This document shows, in pieces, positions 1 through 64,000 of a DNA stretch of 64,000 nucleotides. The notes beneath the pieces are model-generated. The model was not told the DNA's origin. It did no database searches and was given only the letters and a program-made list of their open reading frames with translations. The stretch lies in IMG/VR virus record IMGVR_UViG_3300011008_000022. One strand, given 5' to 3'. Each line of letters opens with the position of its first letter. Position 1 is the stretch's first letter. The stretch is from a virus. Both the position numbers and the translations under genes were made by a program.

Positions 1-83
1 GCCGTTTCTGCCGTGATTGGTCTATTTGCCCAGATTTATGTAACCCAGTGCTCGGTGATTCCGTTGCCGAGACAAAAGATTAA
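1..83 (+). CDS. 3' end of an upstream ORF (partial, runs off window start)
   Basis: Frame 3 is open from the window edge to TAA at 81-83 (..CPDLCNPVLGDSVAETKD*). The tail is encoded by a copy of the VLGDSVAE hairpin element (51-71). Confidence 0.35.
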   Translation, partial: RFCRDWSICPDLCNPVLGDSVAETKD

Positions 84-130
84 CCACCGTGCCCAGCCGT
101 TCTCGGCTGGGTCTAATAACCCAAAGTAAT

Positions 131-592
131 ATGGAAAAAGAACAAATGAATTTTGATGTTCAGGCCGCTAAGTATCTCGGCCAGATTGAGAAAAAAGAAG
201 TGTATAACCAGGGCGATATGGAAACATGTTTCGTTACTGGTTGTATGGTTGCCTCTGAACTGCAGGAGGATTGTACGGGAACCTTTGGCCAGGCTATCGG
301 CTCTTTGCGCCATGGTAAGCTCGTGGCACGTAAAGGATGGAATGGTAAGGGCATGTTCCTCTTTATGCGTCCTTTTGATAGTCTGGATGATAAGTTTGTC
401 ATCGATACGATGAAGTCGGCACCATTCAATTATAAAGAATGGCTGAAAAACCACCCCTCTGAGGATGGACGTGTCCTCTTCCGTGAATATATCTGTATGA
501 AGGCTGCTGATGGTTCTGTAGTGAATGGTTGGCTCGCCTCTCAGACGGATATGCTTTCTGATGACTGGGAAATTGTTGATCCTAATAAGTAA
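131..592 (+). CDS. DUF2829-like phage protein
   Basis: The ORF track gives 89-592, but the first 14 codons are a GTG read-through of hairpin 92-111; the first ATG is at 131. The motif GKLVARKGWNGKGMFLF resembles the DUF2829 family, recognised from memory. Confidence 0.55.
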   Translation: MEKEQMNFDVQAAKYLGQIEKKEVYNQGDMETCFVTGCMVASELQEDCTGTFGQAIGSLRHGKLVARKGWNGKGMFLFMRPFDSLDDKFVIDTMKSAPFNYKEWLKNHPSEDGRVLFREYICMKAADGSVVNGWLASQTDMLSDDWEIVDPNK

Positions 593-597
593 TCGTT

Positions 598-1215
598 ATG
601 GGAGAAATCAAGGTTACTGTTCCTGATGGTAAGAAAGCCGAATGGAAAGAACTTAATGGCGTTACGGTTTTAACGCTCGTGGATGCTGATAATAACCAGC
701 AGTCAGAGTACGTCCCCGACCCTCGCCCCGTCACAGAACGCATCAAAACTTTCGAGGATGCTTGCGATGACCTCAATCGCCGTGCTCAGGCTGGCGACAA
801 ACTGGCTAACGATCTGATGACCGACCTCCAGTTTAACTCGCCACGTACACCCGACCTGCTTGCTTACATCCAACTGCGCATCATTACCTATGCCCTCAAT
901 GAAGGATGGGTGCCACAGTTTACTGAGGATGAATATCGCTACTATCCTTACTTCTACCTCTATACCCAGAAGGAGATAGACGAAATGAGTGAGGATGATA
1001 AGGCACAGCTGCTGCTCGTCGGGGGTGACGCGGCTTACGGTGCGCAATGCGGTCTCTCGTCTGCGTACTCGTCTCTCGGTTTCTCGGTCTCGCCCGCGAG
1101 CATCGGCGCTCGCCTGGCCTTCAAATCGAGCGAACTCGCGAAATACGCTGGTCGCCAATTCGCTGCGCTATGGTCGGCCCTGGTCTTCAAACCAATTCCT
1201 GAAGAGCAGAAGTAA
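598..1215 (+). CDS. DGR variable protein 2 (remote target, C-terminal C-type-lectin-like VR)
   Basis: The 205 aa ORF has codons 137-175 encoded by VR2 (1007-1122). VR2 matches TR 20052-20167 except at TR adenines. The motif QLLLVGG..G..CG......IGARLAF is shared with ORF 18497-19750. Confidence 0.85.
   Translation: MGEIKVTVPDGKKAEWKELNGVTVLTLVDADNNQQSEYVPDPRPVTERIKTFEDACDDLNRRAQAGDKLANDLMTDLQFNSPRTPDLLAYIQLRIITYALNEGWVPQFTEDEYRYYPYFYLYTQKEIDEMSEDDKAQLLLVGGDAAYGAQCGLSSAYSSLGFSVSPASIGARLAFKSSELAKYAGRQFAALWSALVFKPIPEEQK
1007..1122 (+). repeat. DGR variable region VR2
   Basis: Ungapped 116 nt alignment to TR. There are 19 mismatches, all at TR adenine positions, and all 89 non-A positions are identical. 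Confidence 0.9.
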
Positions 1216-1216
1216 T

Positions 1217-1984
1217 ATGATGAACATTGACACCATATATAACATGGATTGTCTCGAAGGTATGAGGCAGATGGAGGATAACAGCGTAGATGCTGTTATC
1301 ACTTCACCGCCTTATAACTTCGGCTTACGCATCCATTCTGGTAAATATACCAAATGGACGAAGGGTGAGACATTCGGTTATACCGGCCTCCCTGCTAATC
1401 GTTACGACAACCGTGTGAATGATGCGCTGTCAATGGATGACTATTTCAACTGGCAATGTCAGTGTATCGACGAAATGTTACGTGTCAGCAAAGGACCTGT
1501 CTTCTATAACATAATGATGATAACAGGTAATAAGGTGGCTCTGATGAAAATCTTTGGCCACTTCGCTGACCGCATCCGTGATATCCTTATCTGGGATAAG
1601 AAATCGTCTGAACCGGCCATGCACTCAGGAGTGCTCAACTGTGAGTATGAATTTATCATTGCTTTCGATAAGCACGATTGTAAAGGTCGCCAGTTTCCTC
1701 TGTTGAACGCTGAACGTGGTAAACTTTCCAATGTTTTGAGAATTGGAAAGAACCACAAAGGAGGTCATCGGGCAGCATTCCCTACCCTCTTACCTCAGAC
1801 GCTCATCCACTATTTCATGCCAATGGGGGGGGTAATTCTCGACCCTTTTCTTGGAAGCGGCACTACAGCAGTAGCAGCTATCAAAGAGAAAAGTCATTAT
1901 ATAGGCTTTGAACTTCATCCAGAGTATTTCGCAATGGCTGAGAAGAATCTCAAAATAGAATTATCACAACAAACATTATTTTAA
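1217..1984 (+). CDS. DNA methyltransferase, beta-class N4/N6 (SPPY motif)
   Basis: Starts MMNIDTIYNMDCLEGM. It has DAVITSPPYN (motif IV) upstream of ILDPFLGSGTTAVAA (motif I). The track ORF 989-1984 has an N-terminal extension that reads out of frame across VR2. Confidence 0.8.
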   Translation: MMNIDTIYNMDCLEGMRQMEDNSVDAVITSPPYNFGLRIHSGKYTKWTKGETFGYTGLPANRYDNRVNDALSMDDYFNWQCQCIDEMLRVSKGPVFYNIMMITGNKVALMKIFGHFADRIRDILIWDKKSSEPAMHSGVLNCEYEFIIAFDKHDCKGRQFPLLNAERGKLSNVLRIGKNHKGGHRAAFPTLLPQTLIHYFMPMGGVILDPFLGSGTTAVAAIKEKSHYIGFELHPEYFAMAEKNLKIELSQQTLF

Positions 1985-1985
1985 T

Positions 1986-2348
1986 ATGGAACCTATAACA
2001 GCAATTCGTAAAAAACTGCCAGATGCACTACTGGCAAAATTGGACTTTGATGTGGTTCTTTCTAAACGTCAGATCGTCGAAAAGGTAGAAGCACTTGAAC
2101 CAACCTTCGGTGGCATGGCAGTACACTATGATCATAGTGGTAAACGCCTCGAAGTTATTTGGAGTAAAACTCTCCAACAGCGATGGTTCGGCAAGTTAAG
2201 CAAAGGTCAAAAGGTCATGGTTGGCAAACAACGTGGCACTCTCGCCGATACAGGCGTTTTCTGGTGTGGTCCTGACCGTTGTGTCTCTGTTGATTTCGGC
2301 AAAGGTGGTGAAGCCTACGATATCACCAATGTAATTCCCGCCGAATAA
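1986..2348 (+). CDS. hypothetical protein
   Basis: 120 aa ORF starting 2 nt after the previous stop, in the same-strand operon. No motif recognised. Confidence 0.6.
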   Translation: MEPITAIRKKLPDALLAKLDFDVVLSKRQIVEKVEALEPTFGGMAVHYDHSGKRLEVIWSKTLQQRWFGKLSKGQKVMVGKQRGTLADTGVFWCGPDRCVSVDFGKGGEAYDITNVIPAE

Positions 2349-2403
2349 TGTCCCGTTTCTTGTATGTCGCGATTCTATTGCGACCTTTAAACCTCAAAAT
2401 CCC

Positions 2404-2649
2404 ATGAATATATTTCAAACATCCAAGCATCAGGGGGGGGCAAAATCACCCTTTGCAGGCAACGGTCTCAGCCGCACCGCCATGATCTTCAAAATTGCTA
2501 CGATTGCTGGTCACAAACTGACGGTGCCTGAAATGAATAAGTTTAAAGAGGTCAATCCTCGAAGTCTTGAACGAGTATATAACGAAGTAGTCCGTGTAGG
2601 CGATGCTGGTAACGCTCTTTTCGCCCTCCGGCTCATCTTAAAGAATTAA
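2404..2649 (+). CDS. hypothetical protein
   Basis: 81 aa ORF preceded by leader hairpin 2366-2384 with a 19 nt spacer. Confidence 0.5.
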   Translation: MNIFQTSKHQGGAKSPFAGNGLSRTAMIFKIATIAGHKLTVPEMNKFKEVNPRSLERVYNEVVRVGDAGNALFALRLILKN

Positions 2650-2651
2650 CA

Positions 2652-3215
2652 ATGGAGAAAAAGAAAAACTATCGCGTCTATATAGCGCTCGACCTCGTGA
2701 CAGAGGACGAAGGCAAAAGCCTTGCTATGGTCAACATCCGACGGATGTCTAACGAACCATGCCCCATGCCCGTAATGACCGCATTCATGCAGGGTATGAG
2801 CAAACTGGCTCCCAAGGTGATGATTACCCAGCAGCCATCTTACGGCAAAGACAACCAGCGGGTCCTGGCATCGCCTGCAGATGACTTCGATTGTGACGAT
2901 TACGAGAAGGGTACGCCAGAAGGCCGTTGTGATGGCATGGGCCATTACCTCTGCGATGAATGTAAGTGGCGTAACCCTGAGTCTATTCGTCAGAAGCACG
3001 AAGACTGGATGCGTCACATGGCACATAAAAAGGATTTGCCCAAGATCCGTGCCCGTGTCATCGACACCGACGAGGAAGTGCTGGTTGATGATCACCCCAT
3101 CGACTTCTTCCACACCACATACTATAACATGTGGCACAACACCGAGAATGGGATGACATACCATGATGATGACCTCGAATTTATCGACGAACGTTTGCAA
3201 AAGATAAAGCAATGA
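2652..3215 (+). CDS. hypothetical protein (Cys/His- and acid-rich)
   Basis: 187 aa ORF. Its stop overlaps the next start (ATGA at 3212-3215). Confidence 0.6.
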   Translation: MEKKKNYRVYIALDLVTEDEGKSLAMVNIRRMSNEPCPMPVMTAFMQGMSKLAPKVMITQQPSYGKDNQRVLASPADDFDCDDYEKGTPEGRCDGMGHYLCDECKWRNPESIRQKHEDWMRHMAHKKDLPKIRARVIDTDEEVLVDDHPIDFFHTTYYNMWHNTENGMTYHDDDLEFIDERLQKIKQ

Positions 3216-3823
3216 ATAAGTTACGCTCTATCCGTTTCCGTCAGGCTCTCACCCAACTTATCATCGAGGGACTGAAGGATAACACACGCCGACTGACTAC
3301 CGATCGCCAGTATGACGTGGGCGAAGTCCTGGCTATTTCCGAAGCCTACGGTTTCATCTATCGCGGTCTTCCTGATGTAGAGAAACAAGCCTACCTCAAT
3401 CGCCTAAAACGTGAACTCGATTGTGAAGACCCTACCCGTCATCCTGGCTGGGAAAACAAACTCTACGTGCGTCCAGAACTGATGCAGCATCGTATAGAAA
3501 TCATCGAGAAGCGCAACCAGCTCCTTCAGGATATATCTGATGCCGACATTATGCGTGAGGGTATCGTTCATGGTGACGTGCCCTGCCGGAACATTGAAAC
3601 AGGCGAAGAGGGTGACTATACCTGGATAGACATCAAACGTAAGCGTCTCGCTAACGGTAAGTACCACGTCCATATCTTTCACCACGTCCATTGCAACCCT
3701 CGCGAAGCATTCGCCGACATGTTCAACAGTATCTGTGGCAAAGGCACCTGGGAAAGCAACCCTCCCGTCGTGGCCTATACCTTCAAACTCCTAAGTAAAA
3801 ATGACAATCGATTTGAATTTTAA
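3212..3823 (+). CDS. hypothetical protein (possible ASCH/PUA-like N-terminus)
   Basis: 203 aa ORF. The N-terminal LIIEGLKDNTRR loosely resembles an ASCH-type motif; this assignment is weak. Confidence 0.5.
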   Translation: MNKLRSIRFRQALTQLIIEGLKDNTRRLTTDRQYDVGEVLAISEAYGFIYRGLPDVEKQAYLNRLKRELDCEDPTRHPGWENKLYVRPELMQHRIEIIEKRNQLLQDISDADIMREGIVHGDVPCRNIETGEEGDYTWIDIKRKRLANGKYHVHIFHHVHCNPREAFADMFNSICGKGTWESNPPVVAYTFKLLSKNDNRFEF

Positions 3824-3826
3824 GCA

Positions 3827-4645
3827 ATGAAACGAAATCATATTTCCCGTGCAAAGGCCATAGATGATGGCCGCTGGGTTCAAGGCGAACTGCATACCAT
3901 GACGCATCGCCCACACATCCATATAAACGCCTTGGAGAAAGCCGACATCGATCCCGATACCATTGGGGACTACACCGGCTGGCGTGATAAGAACGATAAG
4001 CCTATCTTTGAGGGCGATATTCTCTCACTGATTATTCCTGATGGAACGGCTCGCCTGTTTGTCGTCGAATGGAAAAACCAACTGCGTCACCTGAAACCGC
4101 TCAAAGGCTTTATCGATGATAATACCCCCGTCGAAATCTCCGGCTGGTGCTTCCGCTGGGGACAGCATCACCTCTTACCCTCTTACATCGGTCATCAGCC
4201 AGACTATAAGCGCATGGAGATTGTCGGTAACATCTACGACAATGCCAACCTCCTGACGGATGATGCAGAAGAGGAAATCGAGGGCAAACGTGAGCTGATA
4301 GGGAACACTTGCTGTATCTCTGACAAACCAGGCATTCAGGTATTCATGTATGATCTGAAAGATGAGCATGGTAGATGGCTCGCTCGTGTCATTCTCACCT
4401 CTGAAGGTCTCTTTATGTCTTACTCTGAATGGGGTAACTTCTTCCATTACTTCAATGCACCAGGCAAAGACGGCATCCGTAAGTTTATGCTGGGCATCTA
4501 TGAAGACTATTTCGCTGGCAAACTCTGTGAAGTGGAATGGAATACCTCTACCACCAAAGTACGAGCTGCTGCAAAGCGTTACGTGAAGCATGTCCTTCCC
4601 GTTCTCAAAGTGGCTATTGAAAATCAGTTAAAGCAGGAAGAATAA
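3827..4645 (+). CDS. YopX-like domain protein
   Basis: YTGWRDKNDKPIFEGDIL and MEIVGNIYDN resemble conserved YopX family blocks. Confidence 0.6.
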   Translation: MKRNHISRAKAIDDGRWVQGELHTMTHRPHIHINALEKADIDPDTIGDYTGWRDKNDKPIFEGDILSLIIPDGTARLFVVEWKNQLRHLKPLKGFIDDNTPVEISGWCFRWGQHHLLPSYIGHQPDYKRMEIVGNIYDNANLLTDDAEEEIEGKRELIGNTCCISDKPGIQVFMYDLKDEHGRWLARVILTSEGLFMSYSEWGNFFHYFNAPGKDGIRKFMLGIYEDYFAGKLCEVEWNTSTTKVRAAAKRYVKHVLPVLKVAIENQLKQEE

Positions 4646-5133
4646 TGAACCAGACACAGCGCAATCCCGTAGTAAGCTCCGATGAGTGGTACACACCCAA
4701 ATGGGTCATCGAGGAGTTAGGGCCATTTGACCTCGATCCGTGTGCCCCTATGTCGCCGCCCTATGAGATTGCGCCACTCTCTTACAACAAACAGCAGGAC
4801 GGTCTCAAACAGGAATGGCCCGACACAGCACTGGTCTTTATGAACCCGCCATATAGCCGTCCGCTGCTGCGTCCATTCGTTGAGAAGTTGGCAGAGCATA
4901 ACAATGGTATCGCCTTACTGAAGAACCAGGTCGATAACCTGCTCTTTCAGGAGGTCATCTTTCCAAAGGCGAAGTCCATGATCTTCATGCGCCATCGCAT
5001 CAAGTTCCTGCAACCTGATGGCACAACAGGCTCACCGTTTTTCGGTTCCGTCCTCGTTGCTTTTGGCTTTGAAGCAGATACTCGCCTGCGCCAATCCTCG
5101 ATACAAGGTAAATATCTAATTCTTAATCGATAA
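4645..5133 (+). CDS. phage Dam-type N6-adenine DNA methyltransferase
   Basis: Motifs SDEWYTPKWVIEELGPFDLDPCA and FMNPPYSR are typical of the small phage N-6-adenine methyltransferase family. Confidence 0.75.
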   Translation: MNQTQRNPVVSSDEWYTPKWVIEELGPFDLDPCAPMSPPYEIAPLSYNKQQDGLKQEWPDTALVFMNPPYSRPLLRPFVEKLAEHNNGIALLKNQVDNLLFQEVIFPKAKSMIFMRHRIKFLQPDGTTGSPFFGSVLVAFGFEADTRLRQSSIQGKYLILNR

Positions 5134-5136
5134 AAT

Positions 5137-5460
5137 ATGCCCTACGGAGTATGTAAAATATGCGGATGCACAGACACCGACCCCTGTCACAACCCGACAC
5201 ATGGTAATTGCTGGTGGGTCGATGATACGCACGAACTGTGTTCCCACTGTGCTGAAAAAGAAATCGCTGACGATCCCGCTACTCAGCATTGTATCAATAG
5301 CAAAGGTTTTGACCCTTATGCCGGCATTCAGCGCAAAGATCTCGCCTCTCTCGGCTGTCCGTTCCCAGACGATGACGGTGCCATGTGTTCCGAATGTTCG
5401 CACAACAGCGTCAACAGCATCTTTACAGGCCAATGTGATTTAGGTATTAAAATAGTGTGA
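5137..5460 (+). CDS. hypothetical Cys-rich protein
   Basis: 107 aa ORF with several CxxC-like pairs (CKICGC, CSHC, CSEC). Confidence 0.55.
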   Translation: MPYGVCKICGCTDTDPCHNPTHGNCWWVDDTHELCSHCAEKEIADDPATQHCINSKGFDPYAGIQRKDLASLGCPFPDDDGAMCSECSHNSVNSIFTGQCDLGIKIV

Positions 5461-5467
5461 TAAATAT

Positions 5468-6013
5468 ATGAAACGTCCCCGCATCTATCTCTCAGGCCCT
5501 ATCACTGGCACTACCGACTATAAAGAGCGCTTCGAGGAAGCAGCCTTTATTGTTCAGTGTATGGGCTTTAAGCCAGTCAATCCTACCACAATGTTTGGCT
5601 GGCTGCAACCGTTGTTTTCCATTTGCCCCTATCGCTTCCAGGTCTTCGTCGATTGCATGGTACTCGCTATCTTCTGCAAGGCCATCTATCTGATGAAAGA
5701 CCACGACGCATCCAGAGGCGCACGACTCGAAAAGGCCGTGGCCGACTTCCTGAAGATGCACACTGTGCTCGCTGGTTCTGACAGCGAGAAACCAATCACA
5801 GGGGCTATGAAGGCTGTCGCCGATTTGGGCAGGGCATTCGCCTCTTTGAATGAAACAATCATCAAAGGATGGTCCGAAGAAACTAACTGCACCACTTGTG
5901 CTAACAGTCAGCAGAAAACACCGCGTGGCTACTTCTGTCCCACAACGGGCGAAACAGTCAACCGCCGTATGTGGTGTGAGGCATTCTGTCATCGTGACCC
6001 GTCTAAACAGTAA
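5468..6013 (+). CDS. DUF4406 / nucleoside 2-deoxyribosyltransferase-like protein
   Basis: N-terminal IYLSGPITGTTDYKERFEEAA..GFKPVNP and the later ASRGARLE resemble DUF4406. Confidence 0.55.
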   Translation: MKRPRIYLSGPITGTTDYKERFEEAAFIVQCMGFKPVNPTTMFGWLQPLFSICPYRFQVFVDCMVLAIFCKAIYLMKDHDASRGARLEKAVADFLKMHTVLAGSDSEKPITGAMKAVADLGRAFASLNETIIKGWSEETNCTTCANSQQKTPRGYFCPTTGETVNRRMWCEAFCHRDPSKQ

Positions 6014-6054
6014 CCGTGCCCAGCGTTTTTCCGCTGGTCCTAAATAAAAAAGTT

Positions 6055-6891
6055 ATGCTCAGAAAAGACTACCTGAAAAAGACCGTCGCACCAAAGGACG
6101 GCATCGGCATGTTCCTCGCAGAACGTGTCTGTAAAAAATGGAATGAGGATTTTGTGGATGAAGATACGCAGGAAATCGTCAGTATCGAACGTAATCAGAT
6201 CCTCTTCGACCGTGACGAGGCAGTGGACTCTAAGATGGTTAAAGACATCGAGGAGTATGGTATCACGGAGATTGTTGTGACCAACACACCAGGACGTGCC
6301 GAGGAACTGCGCCAGTTCTACCGTCTCGTACATGTCAAAGTCACCATGAAGTCTTCCGGCTCTAAGATGGGCGTGGTCATCTGCCGTGCTGAGTCTATGC
6401 GCCAGGCTATCGACCTCGCCACCGACTATACCGAGGGTGCCACAGAAGAGGTTTTTGGTGAACATGCTTCCTCATTCCATATCCTTGACGTGGAAATGCT
6501 CGACAACCTCACCTTCATCGGACGCACAGCTGCTGACATCCAGGCTGAAAAGGAGGCGCTGGAAAAGGATAAGGATGCACCTGTCAAGATGCCGTTCAAG
6601 GTACAGGCCACCTATGCCCGTGCCGACATGTGGGTAGATGGTACCAACAACAAGGAAGCCTTGGTAAAGAAACGTAAGTTTGTCTGCTGGGCACACGACA
6701 TCAAGGATGCCCGTTCCATCGTCACCGCATGGATCAAGAAAGATACTGAGACAGAAGTAGGCAGCAACAACCGTGAGACTCTGGTTATCGTGGCTGCTAA
6801 CCCTTTCACCGTGCATACCTACCTCCCTGCTGCTGTCTGCAACGAATATATCACTAACGAAGAACTGAAATTGAAAACCGAAGATGAATAG
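6055..6891 (+). CDS. hypothetical protein
   Basis: Track ORF 6016-6891. The first ATG after hairpin 6019-6037 is at 6055 (MLRKDYLKK). Confidence 0.65.
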   Translation: MLRKDYLKKTVAPKDGIGMFLAERVCKKWNEDFVDEDTQEIVSIERNQILFDRDEAVDSKMVKDIEEYGITEIVVTNTPGRAEELRQFYRLVHVKVTMKSSGSKMGVVICRAESMRQAIDLATDYTEGATEEVFGEHASSFHILDVEMLDNLTFIGRTAADIQAEKEALEKDKDAPVKMPFKVQATYARADMWVDGTNNKEALVKKRKFVCWAHDIKDARSIVTAWIKKDTETEVGSNNRETLVIVAANPFTVHTYLPAAVCNEYITNEELKLKTEDE

Positions 6892-6919
6892 GGTGCCCGC
6901 TGGTTCGTCCAGCGGGTAT

Positions 6920-6927
6920 TACCTTTG
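6920..6927 (+). promoter_or_regulatory. Bacteroidota-type -7 promoter box (TACCTTTG)
   Basis: Matches TAnnTTTG and lies 18 nt upstream of ATG 6945, just after hairpin 6896-6916. Confidence 0.45.
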
Positions 6928-6944
6928 CATTAAGAATATTGATT

Positions 6945-7685
6945 ATGGCTAACATCTATCTGCGTACTTCCAAATATGTGGCTGCTTTCATGCGAGCCAT
7001 CGGCGATGGTCAGTCGCTGCCAATGACTACACCTATCGAGTTCTCACAATATACAGAGGAATATGTGGTGTTCACCAATGGACTGCGTATTGTGCCTGAA
7101 GCACAACAGCATCGTGCCTCATGCTACTCACAGTCTTCATGGCAGAACATGCTCCGTGGCCGACTGCCTAACGGTGGCAAACCAATCATCAATCGCAATC
7201 CTGATGACTATCTCACCTATGCTGAGATATGTACGCTGGAACGATTGCCCAACAAAACAAAGACGGAGGCTTACGAGTTCCTGTGTATAGCCGTGCCTCG
7301 TGAGGTCTTCATCGACGGACGGGTACAGCGCATCAGCAAGTCATATACGCTCGATACTCGTGCGGCCAACCAACTGCGCCAGATACTACGCAATAACTTC
7401 ATTCGTCGTTATATGGATTTCGTGGAGAAAAACGAGATCTTTGCAAAGGCTAATCATATCGAACGCTCTAACGTGGAAATACTGGAGCGCTTCCTCATGG
7501 AATACGACATACCTGTGTCGCACAATCAGAACGAACGAGAGGGATTGCGTCGCCTCTCCTATCGATGGAAACAGGAGGCTCGCCAACTGGTCAAAGATCC
7601 TACCATTATCGGCAACGATTTGATTACGCGCATCGATAAACATGAGCGCTATGGTGGCCTACCTAAATATGATGATGAGAAATAA
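6945..7685 (+). CDS. hypothetical protein
   Basis: The track starts at TTG 6939; the first ATG is at 6945 (MANIYLRTSKY). No motif recognised. Confidence 0.65.
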   Translation: MANIYLRTSKYVAAFMRAIGDGQSLPMTTPIEFSQYTEEYVVFTNGLRIVPEAQQHRASCYSQSSWQNMLRGRLPNGGKPIINRNPDDYLTYAEICTLERLPNKTKTEAYEFLCIAVPREVFIDGRVQRISKSYTLDTRAANQLRQILRNNFIRRYMDFVEKNEIFAKANHIERSNVEILERFLMEYDIPVSHNQNEREGLRRLSYRWKQEARQLVKDPTIIGNDLITRIDKHERYGGLPKYDDEK

Positions 7686-7820
7686 GAATTTTCAATGTAA
7701 AAAAGTTCAAAATCAAACAACAAAAAAGATTAAAAACAACTGTATTTTCGTGTTTTTTATGTTGACAGTGTGTCACGTTCTATTGCAGAATTTAAATAAC
7801 CCCATAAAAAAAGTACAATT

Positions 7821-8312
7821 ATGAACGATTTGAATTGCCGTGAGTCCCGTTTGGATGATATCGTTCGCATCGATATCTATCCGGCTTCCCAATGCTCCAT
7901 CCCTGTGCCGCCAACCATCAGCATTCAGTCTTTGGTGGAAAACAACTTTTTCTCTGGTACACCGGCTTTGTCGGTGGCGCTCTCTGTGTCGGAAGAGACT
8001 GAGGGCGAAATGACGGACGCTCCTACACTGAAGGTTTCAACAGGTCGCCAACAGGCAGGAACAGTCTATAAGCATGATTTGCAAATCCCGCTGAAAAACG
8101 ACAAAACCCTTGCAGAAAGGGCTGTTGACGCATTGCAGGGGCACGATTTCCATTGTGTCTATACACATGCTGACGGTGCCAGGGATATGTCCTACGCACT
8201 TCCTAATGCCAGCACCATAGACATCGACGAACAGCTGTCATCCAATTCGTCTGTCATCGTCAAAGTGAAGGTGGCTTCCATGTCGCATCCAGTCATACTC
8301 TCCGCCTCCTAA
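7821..8312 (+). CDS. hypothetical protein
   Basis: 163 aa ORF preceded by an AT-rich 135 nt gap that holds inverted repeat TGACA-GTG-TGTCA at 7763-7775. Confidence 0.6.
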   Translation: MNDLNCRESRLDDIVRIDIYPASQCSIPVPPTISIQSLVENNFFSGTPALSVALSVSEETEGEMTDAPTLKVSTGRQQAGTVYKHDLQIPLKNDKTLAERAVDALQGHDFHCVYTHADGARDMSYALPNASTIDIDEQLSSNSSVIVKVKVASMSHPVILSAS

Positions 8313-8378
8313 TATATATATAATGTATAGGGTGCCCAGCGATTCAGTCGCTGGTGTCTCTCCGCTCCTACCACCCAG

Positions 8379-8405
8379 CCCAGCCGTTCTCGGTTGGGCT
8401 TTTTT
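8379..8405 (+). terminator. hairpin plus T-tract (rho-independent terminator candidate)
   Basis: CCCAGCCG-TTCT-CGGTTGGG followed by CTTTTTT. Confidence 0.6.
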
Positions 8406-8498
8406 GTGTTGTATGCTGCTATGTTTTAGCAGCCATCCCTCCCCCTAAACGCTCATTTCACATCGAAAAACACCCCCAATCTCATCACACGCATTCAA

Positions 8499-8506
8499 TA
8501 CCTTTG
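8499..8506 (+). promoter_or_regulatory. -7 promoter box (TACCTTTG), candidate late-operon promoter
   Basis: TAnnTTTG match 26 nt upstream of ATG 8532, downstream of two terminator-like hairpins. Confidence 0.5.
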
Positions 8507-8531
8507 CCGTAGAATTAAAATTCGCAAAAGT

Positions 8532-10169
8532 ATGAATGGACTACTCGAAATTCTGTCAACGAAGAAGTGGATGATCATGCCGGAGTACGTGCATGGCTCT
8601 CGCACCATGTGGGAACAGAACCTCAATGGTCATATCGCTTTGGAGTTTGACAAAAAGAAAAAGCCATACGCCATGCAGCTCACCAAGGCTTCTGAGGATG
8701 CTGCTCCCGAAATCAAGGAGTATCAGGTAACAGAGCAAGGTAAGGTGGAAAGCCGCTGGTGGATGGAAGACATGGATGCGCCTTTCGTAAACGTCATGCC
8801 GGTGGCAGGTCCTATCACCCGTGAAGGTGGTGCTTGCTCCTATGGCTCGATGGATCTCCGCGACTGGCTCATGGAGGCTGCAAATAACGAGTTCTGTAAG
8901 GCGCATGTATTCGTTATCAACTCGCCTGGTGGTTCTGCTTGGGCTATCAACGACTTCAAACAGGCTATCGACTATGCACACGAACGCGGACAGAAGGTGT
9001 ATGCTTTCGTCGATGGTCTCTGTGCCTCTGCTGCCATGTACCTGGCTTCTCAGTGTGACGAGGTTTATTACATGCACCCTAAAGACATGTTTGGCTCTAT
9101 CGGTGTCATGGCTGTGTTCTACACCGAAAAGAACGGTACGACCAACAAGTACACCAACGAGACGTTCCACGAACTCTACGACCCAGAGTCCTACGATAAG
9201 AATAAGTGGTACCGCGACCTCGCCGATGACCCGAAGAATGATAAGGTGCTCATCGACGAACTGAAAGAGGATGGTATTCAGTTCCGTGCCGACATTCAAA
9301 AGGCTTTCCCTGCTGCTAAGGAAGAGCATATCCATGGAAAGGTCTTCGAGGCTGAAAAGGTCAAGGGCATCCTTTGTGATGGTCAGATGACGCTTGGTGA
9401 GGTCATCACCCGTGCTTTCGAGGTGGCCAACGGCACCGCTACGCCGATTGAGCGCGTCGCTCCTGTCGCTCCTGAAGATGATGTACCCGAACAGGACCCT
9501 GCACCAGCAGCCGAAGCTGCCACCGCTGCCACTCCTGCCACGGATGCCACTGTGCTTGGTGGTTCTGCCACCGAGGGAGAAAAGAATAACCCTTTAAACA
9601 ACGAGAATATGAAACAGTACGAAAAGATTGCCACCGCATGTGGCGTAGATGAGCTGGTAGTGAACGCCGAGGGTGCTCACTTCGTGCCCGACATGCTCGA
9701 AGCACTTAACCAGACACTTGAGACAAATGCCAAGGAAAAGGCTGATGCTCAGACGTTGATCCAGAGCCTGAAGACACAGGTCGGCCAGGTTGAGACTACT
9801 AAGAACGATGCCGTCTCTGCTCGTGAGAAGGAATTGAACGATGCACACGAGCAAGCCATCAACACGCTCAAAGAGGAGCACACCACTGCACTCAATGCAG
9901 AGATTGCTGCTCGCGAGAAGGCTGAGAAGGAACTGAAAGAGGTGAAAGACCAACTGGCTACTGCTAACCAGACCATCACCGACCAGAAGGGACAGATTGA
10001 GCAACTGACAACGGCTGCTGCCGCTGTACCTGCCGGCTCTCCCGCTAACAATGGTCAGGGTGCTCAGGAGCAGAAGGTAGAGGGTGGTATGCCTGCATAC
10101 GACCACACCAAGTCGCCTCTGGAGAACCAGCGCATCCGTAAGGAGTACATGGCTAAGATCAGCGGCTAA
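8532..10169 (+). CDS. S49 (SppA/ClpP-fold) prohead protease fused to a coiled-coil scaffolding domain
   Basis: VFVINSPGGSAWAINDF...GLCASAAMYLASQCD...GSIGVM match S49 peptidase blocks. The C-terminal 185 aa are E/K/Q/A-rich and coiled-coil-like. The gene lies immediately upstream of the capsid candidate. Confidence 0.8.
   Translation: MNGLLEILSTKKWMIMPEYVHGSRTMWEQNLNGHIALEFDKKKKPYAMQLTKASEDAAPEIKEYQVTEQGKVESRWWMEDMDAPFVNVMPVAGPITREGGACSYGSMDLRDWLMEAANNEFCKAHVFVINSPGGSAWAINDFKQAIDYAHERGQKVYAFVDGLCASAAMYLASQCDEVYYMHPKDMFGSIGVMAVFYTEKNGTTNKYTNETFHELYDPESYDKNKWYRDLADDPKNDKVLIDELKEDGIQFRADIQKAFPAAKEEHIHGKVFEAEKVKGILCDGQMTLGEVITRAFEVANGTATPIERVAPVAPEDDVPEQDPAPAAEAATAATPATDATVLGGSATEGEKNNPLNNENMKQYEKIATACGVDELVVNAEGAHFVPDMLEALNQTLETNAKEKADAQTLIQSLKTQVGQVETTKNDAVSAREKELNDAHEQAINTLKEEHTTALNAEIAAREKAEKELKEVKDQLATANQTITDQKGQIEQLTTAAAAVPAGSPANNGQGAQEQKVEGGMPAYDHTKSPLENQRIRKEYMAKISG
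9609..10169 (+). CDS. candidate nested in-frame scaffolding protein (internal start)
   Basis: ATG 9609 is in frame with 8532. It is preceded by hairpin 9555-9575 and TAACCCTTTAAA (9587-9598), which together look like an intergenic junction. Confidence 0.35.
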   Translation: MKQYEKIATACGVDELVVNAEGAHFVPDMLEALNQTLETNAKEKADAQTLIQSLKTQVGQVETTKNDAVSAREKELNDAHEQAINTLKEEHTTALNAEIAAREKAEKELKEVKDQLATANQTITDQKGQIEQLTTAAAAVPAGSPANNGQGAQEQKVEGGMPAYDHTKSPLENQRIRKEYMAKISG

Positions 10170-10210
10170 AAATGAATTTCAAGTTATTAACCCTTTAAAA
10201 AATCAAAGTT

Positions 10211-11488
10211 ATGCCTAACAACAACAACGCACCTGAGTTCATCGGACGTGAGGCACTGACTCACGTAGCCGAGCAAGTAGGTAAGCAGATCGTTATGGGT
10301 CCTGCCTACGAAGATCCTGAGTTGCTCGACCGCCTCGGCATTCAGGTAATTTCTGGCGTTCAGTACAAGAAAACTGACCATCTGCTCGTCCGCAAGGGTG
10401 GCACTACCCGTCGTAAGAAGGTAGGTACACCTGTGGAGAACAAGATTGGTTTCTTGAAGGAGCGCACCCTGGTCGCAAAGCTGACCTGGAACCGTTACCG
10501 CGACAACATCGACAACTATGTTGAGACTGTCTTTGGTACCGACGGTAAGGCCGGTGGCGACTATCCTCTCTCTACGGTCGCATGTGAGGCCATCCTGAAG
10601 TCGTATGCCGAGGATTTGAAGTCTAACCTCTTCTTCGGTAACATGGAGTATGAGGAAGAGAATGACGAAGCCAAGCAGAAGCTCTCTCTCTACGATGGTT
10701 TCCACACCGACATTGCTCACGACATCGCAGATGGTATCATCAGCGAGACCAACGGCAACCTCATTCCTTGTGATGCTATCGGAGTTCCTGAAGACGCTCA
10801 TGACTCGACTCCTTTCGACACCGTTCTGGAGTGGTACACCAAGTGGGATGCTCGTCTGCGCTCTCAGAAGGTAATCAAGCTCCATTGTGACATTCTGCGC
10901 GGTATCTATATCGCCCAGGGTTACACTAACAAGTATCACGGCAATGCTAAGGTGAATTATTTGCCTAACGGCAACTTCACCGTGCCTGAGATGCCTCGTG
11001 TTGAGTTCTGTCCTTCTGACGCTTGGGGTGTTGGTACTCGTCTCATGGCGACTATTCCTAACAACCTCCAGTATGGCGTGGATTCTGAGAACAACCAGAC
11101 CTTCGTAAAGGTACAGTTCGGTTCTGACGACGATGCTCAGGATGTAATCTTCCAGATTCAGTCTATCCAGGGTACTCGTATCTTCAACCCATTGGCTTCT
11201 GCATTCGTTATCAGCGATGGTTCGATTGCCGAGAACGTCATCAATGGTGACTACGAGAACTCTAAGCTCGTCGTGAATATCGACGGTACTGGTACCGTTA
11301 AGGTGAATAACGAGGCTTATAACACGCCGCTGGAGTTCGCTCCTAACGCTATCGTAACGCTGAAGGCTATTCCTGGTAACAACCAGAAGTTTGTCTCTTG
11401 GAGCAACGGCAAGACCGACACTGAGATTTCTATCACAGCAACAGGTATGCCGATGGCTATCACCGCATTCTTCGCTCCTGACGAGTAA
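10211..11488 (+). CDS. major capsid protein candidate
   Basis: 425 aa ORF directly after the protease/scaffold gene, preceded by the TAACCCTTTAAA motif. Assignment rests on synteny and size only. Confidence 0.5.
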   Translation: MPNNNNAPEFIGREALTHVAEQVGKQIVMGPAYEDPELLDRLGIQVISGVQYKKTDHLLVRKGGTTRRKKVGTPVENKIGFLKERTLVAKLTWNRYRDNIDNYVETVFGTDGKAGGDYPLSTVACEAILKSYAEDLKSNLFFGNMEYEEENDEAKQKLSLYDGFHTDIAHDIADGIISETNGNLIPCDAIGVPEDAHDSTPFDTVLEWYTKWDARLRSQKVIKLHCDILRGIYIAQGYTNKYHGNAKVNYLPNGNFTVPEMPRVEFCPSDAWGVGTRLMATIPNNLQYGVDSENNQTFVKVQFGSDDDAQDVIFQIQSIQGTRIFNPLASAFVISDGSIAENVINGDYENSKLVVNIDGTGTVKVNNEAYNTPLEFAPNAIVTLKAIPGNNQKFVSWSNGKTDTEISITATGMPMAITAFFAPDE

Positions 11489-11567
11489 TCTCCTCTCTCA
11501 TAGTGCCCAGCCTCTCTCGGCTGGGTACTTATAAACACTAAACGTCAAATATTAAAATTTCAAGATT

Positions 11568-12137
11568 ATGGCTGATACAGTAACATGCCCTAACCTCGAC
11601 AACTACCTGAACGAGGAAAATTGCCTGGAGAATATCGGTGGTACCTCTGCGGTGGCTTACTACTTCGTGAAGTCTGACCTCCTCACACCACTCAAATTGA
11701 CGGGTAATACTTACTCTGTGCCTACGTTCAAGTCAGGTAAGGGTCTCTATAAGTTCGACCTGAAGGATGAGAGCCAGCAGATCCAAGGTGAGAGCCAGGG
11801 TCCCAACGGTGGCTATAACCTCACCTACAATGCTATCATCGAGGCGGTCAATAAGAAGACCTCTGAGCTGTCTCGTGCATTGAACAATCTGAATATCGGT
11901 ATCATCGTTCCTGATGGCAACACCGGCGACACGCAGATTATGTACGATCCTAACCGCCGCGTAAAGGCTGAACAGGGTGGTATTAAGTCCGACACGGGCG
12001 CTGCTACTTCTGATGACCGTCAGACTACACTGGAGTTCCACCTCAATGGTGTATTGTATGACAACCTCTATGTCACTGCTCCTGAAGATGGTTGGGATTC
12101 ACTCCTGGCTTCTGCTACTCCTGCAAATCCAGGATAA
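11568..12137 (+). CDS. hypothetical virion-module protein
   Basis: 189 aa ORF after the capsid candidate, followed by a terminator-like hairpin. Confidence 0.6.
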   Translation: MADTVTCPNLDNYLNEENCLENIGGTSAVAYYFVKSDLLTPLKLTGNTYSVPTFKSGKGLYKFDLKDESQQIQGESQGPNGGYNLTYNAIIEAVNKKTSELSRALNNLNIGIIVPDGNTGDTQIMYDPNRRVKAEQGGIKSDTGAATSDDRQTTLEFHLNGVLYDNLYVTAPEDGWDSLLASATPANPG

Positions 12138-12162
12138 TCTAAGGATTTCCCCTCATAAAAAG

Positions 12163-12192
12163 GTCCTGCCTCAATCGGTAGGGCTTTTTTTT
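12163..12192 (+). terminator. rho-independent terminator candidate
   Basis: GTCCTGCC-TCAATC-GGTAGGGC (stem includes G-U pairs) followed by T8. Confidence 0.55.
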
Positions 12193-12218
12193 GTCCCCAC
12201 CTCCAAAAAATTTTCCCC

Positions 12219-12226
12219 TATTTTTG
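12219..12226 (+). promoter_or_regulatory. -7 promoter box (TATTTTTG) inside the AATTTTCCCCTATTTTTG motif
   Basis: TAnnTTTG match. The same 18 nt motif recurs at 44282-44301. Confidence 0.45.
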
Positions 12227-12282
12227 CATCAACTTAATTCCGTATGCAGTGGATGTGCCGCTGTCTTAAAAACAAAAGTATT

Positions 12283-13485
12283 ATGATAACAAAAAATTTC
12301 ACTCAGATGTCAGCAGAGGAACGCAAAGCGTGGCTCGCTGATTACCAGAACTGGTATGCCGAAGATCTGCCTGCCATCGAAAAGGCGGGGGTTATCACGT
12401 CAGGCATACGTGAGAAAATTGAGAAGGGATTGAACCTTATTGCGGCTTTTCCTTTGTTCCGCTCTTTCGTCAACGAGGCCCTGCGCTTCAAAGACTATGC
12501 TGGTCGTAGAAAACTCATCCGTCGCTATGCGGATAAGATTACCGCTGACTTGAAGACATCGGTGCCTGCCGTGGATCTCACCGACCCTGCTCTTCTCGTT
12601 CCGCATGTAGGCCGTCCTACTAAGGAGGAAGCTGCTGCTCGTGCCGTCGCTGCAGAGAAAGAACGTCAGGAGAAAGAAGCGGCTGAAGAAACGCTATTCG
12701 GCAAAAAGGCCGACATCCCCACTATCGACGCTGCCGCTCCTGAGACGGTGGCTGGTTCTATGGGTGGTGGTACCATGTTGCACCTCGATCAGTTGAAGTG
12801 GCTCATGTCACCTGATTTGGCACAGGCCATCGAGACTATACGTGACCTGCGTACTCGACAGGAGAATGCGAATGCTACGGCTAAGGCTTTGGCTGTCGCT
12901 GGCAAACCTGAACAGGAGGTGGCACCGTATTCTGAGGAAGCAATACGTCTCACCAAACAGGTAGAGGGTATCTACGAACGGGTAGATGACGAAATGGCCA
13001 CGGTATATGTACGTCTCAAAGAGGACACGGCTTTCCGTGCGTCTATCGAGGCTCAGAAGGTCGATCCAAAGGCGCTCCGCACTACGCTTCGCCCCTATTG
13101 GGATAAGGTGGAGAACCAGGAGGCTTTCAAGGCTAAGGTTATCGAAATGATTAAGGAGTCCGACCCCGTACAAAAGGAGGCTCGCGAAAAGGCAGAAGCC
13201 AAGAAAAAGGCGGTCGATGATATCGTCAAGTACCTCCAGCGTAAGGATAAGGATAATACACCTAAGCGCATCGAGACCATGACTGCTCGTTATAACGAAC
13301 TGGTGGAACTTATCGGAGAAGAGGAAGCAAAGGCTTACCTCCCCGTGCTCGAAGCGGCCAAGGAGGATTGCGAAAAGAACATCAAACCGAAATTGGAGGC
13401 TGAACGTCTGGCTCGCGAGGCTAAGAAAGCCGAAAAGGAAGCGGCAAAAAAGGCTGCCAAAAAGGATGCCTCAAAAAAGGCTTAG
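12283..13485 (+). CDS. hypothetical K/E/A-rich coiled-coil protein
   Basis: Track ORF 12244-13485. ATG 12283 has the same hairpin-CTTAAAA-A-rich leader as other genes here, so it is preferred. Confidence 0.6.
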   Translation: MITKNFTQMSAEERKAWLADYQNWYAEDLPAIEKAGVITSGIREKIEKGLNLIAAFPLFRSFVNEALRFKDYAGRRKLIRRYADKITADLKTSVPAVDLTDPALLVPHVGRPTKEEAAARAVAAEKERQEKEAAEETLFGKKADIPTIDAAAPETVAGSMGGGTMLHLDQLKWLMSPDLAQAIETIRDLRTRQENANATAKALAVAGKPEQEVAPYSEEAIRLTKQVEGIYERVDDEMATVYVRLKEDTAFRASIEAQKVDPKALRTTLRPYWDKVENQEAFKAKVIEMIKESDPVQKEAREKAEAKKKAVDDIVKYLQRKDKDNTPKRIETMTARYNELVELIGEEEAKAYLPVLEAAKEDCEKNIKPKLEAERLAREAKKAEKEAAKKAAKKDASKKA

Positions 13486-13585
13486 TCCTCTGCTTCGTTA
13501 ATTGTTAGGCGATTGCATCGCCGTCATAAATAACCACCGTGCCCAACCGTTCTCGGCTGGGTCTTCTTACTTCTCACTTCTCATC

Positions 13586-14308
13586 ATGTCAAAACCATCG
13601 GAAAAATACTTTGATAAAGTGGAACGCTGGCTGTTAGGTGGCATCACCATCGAAAAGATGATAATGTCACCCGATCAGCGTTTTCGTGCGCTCCTCGCCT
13701 ATGAAGCGTACAAAATATGGCTGCAAGACAAACAGATACGGGCCACTGACATCATGCGACGTATCGCTGCCCGTGAATACCCTCTCCTGCTCAAAAAGGC
13801 TGCAGATGGCGATGCCAGGGCAATAGAGTATGTCGAAGCCATGAATATCCGGCCTGGTGTGCCTCGTACTCCTACTGAGACATCCAATGATGTGGCGCTC
13901 TTTAACCATATCATCGGACGCTTTGACGTGCCTACGGAGAATATCGAGAAGGCTAAGGTACAGGATGCGTCCGACTGGCTCATACGTGAGGGAATGAAGA
14001 TGGGCGACCCGCGTTCTGTCAAGTCTGGTGCCGACCTGAAGATGCAACTCAACAACAACTTCCAGGAGAAAGAGAACGCTGCCGAACAGATGCCGGAGGC
14101 TGAAATCAATATCACAGGCGATGTATCGGTTGTGAAGCGCGACCGTGTAAACTATACCGACGAGGAGAAAAAGAAGTTTGCCCGTCGCTATGGTCTCACG
14201 GACAAACAGGTGGTCAACATGATACAAAACTCTGACGGCACATGGCAGATGCCGGATGAGGAACCTGAACCAGAACCTGAAAAGGATATCTTTGACGAGA
14301 ACTTATAA
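13586..14308 (+). CDS. hypothetical protein (small terminase candidate by position only)
   Basis: The first ATG after hairpin 13542-13561 is at 13586. The gene lies immediately upstream of the large terminase. Confidence 0.3.
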   Translation: MSKPSEKYFDKVERWLLGGITIEKMIMSPDQRFRALLAYEAYKIWLQDKQIRATDIMRRIAAREYPLLLKKAADGDARAIEYVEAMNIRPGVPRTPTETSNDVALFNHIIGRFDVPTENIEKAKVQDASDWLIREGMKMGDPRSVKSGADLKMQLNNNFQEKENAAEQMPEAEINITGDVSVVKRDRVNYTDEEKKKFARRYGLTDKQVVNMIQNSDGTWQMPDEEPEPEPEKDIFDENL

Positions 14309-14310
14309 GG

Positions 14311-16305
14311 ATGGCCACAGAAAGACGTGATGTATATATGAACGCAATGCAGCAGCGCATCTACTACTCGAATGCGAGGGATGTGCGCCTGCTGGCTGCT
14401 CGACGATTCGGTAAGACGGACGGCTCCATAGGACCTCGTATCTATCGTGTCAGTCAGTCTATGCCTCGTGCTACTAACCTGTGGCTGGGTAACTCTCGTA
14501 AACAGCTCTATACACGTACTGTCCCTGGAACCATTGCGGCCATTGAGCGTTTTTTCAATATTCAGGAGGGACGGCACTTTGGATGGGGTAAACCGCCACG
14601 ATGGGTACAGAAACCTGTCATCACTCCTAAGACTTGGGATAACGTCATCTGGTTTGCTAATGGCACTATCTGGCAACTAATCTCACTCGCAGTCACAGGT
14701 TCGGCCAACTCTATCACGGCCAACAGTATCGTGGCGGATGAGTGTAAGTTTATGTCTAAGGCGAAAATCGACGGAGAAATCATGCCGGCACTGTCTGGTA
14801 TCGTACATCCGTTGGGCGACCCGTCTTTCTCGGATTCTAACCCGCTCTTTAAATCTACTTTCTTCGCTTCTGATGCTTCGCTCACGGCTAAGGGTAACTG
14901 GCTGGAGAAAGAAGAGGACAAACTGGATATGCACCCTGAAACGGGTCCCTATGCGAATAAGACGTATCGTGAGATACAAGCCATGCTCACTGACTATGCC
15001 GAACGTGTCATGTGGGCAAACGAACTGCTCCGTAATGCGAAGCGTGACGGCTGTGTGCCTATCCTCCTGCCGGCTGAACAGATAGCTGCTATCCAGGCGA
15101 AGGCTAAGATGATGATCAACCATGAGGGACCGTTTAAAATCTTGCCAAACTACGGCAAGCGCATCAATAAGGCCATGCTTGAAATGGCCGTCAACTATAA
15201 ACTGATTTCTCCTGATGAAGCGGAATTGCTTTTCTGCCATAAGTATCTCATTACTCCTGAACAGGATTTCGACATGATGATGATATCGGAGTCGAAACCC
15301 TACCAGCGTAAGATACGGGAATTGCAGTGTAATGCGTTCTGCTTTTGGAGGGCATCAAGTCTCGATAATATAGACATCCTTGGTGATTCCTATATAGCGA
15401 GAATGGCGCGTGACCTTCCGCCGGTCGTGTTCGCCATCAGTATTCTTAATAAGAAGATACAGAAGTCTAACGATGGCTTCTACTCCAATCTCGACATCGA
15501 GAATGTTCATGGCTATATTCCCGACGATTGCCCTGCCATCGATAAGAGCATCACCAAGAAAAAGGCTACGAGTGTGCTCAACGGTTCTGCCGTTGAAGAG
15601 GAATACGAGACACCTGACTTCTACGGATTGGGCAACCTGAAGGATTGCACACTCGATGGTGACGTGATGGATGCGCTGCCGTTGTATATCGCACTCGACT
15701 ACAATGCTAACATCAACTGGGTAGTCACGGGCCAACTGTATAAACGCGACAATCAGGAGTGCCTTAATGTCCTGTCTTCTATGTACGTGAAGTACGAACG
15801 TAAGTTGCGTGAACTGATGGCCGACTGGCATCATTACTATAAACCTCACCAGAAGAAAAATACTGAGGTAGTATTTTTCTATGATGCAACGGCTAAGTTT
15901 CGTGGCTATGCCTTGGAGGGTGCCGAGGACTTTAAGGATGTTGTAATATCTGAACTGACGAACTACGGCTGGAACGTCCGTGCTATCGATATGGGTGCGC
16001 CGGTAGAACATCAGCAGAAGTATAAGGATATCAACGAGTCTTTGGCTGGGGCTATCTATCCGGCTATCCGCATCAACCGTGAAAATAACGAGGCGCTGAT
16101 TGTGGCACTCACCACTGCCGAGGTGCAGATGTCCTATCGTGGCTTCCGCAAATGGAAAGCGGGTGAAAAGCTCTCTGAAAGCGAGGATGATTCTGTACGT
16201 CTCGAATACCGTACAGACGGCACGGATGCTTTCGACTCGCTATACATCGGATGCCGCTACCACCTCGCCAACATGTCCGGCATGTGTCTTCCCCTTGGAG
16301 ATTAG
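14311..16305 (+). CDS. terL: terminase large subunit
   Basis: Walker A-like LLAARRFGKTDG near the N-terminus and Walker B-like NSIVADECKF. The 664 aa size fits. Confidence 0.7.
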   Translation: MATERRDVYMNAMQQRIYYSNARDVRLLAARRFGKTDGSIGPRIYRVSQSMPRATNLWLGNSRKQLYTRTVPGTIAAIERFFNIQEGRHFGWGKPPRWVQKPVITPKTWDNVIWFANGTIWQLISLAVTGSANSITANSIVADECKFMSKAKIDGEIMPALSGIVHPLGDPSFSDSNPLFKSTFFASDASLTAKGNWLEKEEDKLDMHPETGPYANKTYREIQAMLTDYAERVMWANELLRNAKRDGCVPILLPAEQIAAIQAKAKMMINHEGPFKILPNYGKRINKAMLEMAVNYKLISPDEAELLFCHKYLITPEQDFDMMMISESKPYQRKIRELQCNAFCFWRASSLDNIDILGDSYIARMARDLPPVVFAISILNKKIQKSNDGFYSNLDIENVHGYIPDDCPAIDKSITKKKATSVLNGSAVEEEYETPDFYGLGNLKDCTLDGDVMDALPLYIALDYNANINWVVTGQLYKRDNQECLNVLSSMYVKYERKLRELMADWHHYYKPHQKKNTEVVFFYDATAKFRGYALEGAEDFKDVVISELTNYGWNVRAIDMGAPVEHQQKYKDINESLAGAIYPAIRINRENNEALIVALTTAEVQMSYRGFRKWKAGEKLSESEDDSVRLEYRTDGTDAFDSLYIGCRYHLANMSGMCLPLGD

Positions 16306-16344
16306 TCATTGTGCCCAGCCGTTTTCGGCTGGGCTTCCACCACT

Positions 16345-16371
16345 CCCAGCGCCTCTCCGCTGGGATTTTTT
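16345..16371 (+). terminator. hairpin plus T-tract
   Basis: CCCAGCG-CCTCTC-CGCTGGG followed by ATTTTTT. It is the second of two tandem hairpins after terL. Confidence 0.55.
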
Positions 16372-16397
16372 GTCCCACCCTCGTTACCCCTTCTTCG

Positions 16398-16405
16398 TAT
16401 CTTTG
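16398..16405 (+). promoter_or_regulatory. -7 promoter box (TATCTTTG)
   Basis: Part of the recurring cassette TTTTGTCCCACCCTCGT.AC...CTTCGTATCTTTG; also seen at 29598-29633, 38186-38222 and 63713-63749. Confidence 0.5.
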
Positions 16406-16428
16406 CCTAAAAATAAAACTTTCCGTAT

Positions 16429-17241
16429 ATGACTGAACTGCAATTTTCCTACGTCCACCCGAAATTCGTCTCAGACCAGTTTACGGGTAACAACACCATC
16501 GCTGTCTCCTATAGCAAGGAAGGCTACTACGTGGTGTCTATTGATGAGCTGCAAGAAAACAACTCCTGGATCCGTAAAGATTCGTTCTTTACTTACAAAG
16601 AAATCAGCTACGACTTTACCAAGGCTGAAGAGGGCAAACAGTATCGTTTGTCGGTATTCAAGAAACCTGCATCGGCTACGGTAACGGCTATCGAAGGCGG
16701 TGGTGGCGAAGTCGATGAAGAAAAGGTACGCGAAATCATTGATGAGACGGTTTCTGATGCTGGTAAGTCGGGACAGGCGGCTGACGTGAACCTGACGGCT
16801 ATCGTCGGACTGGTGGCAACTCAGGTGCAGGCGGCTATCGCAGAGCTGCTGGCTAAGATTATCGCCCTGGGTGCTGCTATCTCTTACGAGGGACAGGTGG
16901 AGGACTTTGCTCATCTGCCTGCATCGGGCATGAAGAAGGGTCACATGTATAACGTGGTGGATGCGAATGGTGACATTCCCGCTGGCACGAACTACGTGTG
17001 GAACGGTACACTATGGGACCCCATGGTGGGACAGATCGACCTATCTCCATTCTTGAAGTCTGCCGATGCTGCTACTACTTATGTGCCACTATCGGCTACT
17101 GCTACCAACAGTGGCGCTGACGTAACGCGTCTGCTGGCTATCAATGCCCAGGGAAAGGCTATATCTATCAATCCGTCGGTCATCGTCGATTACGTCATCA
17201 AGTCGCTGGCTGAATACGACGTGCTCGCTCTTCCTAAGTAA
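16429..17241 (+). CDS. hypothetical virion-module protein
   Basis: 270 aa ORF. No motif recognised. Confidence 0.65.
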   Translation: MTELQFSYVHPKFVSDQFTGNNTIAVSYSKEGYYVVSIDELQENNSWIRKDSFFTYKEISYDFTKAEEGKQYRLSVFKKPASATVTAIEGGGGEVDEEKVREIIDETVSDAGKSGQAADVNLTAIVGLVATQVQAAIAELLAKIIALGAAISYEGQVEDFAHLPASGMKKGHMYNVVDANGDIPAGTNYVWNGTLWDPMVGQIDLSPFLKSADAATTYVPLSATATNSGADVTRLLAINAQGKAISINPSVIVDYVIKSLAEYDVLALPK

Positions 17242-17288
17242 TGGCCACTGTGCCCAGCCGCTCTCGGCTGGGTCTTAAAAGCAAAAGT

Positions 17289-18473
17289 ATGAAACAACTC
17301 CAAAACTCACAACCGTTTGCTGTCTCTACGACTTTCCGACCGCTAAACACGGCCATGAAAATTGTGATACTGGGGGGCATGTCGTCGCTCCAGTTCTATA
17401 GACAGACTACCCAGGAGTGGCTGCCGGACCATACTGTTGCGCCGGTCATCGATGCACATGGGCAACAGACGGATGGCACACTCCGACTGAAAGCGGAATA
17501 TACCATCTATGATGTGGATGAGAACCTGGATGTGCAGAGCATCGTGCCTCAGATATACTGGTATATCAATGATACGCAGGTAACGACAACTGACACAACG
17601 GCTGACTATTACCTGGTGGGTGATCTGCTCTATGTCCGAAAGAACTTCACACATCAGAATGGTGTCAAGGTCTATTGTGAATGCCGCTTCGTAGATACGC
17701 GTACTTCTGCGCCTCAGATCATGTCTGATACGCTTTCGCTGTCAGCAGTCTTGCAGGCTGACGAACAGTGGAGTATCAACATCCTCTGTGACCGTACCCG
17801 TAAGCACTTCCCGCTGTCTGCTGCTTCCACCATCTATACTTTCGAGGCTGAAGCACGACTGGGTGGTGTGGATAAGACGGCTCAGGTGGCATGGTTCTGG
17901 GACTACTCGCTGAATAATGGTTCTACATGGCTGACTATCGGGGATGATTGCCTCTGGTATGTCAACGGTAAGAACAGTGCAACACTGGCGGTCGATATGG
18001 ACTTCATAGAGGATCTTTTGGTCCGCTGCCGTATCGGTGTCACCAACGGCACTTCAACGGCTGCTCCTGACATCCACAACGAGGCTACGGCTTCTATCGC
18101 ATGGCGCTTTCCAAAGATACTGCCTACGGTATTCTCCTATGGTGGCAATCGTGTGTTCCCTGAGACGGCATGGATGACATTCGGCATGATGGTGCATGTG
18201 GCTAAACATAACGACATGACTCCTGAACAGAAGCGTCATTGGCTCATGCCTAACTGGGGCATACGTCAGCAAGGGTCAACAGATAATCCTGAAATGCTCG
18301 GAGAATATGGATTGGAGGTTACGGTGCCTGGTTATCGCTTGTTCAACACACTCGGCGTTAAATATCTCGTTGACCCCTATGTATCTCTACGCACGGTATA
18401 TGATGTGCTTGCTGATGAAGACGGAGAACTGATACAGCTGTCAGACGGCAATACCATCGCCATTCGTACATAA
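17289..18473 (+). CDS. hypothetical virion-module protein
   Basis: Track ORF 17241-18473. The first 16 codons read through hairpin 17253-17272; ATG 17289 follows a 16 nt spacer. Confidence 0.65.
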   Translation: MKQLQNSQPFAVSTTFRPLNTAMKIVILGGMSSLQFYRQTTQEWLPDHTVAPVIDAHGQQTDGTLRLKAEYTIYDVDENLDVQSIVPQIYWYINDTQVTTTDTTADYYLVGDLLYVRKNFTHQNGVKVYCECRFVDTRTSAPQIMSDTLSLSAVLQADEQWSINILCDRTRKHFPLSAASTIYTFEAEARLGGVDKTAQVAWFWDYSLNNGSTWLTIGDDCLWYVNGKNSATLAVDMDFIEDLLVRCRIGVTNGTSTAAPDIHNEATASIAWRFPKILPTVFSYGGNRVFPETAWMTFGMMVHVAKHNDMTPEQKRHWLMPNWGIRQQGSTDNPEMLGEYGLEVTVPGYRLFNTLGVKYLVDPYVSLRTVYDVLADEDGELIQLSDGNTIAIRT

Positions 18474-18496
18474 TAACCCTTTAAATAAAAACAACA

Positions 18497-19750
18497 ATGA
18501 AGAAAGCAAAGACATTCCTCAACCCTGGTGAAGGCATCGCTCGCGTGTTGTGTGTCACCAGTGCCAGCAACTTCTACGAGGCGCTGCCATCTGAGGTTGC
18601 AAATGCGGCCATCCCCTCTACGGTGGTCGGTGCGCTCGCTTCCAAACACACGTTGGAAGAAAACTCTAACCCTGCATTCACGGTCAATAATCGTGGTGCT
18701 GCAGAACTCTATCAGACTCAGATGGGTGGCTATATGTTCTTCCGTAAAGACGGAAAAGTGTATGCTGCCAAACTGAATGGTTCTACATGGGATAAGTTCG
18801 CAGATGCGACTCCTGTCACAGCTGCTATCGAAGCAGCCTGTGAAACGATGATCCATGTGCCTGACTGTAACTATCTCGGAGAGAACAAAACTCTGAACTT
18901 TGGCGGTCTCGTGCCTATCGATGGTGGCCATATCTTTGGCTCACCTCATTGGGTAGGTGCTTACCTGATGTCTGTCGATGGTGGCGGTGCCGGACACTCA
19001 CGCCCGAACGTGGCTCCTGGTCATTCTAAGACGATGAGTGCATTCTGGAACTGCGCACAGCAGCTCGGCACACAATGGGGATTGGCCAACTATGGTTTCT
19101 TCTGTCTCATCAATGCGCTTTTCCAGGCTCGCTATGGCTCTCTGAACTCGCAGGAGGTCATTGGTGCCGGATTCCAGACAAGTTCATGGGAGGCGGCTCG
19201 TAACGTGCCTATGGGCCTCTGTAAGTCGCTGGGTGATGGCTCTGGTAAGGTGTTCTACACCGATGCTACCATTGGCGACCAATATCCTGTAAAACTCTTC
19301 GGTTTCGAGGATCTATGGGGTAAGCTGTGGGAGTCCCGTCCTGGCATCCGCTTTGAAATGCGCGATAACGTGCGCTATGCTATCGTCTATGATGGCAACG
19401 TCGTCAGCAATACTGCTACTGGACGTGAATTTATCTGTGCTCTCTCTTCTCAGAGTGGCAGTGGTACTTATGCTAAGAGCATGGAACTGGGCGAATACTG
19501 GGATATGATATGCCAGGCTGTTGGTGCCGGTTCTAATACATACTACTGCGACGGGTATTGGTTCGCTACGGGTGGTCAGCTGCTGCTCGTCGGGGGTGTC
19601 GCGTCTTACGGTGCGCTATGCGGTCTGTCGTGTGCGAGCTCGATTTACGGTTTCTCGGTCTCGCACACGATCATCGGCGCTCGCCTGGCCTTCTACGGAG
19701 AGCCGGAAATCGTGAGCGGTGCGGAGCTGGTGGCCATGATTAACGCGTAA
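18497..19750 (+). CDS. DGR variable protein 1 (likely receptor-binding/tail protein with C-terminal C-type-lectin-like VR)
   Basis: 417 aa ORF whose C-terminal region ..QLLLVGGVASYGALCGLSCASSIYGFSVSHTIIGARLAFY.. is encoded by VR1. It is preceded by TAACCCTTTAAA. Confidence 0.85.
   Translation: MKKAKTFLNPGEGIARVLCVTSASNFYEALPSEVANAAIPSTVVGALASKHTLEENSNPAFTVNNRGAAELYQTQMGGYMFFRKDGKVYAAKLNGSTWDKFADATPVTAAIEAACETMIHVPDCNYLGENKTLNFGGLVPIDGGHIFGSPHWVGAYLMSVDGGGAGHSRPNVAPGHSKTMSAFWNCAQQLGTQWGLANYGFFCLINALFQARYGSLNSQEVIGAGFQTSSWEAARNVPMGLCKSLGDGSGKVFYTDATIGDQYPVKLFGFEDLWGKLWESRPGIRFEMRDNVRYAIVYDGNVVSNTATGREFICALSSQSGSGTYAKSMELGEYWDMICQAVGAGSNTYYCDGYWFATGGQLLLVGGVASYGALCGLSCASSIYGFSVSHTIIGARLAFYGEPEIVSGAELVAMINA
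19578..19696 (+). repeat. DGR variable region VR1
   Basis: Ungapped 119 nt alignment to TR 20052-20170. There are 17 mismatches, all at TR adenines, and all 91 non-A positions are identical. Confidence 0.92.
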
Positions 19751-20051
19751 GCGTTACATCATAGGCCAGCCGGCCTCTGGCTCGCGACCTCTTTGTAAAG
19801 TGCTCGGCGGTTCCGCCGCCGAGAATGAAATAATAAAATAGTATTAACAATAAAAAAAGTCACATCAAGAGGTGAAGTCACAAGAGCGTGACCATCCATA
19901 AAAAATTGACTTACTGAGACACTTGATGTCAGGGATTGACTTCCTGAACATACAAACTGATAGACTCCTTCCCCAAAGAGAATAGCAACATAGGTTGTTC
20001 GAGCCTTCTACAGCTCAACGGGGAAACGGAGCAAACGGCAACATATCGTGG

Positions 20052-20170
20052 AGCTGCTGCTCGTCGGGGGTGACGCGAATAACGGTGCGCAATGCGGTCT
20101 ATCGTATGCGAACTCGAATAACGGTTTCTCGAACTCGAACACGAACATCGGCGCTCGCCTGAACATCTAC
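20052..20170 (+). repeat. DGR template region (TR)
   Basis: Non-coding copy of VR1/VR2. In the VR frame it reads ELLLVGGDANNGAQCGLSYANSNNGFSNSNTNIGARLNIY, with nine AAC/AAT codons. Confidence 0.92.
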
Positions 20171-20502
20171 ATTGAACAAAAAAGAGTTATCTGATATGTT
20201 TCCACTGTTTGTCCTCACTGACTTCGCGAAAGCCAAAGAGGATGAGCACACGATTGAGCCGGTCTCGATGGAGGGTTAGCGAGTGCAAAGCGGTTTCCCC
20301 GCTTTGTCCTCTCTACCCGACAGAGCAAAGATAAAAGGCGTTGGGTATGAGCCTGACATATAGATGCACTATCACATCGTCGGGCAACAGAGTCCCCTCG
20401 CGCAAGTAAGCAAGACAGTTGTACGTCTATACCGAACACCCGTGAGCCGAGAAATGTAGAAGGCCCTCCCTGAAATATCATGTGTCACAATGAAGAGAAA
20501 CA
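20171..20502 (+). ncRNA. TR-to-RT spacer, probable 3' part of the DGR RNA
   Basis: 332 nt with no plus-strand ORF longer than 27 codons. It contains hairpin CAAAGCGG-TTTCC-CCGCTTTG near 20287-20307. The function is inferred by analogy to the Bordetella phage BPP-1 TR-Sp RNA. Confidence 0.3.
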
Positions 20503-21849
20503 ATGGCAGAATTAGCTTATCAGCGAAAGAAACGCCTGCGCGGAAAGAACCGCAAACTACGCATCAGCATGGTCTATGACCCGCTGAACCTACGTCAAGC
20601 CGACATCGAGGCACGACGTGGTAAGGATGCTCATAAAGGGGTACGTCTCTTCGACAAAGACCCGCAAGGCAATCTCTCTTTACTGCATGATTGGCTGAAG
20701 ACTGAGACCTATCATACTTCTCCTGGGCATGAGTGTGTCAGACACTGCCCATGCGGAAAGGATCGAGTGCTTCACAAGCTGCCATACTTTCCTGACCACA
20801 TCGAGAACCATGCACTGATGCAGGTCATCATGCCTACCATGATGCGGGCGTATTACTACGACTCCTCGGCATCTATCAAAGGTAAGGGTATGCACTTTGC
20901 GGAACGACGTACCAAACGATACATCGATATCCACCGCAAGCATAATGACCGCATCTATTTCGTCAAACTGGATTTCGTGAAGTTCTACCATAACATCGAC
21001 CAGGAAAAGATTTACAAGCACCTGGCAAAGAAGTTTGGCGATCGGGGTGTACGCTATCTCATCCGTGAGATAGTAACGGCATGTGAAAAGGGACTGGGCA
21101 TCGGATTGTTCCCAATACAGCCTATCGCCAACTACTACACATGTCCGCTATGCCGACTGGTGATGATGCTCTTTGACGTGTGGATGGAGATATACTGCGA
21201 TGATATGGTCATCATTGGTACCGATAAGAAAGAGGTATGGAAAGCGGTAAATTTCATCCAGCAGTATGCGGAGGATGTTATGGAACAGCCACTGCATGAG
21301 AATATCGGAATGCAGATCATCGACGAACGCCACCGCCTCGATTTCGTGGGTTACATGTTTTTCTTCAAACACACGCTGCTGCGCAAGCGGATGAAAAAGA
21401 AGTTTAAGCGGAAGATGCACCGCATCAAAGACCCGCTGAAACGCTATCGCGCCGCTGCAAGTTACAAAGGATGGCTCATGCACTGCAATGGTTTTAGTCT
21501 CTGGTGTGCTGTAATGAATATGAAATCTTACAAGGAACTAAATGTACCTACATTCGAGAAAAAGAACGCAGAGGGCAAACGCATACTCGAAGGAACAAAG
21601 GTATCGGCATCGATGCTTTGTGGACGCGAGTTGGTGTTTACTGACGTGGAGTTTGACGTGAAATCGAAGTACAACAAGCCGGCAACAGTGATTCAGGTGG
21701 AGGAGAACGGACAAAAATATAAGTTCTTCACCAACAACCAGAAACTCACACAGGCGCTGTCCTACATCAATGCTCACGATGGCTTCCCGTTCAAGGGCAC
21801 AATCGTTCGCACAAACTCCTCTGGCCTACCCGACTACGCCATACAGTAG
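20503..21849 (+). CDS. DGR reverse transcriptase with about 108 aa C-terminal extension
   Basis: IGLFPIQ resembles the DGR-type [I/L]GxxxSQ motif. The catalytic YCDD is at 21193-21204. SYKGWLMHCNGFSLW resembles the usual DGR RT C-terminus at aa 320-335, but the ORF continues to aa 448. Confidence 0.88.
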   Translation: MAELAYQRKKRLRGKNRKLRISMVYDPLNLRQADIEARRGKDAHKGVRLFDKDPQGNLSLLHDWLKTETYHTSPGHECVRHCPCGKDRVLHKLPYFPDHIENHALMQVIMPTMMRAYYYDSSASIKGKGMHFAERRTKRYIDIHRKHNDRIYFVKLDFVKFYHNIDQEKIYKHLAKKFGDRGVRYLIREIVTACEKGLGIGLFPIQPIANYYTCPLCRLVMMLFDVWMEIYCDDMVIIGTDKKEVWKAVNFIQQYAEDVMEQPLHENIGMQIIDERHRLDFVGYMFFFKHTLLRKRMKKKFKRKMHRIKDPLKRYRAAASYKGWLMHCNGFSLWCAVMNMKSYKELNVPTFEKKNAEGKRILEGTKVSASMLCGRELVFTDVEFDVKSKYNKPATVIQVEENGQKYKFFTNNQKLTQALSYINAHDGFPFKGTIVRTNSSGLPDYAIQ

Positions 21850-21914
21850 TTCTCAGCCGTTTTCGGCTGGCTCATCGAAATAAAGAAATAATAACCCTTT
21901 AAAAATTGAGAATT

Positions 21915-22604
21915 ATGAAAAAGTCAGAATTTTTTGAGCGTCCCGACCTCGCCACCATCGAAGGCGATGTCCTGCGTATCTCTTTCGGCGTGACTGAGGA
22001 ACAGGTGCCTGTCAATCCACAAGAGGAAACCCCTGCTGGTCAGGAGCCGGAAACTCGTACTCTCTACCGTGCTTATGTGGTACGTCTGAAGAACCCGTTT
22101 ACCATTGAGCGTATCAAAGCTGCATTGCTCACACATGAGTATGACGGCGAAGTGCTGCCTGACACGGTGGCTGAAGCCATTGCTGCAGAGGCATTGCTGA
22201 TGCTCGTGGATGCAGGCATCCTCACAGGCGACCGCCTCGCTATCGCTAAGACGATGAAACTGGCACAGCTGGCAACCTACGACAACTCGGATGCGGTCAA
22301 CCTCTTCACCTACAAGGGTGTCAATATGTGGCTCGACAAAGACACGCGCAATGGTCTCATCGCACGTCTCAATGCTGAGAAGGCCATGGGTAAGACCACT
22401 TCGACGCTTTGGTACGAAAACCAGTCTTTCACGCTCGACATCGACGATGGTCTGCAGATGCTCGCTGCCCTCGAAGTGTATGCTTCTGAGTGCTACGACT
22501 GCACAGCGTCTCACCATGCTTCCATCATTGCTATGGAGGTGTCTGATGCGGTCATTGCCTACGACTTCACCGTTGGCTATCCTTCCAAGTTGGTCTTTAA
22601 CTAA
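21915..22604 (+). CDS. hypothetical protein
   Basis: The track starts at TTG 21906; the first ATG is at 21915. It is preceded by TAACCCTTTAAA at 21892-21903. Confidence 0.65.
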   Translation: MKKSEFFERPDLATIEGDVLRISFGVTEEQVPVNPQEETPAGQEPETRTLYRAYVVRLKNPFTIERIKAALLTHEYDGEVLPDTVAEAIAAEALLMLVDAGILTGDRLAIAKTMKLAQLATYDNSDAVNLFTYKGVNMWLDKDTRNGLIARLNAEKAMGKTTSTLWYENQSFTLDIDDGLQMLAALEVYASECYDCTASHHASIIAMEVSDAVIAYDFTVGYPSKLVFN

Positions 22605-22617
22605 TTGTATCACCGTG

Positions 22618-22637
22618 CCCAGCCGTTCTCGGCTGGG
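22618..22637 (+). repeat. intercistronic hairpin, family H1 (representative copy)
   Basis: CACCGTG-CCCAGCCG-TTCT-CGGCTGGG-TCCTAA lies between stop 22602-22604 and ATG 22655. Confidence 0.85.
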
Positions 22638-22654
22638 TCCTAATTCCCAATAGT

Positions 22655-23140
22655 ATGACAACATTGCTTCTTATCTCGGTTTTGATAACAGTCCTCTATG
22701 TGGGCACGACGATCTACATCCATAAGGAACTGCCGGCATCGGTGTCGCACATGGTGTTCAACCTGCCGCGTAACTATCAGTTCCTATGGACGCTGTTCAT
22801 CTGGTCTGTAGCCTTTGGCAACGTACCGGCTCTGCTCGACGCAATGGAAGGCTCAATATTCCAGTTTGTCGGTTTCCTGTTCATCGCGTCACTGGCTTTC
22901 ATCGGTGCCATGCCGCTCATCAGGAACAATCCGAACACCGCCCACTCGGTACTGGCTATCGTCGCTGGAGTGCTCTCTCAGCTCTGTGTGCTAATCATCA
23001 GCCCTTACTGGATGTTGCTCTGGTTCTCGCTCATATACTTCCTGTTTGCACCGCTTCCTAAGTGGCTCAACGGCAAAGGTATCTTTGTCCTCGAAGTGTA
23101 TTGCTACACCACTCTCATTGCGGCCATACTCTGTCATTAG
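22655..23140 (+). CDS. polytopic small membrane protein
   Basis: 161 aa with 4-5 hydrophobic segments, for example LLLISVLITVLYVGTTIYI and VLAIVAGVLSQLCVLIISPYWMLLWFSLIYFLF. Confidence 0.65.
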   Translation: MTTLLLISVLITVLYVGTTIYIHKELPASVSHMVFNLPRNYQFLWTLFIWSVAFGNVPALLDAMEGSIFQFVGFLFIASLAFIGAMPLIRNNPNTAHSVLAIVAGVLSQLCVLIISPYWMLLWFSLIYFLFAPLPKWLNGKGIFVLEVYCYTTLIAAILCH

Positions 23141-23191
23141 TTCTAACCACCGTGCCCAGCCGCTCTCGGCTGGGTCCTAAACAGATAAGAT

Positions 23192-24277
23192 ATGAATAAT
23201 ATTTCCAACCACTTCGCACTGACGGCTCTCCAGGAGGGTGTCACCGTGCAAGGTTCTCTTCGCATCAGTGGTACGCTGTCACAGAACTACAATCCTGGCA
23301 CACAGCGCTGCATTCCTGACTGGAAAACGGACACGTCCACTCGACCCATGATATACCCTGTCATCCGTAAGGGAGTACAGTATATCTCGGCATCGGGCAT
23401 CGTCAATGGTAAATGGCTCTACAATGACGTGCAAATCGTATTCGGACAGGACAATAAATCTACCAACTTCCTCGACGGTGCCGGAGATCCGCTGTTCCAG
23501 GTGGGCACCACAACGGCATCACTGGGTGGTAACTCCTATCAGCTGCCATGTCTTACCATCATCAGCAACCTCGCAAGCCCAACGAATATCGACCTCGATG
23601 TGATTGGCTACGAAGGCTCAGTAGAGGTGGCTGGAAAACAGATGGGCTTCCAGTGTGCTGTCGATGTGAAGATTGCTCAGATGACCACACAGGGCTTCCT
23701 GGGATTGCTCTCGCCTGAGTCGGCTATCATCACTGATAAGGGACAGACTGTAACCATCGCTGCCTCTCTCTATGGCGACGACGGACAATCGCCTGCCACC
23801 TGGTACACAAAATGGTTTAACGCCGGTACTGGCACTGAGTTCGTGGCGGCACGTAACGCCCGCTCGCTGTCTATCAACGAGGCTGACGTGACGGATAACA
23901 TCATCATCCGTTGTGACTTCTTCTCGGATAGCGGATTTACCAACCGCGTGGCCACGGCATTCGCTTCTATCGATGACACGCAGGATCCTGAGTTCCTGTA
24001 TATCTCGCTCAATGGCACTAATTCGGATTTCAGCGGCCAACTGGCTCCTGGTGAACAGTGTACCGTTACAATGTGGGTGGCTACCATGGAGGACCCAACG
24101 GCCATCAATACGCAGTACACCACATTCAATGTCGTACTCTACGACGGACAGCAGAACGAGATCACGGGTAACGTGCCTGAAGTGACCATCGCTAACAACC
24201 GTGCCACCATGATTGTGCCCTACGACTTCATAGCTGCTAACGGCTATAAGATTAACGGCATCGTCACAGCTTCCTAA
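23192..24277 (+). CDS. hypothetical tail/fibre-module protein
   Basis: 361 aa beta-rich, S/T/G/N-rich ORF upstream of the giant fibre gene. Confidence 0.6.
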   Translation: MNNISNHFALTALQEGVTVQGSLRISGTLSQNYNPGTQRCIPDWKTDTSTRPMIYPVIRKGVQYISASGIVNGKWLYNDVQIVFGQDNKSTNFLDGAGDPLFQVGTTTASLGGNSYQLPCLTIISNLASPTNIDLDVIGYEGSVEVAGKQMGFQCAVDVKIAQMTTQGFLGLLSPESAIITDKGQTVTIAASLYGDDGQSPATWYTKWFNAGTGTEFVAARNARSLSINEADVTDNIIIRCDFFSDSGFTNRVATAFASIDDTQDPEFLYISLNGTNSDFSGQLAPGEQCTVTMWVATMEDPTAINTQYTTFNVVLYDGQQNEITGNVPEVTIANNRATMIVPYDFIAANGYKINGIVTAS

Positions 24278-24295
24278 TGTCCTAAAAGAAATAGT

Positions 24296-27200
24296 ATGAA
24301 ACCAGTCATATCGCAGACATTCGCCATTACAGCACAGAAACCAACGGTCTCTGTGGACCATATCGATAATTACTATATCACCGAGGCTTCGGGCATACAG
24401 CCTGCCGCTAACGACTCCCGCTGGCAGTTTGTGCCGGAGGGTCAGCAGGCTCCTGTGCCTACGTCCGCCGCTCCGTATCTATGGCATAAGAGCATCACGT
24501 ATCTCACGGATGGCTCGCACCTCGATCCTGTCATAGAGTTTGGCGGTTCTCTCGGACAGAATGGCTATGACTACGACTTGGTGCCGTCTCATTCGGCTAT
24601 CATCAAGGCTCAGGATGATACGGTAACACCGGCTAACGTTTCATGCTCGCTTATCAAGCGTAATGCGGATGGCTCTGCCGAACGTCAGACTACACCGCCT
24701 GCTGGCTACAGCATCCAGGTATATCGTGACACCACGGCATCTGCTTATACGCTCGGCACCAATGTCTCTACGGCAAACGTGTCGGTTATCACCTTTGTAT
24801 TGCTCTATGGCGCTATTGAGGTGGAAAGACACGACATCCGTGTGATTGCAGAGGGTGCCGAAGGACTGACGGGACGTGGCATACAGAGCCAGTCAACACG
24901 CTTCAAGGCGAACACCACTGGCTCTGTACCCGCTACACCTACCAATGATAACGAATGGAACACCTGGGCTGCTCTCTCGCAGTCTGGGTATTCTGAGACG
25001 AACCGTTACCTCTTCCAGTGTGTGCGCACCGTCTATGTAGATGGTAATAACAACACCACAACGGAATACATGGTGTCTGGTCCTACCGTCTGGGGACGCG
25101 ATGGTGACGATGCTATCGTGCTCGACCTCGACAACGAAATGGATAGCCTGCCATGTGACAGCACGGGAAAGGTGACAACGGCTACTACCATCGTCGTCAA
25201 TGCAAAACTCTACAAGGGTGCTACGCAGATCACATCGGGCATCACAGCACCAACAGCTGCATCCGTCAAACTGGCGGGTGTCACGCCTACCGTGTCGCAG
25301 TCATCGGGCACGGTGTCTCTCTCGTGGCAGTTTGCAGCCAACACCAGTCTCGCTGATGAGCGTTACATCATTACGATTCCTGTCACCTACAATCAGAAGA
25401 CATACCAGGTGGCATTCACGCTCAATGCACTGCGTTCTGGTGCGCCTGGTGTTTCACCAACCATCTATAAGGTATTGCCGTCTCAGCACTTGCTGGCATT
25501 CTCACGAAACAGCAGCGATGTACTGACTCCTTCGACTCATTCGTTGTATTGTGGCTATTCTAAGAACTACAATGGCACCATATCGACGGAGGCTAACCAG
25601 ACAACTGCATTTGATACGACTTACCGTATCTTCTACCGCTATCTCAATAATGGCTCATGGAGTGCATGGAACGCATACGTGGCAATACTCTCTATTGCTT
25701 CGTCAACAACGACAACAGCGTATGAGTTCTGTATCGCTAAGACCACTAACTCTAACAATGTCACGGATGCGCTCATCCTCGACCGTGAGACTATCCCTGT
25801 CATCAAGAGCGGACAGAAGGGTAACACGGGTACCAATGCGTTCTCTATCGACATCGACAATGAAATGGCTGCCATACCCGTCAATCAACAGGGTAAGGTG
25901 GAAACGCTGAAGACGCTGACTTTCGGATTGCAGGCATACTATGGCATAACACCCGTTGGCTCGTCATGCACCATCACGGCTGAAAACATCCCGACGGGGT
26001 TCACGGTCAACCTCGACGACCCGCTGAACCCTGTCATCACGATTGCTGCTGATACGACACCTGCTGAAATCTCTGAGATAACCTTTAAGGCTGTTCATGC
26101 TACCTATGGCACCCGTGAGGCTGTCTTCACGGTCTGCGCGGTTAAGAGTGGTGGCAAGGGAGAGGATGCAGAACTGTATCAACTGCTGCCCTCTCAGACT
26201 ACCCTACCCTTTGACCGTAACGCTAATGGCAACATCAACACACGTTCTTACACGCTCACAAGCCAAATACAGCTGATTAAGGGTAACGTCACCACGAACT
26301 ACTCTTCTCTCTCTGGCTATTATATCTATTATGGCTGGAACGGGGCTGCATCGCCATCGTCTATCCTCTCTACGTCTGGTATTACGGTGTCTCAGTGGTA
26401 CCCGAACAATGGCTATACGTCAGTGGTACTTGAACTATGGCGTGGCGCACGTAGCGTCTCTGGCTCTGTACGCCTCGATCGTGAGACAATACCTATCATC
26501 ACCGATGGTGCGCGTGGTCCTGAAGGAGAAGGTGATCCTGGCAATGGCATCAGCGTCGATGACTTCTACTACTGCCTGACTGGTACGCCTACCCCACCGA
26601 CAACACCGCTCACAACGGCTAACGGATGGTATAAGCAGGGCACTACGGGATGTCCTACTGCTCCCACCAATGCTAAACCTTACCTCTGGCAGTGCGAACA
26701 TATCGAATACACCGAGGACACGTCGATGAATAAGAACATCATCAAACTGGTACAGGTGTATAACATGGGCATCCAGCCTAATCTGCTCGAACAGACGGCA
26801 TTCGACTCTGAGGATGTAATGAATAAGTGGATGACGGCCAACGGACAGGTGGTGCCACAGGCGCGAGGACAGCATAACGCATGGGGGGCTTTCCCTGGCA
26901 CTAACACATACTCCGAAATGCTCCAGCAGCTCGTGTATCGTCCTGGCTCTGTCGGTAAGATACGCCCTGCTAACTATTACACGCTGTCATTCTACAGCCG
27001 CACACGCCGCTATGTCAATGTCACGGGCGACACCTACGGCTTCTATTTCGGAAACATCTACCTGAAGGCTGGCTCTTATAAGTTCCAGTTCAACGGACAC
27101 TGTTCTCAGGCTGCTAAGGATGCAGGGGTGAACCTGAGTGGCTATCTATGGTATTCTGGCGACTACGGACAGACGGAGGACTGGAGCCGCTCTGTGTCAA

Positions 27201-28783
27201 CGTCCATCGATACCACATCTGATGGTACAGTGACTACGAGTGTTCTCACCGTCTCACAGGCTGGCTATTATAAGTTAGGCTTCTACGCATACAAAACGCA
27301 AGGTCATGCTGGCGACCCAGGACAGTCGGTAACAGTCAACTGGTGGCGTGTCCTCTGTACCTCCAACAACAGCCGTCTCGATACCTACTGCTATCCGTCT
27401 GCAGTGGCTGGTGGCACTACCTACTTCGTCGATGGCGTGGTAAAGACTAACCTCCCTGGTGATACCGGCATACCGTGGTATCTCGACAATGACGATGATC
27501 TGGCAGACAACCTCGGTTGGACGCACCACTCTGTCACGTTCCTTACTAAGTCTGAGATAACGGCTGCCGACCAAAAAATCCTCTTCCGCATATTCAATAC
27601 CTACGTGGAGATATACAACCCCAAACTGGAAGAGTGTATCATGGCTACGCCCTGGTGCGAACATGAGGGCGACAATGACATGCACTGCGACCATAACCCA
27701 TGTGGCTCGTGGCGCTCAGGAGAGCGTTACTTCTACTGCAATGGTCAACGTGATGTCATCCAGGCTGCCATCAGTGCCTCTAACACCAACAAGACGTGGT
27801 ACCGCATGAAGAAGCGCACCACCTCGCAAGGCTACCTCTCCACCACACAGCCCTATCTCGACACCGAACACTGGGAAAAGGCTTCTAACCTTAAATTCGC
27901 CATCGTTGATGCCATGTTTGCCGAGGAGATCTTCACCGACAAACTCACTGTCTCGAAAATTCGTGGCGCTAACGGCAAATTCACGCTCGACGAAAATGGC
28001 AACGTCACGGCTAATGGTGGAACGTACAATAACATCAGTGCTCGTGGTGGTACGTTCTATAATGTGGCTGTGCGTGGCTCGCTTCGCAATGCTTTCTCTG
28101 TAGTGAATGGTTCGTTTGATGCGGATTTCAACGACAACATTGCCGTCATTTCGAGTGGTGGCGGTTGGATTGACGCTTACTCTGTACCTTGGGACGCTTC
28201 GCAGAGTGGCCGTGTCATTCATATCGTCAACTATAAGTGGGGCAGTTTGACCGCTGAAGGCCGTGCTGAATTTGGCGCACCATCAGGTAAGTATTTCTTT
28301 GAGGATGGTTTGTTGAAAACGGCTCTTACGGTGTCTCGTGAGTTGATAACACTGCTCGGCTATGGTGACAGTAGTACGTTCTATGGTTGGATTGTCGTTG
28401 ATCGTATCGACCTGGCATCTTCTCGTCGTTATGGTCACAACCTGAAAGCATTGGGCTATGGCACTATATCTGGTAGTCCTTATGGCGCATCATTGAGCAA
28501 TTATAGAACGTTCGATGGTTCTACACTATCGGTTTCTCGTCAGGGAGAGGGCTGGTATCGCCTGACTTTCCCGAATAACTGGTTTAATTCGCCGTCAACA
28601 GACCTCGGCATTATTCTTACAGGACGTGGTTTCGCATATAATGCAGAGTCACCACTGAAAGGCTCTATTCGTACTATCTCTTCAACTTATGTCGATATAG
28701 ATGTGTCCGACGATTCCTCACGAAATGATGGCTCAGTGGATTTCATAATCTATAACAAGTTCGACTTTGAGATTCTGACATAA
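24296..28783 (+). CDS. large tail fibre / receptor-binding protein candidate
   Basis: 1495 aa S/T/G/N-rich ORF with repeated motifs (LDLDNEMDSLPCD / FSIDIDNEMAAIPVN; LDRETIPVI / LDRETIPII). Function is inferred from size and composition only. Confidence 0.6.
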   Translation: MKPVISQTFAITAQKPTVSVDHIDNYYITEASGIQPAANDSRWQFVPEGQQAPVPTSAAPYLWHKSITYLTDGSHLDPVIEFGGSLGQNGYDYDLVPSHSAIIKAQDDTVTPANVSCSLIKRNADGSAERQTTPPAGYSIQVYRDTTASAYTLGTNVSTANVSVITFVLLYGAIEVERHDIRVIAEGAEGLTGRGIQSQSTRFKANTTGSVPATPTNDNEWNTWAALSQSGYSETNRYLFQCVRTVYVDGNNNTTTEYMVSGPTVWGRDGDDAIVLDLDNEMDSLPCDSTGKVTTATTIVVNAKLYKGATQITSGITAPTAASVKLAGVTPTVSQSSGTVSLSWQFAANTSLADERYIITIPVTYNQKTYQVAFTLNALRSGAPGVSPTIYKVLPSQHLLAFSRNSSDVLTPSTHSLYCGYSKNYNGTISTEANQTTAFDTTYRIFYRYLNNGSWSAWNAYVAILSIASSTTTTAYEFCIAKTTNSNNVTDALILDRETIPVIKSGQKGNTGTNAFSIDIDNEMAAIPVNQQGKVETLKTLTFGLQAYYGITPVGSSCTITAENIPTGFTVNLDDPLNPVITIAADTTPAEISEITFKAVHATYGTREAVFTVCAVKSGGKGEDAELYQLLPSQTTLPFDRNANGNINTRSYTLTSQIQLIKGNVTTNYSSLSGYYIYYGWNGAASPSSILSTSGITVSQWYPNNGYTSVVLELWRGARSVSGSVRLDRETIPIITDGARGPEGEGDPGNGISVDDFYYCLTGTPTPPTTPLTTANGWYKQGTTGCPTAPTNAKPYLWQCEHIEYTEDTSMNKNIIKLVQVYNMGIQPNLLEQTAFDSEDVMNKWMTANGQVVPQARGQHNAWGAFPGTNTYSEMLQQLVYRPGSVGKIRPANYYTLSFYSRTRRYVNVTGDTYGFYFGNIYLKAGSYKFQFNGHCSQAAKDAGVNLSGYLWYSGDYGQTEDWSRSVSTSIDTTSDGTVTTSVLTVSQAGYYKLGFYAYKTQGHAGDPGQSVTVNWWRVLCTSNNSRLDTYCYPSAVAGGTTYFVDGVVKTNLPGDTGIPWYLDNDDDLADNLGWTHHSVTFLTKSEITAADQKILFRIFNTYVEIYNPKLEECIMATPWCEHEGDNDMHCDHNPCGSWRSGERYFYCNGQRDVIQAAISASNTNKTWYRMKKRTTSQGYLSTTQPYLDTEHWEKASNLKFAIVDAMFAEEIFTDKLTVSKIRGANGKFTLDENGNVTANGGTYNNISARGGTFYNVAVRGSLRNAFSVVNGSFDADFNDNIAVISSGGGWIDAYSVPWDASQSGRVIHIVNYKWGSLTAEGRAEFGAPSGKYFFEDGLLKTALTVSRELITLLGYGDSSTFYGWIVVDRIDLASSRRYGHNLKALGYGTISGSPYGASLSNYRTFDGSTLSVSRQGEGWYRLTFPNNWFNSPSTDLGIILTGRGFAYNAESPLKGSIRTISSTYVDIDVSDDSSRNDGSVDFIIYNKFDFEILT

Positions 28784-28811
28784 CTTCATAAATTCATAAA
28801 TTCATAAAATA

Positions 28812-29522
28812 ATGAAAAGAATTATCATCTTTGGTACAGCTCACCTCGATAGCACACCAGGCAAATGTTCGCCTGATGGTGCTTTCCGTGAGGCTGTTTA
28901 TTCACGCGAGATTATCGCTGACCTTAAAGCCATCATGGAAAAGACTTATGGCTACACTTGTTTCGTGGACTATGAGTCTATGCAACCGCTACCAGCATGG
29001 ACGGAGGCCCGCAAACGTAAGGGGTATAGTGCTGAACAGTCAGCAGAACTGGTGTACCGTACTCAGCAGGTCAACAAAATCTGCCAGAAGTATGGTGTCG
29101 AAAACTGTCTCTACGTCTCTATCCACGTCAACGGTGCTGGCGATGACGGCAAATGGCATGGCGCTGGCGGATGGGGCTGTTACACGTCTCGTGGTAAGAC
29201 AAAGGCTGACCTGCTGGCGGAATGCTTCTATGATGCAGCCATCACCAACCTGCGCTCGTATGTTAGCATCATCGACGATGGAAAACGACGTGGCGACTAT
29301 ACAGAGAAGCAGGTGCCGTTCCGTATGGATAAGACGGATGGCGACCGCGACCTGGAGGCCGACCTCTATGTGCTCCGACATTCTGCCTGTCCTGCCGTCC
29401 TCACGGAAAATCTCTTCCAGGACAATCGGCGCGACGTGGCCTTCCTCCTCTCCGACGAAGGCCGTCAGGCTATCACACGCTTGCATGTCGAAGCGCTCCT
29501 ATCATACTGCCAGAAATATTAA
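28812..29522 (+). CDS. N-acetylmuramoyl-L-alanine amidase (Amidase_3-type endolysin)
   Basis: IIIFGTAHLDSTPG, YVSIHVNGAG and VLRHSACPAVLTENLFQDN match amidase_3 blocks. Confidence 0.72.
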   Translation: MKRIIIFGTAHLDSTPGKCSPDGAFREAVYSREIIADLKAIMEKTYGYTCFVDYESMQPLPAWTEARKRKGYSAEQSAELVYRTQQVNKICQKYGVENCLYVSIHVNGAGDDGKWHGAGGWGCYTSRGKTKADLLAECFYDAAITNLRSYVSIIDDGKRRGDYTEKQVPFRMDKTDGDRDLEADLYVLRHSACPAVLTENLFQDNRRDVAFLLSDEGRQAITRLHVEALLSYCQKY

Positions 29523-29530
29523 CCACCGTG

Positions 29531-29556
29531 CCCAGCCGTTCTCGGCTGGGTTTTTT
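29531..29556 (+). terminator. H1 hairpin plus T6
   Basis: CCCAGCCG-TTCT-CGGCTGGG followed by TTTTTT, directly after the amidase stop. Confidence 0.6.
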
Positions 29557-29625
29557 ATGTCCCGTCTCTTGTGTGGCGATTGCATCGCCGTCACGCTTTG
29601 TCCCACCCTCGTCACCTCTTCTTCG

Positions 29626-29633
29626 TATCTTTG
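29626..29633 (+). promoter_or_regulatory. -7 promoter box (TATCTTTG)
   Basis: TAnnTTTG match in the conserved cassette, followed by leader hairpin 29658-29676. Confidence 0.5.
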
Positions 29634-29693
29634 TGTCATAAAAAGTATGTTCCGTATGCTGCGATAGTATCGCAGCCCTAAAAGAAAAGAATT

Positions 29694-30923
29694 ATGCTGA
29701 TATCAACAACTGAAGAGCTGCGTCTCTACTCACCGGCTAACGCCATCGACCACATCGACTCCATTCAGGGCTACATCACAAGCTCTGAAAAAGACACCTT
29801 GCTCGAAAAACTGGGCACACCACTCTACGAGGCTTTGGTAAAATACTACCGTGACCTACGTGCCTCTGAGGATGGTATCTCTACGTTCATCAAGTCTGTA
29901 ACCGATGGCGAAGATATGCCGCCATACGCACAGCTGCTCACCGTATGTCAGCGTATCATCACGTTCGATGCACTCGGACGTGCCATCGACATCCAGGCCG
30001 TGAGTGTCAATGGCTCTGGCGTGAATATCTCCACTGCCGACGATTACGGCAAAGCGGATGATAAGGCTATCCAGGCGTATAAGTCCACCTGCATCAAAGA
30101 GACTCATGCTGCCATCAATGCACTGCTCGTCATGCTCGAACAGTGGTACAAAGAAGCAACCCCTACCAACCCTGAAAACCCACTCGTTCCCGCTCCATCC
30201 TCTCCTGTGCTCGGTGATTCGGTCGCCGAGAATGAAGCCACCGTGCCCGATGATTCTCCATCGGGTGACACCCCCGCTCCCGACGCTCCTGCGTCCGGCG
30301 ATTCGGTTGCCGAGGAAGACCCCGACCCCTCCACCGAGAAAGCAGAGATAGCATCCTTGTGGGGCCATTCCCGCTACTTCTACCTGGCTGCTTCTCTCGC
30401 TATCCCCTCTGCAACCGTCCTGCAGGAATATCTGAACATCTACGACTCTCGCGAGAAGTTCATCACCATGCTTCCTGACCTCCGCTATATCCAGGAGGAC
30501 ATCATAGCACCTATCATCGGAGAAGATTTCCTCGACTACCTCATTGAGCGCTCGCGTGTACTTGACCGTAGTGCGCTCGCTGGTTCTGCCAGCGAGGGTG
30601 ACGAAAAACTCCTCACTCGCATCATCCACAAACTCCGTAAGGCGGTTGCTCACCACCTCGAAGCGCGTACCATGCAGCTGAAGACTACGGACCCTCGACG
30701 TGAGGCTGCTCGCAACGAGGCGGTACGTCTTACCACCGACCTCTCAGAGTATATCCAGACACATCAGCAATCCTTACCAGAGGCAGCTATCGAAGCATTG
30801 AAAACGTCACCGCTCTGTGTCGCCGCTACTTCCGATGCTTCTCCCTCTGGCGGTTATACGCCTAACTTCCAAAACAATAGCGATGATGCCGTAATGTTTG
30901 TAACACCCGCTCTCCCACTCTAA
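29694..30923 (+). CDS. hypothetical virion-module protein with hairpin-element insert
   Basis: 409 aa ORF. The low-complexity centre PVLGDSVAENEATVPDDSPSGDTPAPDAPASGDSVAEE is encoded by hairpin elements at 30210-30311. Confidence 0.65.
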   Translation: MLISTTEELRLYSPANAIDHIDSIQGYITSSEKDTLLEKLGTPLYEALVKYYRDLRASEDGISTFIKSVTDGEDMPPYAQLLTVCQRIITFDALGRAIDIQAVSVNGSGVNISTADDYGKADDKAIQAYKSTCIKETHAAINALLVMLEQWYKEATPTNPENPLVPAPSSPVLGDSVAENEATVPDDSPSGDTPAPDAPASGDSVAEEDPDPSTEKAEIASLWGHSRYFYLAASLAIPSATVLQEYLNIYDSREKFITMLPDLRYIQEDIIAPIIGEDFLDYLIERSRVLDRSALAGSASEGDEKLLTRIIHKLRKAVAHHLEARTMQLKTTDPRREAARNEAVRLTTDLSEYIQTHQQSLPEAAIEALKTSPLCVAATSDASPSGGYTPNFQNNSDDAVMFVTPALPL

Positions 30924-30926
30924 GAT

Positions 30927-33452
30927 ATGACCCAAGCTCGTCCATCTGATTATTGGTTCTCTACCAGCGCGATATTTATCCAACTGAACGCTGCTGGCGA
31001 CCGTAACTTCATCCATGCAAACTGCGCGGATGGATCTATGATCATGTGCTACATGAAGGGCATCAACGGACTGGGGTACGACAACGGACACAACTACCGC
31101 CGATGGACGCTGGTTTCATCACCAACGGTATTCCACGATGATGACCCTCGCTGGGTGTATATCGCTATACCAAAGTCCGATGCTGTTGACGTTCGCGCAC
31201 AACTGGTGTTCCCGTCCGAAGAACTGGATATCTACGGATGTAATGCTCAGGGGCAACAGATTGGCCCTACCGACTATTACTACATCTTTACGCAGGGTAT
31301 CATCAGTGCCTCGCGTGTAGGTGGTGTCACACAGGACCGCACATGGACGCAAACGATTGATTGTGGTAAACTGGCTTCCGACGAAGCCATTGCTGCTGGT
31401 GGTGAAGGCTCGTGGTGGGAATACAATGCCACCAACGACATGGTGAAGTTCCTGAAGACCATCAGTGAGGCTATCTTCGAGAAACTGACGGCTTCATGGG
31501 CTAACATCACACAGTTGGTGTTGCATGGCCACATCATCAATGGCGTGGCAGGCGAAAACACGTTAGAGAGTTCCAACGACACGCTGGTAACACCAAAATA
31601 TGCGGATGACCACTGGCTGTCTTCTACGCATGATGATGTAGCGCATGGCGACATCACTTTCAATAACTCTATTCAGGTCAAAGGGGAAACGGTACTGAAA
31701 CGTACCGTCACCATAGGCGACTATGAAAAGGATATACAGGTGGGCATCGGCTCGCGCCAGGGTGTTCGCGTTCTGCCGGACGGCACTATCATAGCTCGCT
31801 CGCTGGAACTGTCGCAGGAACTCTCGGTACCAACGTTCAAATACAACAGTATCGAGGTATTGGCGGGTACTCGCTGGGACTCTGCCGGTAAAGGCCGTGT
31901 TAAGGAGATTATCGATAACGACGAAACAAATCATACCTGCCAGTTCGTGCTCGATCTGAACGATGGAGAACCTGGAGAGTTCATCGTCAACGACATCCTG
32001 CGTGGCTTCTGGCATAATATGGATGGTACCAAGAATGCGGTTGCTAACAGCGACGACCGCCGAGGTAACATCAACCGTGCGGGATTCCAGTCTATTTATG
32101 CCCGTGCCATTGCCGTGGCCAACGTCATTGAACGTGTGGTGGATGATGTAACCTACTATATCGCTCAGGATAGCGAATATGTGCCACAACAGGGCGACCG
32201 CATACTGGAGAATGGTCTTGTTACCGTACAGATGCGTCAGTTCAATACTTCGCCGGCTACTTATTCGCCTGCTCCTGAGAAATGGTCGGTACTCTCTGTA
32301 TCTGGTTACTTTGGTACGGATCATCCAGAACGTCAGAAGTTCTTTGTATATACCACGTCCTACATGGCTCGTTTCGAGGGTGTCAATACATGGGAATGGG
32401 GCGAACATACCTTTATGGGTGGCTGGGGCGACCTCACGGGCTTCACGATGCTGGAAGACCACGACGGCCAAATCACTCGCAAGGAGTTTACGGGCGAAGG
32501 CTTCGTAACCAAGGATGCACACATCTATGGTGTCGTCGATATGTTTACGCGCTTCTCCGACCGTATCGACATCCAACTGTCTCGACCTGATGGCACCATT
32601 GCCGATGGTGAACAGCAACGGGCGGACTTCATCTTACGTGACGTGGAGGGTAGCATTATCTCCGGCAACTACACCTTGCAGATCACCCGTCAGTCGGGTA
32701 ACGCTGCAGCAGATACAGCATGGAATGCGGCTATCGCTCAGAGATACCCTTCCGGCATACCGTCAGCGTTATATTTCCAGTTCTCTGATGTGCCGGAGAA
32801 AGGGGCCGTATTCGTAGTGGCTGCTTCACGTCAGGTGACAACAGACACTACCACTGACACCTATACGACATCGGCATCATTCGTGCTCTCTCGTGCTTAT
32901 CCACAAGAAACATTCCTCGGCCCTTGGGACTCTACAACGGAATATGAGCGCACACCACGTCAGTACCCCACCGTCACGCATGGTGGCTGTAAGTGGTATC
33001 TGAAGGTGGCTACAAGCCTGGGCGAAGAGCCACATCCTCTCAGTACATCATGGGGCATGGTATATGGTGCTAACGACCTATCCATTGCTTTCTACAATGA
33101 GAGCGGACAGCGCATCACATCGGCTGTGCAATATCCTGGCAGCGTCAACCTCTTCCTCGATCCGCATCTGCTGTGTGGCAACTTCGATATTACTAACGAA
33201 CTATCGGCTTCTGATTGGGTATGGTCACGCTATACGGGCAACTATGGCGAAGAGATTGATACTCGTACTCCTGCTGACCGTCAGGCTGACCAGGGATGGC
33301 CTAACGCTCACTGGCCGTCAACACCACAGACGCGCACCATCCGCATCAACAACGACGACATGCCGCCGTCATGGGGTAACGGTCCTATCGTCAACTTCAT
33401 CATCACGGCATCCTATAATGGTATCTCCATTCCAAATATAGTCCAGATGTAA
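30927..33452 (+). CDS. hypothetical large virion-module protein
   Basis: 841 aa ORF. No motif recognised. Confidence 0.65.
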   Translation: MTQARPSDYWFSTSAIFIQLNAAGDRNFIHANCADGSMIMCYMKGINGLGYDNGHNYRRWTLVSSPTVFHDDDPRWVYIAIPKSDAVDVRAQLVFPSEELDIYGCNAQGQQIGPTDYYYIFTQGIISASRVGGVTQDRTWTQTIDCGKLASDEAIAAGGEGSWWEYNATNDMVKFLKTISEAIFEKLTASWANITQLVLHGHIINGVAGENTLESSNDTLVTPKYADDHWLSSTHDDVAHGDITFNNSIQVKGETVLKRTVTIGDYEKDIQVGIGSRQGVRVLPDGTIIARSLELSQELSVPTFKYNSIEVLAGTRWDSAGKGRVKEIIDNDETNHTCQFVLDLNDGEPGEFIVNDILRGFWHNMDGTKNAVANSDDRRGNINRAGFQSIYARAIAVANVIERVVDDVTYYIAQDSEYVPQQGDRILENGLVTVQMRQFNTSPATYSPAPEKWSVLSVSGYFGTDHPERQKFFVYTTSYMARFEGVNTWEWGEHTFMGGWGDLTGFTMLEDHDGQITRKEFTGEGFVTKDAHIYGVVDMFTRFSDRIDIQLSRPDGTIADGEQQRADFILRDVEGSIISGNYTLQITRQSGNAAADTAWNAAIAQRYPSGIPSALYFQFSDVPEKGAVFVVAASRQVTTDTTTDTYTTSASFVLSRAYPQETFLGPWDSTTEYERTPRQYPTVTHGGCKWYLKVATSLGEEPHPLSTSWGMVYGANDLSIAFYNESGQRITSAVQYPGSVNLFLDPHLLCGNFDITNELSASDWVWSRYTGNYGEEIDTRTPADRQADQGWPNAHWPSTPQTRTIRINNDDMPPSWGNGPIVNFIITASYNGISIPNIVQM

Positions 33453-33496
33453 CCACCGTGCCCAGCCGTTCTCGGCTGGGTCCTAAACAAAAGAAT

Positions 33497-34267
33497 ATGA
33501 AACAAGACAAATATTTCTTACGCTTTCAGCAGCTCTGCATTGGCATCCTGGCTCAGTCTGACAACTGCATGGAGTCACAACAGCAGTTCAAGTCTGCTCG
33601 CTCCGTTCCTGAACTGGTGACGGCATGGCAGCGATTTTGGGCGGGTGTCCTACACGAAGTACCTGAACAGGTCATCAAGGCTTTTGCTGACCTCTACCCC
33701 GTCTATCGTGATGACATTATTCGTGCCGGTGTCTATTATAACGAGGCTCCGCCTGTCGGCATCTATCCTGAAAACCCTATATCTCCCGTCTCACCCTCCG
33801 ATGCAGCCACCGTGCCCAGCGCTTCTCCGTTGGGTCCTACCACCAACGCCATGATACTCATCGGCGATGCTCCCGCCACCGTTCCCGATGATTCTCCATC
33901 GGGTGAAACAGCTTCTCCATCGGATCTCGTAATTCATGGCCGTAATCGTGTCTATGTCCTCGGCAACCTCCCCGTGACTGTCACCGACAATTCCAGCGTC
34001 CATGTCAACAGCGACCGTGCCGTAGTGACCGTATGTGGTTCTGCTCGTGCTAACATCGAACGGGGAACACTCATCGCTCGTGACCGTGCCGTAGTCAATG
34101 GCAAGGGTCTCATAACCTGCTACGACTCTACGACGATATATGTCTCTGGTGGTGTCCTGCACGATAAAGGACACCTCGATATCATCGCCTATAACGATGC
34201 GGTCATCAACAGCTTCACCAACCGTCGCATCAAACTCAACGACCAGGCAATCCTGAACATCGAATAA
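33497..34267 (+). CDS. hypothetical protein, C-terminal beta-helix-like repeats
   Basis: The first ATG after hairpin 33461-33480 is at 33497. It has repetitive V.V..(N/D) segments. In-frame hairpin elements lie at 33815-33834 and 33884-33903. Confidence 0.6.
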   Translation: MKQDKYFLRFQQLCIGILAQSDNCMESQQQFKSARSVPELVTAWQRFWAGVLHEVPEQVIKAFADLYPVYRDDIIRAGVYYNEAPPVGIYPENPISPVSPSDAATVPSASPLGPTTNAMILIGDAPATVPDDSPSGETASPSDLVIHGRNRVYVLGNLPVTVTDNSSVHVNSDRAVVTVCGSARANIERGTLIARDRAVVNGKGLITCYDSTTIYVSGGVLHDKGHLDIIAYNDAVINSFTNRRIKLNDQAILNIE

Positions 34268-34319
34268 TAGTCTCTCCACCGTGCCCAGTCGTTCTCGGCT
34301 GGGTCCTAAAAGTAAAAGT

Positions 34320-36941
34320 ATGAATAGCCACATTGCCATAACAGCTCAGAAGAACGGCAAGCAGATTCCACTCAATCTGCCGGATGATTTTAGCATCGAC
34401 ATCGACGATCAAAATCCGCTCTTCAACGATAACGAAATGTTCTCATACCCCTGTAGGATGCCTATGGAGGGTAATCGTTTCTTGCTGGGCAATATCGATG
34501 ACCCGCTGAACATCGATCGCCCAGTAGGTCTCGAACATACGAAAATGCGTATCGTGGTGGATAACCAGCCGTTCCGTTCTGGTACGCTCGTCACCGCAGA
34601 GGATGAGGAGATAGACGGTGCGCTGACTATGAATATTTCGGCTTCTGACCATTCTATCGACGATCTGATTGGCGACTTGAAATGTCAGGACATCCCTCTG
34701 AAAGATAAAATCCTGATTGGCGAAAAGATTGGTGCTGTCACAGCTGCTATCAATTACCAGTATCACGTACATATCACATGGGATGGTAAGAAAGCGGACA
34801 CGGACACATGGCCGTCAGCAACGGATTCGTCTGAGGTGGTCTTCACACCACAGGCTTTGGGTTTCTCCTGCCCTGCAGAGTGTAACACCACAGGAAGTAA
34901 GGAGGAAGCGATTGTGGCTTCTGTCATCAACTATGACGATGGCAAGAAACGTAATAAGCCGTCCATCCGTCAGAGCTTTATCAATGTTAGCGAACCGTAC
35001 CCCAACGCGAAGTATTGCAATGCGCGAGTGGCTTACTATCACTATGGACTGGATGAGGAGGGCAAGAAGACCTCTAACAAAATCAATCCGCTCACGAAAA
35101 GGGGTGGACCAGAGAATAAATGGCCATACTGGGTGCTGGATGCTGACCGTCAGCAGTCGGGCATCTGCTTCTATGTCCTGTACTTCCTCGATTGTCTTTT
35201 CTCTTATCTGGGCGTGTCTTTCGATAACAGCGAACTGCTCCAGGTGGAGGATATGCGTCACCTGTGCTTCTTCACAACACACTGCAAGTACGATGAGGAA
35301 TATAAGTACCCGAACCAGGTGCCTTATTTTACCACCATCGAACAGATCAACGCCTGGCTGACATCGCGTGGCACAGGTGCTCACTTCGAGTTCCATGACG
35401 GTGGCAACCGCATGGTCAACAACGTGGACTATATCGACTCTAACGGTACTCGCCACCATGCAGAGGTGGGTAAGGATGGTGTCAACACGATTATGGTGGA
35501 GTCTATCGTCAACAGCCGCTCTGTATCGGGTAATATCATGCGCATGTATGCCAACAGCGAGAACTTCCCTGAAGAGTCGGTAAAAACGGTGCTGGATAGC
35601 CTATGGGCTTCTTTCGGTATTCGTTTTGAATATGACTACGAGAAAAAGCATGTACGTGCTTACTACGTCCGCGAGGTGTTCCGTGATACACAGGATCCTA
35701 TCGACTTCCCTGGACGGGTAATCTCCATGCACAAGATTGCTGAGAAGATTACGGGTGTACGCATGTGCTACTCGGCTGAAAGCAGCAGCAAGGAACAACA
35801 GGGTAATGTGCGCTCCGGCAAAAAGGACTATGATACGTCCTACGATTATATCGACTACCCCCAGAATGCTACCATCACGGATAAGCATTATGAAGAGATA
35901 TTCCGTACTCCTCAGCAGAATAATGCCAGTGGTAACACGAATGTCTATGTGGATAGGGCAACGGGTAACAAGTACCGTATCAAGGTGAATAGCGATGCGG
36001 AAACGGCTATGGACTTGAAGCCGGTGCTCTTTGAGGTAGGACAGTATAAGGGCGTGGAACTGGGCGACTGCTCAGAACTTAACGAGGACTTCATAGAGGA
36101 GATAAAATCGGACTTCGTGCCGATGGTCTTCAATGATGTAAACTATCAGAATGAGGTCAATTCTGCTGCTGGCTCCATGAAGTCGGATGGCTATCAGATC
36201 ATCCTGAATGCTGACCAGGAACAGCCTATCCTTGCGGCTTTCGTCGATGAGGAAATGGAACATGAGTTCCTGGAGCAACGCATCCGTCAGACATTGGCAT
36301 CTAATGTGGCTGAGTTCTATTTCGACGAGGTACTGGATGGCATGATAGAGAACTATGACCCGTCATCCTCTGATGATGGTAATAGTCCGCTGCAGACGGT
36401 CGATTGGGGACTGGCTATCGCTATCATGCGTGGTGGTGGTACGGATGCAACCATACAGACGTATGATCACAACTACGATGGCTTTGGTAACTCGAAATGG
36501 CGCACAGTGGCTGGTCTCTATGCGCTTACGTCTGACAGCCTCGATATGTGGGGCAATGAATACGACTATAACGGTGTATCTCCTGGCATCGGTGGTGGCG
36601 AACGCTTCTCATTGAAGATTCGCTCATGGGTACAGCCGGAATGGGCCAATGCTCCGCTGGTGGATGCTGACGTGGTGGATAGTCAGGGAAACATCGAGAA
36701 GAAAATCAAATCGCGTGGCCTCTTTGACACCTTCATGTCGGAATATGCGAACTTTATCCTAAAACGTCGTAAATACCGCGTCCGCATAGAGTGCTCTGCT
36801 GCTCAGGTGGCAGACGTGCCAAACCATTGGACGCGTCGATTCCGCATCAACGGCATGGTGGGCTTCATTAACAAATTGTCTTATAACGTCTCTGCAAAAG
36901 ATGGTCTTAACGGCCTCGAAGTGGAGTTCTATGTTCTATAA
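34320..36941 (+). CDS. hypothetical large virion-module protein
   Basis: The first ATG after hairpin 34284-34303 is at 34320. 873 aa. Confidence 0.65.
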   Translation: MNSHIAITAQKNGKQIPLNLPDDFSIDIDDQNPLFNDNEMFSYPCRMPMEGNRFLLGNIDDPLNIDRPVGLEHTKMRIVVDNQPFRSGTLVTAEDEEIDGALTMNISASDHSIDDLIGDLKCQDIPLKDKILIGEKIGAVTAAINYQYHVHITWDGKKADTDTWPSATDSSEVVFTPQALGFSCPAECNTTGSKEEAIVASVINYDDGKKRNKPSIRQSFINVSEPYPNAKYCNARVAYYHYGLDEEGKKTSNKINPLTKRGGPENKWPYWVLDADRQQSGICFYVLYFLDCLFSYLGVSFDNSELLQVEDMRHLCFFTTHCKYDEEYKYPNQVPYFTTIEQINAWLTSRGTGAHFEFHDGGNRMVNNVDYIDSNGTRHHAEVGKDGVNTIMVESIVNSRSVSGNIMRMYANSENFPEESVKTVLDSLWASFGIRFEYDYEKKHVRAYYVREVFRDTQDPIDFPGRVISMHKIAEKITGVRMCYSAESSSKEQQGNVRSGKKDYDTSYDYIDYPQNATITDKHYEEIFRTPQQNNASGNTNVYVDRATGNKYRIKVNSDAETAMDLKPVLFEVGQYKGVELGDCSELNEDFIEEIKSDFVPMVFNDVNYQNEVNSAAGSMKSDGYQIILNADQEQPILAAFVDEEMEHEFLEQRIRQTLASNVAEFYFDEVLDGMIENYDPSSSDDGNSPLQTVDWGLAIAIMRGGGTDATIQTYDHNYDGFGNSKWRTVAGLYALTSDSLDMWGNEYDYNGVSPGIGGGERFSLKIRSWVQPEWANAPLVDADVVDSQGNIEKKIKSRGLFDTFMSEYANFILKRRKYRVRIECSAAQVADVPNHWTRRFRINGMVGFINKLSYNVSAKDGLNGLEVEFYVL

Positions 36942-36989
36942 TCACAGTGCCCGCTGATTCCGTCAGCGGGTCTCTAAAACGTATAAAAA

Positions 36990-38108
36990 ATGCCTAAAAT
37001 TGAATTGTCCCTTCCCCGCTCCTGGAACCAGTGTACGCTACCTGCGCTCCGTGCTATTGCTGCCGTGCTGACTGACTGCTCGGCACGTATCGATCGCTTC
37101 CATCCTTTTGACATGATGGAGGTAAAGGTGGGGGTATTACTACGTTTAACGAATATCGAAGTGCTGGAACCAATCAACCCGCGAGTAGCGGTCGAAGAGC
37201 AATACTATACCTGCCGCCTACGTCCCTGGACTATCGATGAAGAATATAGTCGTTGGTTCCGTATGCTGCGATACTATCGCAGCTTCTGTGCTTGGTTCCG
37301 TCGCTCTGTCCTCGGACATGATGACACTTTCTCGCTATACGTGTGGCAAATCAATTACTGGCTCACTCCTCACAAAGATCAGGCAACAGGACGCATGGTG
37401 CCTGGTATGCTCGACTGGATGAATAGCGATAGTAAGAGCTTCCTTCAGCGCTTCCCGTTCCCGTCTGTCCGTCGTCGCTCTGGTAAGTGCTCTCGTAAGG
37501 TGACATTCAAGGGACCTAACACGTTTATGGATGGCTTCTCATGGCGACGCTACCGATTCGCTCAGGACTATATGCAGATGTATATCGAACAGCAAAACCA
37601 TTTGCTCGAACTGCAACAGTCTGGCAAGGTGTCGGCAAAGGACTTGCTGAAAGCAACAAAGGCCATGGATCTGTCTAAGGCGCTTTTCCTGGCTACTGTC
37701 TTCAATCGTAAGATAACATTTGTCAACGAGGAAACAGGACAGACTATCACCGATTATCATTACCAGTTTAATCAGCATTCAGATAACAGTCCTTTCTTCC
37801 GTAATTTCGACGATAAGGATTGGCAACTGGTGTGCCTATGGTGGGCGGGCATGATGCACTATTTGCATCAGACTTATCCCAAGGTGTTCAAGGTACAGAA
37901 GGTGAAAGGTAACAAGAAACCTGTCAACCCGCTCATGTTATATGCGCGTACAACGGCAACACTGGAGAAGTACCTCCACTCTACTGCAACGGACATAGAA
38001 AGGGAACCTTACTCCACCATCCTTCAGCAACTCGAAGACATCACACGTCGTAACGAGGAGATAGAAGCTGCAAACCGCAAAATGAGGGCACAATCCCGCC
38101 GTAAGTAG
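36990..38108 (+). CDS. hypothetical protein
   Basis: 372 aa ORF. It contains an in-frame copy (37256-37283) of the 28 nt leader element found intergenically at 29649-29676. Confidence 0.6.
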   Translation: MPKIELSLPRSWNQCTLPALRAIAAVLTDCSARIDRFHPFDMMEVKVGVLLRLTNIEVLEPINPRVAVEEQYYTCRLRPWTIDEEYSRWFRMLRYYRSFCAWFRRSVLGHDDTFSLYVWQINYWLTPHKDQATGRMVPGMLDWMNSDSKSFLQRFPFPSVRRRSGKCSRKVTFKGPNTFMDGFSWRRYRFAQDYMQMYIEQQNHLLELQQSGKVSAKDLLKATKAMDLSKALFLATVFNRKITFVNEETGQTITDYHYQFNQHSDNSPFFRNFDDKDWQLVCLWWAGMMHYLHQTYPKVFKVQKVKGNKKPVNPLMLYARTTATLEKYLHSTATDIEREPYSTILQQLEDITRRNEEIEAANRKMRAQSRRK

Positions 38109-38214
38109 CCACCGTGCCCAGCGCTTTTTCGCTGGGTTTTCTTCGTCACCGTGCCCAGCCGTTCTCGGCTGGGTCTTCAAATCACTTTGTCCCGTCCTCG
38201 TCACTCGCATTCTG

Positions 38215-38222
38215 TATCTTTG
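38215..38222 (+). promoter_or_regulatory. -7 promoter box (TATCTTTG)
   Basis: TAnnTTTG match after two tandem H1 hairpins (38117-38136, 38154-38173), followed by leader hairpin 38245-38263. Confidence 0.5.
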
Positions 38223-38283
38223 CAATATAAAAATAGTTCTGTATGTCGCTATGTCTTAGCGACTTTAAAAAGGAAATAAGATT

Positions 38284-40119
38284 ATGGCAAAAAAGACTTC
38301 TGCTCCCGTCACCCGCGTAAAGGCCAGCAACTTCATAAAAAAGGCTGCTGACCTGCATCGCCGTAACTACTCGGTACTCCTGCCAGGCGACCGCTCTTAC
38401 TATAATTTGGATGGCCCCAGCAGCGATATTTCTTGGGGCGACTTCATCGGCTCACAGCTTCGTGCCGGTGCAACCGAAAATGGTAAGTCTCAGCGTAAGT
38501 CTATACCTACGCTCTATTTCTCGTCAGGAAACGAAAGCCAACAGGGAGCTGAGAAGATTGGTACGCCTAACTTGGGATGGATAGAATGGGGCTATGGCAA
38601 CAACCTGCCTAACATCGTGGCATTGCTCACACACATGCTGCCATATACGGCTGCCGGTCTTAAATTCAACACGGATCTCTGTGCTGGACTCGGACCTCAG
38701 CCGATGTACGACTGTACGCAGTATGTGGGTGGTAACATCACACAGAAACTCATCCGCTATAAGGATGCAGGACAATGGCTGCGCGGACGTATCATCGACC
38801 TGCAGACACAGCTGCTGAACCTCGAACAGAAAAACACCACTCCCGATGATTCATCATCGGGCGAAGGCATGGGTGCTGCTGTTGGCTCTGTAACAGGACG
38901 TGGCGCGAAAAAGTCTGAGGTGTACGATGCACTTGTGGATTCTATCAACGAACAGATAAAGGAATTACAAGAGGCACATAAGGTATGGAAGACTACAGAT
39001 GAGGAGGTACAGAAGTTCCTCGATAATAATAATATCGCTCAGACATGGCTTTCGCTGGTGCTCGATCAGGAACTGTTTGGTATCTCGTTCCCAGAACTGT
39101 TGCTGAACCAGCAAGACCTCGACGAGAATGGAAACCCTGTCAAAACGAAGACTTGGACTCCTCGCGTGACGGGTATCGCCCACCGTTCATGCCATACGAC
39201 CCGCATGGAGCGTATGGATGAAATGGGTAAGATTAACTTCGTGTACTGCTCTACAAGATGGCTTGATAAATACTTCATCGAACAGGGTGGAGAGAATAAC
39301 GCGCCTATCAATGCTATACCTGCCCTCCATGTGCCCTCTCCTCTTGCTTCACTGGAGGAGAAGGTACGTGAGGCTCGCCAGAAAAATGTATCTGTCAACA
39401 ACAGACCGACGCACTTTGTTTTGCCGACGGTCTATCCTACCGCTGGTCGCCCATATTACCCGACTCCTGCCTGGTACTCTATCTTTGGTGGTGATATCTA
39501 CGAATACATCACAACGATATTCTCAGACCGCCTCTCTCGTAAGCGTAACAGCAATGTCATCGGACGTGTCATCTATCTGCATAACGATTACATGCAGCAG
39601 TTGTTTGTGGCCAAAAAAGCACAGGCTGATGCTAACAAACAGGCTGAGATACGCGACAAACTCTATACGCAGATCAACCAGTGGCTCGCCAATCGCAACA
39701 ATGCCGGACAGTCATTGCTGGCTTTCACATTCATGGGCACGGATGGTAAGGAGCATAAGAGCTTCGAGATTGTAGAGATCGAAAGCAACAATAAGGATGT
39801 GGTGGCAGCCAACGAGAAAGAGACGGCTGAACTGTCATCAGTGGTATTCATGGCTCTGGGTCTTGATGGTCGTCTGCTGGGTTCTTCGCCGCTGTCTCTC
39901 GTAGGTAGCAACGGTGGTACTGACATCCGCGAACGCTTCCTGCTTCGCTTGATCCTGAAATCACCGCAAATCAACATCATGCTTAAACCGCTGGAAGTGC
40001 TCTCTCGCTTCAACAAGTGGGACCGCCACCTGGTATGGCAGGTGCAAAAGCAGGCAATGACAACACTTGACCGCTCTAAATCGGGCGTGACAACACAATC
40101 TGACGACGAAGGTAAATAG
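38284..40119 (+). CDS. hypothetical large protein (portal candidate by size only)
   Basis: 611 aa ORF flanked by 33 nt direct repeats (38231-38263 and 40114-40146). An in-frame hairpin lies at 38842-38861. Confidence 0.55.
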   Translation: MAKKTSAPVTRVKASNFIKKAADLHRRNYSVLLPGDRSYYNLDGPSSDISWGDFIGSQLRAGATENGKSQRKSIPTLYFSSGNESQQGAEKIGTPNLGWIEWGYGNNLPNIVALLTHMLPYTAAGLKFNTDLCAGLGPQPMYDCTQYVGGNITQKLIRYKDAGQWLRGRIIDLQTQLLNLEQKNTTPDDSSSGEGMGAAVGSVTGRGAKKSEVYDALVDSINEQIKELQEAHKVWKTTDEEVQKFLDNNNIAQTWLSLVLDQELFGISFPELLLNQQDLDENGNPVKTKTWTPRVTGIAHRSCHTTRMERMDEMGKINFVYCSTRWLDKYFIEQGGENNAPINAIPALHVPSPLASLEEKVREARQKNVSVNNRPTHFVLPTVYPTAGRPYYPTPAWYSIFGGDIYEYITTIFSDRLSRKRNSNVIGRVIYLHNDYMQQLFVAKKAQADANKQAEIRDKLYTQINQWLANRNNAGQSLLAFTFMGTDGKEHKSFEIVEIESNNKDVVAANEKETAELSSVVFMALGLDGRLLGSSPLSLVGSNGGTDIRERFLLRLILKSPQINIMLKPLEVLSRFNKWDRHLVWQVQKQAMTTLDRSKSGVTTQSDDEGK

Positions 40120-40166
40120 TTCTGTATGTCGCTATGTCATAGCGACCTCAAAATAAAAGAAAAGAT

Positions 40167-41204
40167 ATGGCACAAGGATTACTCATACAAGGTGCATCAC
40201 CACTCGTAGGCAGCCCTATCACTTATCAGGTGACAGCAGCGGTCATCAGTGGCGATTGCGCTTTTCATCGTGTCAAACTGACGGTATCGGCATTCCTCGA
40301 AGGTGTCGATATCAACTTTGCCGACCTCACGCTGTCCTCTCCGGCTGAGTCGGGAGAAATCCTGAAGTTCGACATCAGCAGCGCACTACGTGCTGTCGCA
40401 GATAAGTATGAGTACACTGTCAACCCGCCTGCCAACTATCCGCGTATCGGATATAGACTGTCTGCCTGCGATGAGTACATGCAGAACGGAGAGGTACACG
40501 ATAACGTGGGCGTGGTGACGATTGACACCATTCAGTATTGCATCATGGGTGCCTACTCGGATATGGAACGTCTGCTATCTGCTGGCAGCAAGTCGGCACA
40601 GCACTTTACACGCAAGCCGAACACGATGCCGGAGGTGGTGGCCGTAGGAGAGAGCATGGTATGCCCTCAGTCCTATGCTCAACCCGTCAGCAGTGGAAAT
40701 ATTACCGTAGGACCTACATCATCGGTGGTAAACATCGTCAACGAGGGATTGCAGACGGTCAATGGCCGTCAGGTGTATGCACTGCCTGCAGGACAGAAAG
40801 ACCGTTACGAGTTCCGCTTTGTCAATGGCCTGGGATGCCTCGAAAGCATCAGCGTAAAGGCTTTGCGTACCTCTGAAACGAACGTTACCCAGGAGTCTTT
40901 CATTCGCTCGGTGCAAGAGACGTTCAACTCATTCTCGCGAGGACTCGTGACTAAGAAAAACGATTACGAGACTTGGAAGATGTGTAGTGGACCGCTCGAC
41001 GAAGCATGGCATTCGTGGTTCATGCACGAGTTCATCATGGCTAAGTTCGCCTGGATAAAAATCAACGGACATTGGATAGGGTGCCACATCGTTCCTGAAG
41101 AAACAGTAGATGGCATCGATCGTACCAGCGGCAACTTCATGCAGGTGGAGTTCTCAGTACAACTTGACATCAATGGCAGCCCACTCGCTGCTTTGGCCAT
41201 ATAG
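40167..41204 (+). CDS. hypothetical protein
   Basis: 345 aa ORF with a 20 nt spacer after leader hairpin 40128-40146. Confidence 0.65.
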   Translation: MAQGLLIQGASPLVGSPITYQVTAAVISGDCAFHRVKLTVSAFLEGVDINFADLTLSSPAESGEILKFDISSALRAVADKYEYTVNPPANYPRIGYRLSACDEYMQNGEVHDNVGVVTIDTIQYCIMGAYSDMERLLSAGSKSAQHFTRKPNTMPEVVAVGESMVCPQSYAQPVSSGNITVGPTSSVVNIVNEGLQTVNGRQVYALPAGQKDRYEFRFVNGLGCLESISVKALRTSETNVTQESFIRSVQETFNSFSRGLVTKKNDYETWKMCSGPLDEAWHSWFMHEFIMAKFAWIKINGHWIGCHIVPEETVDGIDRTSGNFMQVEFSVQLDINGSPLAALAI

Positions 41205-41266
41205 CCACCAATCCCAGCCGTTCTCGGCTGGACCTCGAAAAGAAACAACATAATAATAAAATAAAA

Positions 41267-41776
41267 ATGAATAGTATCGTATCATTCTTCCAGAGCTTCT
41301 TCAGCTCAGTACCGCGACAGATTGCTGTCGGACTGGGAATTGTTTGGGCATGGCTGGAGCCAACACTCCCCTATGCCGCTATGTGTTTGTTTGCTGTTGT
41401 CATCGATTGCCTCACGGCATGGCGATTAAATCGGCGTGTGAAGGCTAAATATCCGAACGCAGGAGCCGATGGCAAACTGAAATCCTCACACATGTCGAAG
41501 ATGATATCAGACCTGGCTATCGTTTGGCTCTGCATCCTACTGGCAGACGGTGTGGATGATAATTTGCTCGAACACCTTGGAGGTCTCCACCTCGGCCAGT
41601 ATGTAGCAGCTATCTTTGTCCTCTGCACGGCTGTCTCGATACTCGAAAATGAGTCTTCATGCAATGGCGCTGCATGGGCAAGAGCCGTCCAGAAGATTGT
41701 CACCTCGAAAGTCGCTCGCCATATCGACATCGACGAGAAAGAATTGGAGGAGATCATACACGAGAAAAAAGAATAG
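41267..41776 (+). CDS. holin candidate (phage_holin_4-like membrane protein)
   Basis: 169 aa with 3-4 hydrophobic helices. VVIDCLTAW and SILENESSCNG resemble holin family 4 blocks. Confidence 0.45.
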   Translation: MNSIVSFFQSFFSSVPRQIAVGLGIVWAWLEPTLPYAAMCLFAVVIDCLTAWRLNRRVKAKYPNAGADGKLKSSHMSKMISDLAIVWLCILLADGVDDNLLEHLGGLHLGQYVAAIFVLCTAVSILENESSCNGAAWARAVQKIVTSKVARHIDIDEKELEEIIHEKKE

Positions 41777-41820
41777 TCACCGTGCCCAGCCGCTCTCGGC
41801 TGGGTCTCAATCTATAAGGT

Positions 41821-42384
41821 ATGAAAGCAAATATCAGCAAAATCCTCGAAAAATGGGCGGAATTGTACGAGCCTATCAGCCATGACCCCAAGAAAGGGTC
41901 TAAGGATAAGGCATACTATGAGATTCGTACCATCAATGACAATTCTGGCTTCATGCGCAATCAGAATGCGGCTAAGTCACCGTGTATGGCATATTCTATC
42001 CTGATTGATGCTCAGGGCACGAATAACCACGTCGTCAACTATGCTCATGCCATCTACTTCCTCGTCAGGGCTAAATCCTACTCGCTGGCGAAAAATGCAC
42101 GTCAGGATGACGAACTGGGTGCCGACATTCAGATGACGATGGATGATTACGTCCAGGATCTGCTGGCATACCTGCGTGAACTGAAACGGACAGGGATATG
42201 TCCTATCACGGGTGCTACCTACGACCGTCCTACAATGGATGCACTAAGAGGAATGCAACTGGAGAGCGCTGAATGGGCTTCTGCGCCTGTCAAGTACGCT
42301 GAATGGCATGTAATGGGATTGAACATCGAACAAAACGCACCGCGACAACTGTGCGTGAATAAAGAACTCTATAAAAACGAATAG
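41821..42384 (+). CDS. hypothetical protein
   Basis: 187 aa ORF with a 16 nt spacer after hairpin 41785-41804. Confidence 0.65.
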   Translation: MKANISKILEKWAELYEPISHDPKKGSKDKAYYEIRTINDNSGFMRNQNAAKSPCMAYSILIDAQGTNNHVVNYAHAIYFLVRAKSYSLAKNARQDDELGADIQMTMDDYVQDLLAYLRELKRTGICPITGATYDRPTMDALRGMQLESAEWASAPVKYAEWHVMGLNIEQNAPRQLCVNKELYKNE

Positions 42385-42388
42385 CATT

Positions 42389-43066
42389 ATGGAAAAATTT
42401 AACTATCAACAACCGTGCTGCATCGAGAGCACACTGCCACAGCTGCTGAAGAAATACGACTGGCTGCCATTCCAGACAAGTGGCGATGTGACAGTAGAGA
42501 AAATCCTGAAGGCTGTAAGCTACCTCGCTGGCAACAACCTCGACATCACTATCTGCCTGCCGGCTATCGACGTAACAATCCTGCGCCTATTCGCTTGGTA
42601 CCATAGACGTGGATGGCTGAAAGCGTTTACCGTCTTAACGGCAACAGACCAAAGCGAACTGATCCGTAACGAATTGCCAAAGGAACTGCCACTAACCATC
42701 GTGGATAGTGCCGACATCCCCGAAAACTATGGTATGTTGGTCATCAAAGGTGAACTGAGCAATGTCATCGTCAATGGTCCGATCTTCTCAGTCGTCACAC
42801 CAGGCATCTGTTCCTATACGGCATACTATGGCAAAGACCCAGAGCGTATCGCTCAACTGACCGACACCATCAATGCCCGCATCCGCGTCGCTGATGCCAA
42901 AAAGAAAAGGGCTGCAAGGAAAACAACCCCAAAGAAAAAAGGCACCACCACTCCCGCCTCCGAAGCTCCTGCTCCCGCTGATGGTTCCACTGTGCTCGGC
43001 GATTCTGTCGTCGAGGAAAAAGACTCCACCTCTCCCGCTGCTTCTCCAGCGGGCACTGATGAATAA
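42389..43066 (+). CDS. hypothetical protein with hairpin-element C-terminal tail
   Basis: 225 aa ORF. The tail GSTVLGDSVVEEKDSTSPAASPAGTDE is encoded by hairpins 42995-43015 and 43034-43053. Confidence 0.6.
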   Translation: MEKFNYQQPCCIESTLPQLLKKYDWLPFQTSGDVTVEKILKAVSYLAGNNLDITICLPAIDVTILRLFAWYHRRGWLKAFTVLTATDQSELIRNELPKELPLTIVDSADIPENYGMLVIKGELSNVIVNGPIFSVVTPGICSYTAYYGKDPERIAQLTDTINARIRVADAKKKRAARKTTPKKKGTTTPASEAPAPADGSTVLGDSVVEEKDSTSPAASPAGTDE

Positions 43067-43164
43067 CCATACCGCTGCACCGCAACGGTAAATTCGCGTT
43101 ACTCCTGCACCCAGCCGCCCGTTATCGGCTGGGTGTTTTCTTTTCCAGCGCTTCCGCCACTGTG

Positions 43165-43188
43165 CCCAGCCGTTCTCGGCTGGGTTTT
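43165..43188. terminator. hairpin plus T-tract in a convergent gene gap (possible bidirectional terminator)
   Basis: CCCAGCCG-TTCT-CGGCTGGG-TTTT lies between the end of the plus operon (43066) and the end of the minus-strand ORF (43187). A second hairpin is at 43110-43133. Confidence 0.5.
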
Positions 43189-43753
43189 ATCCTTCTTTCT
43201 GCTGAATGTTGGCCACGGCATCCTTAACCTCCTCCCATGCCACCATTTCCAATTTGCGAGTATCAGGATCATACTCACCAACAAAGGCAATGGCCTCATG
43301 CAAGGCATCATCGGTGCGGTCGGCAATCACAAAGAACTCGAACGGCTCAATAGGAGGCACCTGAACGGAACCAGGCACAAGACCGGCACGGACAGCACGA
43401 CGGATGCGGTCGGCTTCTGCCTTCGGCAATACAACCACCTGAGCCTTGCGCTCACGGATGGCTGCCTGCTCCAACTCACGGGCATGTTCCTCCCACTTCT
43501 CATTCTGCAACTTCCACACCATATAAAGATAGGCGTTATTCAGGAAATTACGCCAGCGCTCCCACCCTTGACCAATAAACACAACTGCCAAAGGCTCGGC
43601 AATATACAAACGACGCTCACGGGCATTCCACATCAGCATGTTCGACTCAAACAGCTGCTCTAAGTAACCAAACACGCGACTGGTTTTCACCATTTCCTTA
43701 CGCTTCTTCTTTGCGGCTCTCTTCTTACGCCACTCCTTAAAAAATCCAAACAT
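43187..43753 (-). CDS. hypothetical protein (minus strand)
   Basis: 188 aa ORF with a basic N-terminus KEWRKKRAAKKKRKE. It is one of only two convincing minus-strand genes. Confidence 0.6.
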   Translation of the reverse strand: MFGFFKEWRKKRAAKKKRKEMVKTSRVFGYLEQLFESNMLMWNARERRLYIAEPLAVVFIGQGWERWRNFLNNAYLYMVWKLQNEKWEEHARELEQAAIRERKAQVVVLPKAEADRIRRAVRAGLVPGSVQVPPIEPFEFFVIADRTDDALHEAIAFVGEYDPDTRKLEMVAWEEVKDAVANIQQKEG

Positions 43754-43905
43754 ATTCTAAAAGTATTAAGTGAAAAATGTTTCGTCTATTGTTCGGCGAT
43801 TGCATCGCCGCTTTTCGTTCTGTGCCCAGCGCTTTTCCGCTGGTCCTGTATGTCGCTATGTCATAGCGACCTTAGCCATCGTGCCCAGCCGTTCTCGGCT
43901 GGGTC

Positions 43906-44220
43906 TTATCCATAGATCTTCGTCCCGTCTATATCCACAATCAGGAAGTCCCACACATACCTGATAGCCCCAGAGTCCACAAACTGCACCCTGCGCAAAT
44001 GCTTACGACGGTCAACATCCAACGAAATCACCATGCCGCTCTCCAGTCGCCCGCTCTTCGTCACAAAACGGACGAAAAACGGCACTCTGGCCAACTTCTG
44101 TACGCCAGGAGGGGGATTGTACCCTACAGTCATCAGTCCCGTGCGTTTATCCTGCCACGTCCACTTCTCTGCGAACATGCGCACCTTCTGCCAGTGCTCA
44201 CTTGGTTGTCTTTTTGGCAT
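43906..44220 (-). CDS. hypothetical protein (minus strand)
   Basis: The track ORF starts at a TTG that lies inside the promoter box. The first ATG gives MPKRQPSEHW, downstream of minus-strand TATCTTTG. Confidence 0.55.
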   Translation of the reverse strand: MPKRQPSEHWQKVRMFAEKWTWQDKRTGLMTVGYNPPPGVQKLARVPFFVRFVTKSGRLESGMVISLDVDRRKHLRRVQFVDSGAIRYVWDFLIVDIDGTKIYG

Positions 44221-44247
44221 AATGCTCCTTTTTTGATGATTACTTCG

Positions 44248-44255
44248 CAAAGATA
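44248..44255 (-). promoter_or_regulatory. -7 promoter box (TATCTTTG) on the minus strand
   Basis: The plus strand reads CAAAGATA. It lies 27 nt upstream of the minus-strand ATG at 44220. Confidence 0.5.
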
Positions 44256-44364
44256 GTTATTCTCCCCTACTCCACCGTGACAAATTTTTCCCCTATTTTT
44301 GAACCAATTTTAGTCAGAATGAAAAATTTTCCCCCTATTTCTTGTAAATATCAAAATATATTCG

Positions 44365-44372
44365 TATCTTTG
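44365..44372 (+). promoter_or_regulatory. -7 promoter box (TATCTTTG) within the shared TATCAAAATATATTCGTATCTTTGCACC cassette
   Basis: Divergent from the 44248-44255 box. The same cassette occurs at 51881-51908, with variants at 55221-55248 (2 differences) and 56854-56879 (last 2 bases differ). Confidence 0.55.
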
Positions 44373-44401
44373 CACCAAAAATAACAAAATAAAATAAGAT
44401 T

Positions 44402-44728
44402 ATGACCTCAAAATTAGACCTTAATCGTGCTTTTAGTGAGCACGGAGTTACTTCTAAGACCGTTGCAGAGCGCATCGGACTGACACCACAGACCATCAGC
44501 GCTTATGTCAACGGCAACCCCACCGTCAAGAGCCTCTATCAGATAGCAGATGCACTTGAATGTGATGTGCGCGACCTGTTCTATCCCGTCGAGGATGCCA
44601 CAGAGGAAACCACCACTCCCGATGCCTCTCCATCGGGCACAAACGGCCCTCGTGCCTCTGCTCTGATTACATGTCCGCATTGCGGCACAGTCCTCTCAGC
44701 ATCCCTTTCGGTCTTCAACAAATCATAA
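44402..44728 (+). CDS. XRE/Cro-CI-type helix-turn-helix transcriptional regulator
   Basis: SKTVAERIGLTPQTISAYVNGNPTVKSLYQIADALECDVRDLF is a typical HTH_3 pattern. It is divergently arranged to the minus-strand genes. An in-frame hairpin lies at 44618-44637. Confidence 0.7.
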   Translation: MTSKLDLNRAFSEHGVTSKTVAERIGLTPQTISAYVNGNPTVKSLYQIADALECDVRDLFYPVEDATEETTTPDASPSGTNGPRASALITCPHCGTVLSASLSVFNKS

Positions 44729-44748
44729 ATTCATAAATTCATCAAACA

Positions 44749-45276
44749 ATGAAAAAGCAATTATTTTCTTCCCTCCTGTTTTGTTTGGTGTGTTGCTGTG
44801 TTGCAGCAACTTTCCCCCAGTCTGCTAACGCTCAGGTGGAGTTCTCGAAGTTCAAACTCAGTAAGGATGAGCCTTTCGGTGCTTTCCCTGGACGTAAGAT
44901 GCTCAATACCAAATTCAAGGTGACTGCCGACCGCGACCTGAAATATATCCTCGTGGACTATTACATCGTCAATGCCGTTGGCGATGTTATCTCCGGCTAC
45001 ACACAGGCCATCAAGAATGATACCCTGGAGTTCATCAAACCCAAACGCATGGAATGTACTGGTCCATACAACGCAGGCAAGTCCTACTCCCCTTGGGTCA
45101 GCGGTGTAATCACCTACCCTAACAAAGACATCACCGCCTTCCCGTTCCAAATACAAGTCATGTATATGGGCACCGATGATTGGGTCACAATCCCTATCAC
45201 CAAAGATAACCTCACCACCTATTTTCCCTCCCTCAAATGGATTGAATATAGTCGAAAGAATAAGAAAATCCTATAA
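44749..45276 (+). CDS. secreted protein (signal peptide)
   Basis: The N-terminus MKKQLFSSLLFCLVCCCVAATFPQSANA looks like a signal peptide. Confidence 0.6.
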   Translation: MKKQLFSSLLFCLVCCCVAATFPQSANAQVEFSKFKLSKDEPFGAFPGRKMLNTKFKVTADRDLKYILVDYYIVNAVGDVISGYTQAIKNDTLEFIKPKRMECTGPYNAGKSYSPWVSGVITYPNKDITAFPFQIQVMYMGTDDWVTIPITKDNLTTYFPSLKWIEYSRKNKKIL

Positions 45277-45284
45277 TTATTACT

Positions 45285-45313
45285 CCCCGCCGATTTCGGT
45301 GGGGTTTCTTTTT
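45285..45313 (+). terminator. hairpin plus T-rich tract
   Basis: CCCCGCCG-ATTT-CGGTGGGG followed by TTTCTTTTT. Confidence 0.5.
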
Positions 45314-45341
45314 GCGATGGCATCGCTACAACAATAACAAC

Positions 45342-46475
45342 ATGAATTACAAATCATATCTACCATTGAGCATGGCACTCGCCATGCTTTTCTCTTGCGA
45401 GAAACCTATATTGAATGAAGAGGATGCCAACGACACCCCCAAAACCATCACCTTTCAACTATTCTCCCCTGCACAGACACGTTCCACGAGATCAGCAGCA
45501 GCTATCACCGACTTCAAGAAAATCTATATCTATGACAGTAAAGGTGGCTATCAAGAGCAGCTGCTGGAGCAGTCTGCAGATGACCCCGATTTCGGCTCAC
45601 CAACCATCACCCTCACGGGTGGCCATCACCAACTGACCTTCGCCGCCATCGATAATGCGGATGCCTACCTCGATGGTAGCGTACTCAGACAGGAAACTAT
45701 GGGCGACACGTTCCTGAAAACCATCGACATCAACACTCAGAATGCACCCGCCAACCAGCGCATCGTGCTCAAACGTGTGGTAGCCGGCATCCTCTATAAG
45801 GGAGAGGGCACCGTGACACTCAGCGGACTGCGCAACGGTCTCTCGCTGTCCTCCGCGAAACCCGCTAAGGCAACAACCACAAAGACACTCTCAACGGGAC
45901 AACAGCTCTATACCCTTGTGCCCGATGACGAGACGGTGGTCATGGATGGTAAACGTAACATCCATATCCTCCAGAATGCCTTTACCGTCATCTACGACAA
46001 CGACGGCACACATACCGACCCAGAAGACCCTACCAACGGCGAATATCTCCTGACAGAAAATGATACCGCACAGATCTATGTCGCACGGATGGAACTTACC
46101 GACATCACACTGGAGAATACACCCGACCCGCAAGCCGCCTATGCAGCACAGATGTACCCCAATCGTATGCCTACCCGACGCGAAGCATACGGCTTCGTCA
46201 AAAAGGAACTGCCGGAAGACTTCTGGACGGGTGCCCGATGCCTCGCCTACGACCGACCCGAAGACAAAGGCTTCCTCGGTGCTACTGGTTGGGGCAGTGG
46301 CGACTACTACACCTTCACATGGGGACCTAACGGCACCTCCAACAAAGCAGGCACCAAAACCGCCTACTCTATCAAACCTATCCGCGTAGTCCCCATAGTC
46401 CCAATCTCCCAGTCCTTCACCCTCGACGGCGACTTCACCTGGTCCACTGACACCACCACCGTCGTCAAATTCTGA
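45342..46475 (+). CDS. lipoprotein, possibly fimbrillin-like with DUF1566-like C-terminus
   Basis: MNYKSYLPLSMALAMLFSCEKP has a lipobox (LFSC). The C-terminal ..FWTGARCLAYD...YSIKPIRVV loosely resembles DUF1566-type ends; this assignment is weak. Confidence 0.5.
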   Translation: MNYKSYLPLSMALAMLFSCEKPILNEEDANDTPKTITFQLFSPAQTRSTRSAAAITDFKKIYIYDSKGGYQEQLLEQSADDPDFGSPTITLTGGHHQLTFAAIDNADAYLDGSVLRQETMGDTFLKTIDINTQNAPANQRIVLKRVVAGILYKGEGTVTLSGLRNGLSLSSAKPAKATTTKTLSTGQQLYTLVPDDETVVMDGKRNIHILQNAFTVIYDNDGTHTDPEDPTNGEYLLTENDTAQIYVARMELTDITLENTPDPQAAYAAQMYPNRMPTRREAYGFVKKELPEDFWTGARCLAYDRPEDKGFLGATGWGSGDYYTFTWGPNGTSNKAGTKTAYSIKPIRVVPIVPISQSFTLDGDFTWSTDTTTVVKF

Positions 46476-46496
46476 CTCCGAGATCTACGACACTCA

Positions 46497-46609
46497 CTAC
46501 AACGTAGTCCCAGCGCTCCAAGTAGCATCTGACCTCTACAACGTAGTATCAGTGCTTCAAAGAGTAATCTGAACTCCTACAACGTAGTAAATAGCGTCGT
46601 AACGTAGTA
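46497..46609 (+). repeat. four direct copies of CTACAACGTAGT-like 12-mer
   Basis: Copies at 46497-46508, 46536-46547 and 46577-46588, plus a variant CGTAACGTAGTAA at 46597-46609. Confidence 0.8.
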
Positions 46610-46685
46610 AAATCAAATTTTAATCTAAAATTTTTAGAAACATTTAGTAAACAACATTAAGTTTAACCCAGCGATGCCACCGCAG

Positions 46686-46713
46686 CCCCACCGAACTCAT
46701 CGGTGGGGTTTTT
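46686..46713 (+). terminator. hairpin plus T5
   Basis: CCCCACCG-AACTCAT-CGGTGGGG followed by TTTTT. Confidence 0.5.
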
Positions 46714-46759
46714 GTTTCGTCATTTGCAAGGCGATTGTATCGCCCTAATCTCCGCCCTG

Positions 46760-46906
46760 CCGCACAAAACATCCGCCATGTCGCACAAAACACCCGCCAT
46801 GTCGCACAAAACACCCGCTCAGTCGAACGAAGTACCCGCTCCATCGAACGAAGTACCCGCTCCATCGAACGAAGTACCCGCCATGTCGAACGAAATCACC
46901 GATCTA
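46760..46906 (+). repeat. seven tandem 21 bp repeats in exact phase
   Basis: Unit starts fall at 46760, 46781, 46802, 46823, 46844, 46865 and 46886. There are two subfamilies: TCGCACAAAACACCCGCC (first 3 copies) and TCGAACGAAGTACCCGC (next 3 copies, followed by a degenerate last copy). Confidence 0.9.
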
Positions 46907-47118
46907 TACCTTTCTACACCGCATTTCTACACCTTTCTATACCTCTCTATACCATTTTCCTCTAACTACATACAACACTTTTCTCTAACTCCATCATTTT
47001 TCCTCTAACTGTTCGCCCAGGTTGGTACAAACCTTAGTACAACACAGTACAAACCTCTGATTAGGTTAGTACAAACCTTAGTATAACAAAATACTAACCC
47101 CGCTCAGGTTAGTATTTT
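46907..47118 (+). repeat. cluster of short direct and inverted repeats
   Basis: CTATACC x4 and TTTCTACACC x2. T(T)C(C)TCTAACT x3 at 46967, 46981 and 47000. (A/G)GTACAAACC x3 at 47024, 47046 and 47068 (22 bp spacing). GGTTAGTA at 47064 and 47107, with its inverse TACTAACC at 47092. Confidence 0.85.
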
Positions 47119-47227
47119 CTATTCATAAATCCATTATTTCATCAATTCATAATTCAATGGGATATACAAAATAATTCTTTTATCTTCTAAAAATGAATTA
47201 TTTTGCACACCCCAAAGTTAGTGTGCA

Positions 47228-47650
47228 GTGCGTGTCAAAAATTGCCACCGATTTGAGGGGTGCGGTGGTAGAGTGCTGCCCAAAATCGCTTGTAACTTAT
47301 TGAAAATCAGAGTAACCACCTCGAAAAAACAGTCCCATTCTCGCCCTCGACCGCCGCCTCACTGGATGGGCACCCCCTCCCCCTTCCCCCTGAATTGCTG
47401 CAAATATGCCGCCGGCCCTCCTGGATGGGTGCCTGATGCCCTCGAAGAGGTGCCGAGGGTGTCCGGCTGGCTCAGATCATCACCCAGAACGCCGCCCAGG
47501 GTGCCTCTCTGCTGCCCGTCATCGGTGGCCGGTGGTGGTGCTCTGCTGACATCCTGAAGAGGTGCCCGCGCTGCTGGTGGTGCTCTGCCGGTGCTCATGG
47601 ATGCCAGAACCGCCGCCCAGGGTGCCGAGGTGGTGCCGGTGGTGGTGTGT
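47228..47650. other. GC-rich non-coding island with internal direct repeats (candidate structured RNA or recombination remnant)
   Basis: There is a sharp GC rise flanked by AT-rich DNA. Repeats include CAGAAC(C)GCCGCCCAGGGTGCC x2, GAAGAGGTGCC x2, GGTGGTGCTCTGC x2 and CTGGATGGG x2. Only low-complexity P/G/A ORFs occur, on both strands. Confidence 0.4.
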
Positions 47651-47763
47651 GCTTTTATATATATAATAAGGTAAAACAAAGTATAATTTGTTTATAAGTG
47701 TTAAAAATTCGATTAAATACGAATTTATTTTGTTTTTTGTTTGGTGGTATCAAATTTTATTTT

Positions 47764-47771
47764 TACCTTTG
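47764..47771 (+). promoter_or_regulatory. -7 promoter box (TACCTTTG)
   Basis: TAnnTTTG match 55 nt upstream of ATG 47826, at the start of the right-hand gene module. Confidence 0.45.
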
Positions 47772-47825
47772 CAGCAGATTTAAAAAGTTATTCACCGCGC
47801 CACCGGCGCACAAAATTAAAAAATT

Positions 47826-48176
47826 ATGAAAAATTCCGCTTTTGTTCTCGCTTTGATGCAGATTGCAACCGCTAACCCTGAAGGATTCACCGTTAACGCT
47901 CAGACCTTGCAACCAATTACAAAAGGCTACGCCGTAGCCCTGGCAGATACTCAGAACAGCCACGACACCGCCGGCCTTCTCTCTGTTATAGACTACGCCC
48001 AGAACCACGCCGACACCGTGAACGCGATCGGCGGATGGCTCGACACTGAAAGTAACAAATTTTATTTTGATGCTACAGTAATTTGTGACGATCTCGAAGC
48101 CGCGTTAATACTGGGCCGCCGTAATAATCAGATCGCAATTTTTGACCTGGAGAAAATGGAAGAAATCAGGCTTTAA
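47826..48176 (+). CDS. hypothetical protein
   Basis: 116 aa ORF, first gene after the non-coding block. Confidence 0.6.
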   Translation: MKNSAFVLALMQIATANPEGFTVNAQTLQPITKGYAVALADTQNSHDTAGLLSVIDYAQNHADTVNAIGGWLDTESNKFYFDATVICDDLEAALILGRRNNQIAIFDLEKMEEIRL

Positions 48177-48223
48177 AGCCTGGTTTCTCTCCTCATGTTA
48201 TAACCGTTTAATATTATTATATT

Positions 48224-48430
48224 ATGACTAATTATGCCCGCATCTATCGCGCCGAACTTCAGGAACTGAAGCCCGCACCCGCTTTTTATCGTTTCGCGCT
48301 GCGTCTCGTCATCGCTGCCGCCCGTATCGCTGACCGCTACCCGCGCACCGTTTCCGCTATCCTCTGGGCCGGCTCTCTCTGGGCTGTCGTTTATATCTTT
48401 TTAAATTATCGTTTTACTACTTATTTATAA
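48224..48430 (+). CDS. hypothetical small membrane protein
   Basis: 68 aa with a C-terminal hydrophobic segment SAILWAGSLWAVVYIFL. Confidence 0.45.
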   Translation: MTNYARIYRAELQELKPAPAFYRFALRLVIAAARIADRYPRTVSAILWAGSLWAVVYIFLNYRFTTYL

Positions 48431-48434
48431 AACT

Positions 48435-48770
48435 ATGAACACCACAAAGAACACCACCACCGCCGCCCCTGTTGCTGATTCTGAGGGCCGCCGCTGTTAT
48501 ACTTATATTATCGCCGTTTCTGGCCGTCTCTGGAGCCTGTGCGCTTCTGAATGGTGGGGAACCCCTGACGAAATGAGAACGAACGCCGCGAGCATGGCAA
48601 CCGCCGCCCGCATTTTCCGACACTCTGCCGCCGTTGCTGTCTATGAGCTGCGAAACGATGACTATTTATATTTTGTGCATGGTTGCGAGCTGCCAGGAAC
48701 CAACGACGCACCGGCCACCTTCCACCGCTACGCCCCGCCAGTGATCCGCCGCCAGTGTGCCAACAAATAA
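48435..48770 (+). CDS. hypothetical protein
   Basis: 111 aa ORF in the same-strand operon. Confidence 0.55.
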   Translation: MNTTKNTTTAAPVADSEGRRCYTYIIAVSGRLWSLCASEWWGTPDEMRTNAASMATAARIFRHSAAVAVYELRNDDYLYFVHGCELPGTNDAPATFHRYAPPVIRRQCANK

Positions 48771-48822
48771 CCCCTATTTATAGTCCGTTTTATTATTCAC
48801 AGATTTTTAAAATTTTCCGATT

Positions 48823-51129
48823 ATGAAATACTTTGTAAATTTCCCCTATACTGCCGAGAGTTTAAAAAATGAGTTCCGCACCCTGTCTTTGAAGTTGCAC
48901 CCAGACACGGGAGGCGATGCCGAGGAGTTCGCCGCCATGATGAACGAATACGAGCAGATCGCCCGCAACCTGTCAGGAACTAAACAACACGCCCAGAGCG
49001 AAGCAGAACGCCAGGCAGAAGAAGCCCGCCGCCGTGAGGAGGAGGAAGAGCGCCGAGAGTGGGAAGCCTACCAGGAGCGCCAGCGCCAGGAACGGGAAGC
49101 AGAGCGCAAAGCAGAGGAAGAGCGCAAAGCTAAGGCCCGCCCCATCTACGAAAAGCGCTGCAAGAAATGGGCGCACCTCATGGAAGATTTAACCCCATTT
49201 ATAGAGGCTGAAAATAATGCCTATAAAAACGAGCGCCAGGCTGCCGAGACTTTCGGCTATCGTTCTGCAGAATATAAGGAGGCAGGCAAAGCCACGAAAG
49301 CCGCCAGAACTGCCACACATGCAGCCCGCCGCCGTAATCTCTTGAAGATGGCGCAAACAGCTTTCAAGGGTGTTAAATTCTCCCTTCGTTACGATAACGG
49401 CTGGGGCGGTGGTTTTATTATCGCATGGACTGACGGCCCAAGCCTGGAAGAGTTCAAGGCTGCAACCGATTACGATCTGTTTGTTTCAGTCTGGGACACC
49501 TTCGACGGTATGACAGACTGTGCCGACTATGAGCGGGCAGATTTTACAGACTTTGCCGATAAGTACAGCGGCCATCATGGAGAGGTGGAATTTGACCGTA
49601 CAATTAGCGACGAGAACAGGCAGAAAATGGCCGACGTTTTAAAGCGTCTTAATCCTGACTTTACAGACCCAGAGGCCCGCGAGCGTTACGACTGCAACAG
49701 CTGGGAAGATATCGCCGTCTTTATAGACGAGGAAAAAATCAGAGAATTTTTCCGTATCTTTGGCGCTGACTTTGACAGCGTGACCGATGAGCAGAAGAGA
49801 GCACAGCGCACAAGCCGCCACAACTTCCGCGACTATATGGACAGCCGCAAGACCTTAGCCGGTTGGATCAACGCCCTGGCCGACTTCATCACATTTAAAA
49901 CGGATGACGAGAAGAAGGCCGAGAAGCCCGCAGAGTTTGCCCCCCGTTATGGTGCCACCCTTCGCGCACTGTTTAAGCTCGTAGGCGGTCAGTCTGCCGC
50001 ATTCTGGCAGCGCGACCCCAAAACCCGCAAGAGTTCCCCGCTGTCATTGTCTGAACTCATCGAGGCCCTGGAACGTGGCGAGGCCGTAGCCTATGGAAAA
50101 AAACATGAGTACACCGACGCAGAAGGTAATATCGAGTCCGTAATTTATTGGGGTGTAAATAATGGCGGATATAAGGTACAAAAAGCCCGTGCCGAGAAGT
50201 TCGCCGCCGCTGGTTATACTCTCAGCAGTTCCGGCCATTCTTCCACCTATGCCGACGTAGAAATTACCGGCATAACTCCAGAGACTGCCGCCGCTCTTCG
50301 TGCTGAACTCGCAGACATCGAGAGACAGCGCCAGCAGTGGGAGACCAAACAGACCGCACAGAAGCCCCAGAACAGCGCCGAGACTGCCGAGCAGTCCAAC
50401 ACACAGCCCACCGACTCCGAGGCCGTCAGCGCTCCGCAAACAGTCGTAGCAGATGCCCCCGCCGATGGCTTGCAGCTCATCGACACCGCCGAGGGTGTGG
50501 CCGTCGTCTCTGAGGACTGGAAAACGACGTATTTTAATAAAAAGCACATCAAGGCCCACGGCTGCCACTGGAACAAGGAGGCGAAACGATGGGAAGCCAC
50601 CGACCCCGACGACGTGGCAAAGGTTCGCGCATGGTTTGCTCTTCGCACAGAAGAGCAGACCACCCCAGAGGCCGACACGTTAGAGGATGCCCAGAATATC
50701 ACAGAAAACGCCCAGGACAGCGCCGAGACTGTCGAGCAGTCCAACACACAGCCCACAGACTCCGAGGCCGTCAGCGAGGACGCACAGCAGCCCGCCAGCG
50801 TTTCCCCACTCTTCGAGGCAGTGGCCGACCTCTTCCGCACCTTTGCCGACATCATCCAGCAGGCCAAACGGTGGGAGGGCGTGACCATTCCAGCCGCCAC
50901 CCTCGAACGATGCGCACAGAACACCGCCGCCCGCCTCTCTGAGGTGTGCGCCTGTCTGGGCAGTCTCACGCCTGACAGCCGCGAACAGTTCGACGCGCTG
51001 GGTGTCATCTTCTGGACGCTCTCCGACAAGATCAAGACTGGCACCGACCCCGACACCCTCCAGAGTGCCACCGACTACGCCCGCGCCCAGCTCTTCGACC
51101 TCATCGAGCGCACACAAACAGAGAACTAG
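48823..51129 (+). CDS. J-domain (DnaJ-like) N-terminus fused to a large multi-domain protein
   Basis: LKNEFRTLSLKLHPDTGGDAEEFAAMMNEYEQI contains the HPD motif and is followed by an R/E-rich helix. A KHIKAHGCHWNKEAKRWEA motif resembles small DUF5710-type modules. An internal 60 nt direct repeat is present. Confidence 0.6.
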   Translation: MKYFVNFPYTAESLKNEFRTLSLKLHPDTGGDAEEFAAMMNEYEQIARNLSGTKQHAQSEAERQAEEARRREEEEERREWEAYQERQRQEREAERKAEEERKAKARPIYEKRCKKWAHLMEDLTPFIEAENNAYKNERQAAETFGYRSAEYKEAGKATKAARTATHAARRRNLLKMAQTAFKGVKFSLRYDNGWGGGFIIAWTDGPSLEEFKAATDYDLFVSVWDTFDGMTDCADYERADFTDFADKYSGHHGEVEFDRTISDENRQKMADVLKRLNPDFTDPEARERYDCNSWEDIAVFIDEEKIREFFRIFGADFDSVTDEQKRAQRTSRHNFRDYMDSRKTLAGWINALADFITFKTDDEKKAEKPAEFAPRYGATLRALFKLVGGQSAAFWQRDPKTRKSSPLSLSELIEALERGEAVAYGKKHEYTDAEGNIESVIYWGVNNGGYKVQKARAEKFAAAGYTLSSSGHSSTYADVEITGITPETAAALRAELADIERQRQQWETKQTAQKPQNSAETAEQSNTQPTDSEAVSAPQTVVADAPADGLQLIDTAEGVAVVSEDWKTTYFNKKHIKAHGCHWNKEAKRWEATDPDDVAKVRAWFALRTEEQTTPEADTLEDAQNITENAQDSAETVEQSNTQPTDSEAVSEDAQQPASVSPLFEAVADLFRTFADIIQQAKRWEGVTIPAATLERCAQNTAARLSEVCACLGSLTPDSREQFDALGVIFWTLSDKIKTGTDPDTLQSATDYARAQLFDLIERTQTEN

Positions 51130-51270
51130 GCGCGAGCAGTCCGCGAGGCTGTCAGCTCTGACGACTCCGACCCACTGGAGAAGGCCGCTTGATATAGCGG
51201 CCTCCCCTTCCCCTCTCTTAATGTTATAGCACATCCCAAAAATCAGAAAATTTTAAAAATCTACAAAATC

Positions 51271-51522
51271 ATGGTTACAATTTCACAGAATGCCATCGCC
51301 ACCGTTAAACAGCTTAACGACCAACTTTTTGAAGCTGAGTGTGAACTGGAAGCCCAGCAGCGGGCAGTCTCTAAGTATCGCTATTATCTGGCAGCAGAAG
51401 CCAATCAGGAAACAGTCATGGATCTACGTGGTGCCATAAAGAACCTGCAGGGCTGTCAGCAGCGCGTCGATCATCTGCGCCAGCGTCTCACCGACACCCT
51501 CGAAAATATCTGGTCATTATAG
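51271..51522 (+). CDS. hypothetical protein
   Basis: 83 aa helical-looking ORF. Confidence 0.5.
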   Translation: MVTISQNAIATVKQLNDQLFEAECELEAQQRAVSKYRYYLAAEANQETVMDLRGAIKNLQGCQQRVDHLRQRLTDTLENIWSL

Positions 51523-51578
51523 ACCATCTCAAAAATCCCCGTTTTCATCATTTCATCGTTTCATCAATTCATTAAATT

Positions 51579-51827
51579 ATGGTCATCATCAACGGTCACA
51601 AGTTCTACGAGGTCCCTACCTCTTGCGGCACCTGTCCTTTCCTCCTCACTGGTAACACCTCCACCCCTGGCGTATCTACCGGCTACAGCAAAGGTCTGTG
51701 CGTCCAGTGGAACGAAACCCACCACACCTGGGCCAACATTCCCCGCCGCTGTTCTAAGCTCTTCCGCCGTGCTTTTGACCTCTACAATGACACCGGCGAG
51801 AATTTAGTTATCACTAAAAAAGAGTAA
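51579..51827 (+). CDS. hypothetical protein
   Basis: 82 aa ORF preceded by a TTCATCA-type spacer. Confidence 0.5.
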   Translation: MVIINGHKFYEVPTSCGTCPFLLTGNTSTPGVSTGYSKGLCVQWNETHHTWANIPRRCSKLFRRAFDLYNDTGENLVITKKE

Positions 51828-51896
51828 AAAACCAACAAATTTCGATTTTATTTTAATTTTCCTGCAAAATTATTTGGCAGTATCAAAATATATTCG

Positions 51897-51904
51897 TATC
51901 TTTG
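51897..51904 (+). promoter_or_regulatory. -7 promoter box (TATCTTTG) plus leader hairpin 51928-51941
   Basis: Cassette ATTTGGCAGTATCAAAATATATTCGTATCTTTGCACCGACAAATAAAAGTTTAACCGAG-hairpin-CTCACAAAAAA. Confidence 0.55.
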
Positions 51905-51959
51905 CACCGACAAATAAAAGTTTAACCGAGCCACGAGGCTCACAAAAAAGTATTTCATC

Positions 51960-52790
51960 ATGTTACAGACAGCAACAACTCAGGCACCATTTGCCGCAAT
52001 CAACATTCAGAACATCGCTAAACAGCGAGAGAACAAACAGGCTACCTTCTCTGCTATCATTCAGAACAACTGGGAAGCATGTAAGAACCGCTTTCGTGTT
52101 ACGTTCACCAATGGCACCACCGAGATCAAGCGCCTCTTTACTAACAGCGGAATGGTCTGCGAGTATGGCAAAGGCCGCCGTACCTATGGCCATTATGCCT
52201 ATATCGACAACTGGCAGAAGGTAGAACCTGTGAAGCCAGCCCCCAAATATAGTTATAGCATGTTCCACCGCAATACCACCAAGGCCGCCGCTCTCCTGGC
52301 TGCCTCTGGCTTGTGGCCCGAAATGCAGAAGCGCATGGCTGTTATGTCCCAGTTCTCCCAGTCTGAATATAACGAGATTATGGATATCTATCAGAAGAGC
52401 TGGGACTGCGACTATCGCGACACAGAGAAGCGTCAGGAACTGGAAAAGTCCTTCAACGACTTCTTCACCTCTCGTGGCACTACTCCCGACTACTACCACT
52501 TCAAGCAACTCAGCGAGAAGTCACAGATCATCAGCATCCCCTTCGGCAAAGATGGGAGTTATGAGCGCCGCATGGTTGCCAACCATTTAGAGCAGGCCCA
52601 GCAGTCCGCTGCCGACTATGACGATGGCTTTGGCGTTCGTTGGTATGGCAGCTATGATTACAGCGTCTCTGTCAGCAAGAAAGATGGTGTACTTCGTGGC
52701 TGGTACTCTGCCGAGTACAAAGGTTGTGGCAATGGCCATTATTACCTCCTACTCGATGCTACTCATGCCATCTATTGCGAAGACGATTGA
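51960..52790 (+). CDS. hypothetical protein
   Basis: 276 aa ORF. The competing track ORF 51874-52224 overlaps the promoter cassette and is rejected. Confidence 0.65.
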   Translation: MLQTATTQAPFAAINIQNIAKQRENKQATFSAIIQNNWEACKNRFRVTFTNGTTEIKRLFTNSGMVCEYGKGRRTYGHYAYIDNWQKVEPVKPAPKYSYSMFHRNTTKAAALLAASGLWPEMQKRMAVMSQFSQSEYNEIMDIYQKSWDCDYRDTEKRQELEKSFNDFFTSRGTTPDYYHFKQLSEKSQIISIPFGKDGSYERRMVANHLEQAQQSAADYDDGFGVRWYGSYDYSVSVSKKDGVLRGWYSAEYKGCGNGHYYLLLDATHAIYCEDD

Positions 52791-52893
52791 CCCACCGTGC
52801 CCAGCCTTTCTCGGCTGGGTCCCTCTTTTCATTCATTCATCAATTCATCAAATCATTAACCGAGCTTTCAGGCTCACGAAAAAAATCAAACTT

Positions 52894-53139
52894 ATGGATA
52901 TCAAAATCAAGAAAATTGTTTCCTGGATTTTCCCTTATTTCGGGAACGACCACATCATGCCCTATGGCTCTCTTCTCGTTACTGACGGAAAGACTGAGCG
53001 CGTATGCCATACCAAGGGCGACCGCTATCACGATAACGATGGCTATCAGTACATCACCTTCAATCGTCGCCGTTATGAAGTTCTCGCCTCTGGCAATCCA
53101 GCACGAGGCATGAAAATCTCTCTGCGCCCTGTTGCTTAA
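52894..53139 (+). CDS. hypothetical protein
   Basis: The first ATG (MDIKIKK) lies 18 nt after leader hairpin 52862-52875. The longer track ORF 52618-53139 overlaps the previous gene. Confidence 0.5.
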   Translation: MDIKIKKIVSWIFPYFGNDHIMPYGSLLVTDGKTERVCHTKGDRYHDNDGYQYITFNRRRYEVLASGNPARGMKISLRPVA

Positions 53140-53174
53140 TTCATCATTTCATCAATTCATCAATTCATCATATT

Positions 53175-53291
53175 ATGGCAAAGAATTATAAAGTCGAGAA
53201 TGGCAAGCATTTGAAAGCCATTAGAAGCCCTTATGATGGCCGTGTAGTCGGCTGGATAGATATAACTGAAAGTTCAACGAAAAACTCATAA
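53175..53291 (+). CDS. possible 38 aa small ORF
   Basis: ATG 53175 to TAA 53289-53291 (MAKNYKVENGKHLKAIRSPYDGRVVGWIDITESSTKNS), flanked by TTCATCA spacers. It is below the ORF-track cutoff. Confidence 0.25.
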   Translation: MAKNYKVENGKHLKAIRSPYDGRVVGWIDITESSTKNS

Positions 53292-53303
53292 ATTCGTCAA
53301 GTT

Positions 53304-53570
53304 ATGAAAGCAATGGAATCCTATCATTCTGGTACTGTCGGCTTCGATATTCTACACACAGATGTTGTCGAGGTAGAACGTCGTACAATTACGATTAAAA
53401 CCTATAATGGTAATATCACCAGACCAGGCAACAGAGTCATGCGCTGCCGTCACTGTGGAAATGAATGGGTGGAGTCTATCACAAGCCCCCAGGTTCTTTC
53501 TCAGGATGTGCTAAACGAACTCCATGAGTATTTCAGCGATTATACAGAATGTAAACAGAAAAAAGCATAA
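53304..53570 (+). CDS. hypothetical protein
   Basis: 88 aa ORF containing CRHCGNEW. Confidence 0.5.
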   Translation: MKAMESYHSGTVGFDILHTDVVEVERRTITIKTYNGNITRPGNRVMRCRHCGNEWVESITSPQVLSQDVLNELHEYFSDYTECKQKKA

Positions 53571-53587
53571 GTAAACCCGCCACAACT

Positions 53588-55096
53588 ATGAACATGTTTT
53601 CTTATAACTCCGATTTCTACCCCACCCCGAAAGAAGTTATTGCCCAGATGATGATGGGCGAAGATATAGTAGGCAAAACCATTCTCGAACCCTCTGCCGG
53701 TTCTGGCAATATCGTTGACTGGCTCAAAGAGAATGGAGTCAAGGAGGTCATCGCCTGCGAGAATGACCCTACCCTACTCCGCATTCTACGCGGAAAGTGT
53801 GACATCCTGGCTGAAGACTTCCTGACAGTCACCTCCGAACAGGTCAGCCACTGCGACTATATCGTAATGAACCCGCCCTTCTCTCATGGTGCCGAGCACA
53901 TTCTTCACGCCTTCGATATTGCCCCCGCTGGCTGCACCGTCGTGGCCCTCTGTAATAGCAGCAACTTTGACTCTTTCTACCGCAACAAGACCAAACAGCG
54001 CCTCGCCGAGACTATCGACCTCTACGGACAGCGCGAGTCGCTGGGTAATGTCTTCCACACTGCCGACCGTCAGACAGATGTCAACATCGAACTTATCAAG
54101 CTATACAAGGAGGGTGCCGGTGCCAGTGAGTTCGACGGTTATATCTTTGAGCAGTACGACTCAGACACTGCTGGCACTCAGGAAGGACTCATGCAATACA
54201 ACTTCGTGCGCGATATTGTGAACCGTTACGTCTCTGCTGTTCGCATGTTCGATGAAGTTATGGCTATGTCAAAGCGCATCAATGAGGTGGCCGACTTCTA
54301 CGACTTCCGCACCGTCACCGACCCTAAGACCGGCGAAACTCGCCAGGAGCCACAATACTATGGCGGACTGCCTATCACCTTTGGCGCTCAGACCAAGGGC
54401 GAACACCCCACCGCTATCAGTCACCAGCGCTATAAGCGAGAACTGCAGAAGCACTACTGGCACATCATTTTCCAGAAGCTCAACATGGAGAAGTATGCCA
54501 CCCGCGAACTCCGTGAGCAGATCAACCGCTTCATCGAGTCCCAGAAGTGCGCACCATTCACCATGAAGAATGTCTATCGCGTCATCGATATGGTCATCCA
54601 GACTAACGGACAGCGAATGCTTACCGCCCTGGAAGAAGCCTTCGACCTCATTTGCTCACTATCTGCCGAGAACTCCACCGCTGGCGAGAAATGGAAGACC
54701 AACGCTAACTATATGGTCAATCGCCGCTTCATCGTTGACTACATCACAGAGGGTTATTTCTATGGCTCCACCCGTCCAACTGTTGACTTCCCTTGTGGTG
54801 GCCGTACCGACCGCATGGAGGATGTCTGCAAGGCACTGTGCTACCTCACTGGACGCAATTACGACGAGATAGGCCGCCTAACTCAGGTAGGCCGTGGCCA
54901 ACAGTGGGGACAGTGGTTTGAGTGGGGCTTCTTCCGCTGCCGTGGCTATAAAAAGGGCACCATGCACTTTGAGTTCCTGGACGAAGACGTGTGGGCACGT
55001 TTCAATTACGAGGTAGCCGTCCAGAAGTCCAAGACAAAAGGCTGGGACCTCCCAAAGGTCACACCTAAAAAGTCGAAAAAAACAAAAGCCGCCTAA
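53588..55096 (+). CDS. N6-adenine DNA methyltransferase (gamma-class) with large C-terminal domain
   Basis: FYPTPKEVIAQM, ILEPSAGSGNIVDWL (motif I) and VMNPPFSHG (motif IV, NPPF). Confidence 0.7.
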   Translation: MNMFSYNSDFYPTPKEVIAQMMMGEDIVGKTILEPSAGSGNIVDWLKENGVKEVIACENDPTLLRILRGKCDILAEDFLTVTSEQVSHCDYIVMNPPFSHGAEHILHAFDIAPAGCTVVALCNSSNFDSFYRNKTKQRLAETIDLYGQRESLGNVFHTADRQTDVNIELIKLYKEGAGASEFDGYIFEQYDSDTAGTQEGLMQYNFVRDIVNRYVSAVRMFDEVMAMSKRINEVADFYDFRTVTDPKTGETRQEPQYYGGLPITFGAQTKGEHPTAISHQRYKRELQKHYWHIIFQKLNMEKYATRELREQINRFIESQKCAPFTMKNVYRVIDMVIQTNGQRMLTALEEAFDLICSLSAENSTAGEKWKTNANYMVNRRFIVDYITEGYFYGSTRPTVDFPCGGRTDRMEDVCKALCYLTGRNYDEIGRLTQVGRGQQWGQWFEWGFFRCRGYKKGTMHFEFLDEDVWARFNYEVAVQKSKTKGWDLPKVTPKKSKKTKAA

Positions 55097-55236
55097 CCCC
55101 TACCCGCCCCCACTGGTTCCCCCAGTGGGGTGCTCTGTTTCGTTTATTGTCAGGCGATTTTATCGCCAAAACAAAAAAAAATCACTAAAAATCAAAATTT
55201 TATCGAAAAATATTTGGTAATATCAAATTATATTCG

Positions 55237-55244
55237 TATCTTTG
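55237..55244 (+). promoter_or_regulatory. -7 promoter box (TATCTTTG) plus leader hairpin 55268-55280
   Basis: It lies within the ~94 bp cassette 55153-55246, which is repeated at 56787-56879. Confidence 0.55.
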
Positions 55245-55300
55245 CACCGACAAATAAAAGTTTAACCGAGGGAATCCCTCACAAAAAACATTTTCAGCGT

Positions 55301-55735
55301 ATGACAATCCAAGAATTTAAGAACGAAGCCGCCCGCCGAGGTCACACCTTCGACAATAGCGACAATGCCTCTCGTGCATGGTCTCGCTCATGGGGCCTTA
55401 CCTGGTGGCGCAATGTATGGTTCTATCGTGAGTACCGTCTGGGTGCTTTCACCTATCGTACTGGTCGCGTCCGCCATCGCCATCACTCTTACACTAACAC
55501 CGAGTATCGTATTAACGACTCTGAGGTTTCACAACGTGAGTTCCTAAAGGCTCTCGACACCTTTCAGGCTCCCGCCCTCTCTGCCGATGAGCAGTCCTAC
55601 ATCCAGCAGCAAGAGCAGCTTGCGCGTCAGGCTGCAGCCCGTCGTGCTGCATGGCACCGCTCCCACCCTTCACGCTCTCGCCGTCAGACCTCTTCCGATC
55701 ATGCCGTGCAACTCACATTCAATTTCGCTGCATGA
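55301..55735 (+). CDS. hypothetical basic protein
   Basis: The first ATG after the promoter/leader hairpin is at 55301 (MTIQEFKNEAARRGH). The track ORF 55130-55735 reads through the promoter cassette. Confidence 0.55.
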   Translation: MTIQEFKNEAARRGHTFDNSDNASRAWSRSWGLTWWRNVWFYREYRLGAFTYRTGRVRHRHHSYTNTEYRINDSEVSQREFLKALDTFQAPALSADEQSYIQQQEQLARQAAARRAAWHRSHPSRSRRQTSSDHAVQLTFNFAA

Positions 55736-55792
55736 TTTCATCAATTCATAAATTCATCTATTCACCGTTTCACTAAAAAACACTAAACAATT

Positions 55793-56359
55793 ATGGATAA
55801 ATTTAATTTTGGAGTTATCAGACCATATATGGTCGAAGAACAGCGCATGATAAATCGTTATGCTAACGAGAATGAGGGCACTCTGCCCATGCTGCATTCA
55901 CCTCATATCAAGTTGGGTCACTATGACACTCAGACTATCGCCTCTGTTGCTATGCGTGGTCTTACCCTGAATGGCTGGACGTGTAAGCAAACCTATAAGT
56001 GGTGGCAGGACTATCGCCGCCACCATTCTGCCCTCTATCCTGGCTCATGCTCTTCTGAGGTCTCTTGTGGTCCTAAGATTTTCGAGCGCGTATGGAACAC
56101 GCTGGCTGAATGGCTGCCATATCATCTGCCTAAGATTACCAACAGCCGGTGGTACTATATGAACATCACCGACTGGGACGGACGCAGACGCAAGTGGTAT
56201 TTCGACCGCCCAGACGATGCCACCGCCGTGCATTATTTCTTGCACCATAAAAAATCAGATCACGATATCAACGAATATCATTCCCTTTATTCTGTCACCT
56301 GGGACGGTCAGAATTTCGTCAACCCGAAACGCCTTTCAGTCTCACACAAAGCTGCATAA
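55793..56359 (+). CDS. hypothetical protein
   Basis: 188 aa ORF. It shares the 35 nt leader TTCACCGTTTCACTAAAAAACA with the ligase gene. Confidence 0.6.
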   Translation: MDKFNFGVIRPYMVEEQRMINRYANENEGTLPMLHSPHIKLGHYDTQTIASVAMRGLTLNGWTCKQTYKWWQDYRRHHSALYPGSCSSEVSCGPKIFERVWNTLAEWLPYHLPKITNSRWYYMNITDWDGRRRKWYFDRPDDATAVHYFLHHKKSDHDINEYHSLYSVTWDGQNFVNPKRLSVSHKAA

Positions 56360-56395
56360 ATTCATTCATTCATTATTTCATCAATTCATCAATTC

Positions 56396-56740
56396 ATGTC
56401 ACACTATCTCTACACATTCACCCTCTCCACAGCCACCGGCGACCATGGCCACCAGTACCCGCTACTCACCGCCAACGAATACCCCTGGATGAACGTCCAG
56501 ATTATCCCCACACCCGACTCTCAGCGCTCCCTCATTCTCGAAGCGCTCAACAAGCGGGGTGGGGGAGTGGCCACCGTCTCAGGGCGCACCGACTTCGTGG
56601 CTATCCAGGCCGGTGGCGGTTCCGAAGAGCACCCCACCATCCCTATCACCCGCCAGAACTACCAACATGTCGCCGCCATTCTCCGCGACTGCCTCCAAGC
56701 AGCTGCCGACCACTGGGCCGCTACTCACCCCGTCGAGTAG
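56396..56740 (+). CDS. hypothetical protein
   Basis: 114 aa ORF. Confidence 0.5.
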   Translation: MSHYLYTFTLSTATGDHGHQYPLLTANEYPWMNVQIIPTPDSQRSLILEALNKRGGGVATVSGRTDFVAIQAGGGSEEHPTIPITRQNYQHVAAILRDCLQAAADHWAATHPVE

Positions 56741-56869
56741 AGCGCCCAGCGGTTCCCTTGCTGGTCCTCTGTCCCGTCTCTTTTAGGGCGATTTTATCGC
56801 CAAAACAAAAAAATTAGCCAAAAATCAAATTTTTCTCGAAAAATATTTGGCAGTATCAAAATATATTCG

Positions 56870-56877
56870 TATCTTTG
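56870..56877 (+). promoter_or_regulatory. -7 promoter box (TATCTTTG) plus leader hairpin 56909-56922
   Basis: Second copy of the ~94 bp promoter cassette. Confidence 0.55.
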
Positions 56878-56939
56878 CAGCGTAAAACAATAAATAATAT
56901 GTTTCACCGAGGGTCAGCCCTCACAAATAAACAAAGAAT

Positions 56940-57356
56940 ATGAAAGTAACAATCGACAATTTCAACAACCAACTGGAAGTCACCGTTCAGGGCGACACCA
57001 TGACCGTAGCGTTAGAACGTGGCCACTTCGTGCTATCTGATGCAGTCAATACTGAGTGCTCTTTTGAGACAGAAGAAGACTACGCCAGACTGTTGCACGA
57101 TGCAGCTCTGTCGTTAGTAACGCTGGGTACAGACGTTACCAGTTTCGATGAGTGGGAGAACCTGTTTAGCTCATGGGCCGACGATGAGCCTGGCGACGAT
57201 GCAGATCCCGAAGACCTCGAAGCCTATCACAAGTGCCTGGCGAATGACCGTGCCGACTTTGAGCGCGAACAGGATGCCGCCCGCAACTGGCAGTCACTGA
57301 CTGACCTCGATGCAAAAGCCATCTGGGACTACCTCGAAAACCGCTGGCAAATCTAA
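56940..57356 (+). CDS. hypothetical strongly acidic protein
   Basis: 138 aa, D/E-rich (for example WADDEPGDDADPEDLEAY). An anti-restriction or DNA-mimic role is only speculation. Confidence 0.55.
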   Translation: MKVTIDNFNNQLEVTVQGDTMTVALERGHFVLSDAVNTECSFETEEDYARLLHDAALSLVTLGTDVTSFDEWENLFSSWADDEPGDDADPEDLEAYHKCLANDRADFEREQDAARNWQSLTDLDAKAIWDYLENRWQI

Positions 57357-57417
57357 TCATTCATCAATTCATACATTCATAAAATCATCAATTCATTAAA
57401 TATAGGAGAAACAAATT

Positions 57418-57750
57418 ATGAATAAAGAGATTACAATGGAGTTCGTTGCCGGCACCGTTGCCGACTTCCTGAACGCAGTCAATGAGGGTGAACAGTTCGC
57501 CTACGAGAATGCCGTACATACTTTCAAGAATAGCACAGAGCTGAACGATGAGCAGGAAGCTATGTTGAGAAATTCCCTGTACCATTTGGAAATTATGGAA
57601 AACAATATCCCTGATGTTGAAACTATGAAGCCAATCGTAGCATGTGAGTGTCACATCATCTTCTGGACGCTTGCTGCAGACTGGCATTGCATCAATACTC
57701 GCACCCTGGGAGATAGTGACGAGTATATATCACAGAACCCGAAGAACTAA
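57418..57750 (+). CDS. hypothetical protein
   Basis: 110 aa ORF. Confidence 0.5.
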   Translation: MNKEITMEFVAGTVADFLNAVNEGEQFAYENAVHTFKNSTELNDEQEAMLRNSLYHLEIMENNIPDVETMKPIVACECHIIFWTLAADWHCINTRTLGDSDEYISQNPKN

Positions 57751-57807
57751 CCTCCCGTTATAGCACCCCCAGTTATTCACCGTTTCACTAAAAAACAGAA
57801 AACAATT

Positions 57808-59442
57808 ATGACACATTCAGATTATATCAACGCCGTTGGCCGCGCCAACTACTACTCCCACATGTACTATGTCGCATCCGCTCCCGTTGTGAGCGATGCC
57901 GAGTTTGATGCCCTCGTCGCTCAGATCGAGCAGTACGAACGCCTCAATCCCTCACACATTCTCCCAGACAGTCCCACCCAGCAGGTAGGCTCCGACCTCA
58001 ATGGCAATGGCCGTATCGTCCACCGCACCCCTATGCTCTCCTGTCAGAAGGCTCAGGACATCCAGAAGGTTGCTTCGTGGATCAACAAGACCAACCAGCG
58101 CATGAACGCCCTCACCGGCGACAACCACACTGGCGGTTACAAGCTCGTAGCCATGTGGAAGTACGACGGCATTTCTTGCTCTCTCGTCTATCAGGATGGC
58201 CAACTCATCAGCGCTGCCACTCGTGGCGATGGTAGGGTAGGGCAGGACATCACCGCCCACGCCCTCTGCATCCCCTCCATCCCTCAGCAGCTCCGCGAGA
58301 CGGGTGCCACCTACTCCCTCGCCGGTCGTATTGAGGTCCGTGGCGAAATCGTCTGCAGCAAGCGCAACCTCCACCTACTTTCCACTCGTTACACCGATTG
58401 CCGCACAGCAGCTTCCGCTCTCTGCAACCAGTCAGTGCCCGACGCTATCGATCTCGCCATGCTCGACTTCATCCCCTGGGATGCCTATATCGACGACGCT
58501 ATCAGCAGTCAGATTCAGTTCTCTTGCACCCCGCTCGGCTACCCCTGGCATAAGTTCGACTTCCTCCATCGCCTTTGCTTCATCCACCGTCCTGACGTAT
58601 GGACCGCCCACACTCTCGACGATGTTCAGCAGCTGCTGGCGAAGCGTGAGGCAGAACGTGCCGCTTTCGACTTCCCCGTTGATGGTATCGTCCTCCGCAT
58701 CATGCACGATGACTATTTCCGCGCCCTGGGTGCCACCGCACACCATCCTCATGGCTCTATCGCCTACAAGTTCGCACCCGCTAAGGCCATCACCACATGC
58801 CGCCGTATAGAGGTGACTGTAGGTAAGACTGGCAAGCGCACCCCCGTCGCTTACTTCGACTTTGTGACCCTCCTCGACCGCGAAGTACATTCCGCCTCCC
58901 TCTATTCAGAGAAGACAGCCAACGACCTCGGCATCTATCCAGGTGCCACCATCGAGGTAGGTCTGTCAAACGACATCACCCCAAAGGTCTTTCGCGTTAT
59001 AGCCACTGCCGGCGCTTCTGTTTCCTCCGTAGGCGATGGCTCTGCCGTCGCTCCTTCCCAGCCGCTCTCGGCTGGGGTAGGGGACAATGTTACGGAAAAT
59101 AACCCCTTATCTCCCGCCTCTGACGAAGCTCCCGCCGATTGTCCCGTATGTGGCGACACTATTGCCACCGATGACGAAGAGGAAGAAGTCTGGCTCGCCC
59201 CCTCTCTCTTCTCCGACGAAGCTCCCGCCACCGCTGCCCCTGTCGCCTCTGACAAAGAAGCCGCTCCTACCACAGCGCTCGGTGGTTCTCCCACCGATGA
59301 ACCCGCCACCCCTCACCATAGCACCACCGCCGCAGTTCTCGCCACTGTCGCCTGTGCTGCAGTCCTCTGTTGCTTTGGTGCAGTAGTCCTGGGTGCTGCC
59401 GTCTTCTGTCTGCCCCTCATAGCCGGCACCCTCCGCGTATAG
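57808..59442 (+). CDS. ligA: NAD-dependent DNA ligase (LigA) core: Ia + adenylation + OB domains, with a non-canonical tail
   Basis: YYSHMYYVASAPVVSDAEFDAL...DSPTQQVG matches domain Ia. MWKYDGISCSLVY..ATRGDGRVGQDIT carries the KxDG adenylation motif. After about aa 400 the HhH/BRCT regions are absent and are replaced by low-complexity sequence and a hydrophobic C-terminus. Confidence 0.72.
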   Translation: MTHSDYINAVGRANYYSHMYYVASAPVVSDAEFDALVAQIEQYERLNPSHILPDSPTQQVGSDLNGNGRIVHRTPMLSCQKAQDIQKVASWINKTNQRMNALTGDNHTGGYKLVAMWKYDGISCSLVYQDGQLISAATRGDGRVGQDITAHALCIPSIPQQLRETGATYSLAGRIEVRGEIVCSKRNLHLLSTRYTDCRTAASALCNQSVPDAIDLAMLDFIPWDAYIDDAISSQIQFSCTPLGYPWHKFDFLHRLCFIHRPDVWTAHTLDDVQQLLAKREAERAAFDFPVDGIVLRIMHDDYFRALGATAHHPHGSIAYKFAPAKAITTCRRIEVTVGKTGKRTPVAYFDFVTLLDREVHSASLYSEKTANDLGIYPGATIEVGLSNDITPKVFRVIATAGASVSSVGDGSAVAPSQPLSAGVGDNVTENNPLSPASDEAPADCPVCGDTIATDDEEEEVWLAPSLFSDEAPATAAPVASDKEAAPTTALGGSPTDEPATPHHSTTAAVLATVACAAVLCCFGAVVLGAAVFCLPLIAGTLRV

Positions 59443-59540
59443 CGGATCTCCCGCTGGTCATCCGGCTCGTTCCGCATGTGGCTATGTTATAGCCATCCTC
59501 CCAAATCACAAATTTCATCAATTCATCAAATCATCATTCA

Positions 59541-60359
59541 ATGGAAAATCAATTCAACACCGTTCAGCCCAACCCCATCTGGGATGGCGAACTTTCACAG
59601 TATAGTCAGCACTTCATGTCGGGTATGCAGTTCCACGCACCCTTCATCGTCACCAAGTATCAGCAGCGTTCCGACCTCGGCGACTGCATCATCAGCACCC
59701 GTCCGCCTTATCTCGTTTGCAAGATCCACGGCTTCAAGACAGCAGCTGCTGCCGGACGCACCGACAATCCCAAGCTGGTGGCCATGGCCGAACGTGAGGA
59801 ACAGGCTCGTGTCGAATACCTCCAGCAGCGCCAGCAGGCGTTCCGCAATCGTATTGAAGCCGACCGTCATGGCATCACCATCCGCCAGCTCATTGAACAG
59901 CAGGGACGTGTCTATGACGAAGAACTCGATGAGCCGCGCATCGTCTGCAAGGTGCCTGGTCTTAATGTCTATCTCGAACTCGTAGGCTGCCTCCAGCCGC
60001 TTTCTGATGAAGACCCCGAATGGCTCGGCGACAATGGCATCCTCGCCACGCTCGACTCCATGATGCAGTGGGCACCAAACATCTACGACCGCGCCGATCG
60101 CCGTGCTCGTGCCTCTCAGTTCTCCGACATTCAGCCCCTCGACTCCTGGATTGACCCCTACAATCCTGACCTCCGCCCCTGGATGCCTCGCAAACGTGGC
60201 CTCGGTCATACTTTCATCGACCCCAGCCGCCGCCCTGATCTGCTTTACTCCAAGGCACCGCAAGGCGCTGCCGACTATGGCATGATACGCACCATCAAGG
60301 AGGCCACCGCCCACAATGCCGCCCAGGGCATAGCCCCCGAAGACTATGGCCACCGTTAG
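59541..60359 (+). CDS. hypothetical protein
   Basis: 272 aa ORF. Confidence 0.6.
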   Translation: MENQFNTVQPNPIWDGELSQYSQHFMSGMQFHAPFIVTKYQQRSDLGDCIISTRPPYLVCKIHGFKTAAAAGRTDNPKLVAMAEREEQARVEYLQQRQQAFRNRIEADRHGITIRQLIEQQGRVYDEELDEPRIVCKVPGLNVYLELVGCLQPLSDEDPEWLGDNGILATLDSMMQWAPNIYDRADRRARASQFSDIQPLDSWIDPYNPDLRPWMPRKRGLGHTFIDPSRRPDLLYSKAPQGAADYGMIRTIKEATAHNAAQGIAPEDYGHR

Positions 60360-60487
60360 CCCCTATATGTCGTTATAGCGCACCTCAAAAATCACAAAAT
60401 TTCATCATTTCATCAATTCATACATTCATATATTCATAAATTCATAAAATAAACATCATTTTATTTTGTAAAATCAAAATTTATTTT

Positions 60488-60495
60488 TATCTTTG
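60488..60495 (+). promoter_or_regulatory. -7 promoter box (TATCTTTG)
   Basis: TAnnTTTG match 27 nt upstream of parA ATG 60522. Confidence 0.5.
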
Positions 60496-60521
60496 CACCA
60501 AAATTATCAAATTATATCATT

Positions 60522-61385
60522 ATGGCACGTATTAAAGAAATCCTGGCATTCGCCAACAATAAGGGTGGGGTAGCCAAAACCACCACCGTCCAGAACGTCG
60601 CTGCCGGTCTTCTCCGGCGCAACAGTCGTCTGCGCATCCTCTGCATCGATCTCGACCCGCAGGGCAATCTTTCTTCCCTCCTCGGCTGGCGCGATAAGAT
60701 GAAGGAGTACCACGCTAAGAACCTCGCCACTCTCACCGTGGCCGATGCCCTCCGCGATGGCGACAACAACCACCTGCCTGTCTATCAGTCTCGCAAGGGT
60801 CTCTACTATGTCCCCGCCTCTGCCGGACTGTCCGACATCGACCCTGACCTCCATCGTCAGATGCAGTCCAAGCTGGTGCTTTCGTCACTCTTTGGCAATG
60901 ACATCTTCGACATGGACCACCTCTACCTCGGTGCAAAGGCACTCGATGGCGAATACATTGAAGACACCTTCGACTATGTGCTCATCGACTGTGCTCCTGC
61001 CCTCTCCGAACTAACCTTCAACGCGCTCGCTGCCGCCTCTGGTGTCATCATCCCCGTGCAGCTCGGCTCGCTTTCAGTCGATGGCATTGGCCGCATGGTC
61101 GAAGCCTACAAGAATGTCAAGCGCAAACTCAATGCCGACCTCGACATGCGGGGCTTGCTCATTGTCATGGCCGACGAGCGCACCCGACTGGCTCGTGAGA
61201 CTACCGACTACCTCCGCGACCAGTACGACACCACTATCTTTAAGACGCGCATCCGCCAGTGTGTTAAGGTGGGCGAAAGCCAGTTCCAGCATGAGGACAT
61301 CTTCACCTATGCCCCCGAATGCACCGCCTCTCACGACTACCGCGACTTCGTTTCCGAACTCATCAAAACCCAAAATCCTGAATAA
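60522..61385 (+). CDS. parA: ParA/Soj-family partition ATPase
   Basis: Deviant Walker A ANNKGGVAKTTT and Walker A' LCIDLDPQGN. The 287 aa size is typical. Confidence 0.8.
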   Translation: MARIKEILAFANNKGGVAKTTTVQNVAAGLLRRNSRLRILCIDLDPQGNLSSLLGWRDKMKEYHAKNLATLTVADALRDGDNNHLPVYQSRKGLYYVPASAGLSDIDPDLHRQMQSKLVLSSLFGNDIFDMDHLYLGAKALDGEYIEDTFDYVLIDCAPALSELTFNALAAASGVIIPVQLGSLSVDGIGRMVEAYKNVKRKLNADLDMRGLLIVMADERTRLARETTDYLRDQYDTTIFKTRIRQCVKVGESQFQHEDIFTYAPECTASHDYRDFVSELIKTQNPE

Positions 61386-61387
61386 TT

Positions 61388-61732
61388 ATGGCTGTCAAAT
61401 CATTCAAAAAGACTTCCAAAAAGTCCATCGTTGCCGGTTCCCCCGCTATTGAGGAACACGAGCAGATCATGTCCTCCGTCCGTGCTGAGTCTGCCGAACC
61501 TGCTCCAAGCGGTTCTCCCGCTGCCCCCGCTTCCGCTGCGTCAGCATCAGGCACCACCATCGGTGTCTTCTCCACGCTCAACACCGAACCGCTGAAGAAC
61601 GTCCAGACGCGCGTACCGCTCTCTATCTATGAGAAACTGAACCGCATGAAGTATTTTGCCGGACAGCGCACCTCTATCGGCGACATTGTGGCACAGGCCA
61701 TTCAGGAGTATTGCGACCGGCATCCCGTCTGA
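61388..61732 (+). CDS. small partition partner candidate (ribbon-helix-helix-like C-terminus)
   Basis: 114 aa ORF immediately after parA. The C-terminal VQTRVPLSIYEKLNRMKYFAGQRTSIGDIVAQAIQEY looks RHH/ParG-like. Confidence 0.45.
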   Translation: MAVKSFKKTSKKSIVAGSPAIEEHEQIMSSVRAESAEPAPSGSPAAPASAASASGTTIGVFSTLNTEPLKNVQTRVPLSIYEKLNRMKYFAGQRTSIGDIVAQAIQEYCDRHPV

Positions 61733-61747
61733 TTGGGGTGGGGTATA

Positions 61748-61814
61748 GGTTACGCTTTTTTACCCCTAAATTACGTTCCTTATCCCCATAGGGTTACGCT
61801 TTTTACCCCCTAAA
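61748..61814 (+). repeat. two copies of GGTTACGCTTTTT(T)ACCCC(C)TAAA (third copy at 63662-63684)
   Basis: Copies at 61748-61770 and 61792-61814, directly after the par genes. A third copy lies directly after the rep stop codon. Confidence 0.8.
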
Positions 61815-61944
61815 CATGATATATATCTTTATTTATTATATAGTATTGATAAATTTTCTTTTATATGATTATAAGAATATATAATTACCTGCGCCCTCCA
61901 TTGGCTCACAACCCCCGTAAATACTGGCTTTCTGCCGTTTCGGT

Positions 61945-62192
61945 GGGGTATTTCTCCGTAGCCTTCGGTGGCATTCTCCGTAACCTTTGGGCTGTTCTTG
62001 GTAACGGTGGGGTGCATTTCCGGCCACTCTCTTCGTTAGGGGTCATTTTCCGTAACTCTCTCCCCGTTGTTCTCTATGTTGCTATACCATCGCAACTCTT
62101 CTATAAGGGGTCATTTTCCGTAACTCTCCCCCGTCCGTGCATGTGGCTATGCCATAGCCACCAGTCATTTAAGGGGTAAATCTTCGTAACTA
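61945..62192 (+). repeat. iteron-like array GGGGT.ATTT(T)CCGTAAC upstream of rep
   Basis: Copies near 61945, 61967, 62008, 62038, 62106 and 62172. Two are perfect 23-mers, AGGGGTCATTTTCCGTAACTCTC, at 62038-62060 and 62106-62128. Confidence 0.7.
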
Positions 62193-63661
62193 TGGCAAAG
62201 AAAACTGATAAGATGCAGCAGCTCATCAAGTCTGACAATAGCATCATCCGCGAACTCCGCGACCAGAAGTGGATCTACAATCCAAAAGTCTATGCTCAGG
62301 TGGCAGGCGACTTCTCCCTCATGCACCAGCGCGTCCTCATGGGTGTACTCGAAAAGTTGCAGGACCGCATCGCCTATTCTGCTTCCGAACATCAAAAGAA
62401 CCAGCAACTCTGGCTGCCGCTTTTCGCACCAGAGGAAATGAATACCTCCGTTGACTTCGAGATCGAGGCTCGTGACCTGGGTGTCACTCCTGGCCACTAT
62501 CCCGAACTGGCTCAGGCACTCGGCGACCTCGTAAGCATGAAGATAGGCTATCCGAAGAAAAAGGGCAATAAGACCGTCTATGTCTTCGCCTCGCTCTTCT
62601 CTCGCATTGAAATGCCTACCTCCGATAATGGCTGGCGCACCGGCAAAATCCGTGTCAAGATGGATAAGGAGAATGTCAACGACTTCCTCTCTATGGATCG
62701 TGGTTATACCGACCATATCGCCCGCATAGCCCAGTTCTCAAAGAAACAGCGCACACCGCGCATCTATATCTATCTCTCCACCTTCAAGTACAAAGGACGT
62801 AACGAGGTGGAGTACCCCGAACTCTGCGAATTTCTCGGCATCGACGATGCTACCTACGTCGCTACTCATAAGGCCGAGAAACCCGATGTCAAACCTACCG
62901 ACAATCCCTTCCACAAGTTCTCAAAGGTCAAGAAACTCATCCTCGACCCCTCTAAGGCCGAAATGGATGCTTTCTCTGCTGACCGCAAAATCGACTTCTC
63001 TTTCACCTACGAACCGCTCTATAAGGATGGACGCAAAAAGGGCAATCCTACCCATATCGAGTTTGTCATTGTCCCTGGTGCCCTCGGCATCGAACGCGAA
63101 CAGGAACGCAAGCGCCACAACCAGATACAGGCGCTCATCAATGCCCTCACCCGTCAGTGGTCCGACCTCCATGCCTACGACCTCCTCGAAGTCGCTAAGG
63201 ATGTTGCTGATGATTGGCTCGACGACTTCTGCAACTATGCCTATGATGATGTGCGCCGCCAGGTGGAGAAAACACAGCCCGACCATGTAGCCGAATACGT
63301 CCTCACCCTCCTGCAGACGTGGGTCAAGAATAAGACCAACGAGGCTCGCCGTTTGGAGGTAGAGCGCAAACGTCAGTACGACATCTTCGTCCAGCAGCAG
63401 GCAGAAAGCCGGTGGCGTTCGCTGATGCAGGAACTCGGCGCACAGACCCCTCTCCGTGCCCGTCAGATCAACATCGAGCGCTATGACGAAGAAACTCACA
63501 CCCTCACCATCGCCCTCGCCGGCAAGGATATCTACGACCAGATAGAACCTATCACCGACGACCAGGGCAACACCATCACCAAAGGCATCTATCAGGATAT
63601 CTGGTTTTCTCTTGTGCGCAAATACTTTCCCCGCTCCATAGTCCAGTACCGCATGTCCTGA
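62192..63661 (+). CDS. replication initiator candidate (Rep_3/RepB-like N-terminus)
   Basis: SNSIIRELRDQ...FSLMHQRVLMGVLEKLQ resembles iteron-plasmid initiator N-termini. The ORF is flanked by direct repeats. 489 aa. Confidence 0.5.
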   Translation: MAKKTDKMQQLIKSDNSIIRELRDQKWIYNPKVYAQVAGDFSLMHQRVLMGVLEKLQDRIAYSASEHQKNQQLWLPLFAPEEMNTSVDFEIEARDLGVTPGHYPELAQALGDLVSMKIGYPKKKGNKTVYVFASLFSRIEMPTSDNGWRTGKIRVKMDKENVNDFLSMDRGYTDHIARIAQFSKKQRTPRIYIYLSTFKYKGRNEVEYPELCEFLGIDDATYVATHKAEKPDVKPTDNPFHKFSKVKKLILDPSKAEMDAFSADRKIDFSFTYEPLYKDGRKKGNPTHIEFVIVPGALGIEREQERKRHNQIQALINALTRQWSDLHAYDLLEVAKDVADDWLDDFCNYAYDDVRRQVEKTQPDHVAEYVLTLLQTWVKNKTNEARRLEVERKRQYDIFVQQQAESRWRSLMQELGAQTPLRARQINIERYDEETHTLTIALAGKDIYDQIEPITDDQGNTITKGIYQDIWFSLVRKYFPRSIVQYRMS

Positions 63662-63688
63662 AGTTACGCTTTTTTACCCCTAACCGTT

Positions 63689-63715
63689 CCCAGCCTTTCT
63701 CGGCTGGGCTTTTTT
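63689..63715 (+). terminator. H1 hairpin plus T6
   Basis: CCCAGCC-TTTCT-CGGCTGGG followed by CTTTTTT. Confidence 0.6.
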
Positions 63716-63741
63716 GTCCCTTTCCTCTCGCTGGTTCTTCA

Positions 63742-63749
63742 TATCTTTG
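63742..63749 (+). promoter_or_regulatory. -7 promoter box (TATCTTTG)
   Basis: TAnnTTTG match 27 nt upstream of ATG 63776. Confidence 0.5.
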
Positions 63750-63775
63750 CCATTGTAATCAAAGATATTATAGCC

Positions 63776-64000
63776 ATGCAGAAAAAATCACTTATTCCCC
63801 GTTCCGTGTGCTGCTATCTCGTAGCAGCCTTATGTGCTTTCTCTGTGCTCTCTTGCACCACGTCTCGTACCGCCACCTCCACTGTCACCCATAGTGAGGG
63901 CGATAGCCTCCGTGCGCTCTCAGCTCAGTATGCTGCCGTCTCACAGCAGCTGTCTCGTTACGACTCCCTCTTTGCCCAGATGCAGGCTCGCATCACTGCC
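63776..64000 (+). CDS. lipoprotein (partial, runs off window end)
   Basis: MQKKSLIPRSVCCYLVAALCAFSVLSCTTS has a lipobox (VLSC). The frame stays open to the window edge. Confidence 0.5.
   Translation, partial: MQKKSLIPRSVCCYLVAALCAFSVLSCTTSRTATSTVTHSEGDSLRALSAQYAAVSQQLSRYDSLFAQMQARITA

Follow-up and report, generated by a model that had tools for sequence, protein, structure and literature searches.

The recurrent hairpins (H1) of this phage stand about an even chance of being the locally amplified subfamily of a new family of palindromic repeats of the REP/RPE kind, in which copies followed by a T-run would serve as terminators and T-less copies as punctuation. The window, meaning the whole 64,000-nt stretch analysed, carries 49 unit copies, all 49 pointing in the direction of nearly all genes, so that each should be transcribed as a hairpin, with a computed energy of about -8 to -20 kcal/mol per copy.

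Unit design and intergenic copies

The tagged unit is about 30 nt long and consists of the 5' tag CCAC(C/T)GTG, an 8-bp G+C stem and a TTCT loop; the CCC/GGG base of the stem is fixed, its middle is free yet complementary, and its top is usually GG/CC. With up to 3 mismatches, CCCAGCCGTTCTCGGCTGGG occurs 20 times in the window, on the plus strand in 20 of 20 cases, while 100 dinucleotide shuffles gave an expectation of 0. For hairpins with a stem of 7 bp or more, a pyrimidine or TTC loop and GTG on the 5' side, the count is 26 on the plus strand and 4 on the minus strand (0.5 in shuffles). An unfiltered covariance-model scan of the window placed its strong matches (E<0.01) on the plus strand only, the minus-strand matches being weak echoes of plus-strand palindromes.

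All 31 stem-loops listed in the initial annotation were found where it had placed them, and the stem compensation that it described holds among the window's own copies and at orthologous sites of relatives alike. Of the flanks it regarded as conserved, the 5' tag CCAC(C/T)GTG is indeed part of the unit, whereas the 3' flank TC(C/T)TAAA is not unit-specific: it is the phage's general A-rich leader consensus (CCYTWAAA), present also at junctions without a hairpin (e.g. 24278, 18474, 10170). The plus orientation beside minus-strand genes holds, but the argument built on it involves two or three copies only (43165, 43826, 43884). Rather than most copies sitting in gaps of 35-50 nt, about 10 of the 31 lie in gaps of 41-53 nt and the others in spacers of 60-220 nt or longer. 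The intergenic copies are:

84..111 (+): H1 unit, tag CCACCGTG, stem-loop 92-111; tag adjoins TAA; ATG 131 lies 19 nt on
6014..6037 (+): H1-like unit, truncated tag CCGTG, CCCAGCG/CGCTGG; 41-nt gap, 17 nt to ATG 6055
6892..6916 (+): variant unit CCCGCTGG-TTCGT-CCAGCGGG; relatives with compensated G-C to A-T
8336..8354 (+): variant unit CCAGCGA-TTCAG-TCGCTGG
8371..8398 (+): H1 unit, then T6 run (terminator); relatives with compensated A-T to C-G
11506..11525 (+): H1 unit; stop of ORF 10211-11488 lies 17 nt upstream
13534..13561 (+): H1 unit with a single A.C mismatch
16306..16333 (+): H1 unit, TTTT loop; adjoins TAG stop
16337..16364 (+): variant unit CCCAGCG/CGCTGGG, then T6 run (terminator); GTCCC-type promoter downstream, -7 box 16398
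17245..17272 (+): H1 unit; 16 nt to ATG 17289; relatives with compensated C-G to G-C
19803..19823 (+): CTC-type unit; 52 nt past the DGR target gene stop, 107 nt 3' of the VR
21853..21870 (+): degenerate H1 unit TCAGCCG/CGGCTGG; downstream of the RT gene
22610..22637 (+): H1 unit; 17 nt to ATG 22655
23147..23174 (+): H1 unit; tag adjoins TAA, 17 nt to ATG 23192
29523..29550 (+): H1 unit, then T6 run (terminator); adjoins stop; GTCCC-type promoter downstream, -7 box 29626
33453..33480 (+): H1 unit; adjoins TAA; 44-nt gap, 16 nt to ATG 33497
34276..34303 (+): H1 unit with one G.T pair; 16 nt to ATG 34320
36942..36970 (+): variant unit CCCGCTGA/TCAGCGGG; adjoins TAA, 19 nt to ATG 36990
38109..38136 (+): variant unit CCCAGCG/CGCTGGG; adjoins TAG; T-rich tail, weak terminator
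38146..38173 (+): H1 unit, tandem partner of 38109..38136; then GTCCC-type promoter, -7 box 38215
41205..41231 (+): H1 unit, tag CCACCAAT; adjoins TAG
41777..41804 (+): H1 unit; adjoins TAG, 16 nt to ATG 41821; replaced or missing in relatives
43110..43133 (+): H1-stem variant, 8-nt loop; T-rich tail, weak terminator
43157..43184 (+): H1 unit, TTTT tail; minus-strand ORF 43187-43753 has its stop 2 nt away
43826..43843 (+): variant unit CCAGCG/CGCTGG; flanked by two minus-strand ORFs
43876..43903 (+): H1 unit; flanked by two minus-strand ORFs
45285..45304 (+): variant CCCCGCCG/CGGTGGGG, then T-run (terminator)
46686..46708 (+): variant CCCCACCGA/TCGGTGGGG, then T5 run (terminator); weak family member (E 0.19)
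52792..52819 (+): H1 unit; TGA stop 1 nt upstream
55107..55130 (+): variant CCCCCACTGG/CCAGTGGGG; weak family member (E 0.026)
56746..56764 (+): degenerate unit; perfect H1 at this site in relatives
63681..63708 (+): H1 unit, then T6 run (terminator); past rep-like gene; GTCCC-type promoter, -7 box 63742

The earlier count of about nine terminator-like copies is borne out by six strong T-tracts (8379, 16345, 29531, 45285, 46686, 63689) and three weaker ones (38117, 43110, 43165). GTCCC-type promoters with a Bacteroidota -7 box stand directly downstream of four T-run sites, so that at least 4 of the 6-9 T-run copies have a promoter within about 30-70 nt; this combination indicates that these 6-9 copies are, as predicted from their sequence, the phage's intrinsic terminator stems.

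Copies inside open reading frames

The family had been described as non-coding and intercistronic, a view contradicted by the one third of window copies that sit in frame within ORFs. In all, about 18 additional copies lie within ORFs or ORF ends, almost all sharing one reading frame, namely one exact-type copy overlooked earlier (59057-59076) and about 17 units of the same design:

51..71 (+): CTC-type unit (GTG + CTCGGTGATTCCGTTGCCGAG); 3' end of the ORF entering at the left edge; LGDSVAE
5768..5788 (+): CTC-type unit; ORF 5468-6013; TV-LAGSDSE
9555..9575 (+): CTC-type unit; prohead protease/scaffold ORF 8532-10169; TV-LGGSATE
15578..15596 (+): CTC-type unit; ORF 14311-16305; SV-LNGSAVE
30210..30230 (+): CTC-type unit; ORF 29694-30923; 12-codon block SPVLGDSVAENE missing from 80%-identical orthologues
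30238..30265 (+): tagged unit CCCGATGA/CCATCGGG; same ORF; ATVPDDSPSG
30296..30312 (+): short CTC-like hairpin; linker of the same ORF; SGDSVAE
30576..30596 (+): CTC-type unit; same ORF; missing from 55-60% orthologues
33807..33834 (+): tagged unit; ORF 33497-34267; ATVPSASPLG; missing from 58-61% orthologues
33876..33903 (+): tagged unit; same ORF; ATVPDDSPSG
38842..38861 (+): unit; ORF 38284-40119; TTPDDSSSG
42995..43015 (+): CTC-type unit; close to the 3' end of ORF 42389-43066; TV-LGDSVVE; missing from an 87% orthologue
43034..43053 (+): unit; same ORF; SPAASPAG; relatives with a compensated, non-synonymous C-G to A-T change
44618..44637 (+): unit; HTH ORF 44402-44728; TTPDASPSG; not in 81% orthologues
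59032..59052 (+): hairpin GGCGATGG/CCGTCGCT; low-complexity C-terminal part of ligase ORF 57808-59442
59057..59076 (+): exact-type H1 stem-loop; same ORF, other frame; PSQPLSAG
59279..59297 (+): CTC-like unit; same ORF; LGGSPTD

In hosts the unit takes the form of a 10-codon in-frame insert, A-T-V-P-x-G-S-P-x'-G, in ClpB, UvrA, ValRS and glycosidases. The x/x' residues track base complementarity (D-S, C-Q, A-A, V-T, E-S, I-M, F-K, N-L), and where the insert is antisense, it is the complementary benign frame that is used. In the in-ORF units the pairing is kept and not a peptide. Of 29 close homologues of ClpB, 3 carry its insert, ATVPDGSPSG, which is missing at 88-92% identity; UvrA has additional low-complexity residues at the unit relative to solved UvrA structures.

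Covariation, gain and loss

The proposal that selection acts on structure rather than on primary sequence agrees with the pairing being kept and the sequence not. Among 116 distinct units, selected irrespective of pairing, 93.5% of cells are paired vs 75.7% in shuffles, and none of 500 shuffles reached this value; there were 163 double-sided changes where 38 were expected, the covariation score reaches 0.471, with shuffles giving 0.126 and slid registers no more than 0.118, and each of the four inner pairs shows 4-5 pair types. Non-Watson-Crick inner pairs comprise 23 G.T and 25 A.C; since G.T is not commoner than A.C, there is no sign of RNA-specific selection. At orthologous sites stem divergence (0.32) is close to the synonymous rate (0.28-0.31 at third codon positions), and of 43 distinct variants at such sites, 38 retain a fold of -8 kcal/mol or better: the sequence of the unit drifts, but its structure is retained.

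Close phage relatives differ in the presence or absence of units, which are gained, lost, swapped and tandemly stacked. A single phage junction (41205..41231) holds 0, 1 or 2 units depending on the relative, relatives of about 80% identity have one hairpin at 16306-16364 vs two in the window, and at 34276..34303 relatives carry a family-d palindrome in place of H1. In-ORF units are missing from phage orthologues of 55-87% identity.

Distribution in other phages and hosts

The initial annotation had proposed a database search, and the tagged hairpin was matched in unrelated phages and in rumen Prevotellaceae/Bacteroidales genomes. The pattern CCACYGTG-CCC-N5-YTCT-N5-GGG, in which tag, stem base and loop are fixed and both N5 segments free, matched 41 viral loci, some on contigs without nucleotide similarity to the window, and 120 or more genome loci; rumen Prevotella, Prevotellaceae, Bacteroidaceae or Bacteroidales MAGs account for about two thirds of the latter. 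The free segments provide a built-in control: N5 and N5' mostly pair at 4-5 of 5 positions in Bacteroidota matches (range 2-5) and at 0-3 of 5 in matches from other phyla, which are chance. Judged by these sequences, the hairpin family is common to rumen Prevotella-type bacteria and their phages and not private to the window phage.

Comparison with REP elements and alternative readings

Among the roles suggested initially, likeness to REP elements comes closest. Tagged REPs with stems of 6-13 bp and loops of 2-5 nt sometimes lie within ORFs or provide stop codons (PMC3733652), and the window units resemble REP/RPE-type repetitive palindromic DNA in their gain, loss, swapping and tandem stacking. 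In contrast to the described REP superfamilies, their tag differs from both GTAG and CGTC and they form no inverted dimers, which places the family outside those superfamilies. No description of this palindromic repeat family of about 30 bases was found in the literature within reach of the search. Among about 50 window ORFs scanned there was neither a HUH/Y1 (RAYT-like) transposase nor another enzyme that could mobilise the units, and the loci inspected for a REPtron-like arrangement showed none.

A dedicated site for a phage-specific protein or RNase is unlikely. Stems of 8-9 bp are too short for RNase III substrates, so that the suggested T7-like processing sites are not supported, and the suggestion that an RNA- or DNA-binding protein encoded by the phage recognises the hairpins conflicts with the presence of tagged hairpins in unrelated phages and in chromosomal housekeeping genes of hosts. 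Neutral passengers fit as well as a structural function, given that drift at orthologous sites equals the synonymous-site rate. The single orientation, strict even for copies flanked by two minus-strand ORFs, would fit a process specific to one DNA strand just as well. The fixed distance to the ATG of 16-19 nt, together with the swapping, at these sites, of units for hairpins of a second family, hints at a role upstream of the leader more specific than plain REP-like punctuation.

Proposed mechanism

Family membership, covariation of pairing, insertion and deletion dynamics, distribution over hosts and phages, and terminator and promoter context are observed features of the REP/RPE-like repeats. 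Their spread may proceed by copy-and-paste or gene conversion via a single-stranded hairpin, with units persisting only at tolerated sites, which would be either directly after stop codons, with the A-rich leader following, or within disordered protein loops, as about 10-12 codons in frame. In-ORF copies would then be tolerated passengers. The T-less intercistronic copies, which end 16-19 nt upstream of the next ATG, are probably REP-like mRNA punctuation, and in polycistronic mRNA they may serve as barriers to 3' exonucleases or as insulation for the leader.

A tagged hairpin family in the window

All 31 stem-loops that the initial annotation had assigned to H1, a repeated plus-strand hairpin family with the tag CCAC(C/T)GTG, a CCC/GGG stem base and a TTCT loop, are present at their annotated positions; the list is thus real throughout but incomplete, having missed the copy at 59057-59076 as well as copies inside ORFs. 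The core 20-mer CCCAGCCGTTCTCGGCTGGG occurs 20 times at no more than three mismatches, always on the plus strand (shuffled sequences: 0 expected), and an independent scan for hairpins that combine a pyrimidine loop with GTG on their 5' side returned 26 on the plus and 4 on the minus strand, against 0.5 in shuffles. The covariance model that had been suggested as a check, based on 38 copies and applied unfiltered to the window, gave significant matches on the plus strand only. Altogether the window holds 49 units, a unit being tag plus stem-loop of about 30 nt; approximately 32 are intergenic and approximately 17 lie inside ORFs or at ORF ends, so that the family cannot be called non-coding for a third of its copies. 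The plus orientation claimed for it holds for all 49, including the copies at 43826 and 43884 between two minus-strand ORFs. Both flanks had been described as conserved; the 5' tag is indeed part of the unit, but the 3' flank TC(C/T)TAAA is a general leader consensus that also occurs at junctions lacking a hairpin, and the unit proper therefore consists of the tag and the stem-loop.

Stems in the window measure 8-9 bp and loops 3-6 nt, with a dG of about -8 to -20 kcal/mol and no extension of the stem into the flanks. Neighbouring units lie between 31 nt and more than 6 kb apart, separated by genes, and tandem head-to-tail pairs are confined to 16314/16345 and 38117/38154. A stop-to-unit distance of 8 nt is the commonest value among the intergenic copies (10 of 32), and in eight 'tight' copies the stem ends 16-19 nt ahead of the ATG, a distance that agrees with the 17-28 nt leaders of some hairpin-free junctions. 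Unit positions favour the start codons at 17289 and 22655 over those at 17241 and 22291, which would give longer ORFs. Units inside ORFs share a GTG flank, a stem beginning with CCC or CTC and a TTC-containing loop; they occupy low-complexity stretches of P/S/T/D/E/G and, except for the 59057 copy, almost always lie in one frame, encoding TV-P..S..G or TV-L..S..E with TVLGDSVAE and ATVPDGSPSG recurring. A coding reading of the spacers by read-through, frameshifting or a GTG start at post-stop units was discarded as inconsistent, the GTG of the tag being in frame with the next ATG in about five of the eight tight copies, one of them with an intervening stop. There are no tRNAs in the window.

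Terminators, promoters and a second palindrome family

The initial annotation counted about nine T-tract copies, in agreement with T-runs directly 3' of the stem that are strong after six units and weak after three. Judged by the intrinsic-terminator criterion of a G+C hairpin with a U/T run within 0-2 nt, the same division emerges: six units qualify, three do so weakly, and about 40 of the 49 carry no T-run. The T-run copies are read as terminators in the phage, and at least four of them are followed by GTCCC-type promoters. Four of the five class-1 promoters lie directly behind T-run units and the fifth, at 12219, behind a different terminator hairpin; a second class shares the -7 box TAnnTTTG with the first, and the two may reflect a late/early split. 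Also observed were near-perfect palindromes such as GTCGCTATGTCATAGCGAC, with an 8-bp stem, a 3-nt loop and often GTAT on the 5' side. Several of these second-family palindromes end 17-20 nt ahead of an ATG, and they could be operators or 5'-end hairpins. In relatives, hairpins of this family (termed 'd') take the place of H1 at sites 34284 and 41785 and are added at 17253.

Promoters and second-family palindromes in the window
12219, 16398, 29626, 38215, 63742: -7 boxes, promoter class 1 (GTCCC... upstream element)
47764, 51897, 55237, 56870, 60488: -7 boxes, promoter class 2 (-33 TTTG; 47-61 kb region)
2366-2384, 8415-8433, 29573-29591, 29658-29676, 37265-37283, 38245-38263, 40128-40146: second palindrome family
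43794-43810, 43852-43870, 44792-44810, 59150-59168, 62143-62161, 63810-63828: second palindrome family, continued

The phage setting

When 20 kb of the window was compared by megablast with 50,697 GenBank phage records, no match emerged, so that the phage has no close relative among them. Relatives at 70-99% identity come from metagenomes, taken to be rumen samples from their accession series, and include contigs of 100-104 kb, one of which was binned with a Prevotellaceae MAG. Nearly all genes in the window lie on the plus strand; those recognised include genes for a prohead protease, a holin and an amidase, for an NAD ligase and three DNA methylases, a Tad2-like gene, a diversity-generating retroelement (DGR), ParA and a Rep-like gene. 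Start codons follow A-rich leaders without Shine-Dalgarno sequences, and the promoters have the Bacteroidota -7 box. Within the DGR repeat core every mismatch between variable and template repeat (VR/TR) falls at template adenines. The ParA-type ATPase, the Rep-like gene and the iteron-like repeats suggest that the phage may be maintained as a plasmid. The Tad2-like (anti-Thoeris) gene and three DNA methyltransferase genes at 131-592, 1217-1984, 4645-5133 and 53588-55096 look like an anti-defence arsenal. Two further repeat-rich regions were noted: 1.35 kb without convincing ORFs at 46476-47825, full of tandem repeats of 39, 21/42 and 44 nt, and the stretch 51500-60450, where many leaders are tandem 8-nt TTCATnAA repeats immediately 5' of start codons (for example 53138-53170, 56355-56397, 57358-57401 and 60401-60448).

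Selected genes and elements of the window
8532-10169: prohead protease
18497-21849: DGR, complete
19578-19696: DGR variable repeat, at the 3' end of ORF 18497-19750
20052-20170: DGR template repeat
20503-21849: DGR reverse transcriptase (RVT_1)
60522-61385: ParA-type ATPase
61733-62191: 460-nt spacer with iteron-like repeats
62192-63661: Rep-like initiator

Distribution beyond the phage and covariation

The pattern CCACYGTG-CCC-N5-YTCT-N5-GGG, which leaves the inner stem free, matches 41 IMG/VR loci, including contigs without nucleotide similarity to the window, and at least 120 genome loci. MAGs of rumen Prevotella, Prevotellaceae, Bacteroidaceae or Bacteroidales account for about two thirds of the matches listed, and many of these MAGs have more than one unit-bearing contig. 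The free pentamers in those Bacteroidota matches mostly pair at 4-5 of 5 positions (range 2-5), whereas in matches from Planctomycetes, Chloroflexi, Actinobacteria and Proteobacteria, which are expected to arise by chance and form a built-in negative control, they pair at 0-3 of 5. With 11 strict-pattern matches in 64 kb against a handful per MAG among the matches listed, unit density in the phage is about 100 times that of host MAG contigs.

The compensated stem variation asserted by the initial annotation is borne out by 116 distinct units taken irrespective of pairing: 163 double-sided changes were counted where 38 are expected, 93.5% of cells are paired against 75.7% in shuffles, and the covariation score is 0.471 compared with 0.126 for shuffles and at most 0.118 for slid registers. 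G.U wobble pairs, a surplus of which would point to selection on the RNA, were not in excess, with 23 G.T and 25 A.C mismatches. We found no earlier description of such units in Prevotella or phages in a literature search of incomplete coverage, and an earlier account may exist.

In-frame copies in host genes

Units in host MAGs, among the matches listed, mostly lie within long ORFs in the frame A-T-V-P-x-G-S-P-x'-G. ClpB and UvrA were identified as carriers from tool results; most carriers were named by sequence reading, and presumably include a MetH-like protein, pullulanase/amylase, beta-galactosidase, beta-mannosidase, xylanase and a SusC-like protein, together with what we take to be a ValRS with three copies and an NRPS-like protein with tandem copies. 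The residues at x and x' (D-S, C-Q, A-A, V-T, E-S, I-M, F-K, N-L) are set by base complementarity, which indicates that nucleic-acid pairing is kept and not a peptide. Host in-ORF copies occur in both orientations, antisense inserts reading the complementary benign frame PDGEPSGTV; a rough longest-ORF count gives a sense excess of about 2:1, which becomes larger after discounting likely spurious antisense ORFs. Of 29 close ClpB homologues, 3 carry the insert, which is missing at 88-92% identity, and UvrA has extra residues at the unit relative to solved structures. Some Prevotella enzymes, amylase/pullulanase and an NRPS-like protein, contain degenerate units that repeat in frame about every 36 nt over long arrays (host MAG loci L078, 2047-7123; L121, 125-3046; L164, 3400-4900), which suggests that units are able to expand as coding minisatellites.

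Turnover among phage relatives

Depending on the relative, the junction 41205-41266 holds no, one or two units, and another junction holds two or one; phage units inside ORFs are absent from orthologues of 55-87% identity. Compensated double changes separate orthologous units at 6896, 8379, 17253, 29531 and 43034, and one compensated change, PAASPAG to PDASPSG, is non-synonymous on both sides. Orthologous units accumulate differences at about the rate of third codon positions, so that purifying selection on their primary sequence was not found, while a stable fold is kept in 38 of 43 distinct orthologous variants. Where junctions are built alike, relatives of about 70% identity keep a hairpin whose stem differs. 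Outside the window region of one relative, two tagless copies lie in the opposite orientation and follow the local gene direction. Ends of HSPs between relatives fall at gene junctions in 70 of 93 cases; a function of the units as recombination hotspots or module boundaries found no support, breakpoints showing no enrichment at unit junctions (11/24 against 14/40).

Comparison with known repeats and hairpins

Tagged small palindromic REPs comprise the GTAG and CGTC superfamilies (Di Nocera et al. 2013, PMC3733652), and RPE-4/6 belong to the CGTC REPs (PMC3733652). The likeness to REPs, raised in the initial annotation, covers several traits: both are units of 20-40 nt with G+C stems and short loops (6-13 bp and 2-5 nt in REPs; PMC3733652), both end on one side in a conserved tag that stays unpaired, both are numerous and fall into sub-families set apart by compensated stem changes, and both favour sites just behind genes in co-directional operons, where their ends abut or supply stop codons. 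Some copies of both lie within ORFs, and roles in mRNA 3' protection and termination have been proposed. REP/RPE-type small tagged palindromic repeats are thus the closest known kind. Nevertheless, the units are not REP members, because their tag, CCAC(C/T)GTG on the 5' side of the stem, is neither GTAG nor CGTC, because the inverted dimers (BIME/REPIN) frequent in REPs are absent and window copies keep one orientation, and because extragenic placement fails for about 17 of the 49 window copies and most detected host copies. No associated RAYT gene was seen, a link that concerns GTAG REPs only. Moreover, their highest density is in a phage, which we did not find described in the literature searched. 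Neither a Y1/HUH transposase (Y1_Tnp) or other transposase nor an RNase or RNA-binding domain was found in about 50 window ORFs scanned, and REPtron-like inverted unit pairs around a gene were absent from the loci examined. With several defining features failing, the units are therefore filed outside REP/RPE membership, as a related kind.

Rickettsia palindromic elements, which Ogata et al. reportedly described in 2000, are said to measure about 100-150 bp and to be confined to Rickettsia. Like them, the units are palindromic repeats that sit in frame in unrelated protein genes, including essential ones, where they add a short peptide at tolerated sites, and they also have non-coding copies; the in-frame inserts are likewise missing from close orthologues in the proteins tested (ClpB, UvrA and phage proteins). 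In contrast to RPEs, they are 30-36 nt long, occur in Bacteroidota and their phages and strongly prefer one frame. Phage T4 reportedly has intercistronic C(UUCG)G hairpins (Tuerk et al., in 1988), and T4-type phages are said to have PeSL cassettes in which a stem-loop is tied to an early promoter and to module shuffling (Arbiol et al., in 2010). The shared traits are an abundance of short hairpins of high stability between phage cistrons, their conserved tetraloop, and repeated promoter-plus-stem-loop cassettes at gene boundaries. However, T4 hairpins are tagless and defined by the loop alone, they are not known within ORFs or host chromosomes, and the lack of breakpoint enrichment at units differs from PeSL.

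Six to nine units resemble Rho-independent terminators in being followed by a T-run and lying at operon ends and upstream of promoters, but the T-less remainder and the third inside ORFs do not. RNase III processing sites of the T7 type require some two helical turns of duplex (about 20 bp), in most cases interrupted by an internal loop, and the suggested likeness to T7 sites fails because the stems are too short. A CRISPR array was rejected on the irregular spacing of the units, interrupted by genes, as opposed to identical repeats set regularly apart by unique spacers of constant length. A DGR target-site hairpin, which would be one G+C hairpin placed a few to some tens of nt 3' of the VR, was rejected because only 19803-19823 comes near, at 107 nt 3' of the VR, the remaining 48 units being unrelated to VR or TR. 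The ops/pause hairpins associated with NusG paralogues in Bacteroides lie upstream of a consensus pause, once per operon leader (PMC11685472), which does not fit 49 dispersed copies.

Weighing the possible roles of the units

For the T-less copies we favour an REP-like effect on polycistronic mRNA, in which the hairpin would act as a 3' exonuclease barrier or leader insulator. The lack of a G.T excess over A.C and the drift at synonymous rate leave room for a neutral-passenger reading and a DNA-strand-level reading. As selfish passengers, the units would be palindromic DNA that moves or spreads by gene conversion and does nothing for the phage, apart from the few before T-runs, the post-stop and linker sites simply being where insertions survive. 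Divergence at orthologous sites, the mismatch counts, variable presence and tandem copy number among close relatives and matching in-frame inserts in host housekeeping genes all suit this, and the leader of 17-28 nt retained at hairpin-free junctions makes a unit resemble a plain insertion between stop and leader. The roughly 100-fold density in the phage (among matches listed), the stable hairpins of 38 of 43 variants despite fast sequence change, the different-stem hairpins at junctions of the same design at ~70% identity and the substitution of another hairpin family at the same sites all speak against it, and we regard it as possible but unlikely. Alternatively, the hairpin might act in single-stranded DNA during replication or packaging, for instance as a priming or nicking site or as a HUH-type substrate whose insertions follow fork direction, which would fix orientation along the genome. 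This would explain why all 49 copies occupy one strand, even between minus-strand ORFs, and is in line with the absent G.T excess, a plus-strand GC skew that is persistently negative from ~22 kb to the rep/iteron end, and host in-ORF copies in both orientations at roughly 2:1 in favour of sense. The reversed tagless copies following local genes in a relative, the unenriched breakpoints and the lack of a candidate enzyme among the ~50 ORFs scanned make it quite improbable.

Binding or cleavage by a dedicated phage RNA-binding protein or endoribonuclease, which would recognise tag, stem and TTCT loop and process or regulate polycistronic mRNA per junction, would account for conserved single-stranded tag and loop beside covarying stems, for the strict sense orientation and for the 16-19 nt between stem and ATG in eight copies. 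Yet the tagged unit also occurs in unrelated phages and in chromosomal ClpB, UvrA, ValRS and glycosidase genes, which tells against the phage-protein site proposed initially, and cleavage at the third of window copies in ORFs would destroy the message. These host and in-ORF copies, together with stems that at 8-9 bp fall short of what RNase III needs, make a site for RNase III or for a phage-specific protein unlikely; as the scanned ORFs yielded neither an RNase nor an RNA-binding domain and no Rfam family matched the window at gathering threshold, we consider this reading decidedly improbable. That all copies are terminators or leaky attenuators setting the stoichiometry of late proteins is very improbable: G+C hairpins of -10 to -20 kcal/mol stand immediately behind stop codons and nine have T-rich tails, but some 40 of 49 do not, and in-ORF copies would truncate their own genes. 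In a Bacteroides genome, that of B. thetaiotaomicron, RNIE also predicts 783 terminators of the canonical hairpin-plus-U kind (PMC3152330), which gives no ground to assume termination without a U-tract. A peptide motif in the in-ORF copies (a linker, a prohead-protease site like xxE or a sorting signal), with the hairpin a by-product of codon choice, could draw on the fixed frame, the recurrent peptides and the encoded prohead protease. This was rejected as scarcely credible, since residue pairs such as F-K, I-M, C-Q and D-S follow base complementarity and not chemistry, compensated changes are non-synonymous on both sides, and identical units occur in untranslated spacers and in the antisense frame.

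A repeat shared by rumen Prevotellaceae and their phages

We tentatively propose, as a scenario that is itself rather doubtful, that a tagged hairpin family of about 30 nt moves between rumen Prevotellaceae chromosomes and phages and writes 10-residue loops into essential host proteins, and that a DGR-carrying, probably plasmid-like phage of about 100 kb multiplied it ~100-fold and domesticated it as operon punctuation. Terminator stems would form one part of this punctuation, and hairpins placed 16-19 nt before Shine-Dalgarno-less starts, protecting or insulating each cistron, the other. If true, the phage would be both vector and main beneficiary of the element.

The origin, movement and function of REP-like repeats are largely unsettled, and a family that a host clade shares with its phages, whose units are clearly present in some relatives and absent from others and are easily recognised by their signature, is a tractable system in which to study how such repeats spread and whether phages carry them. 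Its in-frame copies account for odd low-complexity inserts in housekeeping proteins of rumen Prevotella MAGs, and in phage annotation the units serve as markers of terminators, of the limits of operons and of the true start codons, such as those at 17289 and 22655. If the T-less copies shape mRNA stability or start-site access without a Shine-Dalgarno sequence, they would be useful parts for engineering Bacteroidota.

Follow-up and report, generated by a model that had tools for sequence, protein, structure and literature searches.

Does the TR of a phage DGR serve a second target far outside the virion genes, by what signal is such a target addressed, and what might its product bind? These questions are raised by a stretch of 64,000 nt of viral DNA (IMG/VR record IMGVR_UViG_3300011008_000022), here called the window, in which a DGR with its TR and reverse transcriptase (RT) lies beside the gene of a tail protein, target 1, that carries the variable repeat VR1. 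A second repeat, VR2, is found in the gene of a small protein, target 2, 19 kb from the TR. A sequence-only reading of the window had proposed that this gene is a second genuine target of the same TR and had called the layout unusual for a phage DGR. The features on which the following analysis is based are collected in Table 1.

Table 1. Features of the two-target DGR and of the gene block around target 2 (positions in the window).
Feature	Position	Strand	Basis
Tad2/AcrIIA7 (HgmTad2)-type signal-sponge homologue, upstream neighbour of target 2	131..592	+	PF11195 E 3e-22
Target 2, 205-aa small variable protein	598..1215	+	phrog_11581 E 8.8e-47, aa 39-196
VR2, remote variable repeat	1007..1122	+	19/19 mismatches at TR adenines; hypervariable TR-A codons in 54 homologues
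IMH-like 3' end of VR2	1103..1122	+	14-nt A-free GC-rich TCGGCGCTCGCCTG, then GCCTTC (TR: AACATC)
N6/N4 DNA methyltransferase, downstream neighbour of target 2	1217..1984	+	PF01555 E 3.9e-30; phrog_67
Dam-type DNA adenine methyltransferase, same block	4645..5133	+	PF05869 E 6e-13
Hairpin/terminator at the end of the early block, ahead of the virion genes	8377..8400	+	one of 21 strand-specific hairpin copies
Target 1, 417-aa tail protein, virion module	18497..19750	+	phrog_5302 'tail protein' E 1.3e-36
VR1	19578..19693	+	17/17 mismatches to TR at adenines
TR, non-coding, 27 adenines	20052..20167	+	conserved in relatives (29 adenines there)
IMH* counterpart, 3' end of TR	20148-20167	+	TCGGCGCTCGCCTG = TR 20148-20161
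DGR reverse transcriptase, 448 aa	20503..21849	+	RVT_1 E 3.9e-7; phrog_1423 E 1.8e-63

When the coordinates were re-extracted and the repeats aligned anew, VR2 matched the TR without a gap over 116 nt; its 19 mismatches all fall on TR adenines, and the 89 non-A positions are unchanged without exception. VR1 differs from the TR at 17 positions, again adenines throughout. The chance probability that all 19 VR2 mismatches hit adenines is 7.7e-16 (hypergeometric). Taken together, the two VRs substitute 22 of the 27 TR adenines, five (20052, 20082, 20092, 20144 and 20147) being unchanged in both. Fourteen are altered in both, at eight of them to the same base, including 20162, 20163 and 20165. The VR2 counts of the A-restricted ungapped match and the tally of shared and never-changed adenines had been given by the sequence-only reading and were reproduced. 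An apparent surplus of same-base sites between VR1 and VR2 was considered and dropped, as it disappears once the three fixed positions of the IMH-like end discussed below are left aside (5 of 11 sites, ~3.7 expected). VR1 and VR2 are translated in one and the same frame with respect to the TR, and 25 of the 27 TR adenines occupy codon positions 1 or 2, which is the usual design of a DGR. Within this one genome VR1 and VR2 differ at many A sites.

The RT aligns over its full length with Brt of phage BPP-1 (E 2e-21) and contains the YCDD motif; its signature motif is a variant, IGLFPIQ, aligned to IGSLTSQ of Brt. It starts 336 nt past the end of the TR. Target 1 is flanked by tail-like ORFs with matches to phrog_3267, and PDB searches with target 1 gave nothing meaningful. 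A candidate for Avd was not recognised: inspection of the ORFs found none between target 1 and the RT, the flanking ORFs have no Pfam or PHROG match to Avd, and a phmmer search with BPP-1 Avd against the six-frame translated window returned nothing below E 1. Most DGRs of crAss-like phages are without Avd and its absence is common in gut-phage DGRs (PMC12386605). As Avd is thus not universal in such elements, its absence does not exclude membership of the DGRs. An Rfam search of the TR-RT region gave no match.

The activity of VR2 was assessed from relatives of target 2. In an alignment of its 54 closest homologues (86-94% identity), variation is found almost exclusively at codons with a TR adenine, and the protein is nearly invariant elsewhere. 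Amino acids 140, 144, 146, 147, 150, 155, 157, 159, 160, 164, 166 and 168 are variable, with 7-15 residue types each. At two codons with a single adenine in the TR, the residues are exactly those expected from changing this one base: A, T, S or P at position 167 (TR ACG) and I, L, V or F at position 169 (TR ATC). Far from being invariant in relatives, a state that the sequence-only reading had itself set against its claim, VR2 is hypervariable at its A-derived codons. Furthermore, both targets are present, ~20 kb apart, in three independent IMG/VR contigs from different samples. Compared with the TR of the same contig, VR2 shows 13-20 A-site changes and 0-1 elsewhere, and VR1 shows 14-18 A-site changes. 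Diversification within populations is read here from these differences between metagenomes.

The three contigs also bear on the possibility that the likeness of TR and VR2 is a chance match or that the window is an assembly chimera of two phages. A chimera has the general risk of metagenomic assembly on its side and nothing else. The probability of the A restriction (~8e-16), the recurrence of the two-target layout with its ~20-kb spacing and the occurrence of the same layout in a sequenced phage, LoVEphage (MW660583), which has also been induced from cultured isolates, make either version practically negligible.

Further evidence for rewriting comes from TR changes that are private to the window. 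Its TR reads CTC, GAC and CTA at codons 140, 144 and 153, the TR of relatives AAC, AAC and CTT, and both VRs of the window match the private changes with CTC, G[A/T]C and CT[C/G]. Among relatives Leu140 is present in 6 of 54 homologues and a GNC codon at position 144 in 13 of 54; the probability that both VRs agree by chance is ~7e-4. Either both VRs were rewritten from the TR of the window, or VR2 donated the first 26 nt of the TR by conversion, with VR1 being rewritten later. Since both scenarios require activity of VR2, VR2 is an active partner of the element.

A different view would be that VR2 is an inactive relic, or varies through recombination or gene conversion with VR1 instead of direct retrohoming. 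Exchange between repeats is indeed visible, as one protein (P0056) is a target-2 protein with the C-terminus of target 1, and in contig 3300038674_000117 one non-A change is common to both VRs. Against this stand the lack of decay of VR2, which in each of four genomes departs from the accompanying TR at 0-1 non-A positions, the unlikeness of VR1 and VR2 of the same genome at many A sites, the 10-15 residue types per diversified VR2 codon among the 54 homologues, and related families in which the small protein is the sole, local target beside the RT. We consider a relic, or variability borrowed from VR1, very improbable. On the sequence evidence, ORF 598-1215 is very probably an active remote DGR target, located 19 kb from the TR and addressed via the repeat and its IMH-like end. 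The comparison of relatives and the three contigs with both targets thereby sustain the proposal of a second genuine target of the same TR.

We then asked how one TR can reach both places. Both VRs end in GGCCTTC (19687-19693 and 1116-1122), the TR in GAACATC (20161-20167). It had been suggested that this block is a fixed difference between IMH and IMH*, of the kind known from BPP-1, where IMH and IMH* are distinguished by a fixed difference between VR and TR. The relatives bear this out: full diversification is seen at codons 167 and 169, but Ala is kept at codon 174 (TR AAC) in 51 and Phe at codon 175 (TR ATC) in all of the 54 homologues. Among relatives with an RT identity of 53% or more, the VRs found all end in CTGGCCTTC or CTGGCTTTC (GGCCTTC or GGCTTTC, the latter in locus L040), and the corresponding TR ends vary, reading CTGAACATC, CTGAAATTA, CTGAAATTC or CTGAATTTC (AACATC, AAATTA, AAATTC or AATTTC). 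The same principle is found in more distant cassettes, with GTCGGTTCCCGCCTTTGC in the VR and GTCAGTTCCCGCAATTGC in the TR. Because codons 167 and 169 are diversified, codons 174 and 175 are fixed and the VR ends of relatives are constant, the homing boundary would lie within the A-free TCGGCGCTCGCCTG, between codons 169 and 174. The sequence comparison thus supports that the last three differences between TR and VRs represent a fixed directional IMH-like mark rather than diversification.

Downstream of GGCCTTC the sequences of targets 1 and 2 are wholly different. A hairpin common to the 3' flanks of both VRs, as in BPP-1, was looked for and none was found; an imperfect 13-nt inverted repeat 3' of VR2 (1129-1164) was dropped as a homing hairpin, as VR1 has no counterpart. 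As VR1 and VR2 share only the 116-nt repeat, with different flanks and no common hairpin, we infer that the targeting information is held by the repeat itself. The 116-nt repeat with its 20-nt 3' end thus appears sufficient to address a target 19 kb away. In the mechanism that we propose, the RT would copy the TR RNA (20052-20167) into cDNA, misincorporating opposite adenines, and the mutated cDNA would replace either of the two VRs, both of which carry the same putative 3' recognition end, the A-free GC-rich block followed by GCCTTC. The TR would be spared from overwriting because its own 3' end, AACATC, differs from the GCCTTC of the VRs.

What kind of protein is diversified in this way? Target 2 consists of an N-terminal β-hairpin (aa 12-29), a helical core (45-100), the VR (137-175) and C-terminal helices (178-196). 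BLASTP aligns it with target 1 only over aa 136-175 (target 1 aa 360-399; 29 of 40 residues identical) and gives no other significant alignment, in line with the earlier statement that the two targets have nothing but the VR scaffold in common. Its PHROG family, phrog_11581, has no function assigned in PHROGs. We found 2787 homologues, the closest of which lie on contigs of ~103-106 kb. An exhaustive search groups the family into 1322 clusters at 50% identity, with lengths mainly of 160-220 aa. The conserved core of the family corresponds to aa 44-200, and is preceded by variable N-termini: a short β-hairpin like that of target 2, a Tad2-like domain or a different one of ~130 aa. More distant phages (loci L018, L019, L021 and L022) have tandem arrays of two or three members as local targets immediately before an A-rich TR and the RT, and in L007 a member lies 9 kb from the TR on the opposite strand. 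Across the family the immediate neighbours are genes of replication, recombination and DNA modification; an RT is the neighbour in four loci. Target 2 belongs to this very large group of small proteins that serve as dedicated DGR targets and are encoded in non-structural blocks.

Structure prediction, fold and profile searches link target 2 to no solved structure. An AF2 model based on 150 sequences has a pLDDT of 83, with values below 50 at aa 142-164. Foldseek comparison of two AF2 models with the PDB gave no match at E<=0.001, the matches in BFVD were all uncharacterised proteins of gut phages, from the same family, and PDB sequence and profile searches with target 2 and the family profiles gave nothing meaningful. 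The alignment of the family profile with BPP-1 Mtd by hhalign was not significant (2% probability, 13 columns aligned); it is the VR motif alone, with its ..S.S...IGAR end, that resembles Mtd. For Quimbyvirus DGR targets, CLec domains have been reported by HHpred (Benler 2021, PMC8008677), and together with the VR motif this makes a C-type lectin fold of target 2 plausible. An N-terminal hydrophobic segment or signal peptide is not seen on direct reading of the sequence, and Pfam gives no match to target 2, so that the protein itself has no DUF2829 domain. The product would be a small cytoplasmic protein presenting ~12 diversified residues on an Mtd-like GG..A..G..CG...S.S...IGARL scaffold.

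The genes around target 2 provide a further clue. The protein encoded directly upstream matches AcrIIA7 (PDB 9kzr, E 1.3e-43), HgmTad2 (8kbi, E 3.8e-39) and SptTad2 (8wjd). The ORF as listed starts at a GTG at position 89, and its first 14 codons correspond to the intergenic hairpin. In our reading of the alignment the homologue keeps WNG, R31, S47, F70, N85, W87, L88, S90, T92 and D93, the residues named as ligand contacts in HgmTad2, a protein of Bacteroides phages that forms a tetramer sequestering gcADPR and cGG/cGAMP (PMC10680739). On the other side, the N6/N4 methyltransferase gene starts 1 nt past the stop codon of target 2 (TAAtATG) and is followed by genes for YopX, Dam and DUF4406. 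The Dam protein is 55-61% identical to that of LoVEphage. In relatives a primase-like gene, ThyX and a radical-SAM gene are found upstream.

The block is delimited by a strand-specific hairpin, CCAGCCG-TTCT-CGGCTGG, which occurs 21 times in the window (0.05 copies expected). Copies at 93-110 and 8380-8397 bracket the block, none lies between them, and the first virion gene follows at 8532. A scan for sigma-70 promoters gave matches no more frequent than in shuffled sequence. Closed by the hairpin and containing an anti-defence gene as well as methyltransferases, the block agrees with the earlier assignment of target 2 to a non-virion region of early and DNA-modification genes. In a sister contig (L003, RT 92% identical) the same slot is occupied by a 286-aa fusion of a divergent Tad2-like domain with the target core, the VR of which is still A-matched to the TR of that contig, and a 299-aa fusion protein is encoded elsewhere in the early block of L054.

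Based on this context we tentatively propose, at slightly less than even odds, that target 2 is an intracellular diversifiable binder in counter-defence that tracks a variable host factor. The proposal is drawn from gene neighbourhood and domain fusion: the block is delimited by hairpins, a sponge is encoded directly upstream and an orphan methyltransferase 1 nt downstream, and sister phages carry Tad2-like fusions. The non-structural context of the whole family and the lack of a signal peptide point in the same direction. Evidence against it is provided by LoVEphage, whose homologue has no Tad2 neighbour. A more speculative form, which we regard as possible but doubtful, is that the small DGR protein acts as an 'antibody-like' intracellular binder re-tuned against host immune proteins, jointly with or fused to a tetrameric sponge of the Tad2 type.

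Alternatively, target 2 might be a virion-associated accessory binder, such as a decoration protein, an adhesin or a second receptor-binding module, that is encoded outside the structural module and whose diversification serves adsorption. To our knowledge, all phage DGR targets studied by experiment are receptor-binding proteins (BPP-1 Mtd), and this precedent favours a role in the virion. So do the scaffold and reading frame common to both VRs, a weak match of the C-terminal part to the tail family phrog_5302 (E 5e-5) and the annotation of a distant homologue in Bacteroides phage Versailles as 'tail protein'. The tail match is, however, limited to the VR scaffold. A terminator hairpin closes the block before the virion genes, the neighbours throughout the family are genes of replication, recombination and DNA modification, the protein of sister phages is joined with a Tad2-like sponge domain, and a virion-attachment domain was not recognised in target 2. 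A virion role is thus unlikely, and counter-defence remains the reading that we carry forward.

Comparison with published DGRs puts the layout into perspective. The statement that it is unusual for a phage DGR does not stand, as the same arrangement has been published for Quimbyvirus (PMC8008677) and for four cultured prophage species (PMC12629997). In Quimbyvirus the tail-fibre genes are followed by one VR, and the other belongs to a non-structural protein (Benler 2021, PMC8008677), and the four cultured Bacteroidota prophage species have a distal second VR near methyltransferases (Nature 2025, PMC12629997). In LoVEphage the TR is at 49385(-) and has 29 adenines, VR1 lies in the tail collar fibre, and the distal VR, at 34000(+), lies in a 194-aa protein, QVQ57199.1, and is matched to the TR 15 kb away. 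QVQ57199.1 is 50% identical to target 2 over aa 47-192 (tblastn), and target 2 belongs with it to the distal non-structural targets of Bacteroidota phages (phrog_11581; Quimbyvirus ORF 80/84 type). In the window phage as in Quimbyvirus and LoVEphage, a single TR and RT serve two repeats, one in a tail-fibre gene and the other far off, near methyltransferases, in the gene of a small non-structural protein.

In other respects the phages differ. The backbone is unlike that of LoVEphage, for which tblastn matches only target 2, Dam, target 1, the RT and two tail proteins; an assignment of the window phage to the Quimbyviridae was rejected on the grounds of these six proteins. The genome is ~105 kb here and 71-75 kb in Quimbyvirus and LoVEphage. 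The RT is a single ORF of 448 aa here, is described as frameshifted in Quimbyvirus and is annotated as a 272-aa fragment in LoVEphage. The distal target and the TR share one strand here and lie on opposite strands in LoVEphage, and LoVEphage has neither the upstream AcrIIA7/HgmTad2 homologue found here nor the Tad2-like fusion of the sister phages. A megablast search of window positions 1-8000 against GenBank phages gave no match, most proteins of the window are without a PHROG match, and relatives occur in Bacteroidota MAGs.

With BPP-1 (Mtd/Avd/TR/Brt) the element shares A-specific mutagenic retrohoming and a Brt-homologous RT, a GC-rich block with fixed TR/VR differences in the role of IMH/IMH*, and a VR end that reads as in Mtd. 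Unlike BPP-1 it has two unrelated targets, of which one is distant and is not a tail protein; in addition, an Avd homologue was not found, the RT motif is altered, and no hairpin common to the VR flanks was seen. The tentaclins provide a parallel from gut phages, in which a single TR likewise diversifies two architecturally different proteins (Baykov et al. 2023, PMC10743442). There, both targets are inside the DGR cassette and are read as receptor-binding, whereas the second target of the window is non-structural and lies far from the cassette. With respect to the Tad2 and HgmTad2 (AcrIIA7) sponges (Yirmiya et al. 10.1101/2023.05.01.538930; PMC10680739), the gene immediately preceding target 2 encodes a close homologue. 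A Tad2 domain is absent from target 2 itself; it is in sister phages that the target-2 core is joined with a Tad2-like one. A full-text literature search for DUF2829 together with DGR gave no published link between Tad2 and DGRs, and the purely genomic association described here may represent a new lead.

The arrangement is therefore not new in kind, since there are precedents for both the architecture and the target family. New, on the evidence of the sequences, are its occurrence in an unrelated and largely uncharacterised phage lineage of ~105 kb, the large family of small non-structural targets, the close AcrIIA7/HgmTad2 homologue upstream and the Tad2-like fusions in sister phages. What the window chiefly contributes is comparative support for an active VR2, an IMH boundary and, with the Tad2 association, a testable clue to function. 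What role non-structural DGR targets play in phages has been raised explicitly as a question by earlier studies (PMC8008677, PMC12629997). The distal target belongs to one conserved, very large protein family and is not an oddity of a single phage, and the two-target DGR module recurs across unrelated phage backbones. One TR that addresses two unrelated scaffolds is a natural example relevant to DGR engineering and targeted protein evolution. The adjacency and fusion to an experimentally characterised immune-signal sponge lead to a concrete, testable hypothesis: if the small DGR proteins are indeed intracellular binders directed against host immune proteins, the family with its more than 1300 clusters would represent a widespread, unrecognised class of hypervariable anti-defence proteins in phages of Bacteroidota.

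Directly upstream of target 2, the 205-aa diversified protein, lies an ORF listed at 89-592 of the window whose product is a close homologue of the immune-signal sponges AcrIIA7 and HgmTad2 (PDB 9kzr, E 1e-43; PDB 8kbi, E 4e-39). Read off the alignment, the published contact residues for gcADPR and cyclic dinucleotides appear to be kept. Translation from the listed GTG start at 89 runs through the first copy of the repeated hairpin described below (MPSRSRLG...), and the real start is probably the ATG at 131. Sister phages encode proteins that combine a Tad2-like (DUF2829) domain with the target-2 core, and the cluster of one such fusion, P0089, comprises 413 member sequences by itself.

The wider target-2 family extends to more distant phages, where four contig stretches (L018, L019, L021 and L022) carry compact DGR cassettes with two to three small family genes in tandem directly upstream of the TR. 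These tandem genes are the only targets seen there, and the TRs contain 21-23 adenines per 80 nt. Three of the four stretches (L018, L019 and L021) have an ORF of about 316-319 aa 3' of the TR; in a survey of the neighbourhoods of target-2-family genes, four of the adjoining proteins matched RVT_1. The helical segment of target 2 (aa 65-111) is matched by 32 stretches of a giant protein of 2055 aa (P0172).

To compare template repeats we set window 20052-20077 against the corresponding positions (about 9509-9550) of the related-phage stretches L026, L029 and L035. The window TR has three adenines fewer than the TR of these near-identical phages, with AAC changed to CTC and AAC to GAC, and its initial 26 nt now equal VR2 exactly. 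The adenine loss and the identity with VR2 suggest that the TR underwent either back-conversion from a VR or self-mutagenesis. A T-to-A change (CTT to CTA) in the window TR is synonymous and provides an additional diversified site. On contig IMGVR_UViG_3300038674_000117 both VRs have one non-adenine change in common (TAT in the TR, GTT in both VRs), which points to an earlier state of the TR or to exchange between the VRs. The target-2 homologue P0056 (193 aa) has, after its VR, the C-terminus of target 1, the tail protein (FYGEPIFVSGAELVAMISA); it arose either by true recombination between the VR loci or through chimeric assembly across the repeat. About 110 nt 3' of the TR, the spacer towards the RT contains a 20-nt inverted repeat, imperfect at 80% complementarity, which may belong to the DGR RNA required for priming; the TR-RT region gave no Rfam match.

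A close relative (L001) encodes a beta-ketoacyl synthase (PF00109/PF02801), unusual as a phage auxiliary gene. The target-2 block lies 5-6 kb downstream of this synthase gene, and genes for a primase-like protein, ThyX and a radical-SAM protein also follow farther downstream in that stretch. The late part of the window holds more DNA-modification and repair genes.

Positions and identifiers of features in the window and in related phages
Feature	Position	Strand	Identifier
Hairpin, copies 1-7	93-110, 8380-8397, 11507, 13543, 16315, 17254, 21853	+	
Hairpin, copies 8-14	22619, 23156, 29532, 33462, 34285, 38155, 41214	+	
Hairpin, copies 15-21	41786, 43115, 43166, 43885, 52801, 59058, 63690	+	
Inverted repeat, TR-RT spacer	20274-20318		
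502-aa protein, methyltransferase-like N-terminus	53588-55096		phrog_32703
NAD-dependent DNA ligase	57808-59442		
Beta-ketoacyl synthase	L001:3385-4617		
Compact DGR cassettes	L018:5641-7701; L019:5147-7210; L021:8893-10959; L022:310-4860		
Tad2-like/target-2-core fusion loci	L003:9635-10495; L054:5910-6809		
Tad2-like/target-2-core fusion proteins			P0057, P0074, P0079, P0089
Both VRs of the contig	L035:9076-9191; L001:10410-10525		IMGVR_UViG_3300038674_000117

The hairpin CCAGCCG-TTCT-CGGCTGG occurs in 21 copies in the window, compared with 0.05 expected. All are on the plus strand, and every copy whose position was checked is intergenic. It might serve as a phage-specific terminator, as a site of processing or as a regulatory element that splits the genome into units.

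What the first reader, a model, noticed from the sequence alone, without database searches (positions are those of the whole stretch)
19578..21849. Complete DGR core: VR1, TR and reverse transcriptase with strictly adenine-specific TR/VR differences
TR (20052-20170) and VR1 (19578-19696, the C-terminal region of ORF 18497-19750) align without gaps over 119 nt. I count 17 mismatches. Every one is at a TR adenine: TR positions 20073, 20078, 20079, 20081, 20091, 20101, 20106, 20112, 20118, 20120, 20132, 20133, 20138, 20145, 20162, 20163 and 20165. All 91 non-adenine positions are identical. Read in the VR frame, TR encodes ELLLVGGDANNGAQCGLSYANSNNGFSNSNTNIGARLNIY, with nine AAC/AAT codons; this is the codon design that maximises diversity under A-to-N mutagenesis. 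The adjacent ORF carries RT motifs (IGLFPIQ, YCDD at 21193-21204, SYKGWLMHCN). Together these are the signature of mutagenic retrohoming, here in a phage of a Bacteroidota-type host. The diversified protein lies at the end of the virion operon.
Basis: partly seen in the sequence, partly recalled or inferred. Interest (0 to 1): 0.9.

Follow-up and report, generated by a model that had tools for sequence, protein, structure and literature searches.

The report
Two-target phage hypermutation retroelement (DGR)
This is a genuine, apparently active diversity-generating retroelement in a ~100-kb phage of rumen/gut Prevotella-type bacteria; it rewrites a tail-module protein and also a second, distant protein that is encoded next to, or fused to, an anti-defence (AcrIIA7/Tad2-type) domain.

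Summary
TR 20052-20170 and VR1 19578-19696 align without gaps with 17 differences, all at TR adenines (P=1e-13). The ORF at 20503-21849 is a DGR-type reverse transcriptase; its best sequence and fold match is the Bordetella phage bRT (TM 0.88). Related genomes supply the population test. In 15 loci, 216 of 387 TR-adenine cells differ from the VR against 3 of 1233 non-adenine cells. Across 121 protein homologues the 14 most variable columns are all adenine-containing VR codons.

Corrections and additions:
- The last three "mismatches" (20162, 20163, 20165) never vary. They are a fixed IMH/IMH*-type difference, not mutagenesis.
- A second target, VR2 (1007-1122), lies 19 kb away in a 205-aa non-virion protein next to an AcrIIA7/Tad2 homologue. 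In sister phages that protein is fused to a Tad2-like domain and is still a target.
- No Avd is detectable in the window. The RT carries an extra C-terminal β-rich domain.
- The TR-RT spacer is a conserved, covariation-supported structured RNA. One 12-nt block in it is antisense to the VR-type end plus the TR flank, as proposed for the BPP-1 primer.
- The C-type lectin fold could not be verified.

Verdict: a new variant of a known kind of system.

The parts
20052..20170 (+). Template repeat (TR). It is non-coding. Positions 1 to about 110 are the copied template and carry 24 adenines. Positions 111-119 (AACATCTAC) are the TR-type, IMH*-like end, which is not transferred.
   Evidence: This is the only TR-like copy in the window apart from the two VRs.
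19578..19696 (+). Variable repeat 1 (VR1), encoding residues 361-400 of the 417-aa target. The segment 19675-19685 is a GC-rich block (CGGCGCTCGCC). The segment 19687-19696 (GGCCTTCTAC) is the fixed VR-type, IMH-like end.
   Evidence: 14 of 14 copied-part differences fall on TR adenines. VR1 is a ~13-fold substitution hot spot between genomes 98.7-99% identical. The 14 most variable columns of 121 homologues all lie here.
18497..19750 (+). Target gene 1, encoding a 417-aa protein of the tail module.
   Evidence: The C-terminal half matches PHROG 5302 'tail protein' at E=1.3e-36. It is 33% identical over 99% of its length to the LoVEphage 'tail collar fiber protein'. Its fold was not verified.
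1007..1122 (+). Variable repeat 2 (VR2), a remote second target of the same TR, about 19 kb upstream. The segment 1116-1122 (GGCCTTC) is its IMH-like end.
   Evidence: 16 of 16 copied-part differences fall on TR adenines, P=1e-13. VR2 is conserved and adenine-diversified in L017, L018, L019 and L123 and in LoVEphage. The 14 most variable columns of 57 homologues are all TR-adenine codons.
598..1215 (+). Target gene 2, encoding a 205-aa protein of unknown function (PHROG 11581) in a non-structural neighbourhood.
   Evidence: It shares only the VR-encoded segment with target 1. Homologues are fused to a Tad2-like domain.
131..592 (+). AcrIIA7/Tad2-family anti-defence homologue, 5 nt upstream of target gene 2. 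This is context and not a DGR part in the strict sense.
   Evidence: Pfam Tad2-like at E=2.7e-20. PDB 9kzr AcrIIA7 at E=9.8e-44, 8kbi at 2.9e-39, and SptTad2 8wjd at 3.5e-27.
20503..21849 (+). DGR reverse transcriptase, 448 aa. IGLFPIQ is at 21100-21120 and YCDD at 21193-21204. An extra C-terminal beta-rich domain spans about residues 355-448 (21565-21846).
   Evidence: R88, I200 and Q206 align with bRT R74, I181 and Q187 (roles from PMC7826257).
20247..20465 (+). Conserved structured spacer (Sp-like) RNA between TR and RT. It consists of invariant blocks plus variable hairpins, including 20351-20358/20378-20385 and 20413-20416/20425-20428 with the invariant loop AGUUGUAC.
   Evidence: The core is found in 82 IMG/VR contigs. 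In the alignment of 48 distinct copies, 96.5% of cells pair against 25-56% in slid controls, and 77 cells show compensatory change against at most 11. The element lies between a TR (60 of 60 loci) and an RT ORF (59 of 60). No Rfam family matches.
20454..20465 (+). Primer-like block ATGTAGAAGGCC within the spacer RNA. It is antisense to the VR-type end GGCCTTCTAC plus the TR 3' flank (..TCTACAT).
   Evidence: Across 19 locus types its reverse complement matches VR positions 110-116 at 6.6 of 7 against 3.6 of 7 for the TR, and matches TR positions 117-121 at 3.7 of 5 against 2.5 of 5 for the VR. BPP-1 shows the same relation, as proposed in PMC5703328.
20003..20012 (+). Segment GCCTTCTACA upstream of the TR, complementary to the primer-like block. 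It is a possible long-range RNA pairing partner.
   Evidence: It is conserved 43-102 nt upstream of the TR and covaries with the block in L111 and L074.
19803..19823 (+). GC-rich hairpin (CTCGGCGG-TTCCG-CCGCCGAG) between the target 1 stop codon and the TR. It may be a terminator separating the target gene from the TR-RT transcription unit.
   Evidence: The fold has z=-2.3. The functional reading is inference only.

Best explanation
This is a functional diversity-generating retroelement with one template and two targets. An RNA spanning the TR and the roughly 330-nt spacer is bound by the reverse transcriptase encoded just downstream. A conserved block in the spacer (20454-20465) pairs with the 3' end and flank of the TR and positions the start of cDNA synthesis near TR position 110. 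The TR's last nine bases are therefore not copied. The RT copies the TR faithfully except opposite adenines, where any base may be inserted. The cDNA, still joined to the RNA block, replaces the homologous stretch of VR1 in a tail-module gene or of VR2 in a small gene 19 kb away. Both VRs carry GGCCTTC, the sequence to which the RNA block is perfectly antisense, whereas the TR has AACATC at that place. This explains why information flows from TR to VR and never back. Each event rewrites 14 codons, none of which can become a stop, giving about 3e12 possible variants of a 40-residue surface patch. Shown here: the anatomy, the adenine specificity, the RT identity, diversification across natural populations, RNA conservation and covariation, and block/IMH covariation. 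Inferred: the priming site, RNA-guided targeting, and what the two proteins bind. No Avd protein is present. The large structured spacer RNA and the RT's extra C-terminal domain may take over its scaffolding role, but that is speculation.
For: - Anatomy and statistics. VR1 has 14 of 14 and VR2 16 of 16 copied-part differences at TR adenines (P=1e-11 and 1e-13). All 14 differences between VR1 and VR2 are at TR adenines.
- RT identity: Pfam RVT_1; PHROG 1423 at 1.8e-63; best PDB sequence hit bRT 8ub7 at E=7e-19; AF2 model at pLDDT 87; best fold hit 8ub7_A at TM 0.88 and 2.5 A, ahead of group II, retron and DRT RTs; bRT R74, I181 and Q187 are conserved as R88, I200 and Q206.
- Activity in nature: each of 15 loci has its own TR/VR pair, with 216 of 387 adenine cells differing against 3 of 1233 non-adenine cells. 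Six loci with an identical TR have different VRs. VR1 carries 15-17 substitutions per 119 nt against about 1% background between genomes ~99% identical. Both VRs carry the window-specific TR bases C9, T10 and G21. Protein entropy is 2.11 against 0.21 bits for VR1 and 2.66 against 0.28 for VR2.
- RNA.
- Primer block and IMH. BPP-1 shows the same relation. Literature: PMC5703328 and 10.1101/2023.10.23.563531.
- No Avd.
Against: - There are no read-level or experimental data; activity is inferred from comparisons between assemblies.
- The serine of the signature motif [I/V/L]GxxxSQ is isoleucine here (IGLFPIQ).
- No Avd was found, although BPP-1 needs one. Only 64 kb of a genome of about 100 kb could be scanned.
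- If the block primes near position 110, its pairing with the TR has mismatches at three of the five template-proximal pairs, which is poorer than in BPP-1.
- The block has two further possible partners: an upstream RNA segment and the 5' motif of the element. RNA-DNA pairing with IMH is therefore not the only reading of its conservation.
- The invariance of VR codons 398-399 (Ala-Phe) could also come from protein-level selection.
- DNA hairpins downstream of the VRs are not distinctive.
Confidence: 0.9

Rival explanations
1. The element is a relic. The RT, TR and VRs are leftovers of a once-active DGR, and the differences seen today were fixed long ago.
For: Only single assemblies were compared and no reads were available. 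In one relative (L010/L017) both VRs share a non-adenine change. In the LoVEphage record MW660583 the RT matches are split over two reading frames, so decay does occur in the wider group.
Against: The RT ORF is intact with all catalytic and fidelity residues. In the window no non-adenine difference exists in either VR over 110 nt. Genomes ~99% identical differ at 15-17 VR positions. Both VRs carry the window-specific TR bases, so both were rewritten after a recent TR change. The spacer RNA is under strong purifying selection.
Confidence: 0.05
2. The three fixed 3' differences (TR AAC ATC against VR GCC TTC) lie inside the copied region. They look invariant only because proteins lacking Ala-Phe at residues 398-399 do not fold, so selection removes all other outcomes.
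For: All three are at TR adenines, so they are formally compatible with adenine mutagenesis. GCC TTC is the only way to obtain Ala-Phe from NNC NTC. The block/TR duplex would have fewer proximal mismatches if priming occurred at about position 113.
Against: The same fixed bases occur in two unrelated proteins, VR1 and VR2, and in every lineage, while the TR's version of these positions drifts freely and includes non-adenine differences. The spacer block is perfectly antisense to the VR version and covaries with it. In BPP-1 the equivalent TR end is experimentally not copied, with cDNA starting at TR G117. Random copying would make more than 99% of homing events lethal to the protein.
Confidence: 0.15
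3. The RT belongs to another retroelement class (group II intron, retron or defence-associated RT), and the TR/VR similarity is an ordinary duplication.
For: There are weak profile hits to group II intron, retron and DRT models.
Against: All those hits are far below the family cut-offs (45 bits against 300, 38 against 235). The best sequence and fold match is the DGR RT. The adenine-only pattern has P=1e-13 and recurs in every relative. There is no intron RNA, msr/msd or effector context.
Confidence: 0.01
4. Function of target 2: it is a second host-adhesion or receptor-binding protein, incorporated into the virion or displayed on it although encoded outside the structural module, like the second targets of other two-target phage DGRs.
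For: Its VR-encoded segment is the same as that of the tail-module target. A distant homologue in Bacteroides phage Versailles is annotated 'tail protein', and there is a weak C-terminal hit to PHROG 5302 'tail'. Two-target phage DGRs whose targets are both predicted binders are described in PMC10743442.
Against: In every genome examined the gene sits among non-structural genes: methylases, AcrIIA7/Tad2, MazG, PNK phosphatase, PAPS reductase. In this phage group it is fused to, or adjacent to, an anti-defence-family domain. No virion-anchoring domain was detected.
Confidence: 0.45

Closest known systems
Bordetella phage BPP-1 DGR (mtd-avd-TR-brt), the prototype
   Same: The gene order is target-VR, TR, spacer, RT. 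Mutagenesis is adenine-specific. A GC-rich block is followed by a VR-type (IMH) or TR-type (IMH*) end. The RT fold matches at TM 0.88. The key residues R74, I181 and Q187 are conserved. The spacer RNA has a primer strand that pairs with the TR 3' end yet is a better antisense match to the VR IMH.
   Different: There is no Avd. The RT is 120 residues longer, with an extra C-terminal domain. The motif is IGxxxIQ instead of IGxxxSQ. The spacer RNA is larger (about 220-330 nt against 140) and unrelated in sequence. There are two targets, one of them 19 kb away. No distinctive DNA hairpin lies after the VR.
DGRs of Bacteroides phages (hankyphage p00) and crAss-like phages (cr50_1, cr55_1, cr10_1, Zeta crAss-like)
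   Same: These are the nearest annotated RTs, at 30-34% identity; the hankyphage and MT836998 matches extend through the C-terminal domain. Most crAss-like DGRs also lack Avd (PMC12386605). The target is a tail protein with a C-terminal VR.
   Different: RT identity is only about 30%, and there is no DNA similarity. The conserved spacer-RNA core was found by an exact 24-specified-base pattern in 82 IMG/VR contigs; whether hankyphage or crAss-like DGRs carry it was not tested. A second, remote non-structural target is not described for them in the papers read.
Bacteroides phage LoVEphage (MW660583) and relatives BI-TP1 and PV4-TP1
   Same: They carry homologues of both targets, at 33% and 50% identity. 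I found the same two-target layout: VR1 in the tail collar fibre gene (13 of 14 differences at adenines) and VR2 in hypothetical protein QVQ57199.1, about 15 kb away (17 of 17 at adenines).
   Different: The genome is 71 kb and temperate, with integrases. The spacer-RNA motifs are absent. The target-2 neighbour is DUF2400, not Tad2-like. The published description mentions only the RT next to the tail collar fibre gene (PMC8525569). The RT matches in that record are split over two frames.
Two-target phage DGRs with 'tentaclins' (phages nd4 and nd12; PMC10743442)
   Same: One TR serves two unrelated target proteins that share only the VR-bearing module.
   Different: There, both targets lie inside the cassette and both are predicted virion or adhesion proteins (a C-lectin domain plus Ig domains). 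Here the second target is 19 kb away, small, has no Ig domains, and is linked to an anti-defence family domain.
AcrIIA7 / Tad2 (PF11195, formerly DUF2829) anti-defence proteins
   Same: The gene at 131-592 is a full-length homologue (PDB 9kzr at E=1e-43; Tad2 structures at E=1e-12 to 1e-39). N-terminal domains of fused target-2 homologues pass Pfam's Tad2-like cut-off.
   Different: Known members are stand-alone sponges or inhibitors. In the library searched, no paper links this family to a DGR target. The activity of these particular proteins is untested.

Membership tests
Diversity-generating retroelement (DGR) | A reverse transcriptase of the DGR clade | tested here: met
   The best PDB sequence hit is bRT 8ub7 at E=7e-19. 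The best fold hit is 8ub7_A at TM 0.88 and rmsd 2.5 A, ahead of group II, DRT and retron RTs. PHROG 1423 matches at 1.8e-63. Pfam RVT_1 scores 30.4 bits against a cut-off of 29.6.
Diversity-generating retroelement (DGR) | Catalytic YxDD box and the signature motif [I/V/L]GxxxSQ (not the QGxxxSP of other RTs) | tested here: inconclusive
   YCDD is present at 21193-21204. The motif reads IGLFPIQ: the I, G and Q positions are met, but the S is replaced by I. That position is at least 90% conserved as I205 across 62 clade members. The motif definition is from PMC7826257. The motif is clearly not QGxxxSP.
Diversity-generating retroelement (DGR) | A non-coding TR and a VR at the 3' end of a gene, differing only at TR adenines | tested here: met
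   VR1 has 14 of 14 and VR2 16 of 16 differences at adenines in the copied part, with no non-adenine difference in 110 nt. The same holds in 14 related loci.
Diversity-generating retroelement (DGR) | Natural variation confined to TR-adenine positions of the VR | tested here: met
   At the DNA level, 56% of adenine cells differ against 0.24% of non-adenine cells across 15 loci. VR1 is a hot spot between genomes ~99% identical. At the protein level, the 14 most variable columns are all adenine codons in both target families. This was tested on assemblies, not on reads.
Diversity-generating retroelement (DGR) | A GC-rich element plus IMH at the VR 3' end, differing from IMH* at the TR 3' end | tested here: met
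   CGGCGCTCGCC(TG) is followed by the invariant GGCCTTC in VR1, VR2 and all relatives, against the drifting AACATC / AAATT. in TRs.
Diversity-generating retroelement (DGR) | A cis-acting spacer RNA downstream of the TR that forms the template:primer duplex | tested here: met
   There is a conserved structured RNA with a block that pairs with the TR 3' end and flank and covaries with it (AUGUAG/CUACAU against GUGUAG/CUACAC). The priming itself cannot be tested here.
Diversity-generating retroelement (DGR) | An Avd accessory protein (present in many DGRs but not all) | tested here: not met
   There is no PF05635-type hit in any window ORF. phmmer --max with BPP-1 Avd against 533 six-frame ORFs gives a best E of 1.2. 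The remaining ~40 kb of the genome was not scanned. Avd-less DGRs are accepted members (PMC12386605).
Diversity-generating retroelement (DGR) | A DNA hairpin or cruciform just downstream of the VR (a BPP-1 feature that enhances homing) | tested here: inconclusive
   Short inverted repeats involving the GC block exist after both VRs, but their folding energies are no better than shuffled sequence (z=-0.8 and +0.5), and no clear covariation was seen.
Diversity-generating retroelement (DGR) | The VR displayed on a C-type lectin (or Ig-like) fold of the target protein | tested here: inconclusive
   The AF2 model of target 1 failed, at mean pLDDT 36.5 from a shallow alignment. There is no significant PDB sequence or profile hit for either target and no Pfam hit. 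The only indirect support is the PHROG 'tail protein' family and a VR motif reminiscent of Mtd, the latter recalled from my own knowledge.
AcrIIA7 / Tad2-like (PF11195) for gene 131-592 and for the N-termini of fused target-2 homologues | Sequence membership above the curated cut-off and homology to solved members | tested here: met
   Pfam E=2.7e-20 at 73 bits against a cut-off of 25. PDB 9kzr at E=9.8e-44 over residues 8-150. Fused proteins score 42-45 bits.
AcrIIA7 / Tad2-like (PF11195) for gene 131-592 and for the N-termini of fused target-2 homologues | Anti-CRISPR or anti-Thoeris activity (signal sequestration) | not testable with these tools
   This needs biochemical or infection assays.

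The most novel reading that the evidence does not exclude
The second target is not a receptor-binding protein but an intracellular counter-defence factor. In this reading the DGR hypermutates a ligand-binding module that works with, or is fused to, an AcrIIA7/Tad2-type anti-defence domain. The phage could then rapidly evolve binding to variable host immune proteins or signals. This would be the first case of DGR-driven diversification used for anti-defence rather than for attachment.
Probability: 0.2. Interest if true: 0.85.

Novelty: new variant of a known kind. Interest (0 to 1): 0.58.

Why it matters
Taken alone, the DGR core is a textbook example and mainly adds a well-documented member from an abundant, unannotated group of ~100-kb rumen/gut phages.

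Three things go beyond that. First, the same TR rewrites a remote, non-structural protein that is adjacent to or fused with an AcrIIA7/Tad2-type domain, and that protein is also an unreported second target in the widespread LoVEphage. This raises the testable idea that phages use DGRs in the arms race inside the cell as well as at its surface.

Second, this Avd-less clade offers a natural comparison for how DGR RTs are scaffolded. It has a large covariation-supported spacer RNA and an extra RT domain where BPP-1 has Avd.

Third, the covariation between the spacer primer block and the VR-specific end, across many lineages and two targets, gives independent comparative support for the proposal made from BPP-1 alone: that the cDNA-linked RNA primer selects the target by pairing with IMH. 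How DGR cDNA finds and enters its target is still an open question.

Tried and rejected
- **Adenine-biased TR drift.** The window's TR differs from the otherwise identical TR of six relatives at 4 positions, 3 of them ancestral adenines. I suspected self-mutagenesis of the TR. Over 45 distinct TRs, deviation from consensus is 10.9% at adenine positions and 10.1% at other positions, so there is no general bias and the idea is dropped.
- **DNA hairpins downstream of VR1 and VR2.** As BPP-1-like target markers they are not better than shuffled sequence.
- **Target fold.** The AF2 model of target 1 failed at pLDDT 36.5. Profile searches of both target families against PDB sequences found nothing significant. 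No claim about a C-type lectin fold is made.
- **First collection scan.** The scan with the window's own TR pattern returned 0 hits, because relatives have AA and A where the window has CT and G. It does not indicate rarity.
- **Avd.** None was found by Pfam on the whole proteome (the 'Serglycin' hits are artefacts of my GS linkers) or by phmmer with BPP-1 Avd.
- **RNAalifold helix.** The outermost helix (5' CACAC with GUGU of the block) is poorly supported, with 8 broken cells and no compensation. Pairing of the block with the TR 3' flank fits the variation better.
- **Register error.** My first block/VR/TR comparison was off by two. It is corrected.
- **Rfam.** No family matches in 19500-20700.
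- **Defence-RT models (PADLOC).** Only weak generic RT hits were found.
- **RT C-terminal domain.** There is no PDB sequence hit. Its beta1-3, helix, beta4-5 order suggests an OB-like barrel, but this was not tested.

Full report
**1. Checking the observation**

The repeat is real and is exactly as described. The repeat finder reports a 119-nt direct repeat at 19578-19696 and 20052-20170 (family D2). Each is an adenine in the TR. The TR has 28 adenines, and all 91 other positions are identical. The hypergeometric probability that 17 of 17 mismatches fall on adenines is 1.3e-13. VR1 lies in frame at residues 361-400 of ORF 18497-19750. The TR read in that frame carries 7 AAC and 2 AAT codons. 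The RT ORF (20503-21849) contains IGLFPIQ, YCDD at 21193-21204 and SYKGWLMHCN.

**2. Identity of the reverse transcriptase**

- Pfam RVT_1 is matched just above its cut-off (30.4 bits against 29.6).
- PHROG 1423 'reverse transcriptase' matches strongly (E=1.8e-63).
- Against all solved structures, the best sequence match is the Bordetella phage DGR RT (8ub7, E=7e-19).
- An AlphaFold model built on 62 homologues is confident (mean pLDDT 87). Its best fold match is again 8ub7_A (TM 0.88 on the target, 2.5 A), ahead of group II intron, DRT9, G2L4 and retron RTs.
- In the alignment, bRT R74, I181 and Q187 correspond to R88, I200 and Q206. Of these, R74 and I181 promote adenine misincorporation (PMC7826257). 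R88 and I200 are invariant and Q206 is at least 90% conserved in the clade.
- One deviation: the signature [I/V/L]GxxxSQ reads IGLFPIQ, with Ile for Ser throughout the clade.
- Hits to group II, retron and DRT models are far below their cut-offs.

**3. The population test**

GenBank phages hold no DNA relative, but IMG/VR holds 16 loci encoding RTs 53-100% identical.

- Every locus with enough flank has its own VR and TR upstream of the RT, with 14-22 differences, nearly all at TR adenines.
- Pooled over 15 loci and repeat positions 1-108, 216 of 387 TR-adenine cells differ from the VR, against 3 of 1233 other cells.
- Six loci share an identical TR yet all have different VRs.
- Two contigs are 98.7% and 99.0% identical to the window over 9.3 kb without gaps. 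Background divergence is 2-3 substitutions per 250 nt, while VR1 carries 15-17 in 119 nt.
- At the protein level, among 121 homologues of the target the 14 highest-entropy columns of the whole 417-residue protein all lie in the VR at adenine-containing codons. Mean entropy is 2.11 bits there, 0.21 for other VR residues and 0.19 elsewhere.

**4. Correction: three of the 17 mismatches are not mutagenesis**

Residues 398-400 (VR GCC TTC TAC; TR AAC ATC TAC) are invariant in all 121 homologues. At the DNA level every VR ends ...CTGGCCTTCTAC (or GGCTTTCTAC in a sister clade). The TRs instead end AACATCTAC, AAATTATAC, AAATTCACA and so on, including non-adenine differences. So TR positions 111-119 are a TR-type end and the VR has a fixed VR-type end. 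This is the IMH*/IMH arrangement known from BPP-1, preceded by a GC-rich block (CGGCGCTCGCC). The copied part still shows 14 of 14 differences at adenines (P=1e-11).

**5. A second target**

Searching the whole window with the TR, allowing any base at adenines, finds a third copy at 1007-1125. Over positions 1-110 it has 16 differences from the TR, all at adenines (P=1e-13). It shares GGCCTTC and then diverges. All 14 differences between VR1 and VR2 are at TR adenines.

VR2 lies at residues 137-175 of a 205-aa ORF (598-1215; PHROG 11581, unknown function). It is conserved and adenine-diversified in the three related contigs that cover the region. Across 57 close homologues the 14 most variable columns are again TR-adenine codons. 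Both VRs carry the three bases (C9, T10, G21) by which the window's TR differs from its relatives, so both were rewritten after that change.

The two target proteins share only the VR-encoded segment: 40 residues by BLASTP and 57 columns by hhalign.

**6. What the targets are**

Target 1 sits in the tail module.
- Its C-terminal half matches PHROG 5302 'tail protein'.
- It is 33% identical over its full length to the 'tail collar fiber protein' of Bacteroides phage LoVEphage.
- Tail-like genes flank the cassette on both sides, so it is not at the end of the operon.
- I could not verify a C-type lectin fold. The model failed (pLDDT 36.5), and neither target family has a significant match to PDB sequences.

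Target 2 lies among non-structural genes.
- Immediately upstream (131-592, a 5-nt gap) is a full-length homologue of AcrIIA7 (PDB 9kzr, E=1e-43) and of solved Tad2 anti-Thoeris sponges (Pfam Tad2-like E=2.7e-20).
- Downstream are DNA methylases.
- Many homologues of target 2 are 244-299 aa long because a Tad2-like domain is fused to the module that corresponds to residues 39-205.
- In L018, the contig whose RT is 100% identical to the window's, the VR2 gene is such a fusion, and its VR shows 18 of 18 differences at adenines.
- In an ENA contig, the fused gene P0329 shows 15 of 15.
- Within this phage group the association is 5 of 5: two adjacent and three fused.
- In seven more distant relatives the neighbours are MazG, PNK phosphatase, Myb-like or unknown genes, which are non-structural but not Tad2.
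- LoVEphage has the same two-target layout: 17 of 17 differences at adenines in hypothetical protein QVQ57199.1. The paper describing that phage does not mention it.
- No paper in the searchable library links Tad2/DUF2829 to a DGR target.

**7. No Avd, an extra RT domain and a large structured RNA**

No Avd-type family is hit by any ORF of the window. BPP-1 Avd finds nothing in 533 six-frame ORFs. Avd-less DGRs are known in crAss-like phages (PMC12386605). The RT has a confident extra domain at about residues 355-448, with three strands, a helix and two strands. It matches PHROG 19665, function unknown, and has no PDB sequence match.

The 332-nt TR-RT spacer contains a ~220-nt element (20247-20465) made of nearly invariant blocks interrupted by variable hairpins. 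It is conserved in loci whose RTs are only 53% identical. Its core pattern occurs in 82 IMG/VR contigs, always between a TR (60 of 60) and an RT ORF (59 of 60). No Rfam family matches.

On 48 distinct copies, an explicit five-helix structure has 96.5% of cells paired, against 25-56% when partners are slid, and 77 compensatory cells against at most 11. Two hairpins carry the covariation: 7 of 8 pairs in one and 3 of 4 in the other.

**8. The primer-like block and target choice**

The 3' block of the element, AUGUAGAAGGCC (20454-20465), has the reverse complement GGCCTTCTACAT. That equals the VR-type end GGCCTTCTAC followed by the TR's own flank (TR ...TCTAC|AT).

Across 19 distinct locus types:
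- The reverse complement matches positions 110-116 of the VR at 6.6 of 7, and of the TR at 3.6 of 7.
- It matches positions 117-121 of the TR at 3.7 of 5, and of the VR at 2.5 of 5.
- It covaries with both partners: GAAGGC with GCCTTC against GAAAGC with GCTTTC; GGCG with CGCC in L074; AUGUAG with CUACAU against GUGUAG with CUACAC.

In BPP-1, cryo-EM shows a TR117-129:Sp47-56 template:primer duplex with three non-standard pairs. cDNA starts at TR G117. I verified that the reverse complement of Sp47-56 (TGACCACCTA) matches VR 118-126 perfectly, whereas the TR differs there. Naorem et al. 2017 noted this for BPP-1 and proposed that the cDNA-linked RNA primer pairs with IMH DNA and so sets the direction of homing. 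The idea is therefore not new. The comparative covariation in a distant, Avd-less clade with two targets is new supporting evidence.

Two caveats apply. An upstream segment (GCCTTCTACA, 20003-20012) is also complementary to the block and covaries with it in two lineages, so RNA-RNA alternatives exist. And VR2 matches the block at only 8 of 12 positions.

**9. Context**

All genes are on the + strand. Relatives are 96-108 kb long. The closest cellular-genome hits (60-78% RT identity) are ~100-kb contigs binned with rumen or caecum Prevotellaceae, and one is in the isolate Prevotella sp. tc2-28. The terminase resembles those of Porphyromonas and other Bacteroidota phages. The window also encodes ParA, an NAD-dependent ligase and several methylases.

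**10. Verdict**

The finding is correct: this is a genuine and very probably active DGR. As a DGR it is a known kind of system. It is a variant in four respects:
- it lacks Avd;
- its RT has an added domain and an IGxxxIQ motif;
- it has a large conserved spacer RNA;
- it has a remote second target tied to an anti-defence family.

The most novel reading not excluded is that the second target acts in counter-defence. I put that at about 0.2.

Noticed in passing
window 92, 8379, 11506, 13542, 16314, 17253, 21852, 22618, 23155, 29531, 33461, 34284, 38154, 41213, 41785, 43165, 43884, 52800, 59057, 63689: There are 20 copies of a palindromic GC hairpin, CCCAGCC(G)YTCTCGGCTGGG. Most copies checked lie between + strand genes, typically ~20 nt before the next start codon, and one sits right after the RT stop. 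It is probably a terminator, processing site or regulatory element of this phage. It also suggests that the ORF listed from 17241 really starts at about 17289.
   Followed up: partly
window 131-592: This gene encodes a close full-length homologue of the anti-CRISPR AcrIIA7 (PDB 9kzr, E=1e-43) and of Tad2 anti-Thoeris sponges. It lies directly upstream of the second DGR target.
   Followed up: yes
window 20060, 20061, 20072, 20101 (TR): The window's TR differs at 4 positions (AA>CT, A>G, T>A) from a TR that is otherwise identical in six relatives up to 15% diverged elsewhere. Both VRs follow the new TR. Family-wide TR drift is not adenine-biased, so self-mutagenesis is not supported. The cluster of changes remains unexplained.
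   Followed up: yes
L010:3129 and L017:1963 (same IMG/VR contig 3300038674_000117): VR1 and VR2 of this relative share the same non-adenine change (TR TCGTATGCG, both VRs TCGGTTGCG). This suggests a TR polymorphism not captured in the assembly, or one VR copied from the other.
   Followed up: no
L125:2375-2959 and L126 (Bacteroides phage LoVEphage MW660583): LoVEphage has an unreported second DGR target (hypothetical protein QVQ57199.1, 17 of 17 differences at TR adenines), about 15 kb from its RT. In this record the RT matches are split over two frames (residues 29-197 and 277-441), and no match covers the YxDD region.
   Followed up: partly
window 20003-20012: GCCTTCTACA lies 49 nt upstream of the TR and is perfectly complementary to the spacer's primer-like block. 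A similar segment is conserved 43-102 nt upstream of the TR in relatives and covaries with the block in two outlier lineages. It may be a long-range RNA duplex, analogous in role to the BPP-1 avd:Sp 'stop' duplex, or an alternative resting conformation.
   Followed up: partly
window 19803-19823: A strong GC hairpin (8-bp stem, z=-2.3) lies between the target-1 stop codon and the TR. It may terminate the target gene's transcript, so that TR-spacer-RT would form a separate transcription unit.
   Followed up: no
window 60522-61385, 62192-63661, 57808-59442: A ParA-type ATPase, a 489-aa protein of unknown family just downstream, and an NAD-dependent DNA ligase are encoded here, with no integrase detected in the window. 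The ParA gene suggests plasmid-like maintenance; that is speculation.
   Followed up: no
window 1217-1984, 4645-5133, 53588-55096: There are three DNA methyltransferase-type genes (N6_N4_Mtase, Dam, and a DUF4942-containing protein). Together with the AcrIIA7/Tad2 homologue they point to a substantial anti-restriction and anti-defence repertoire.
   Followed up: no
window 21565-21846 (RT residues ~355-448): The RT has a confidently modelled extra C-terminal domain with the order strand-strand-strand-helix-strand-strand (OB-like by topology only). It matches PHROG 19665 (unknown function) and extends into hankyphage-type RTs. Its role is unknown, and it is a candidate nucleic-acid-binding substitute for Avd.
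   Followed up: partly
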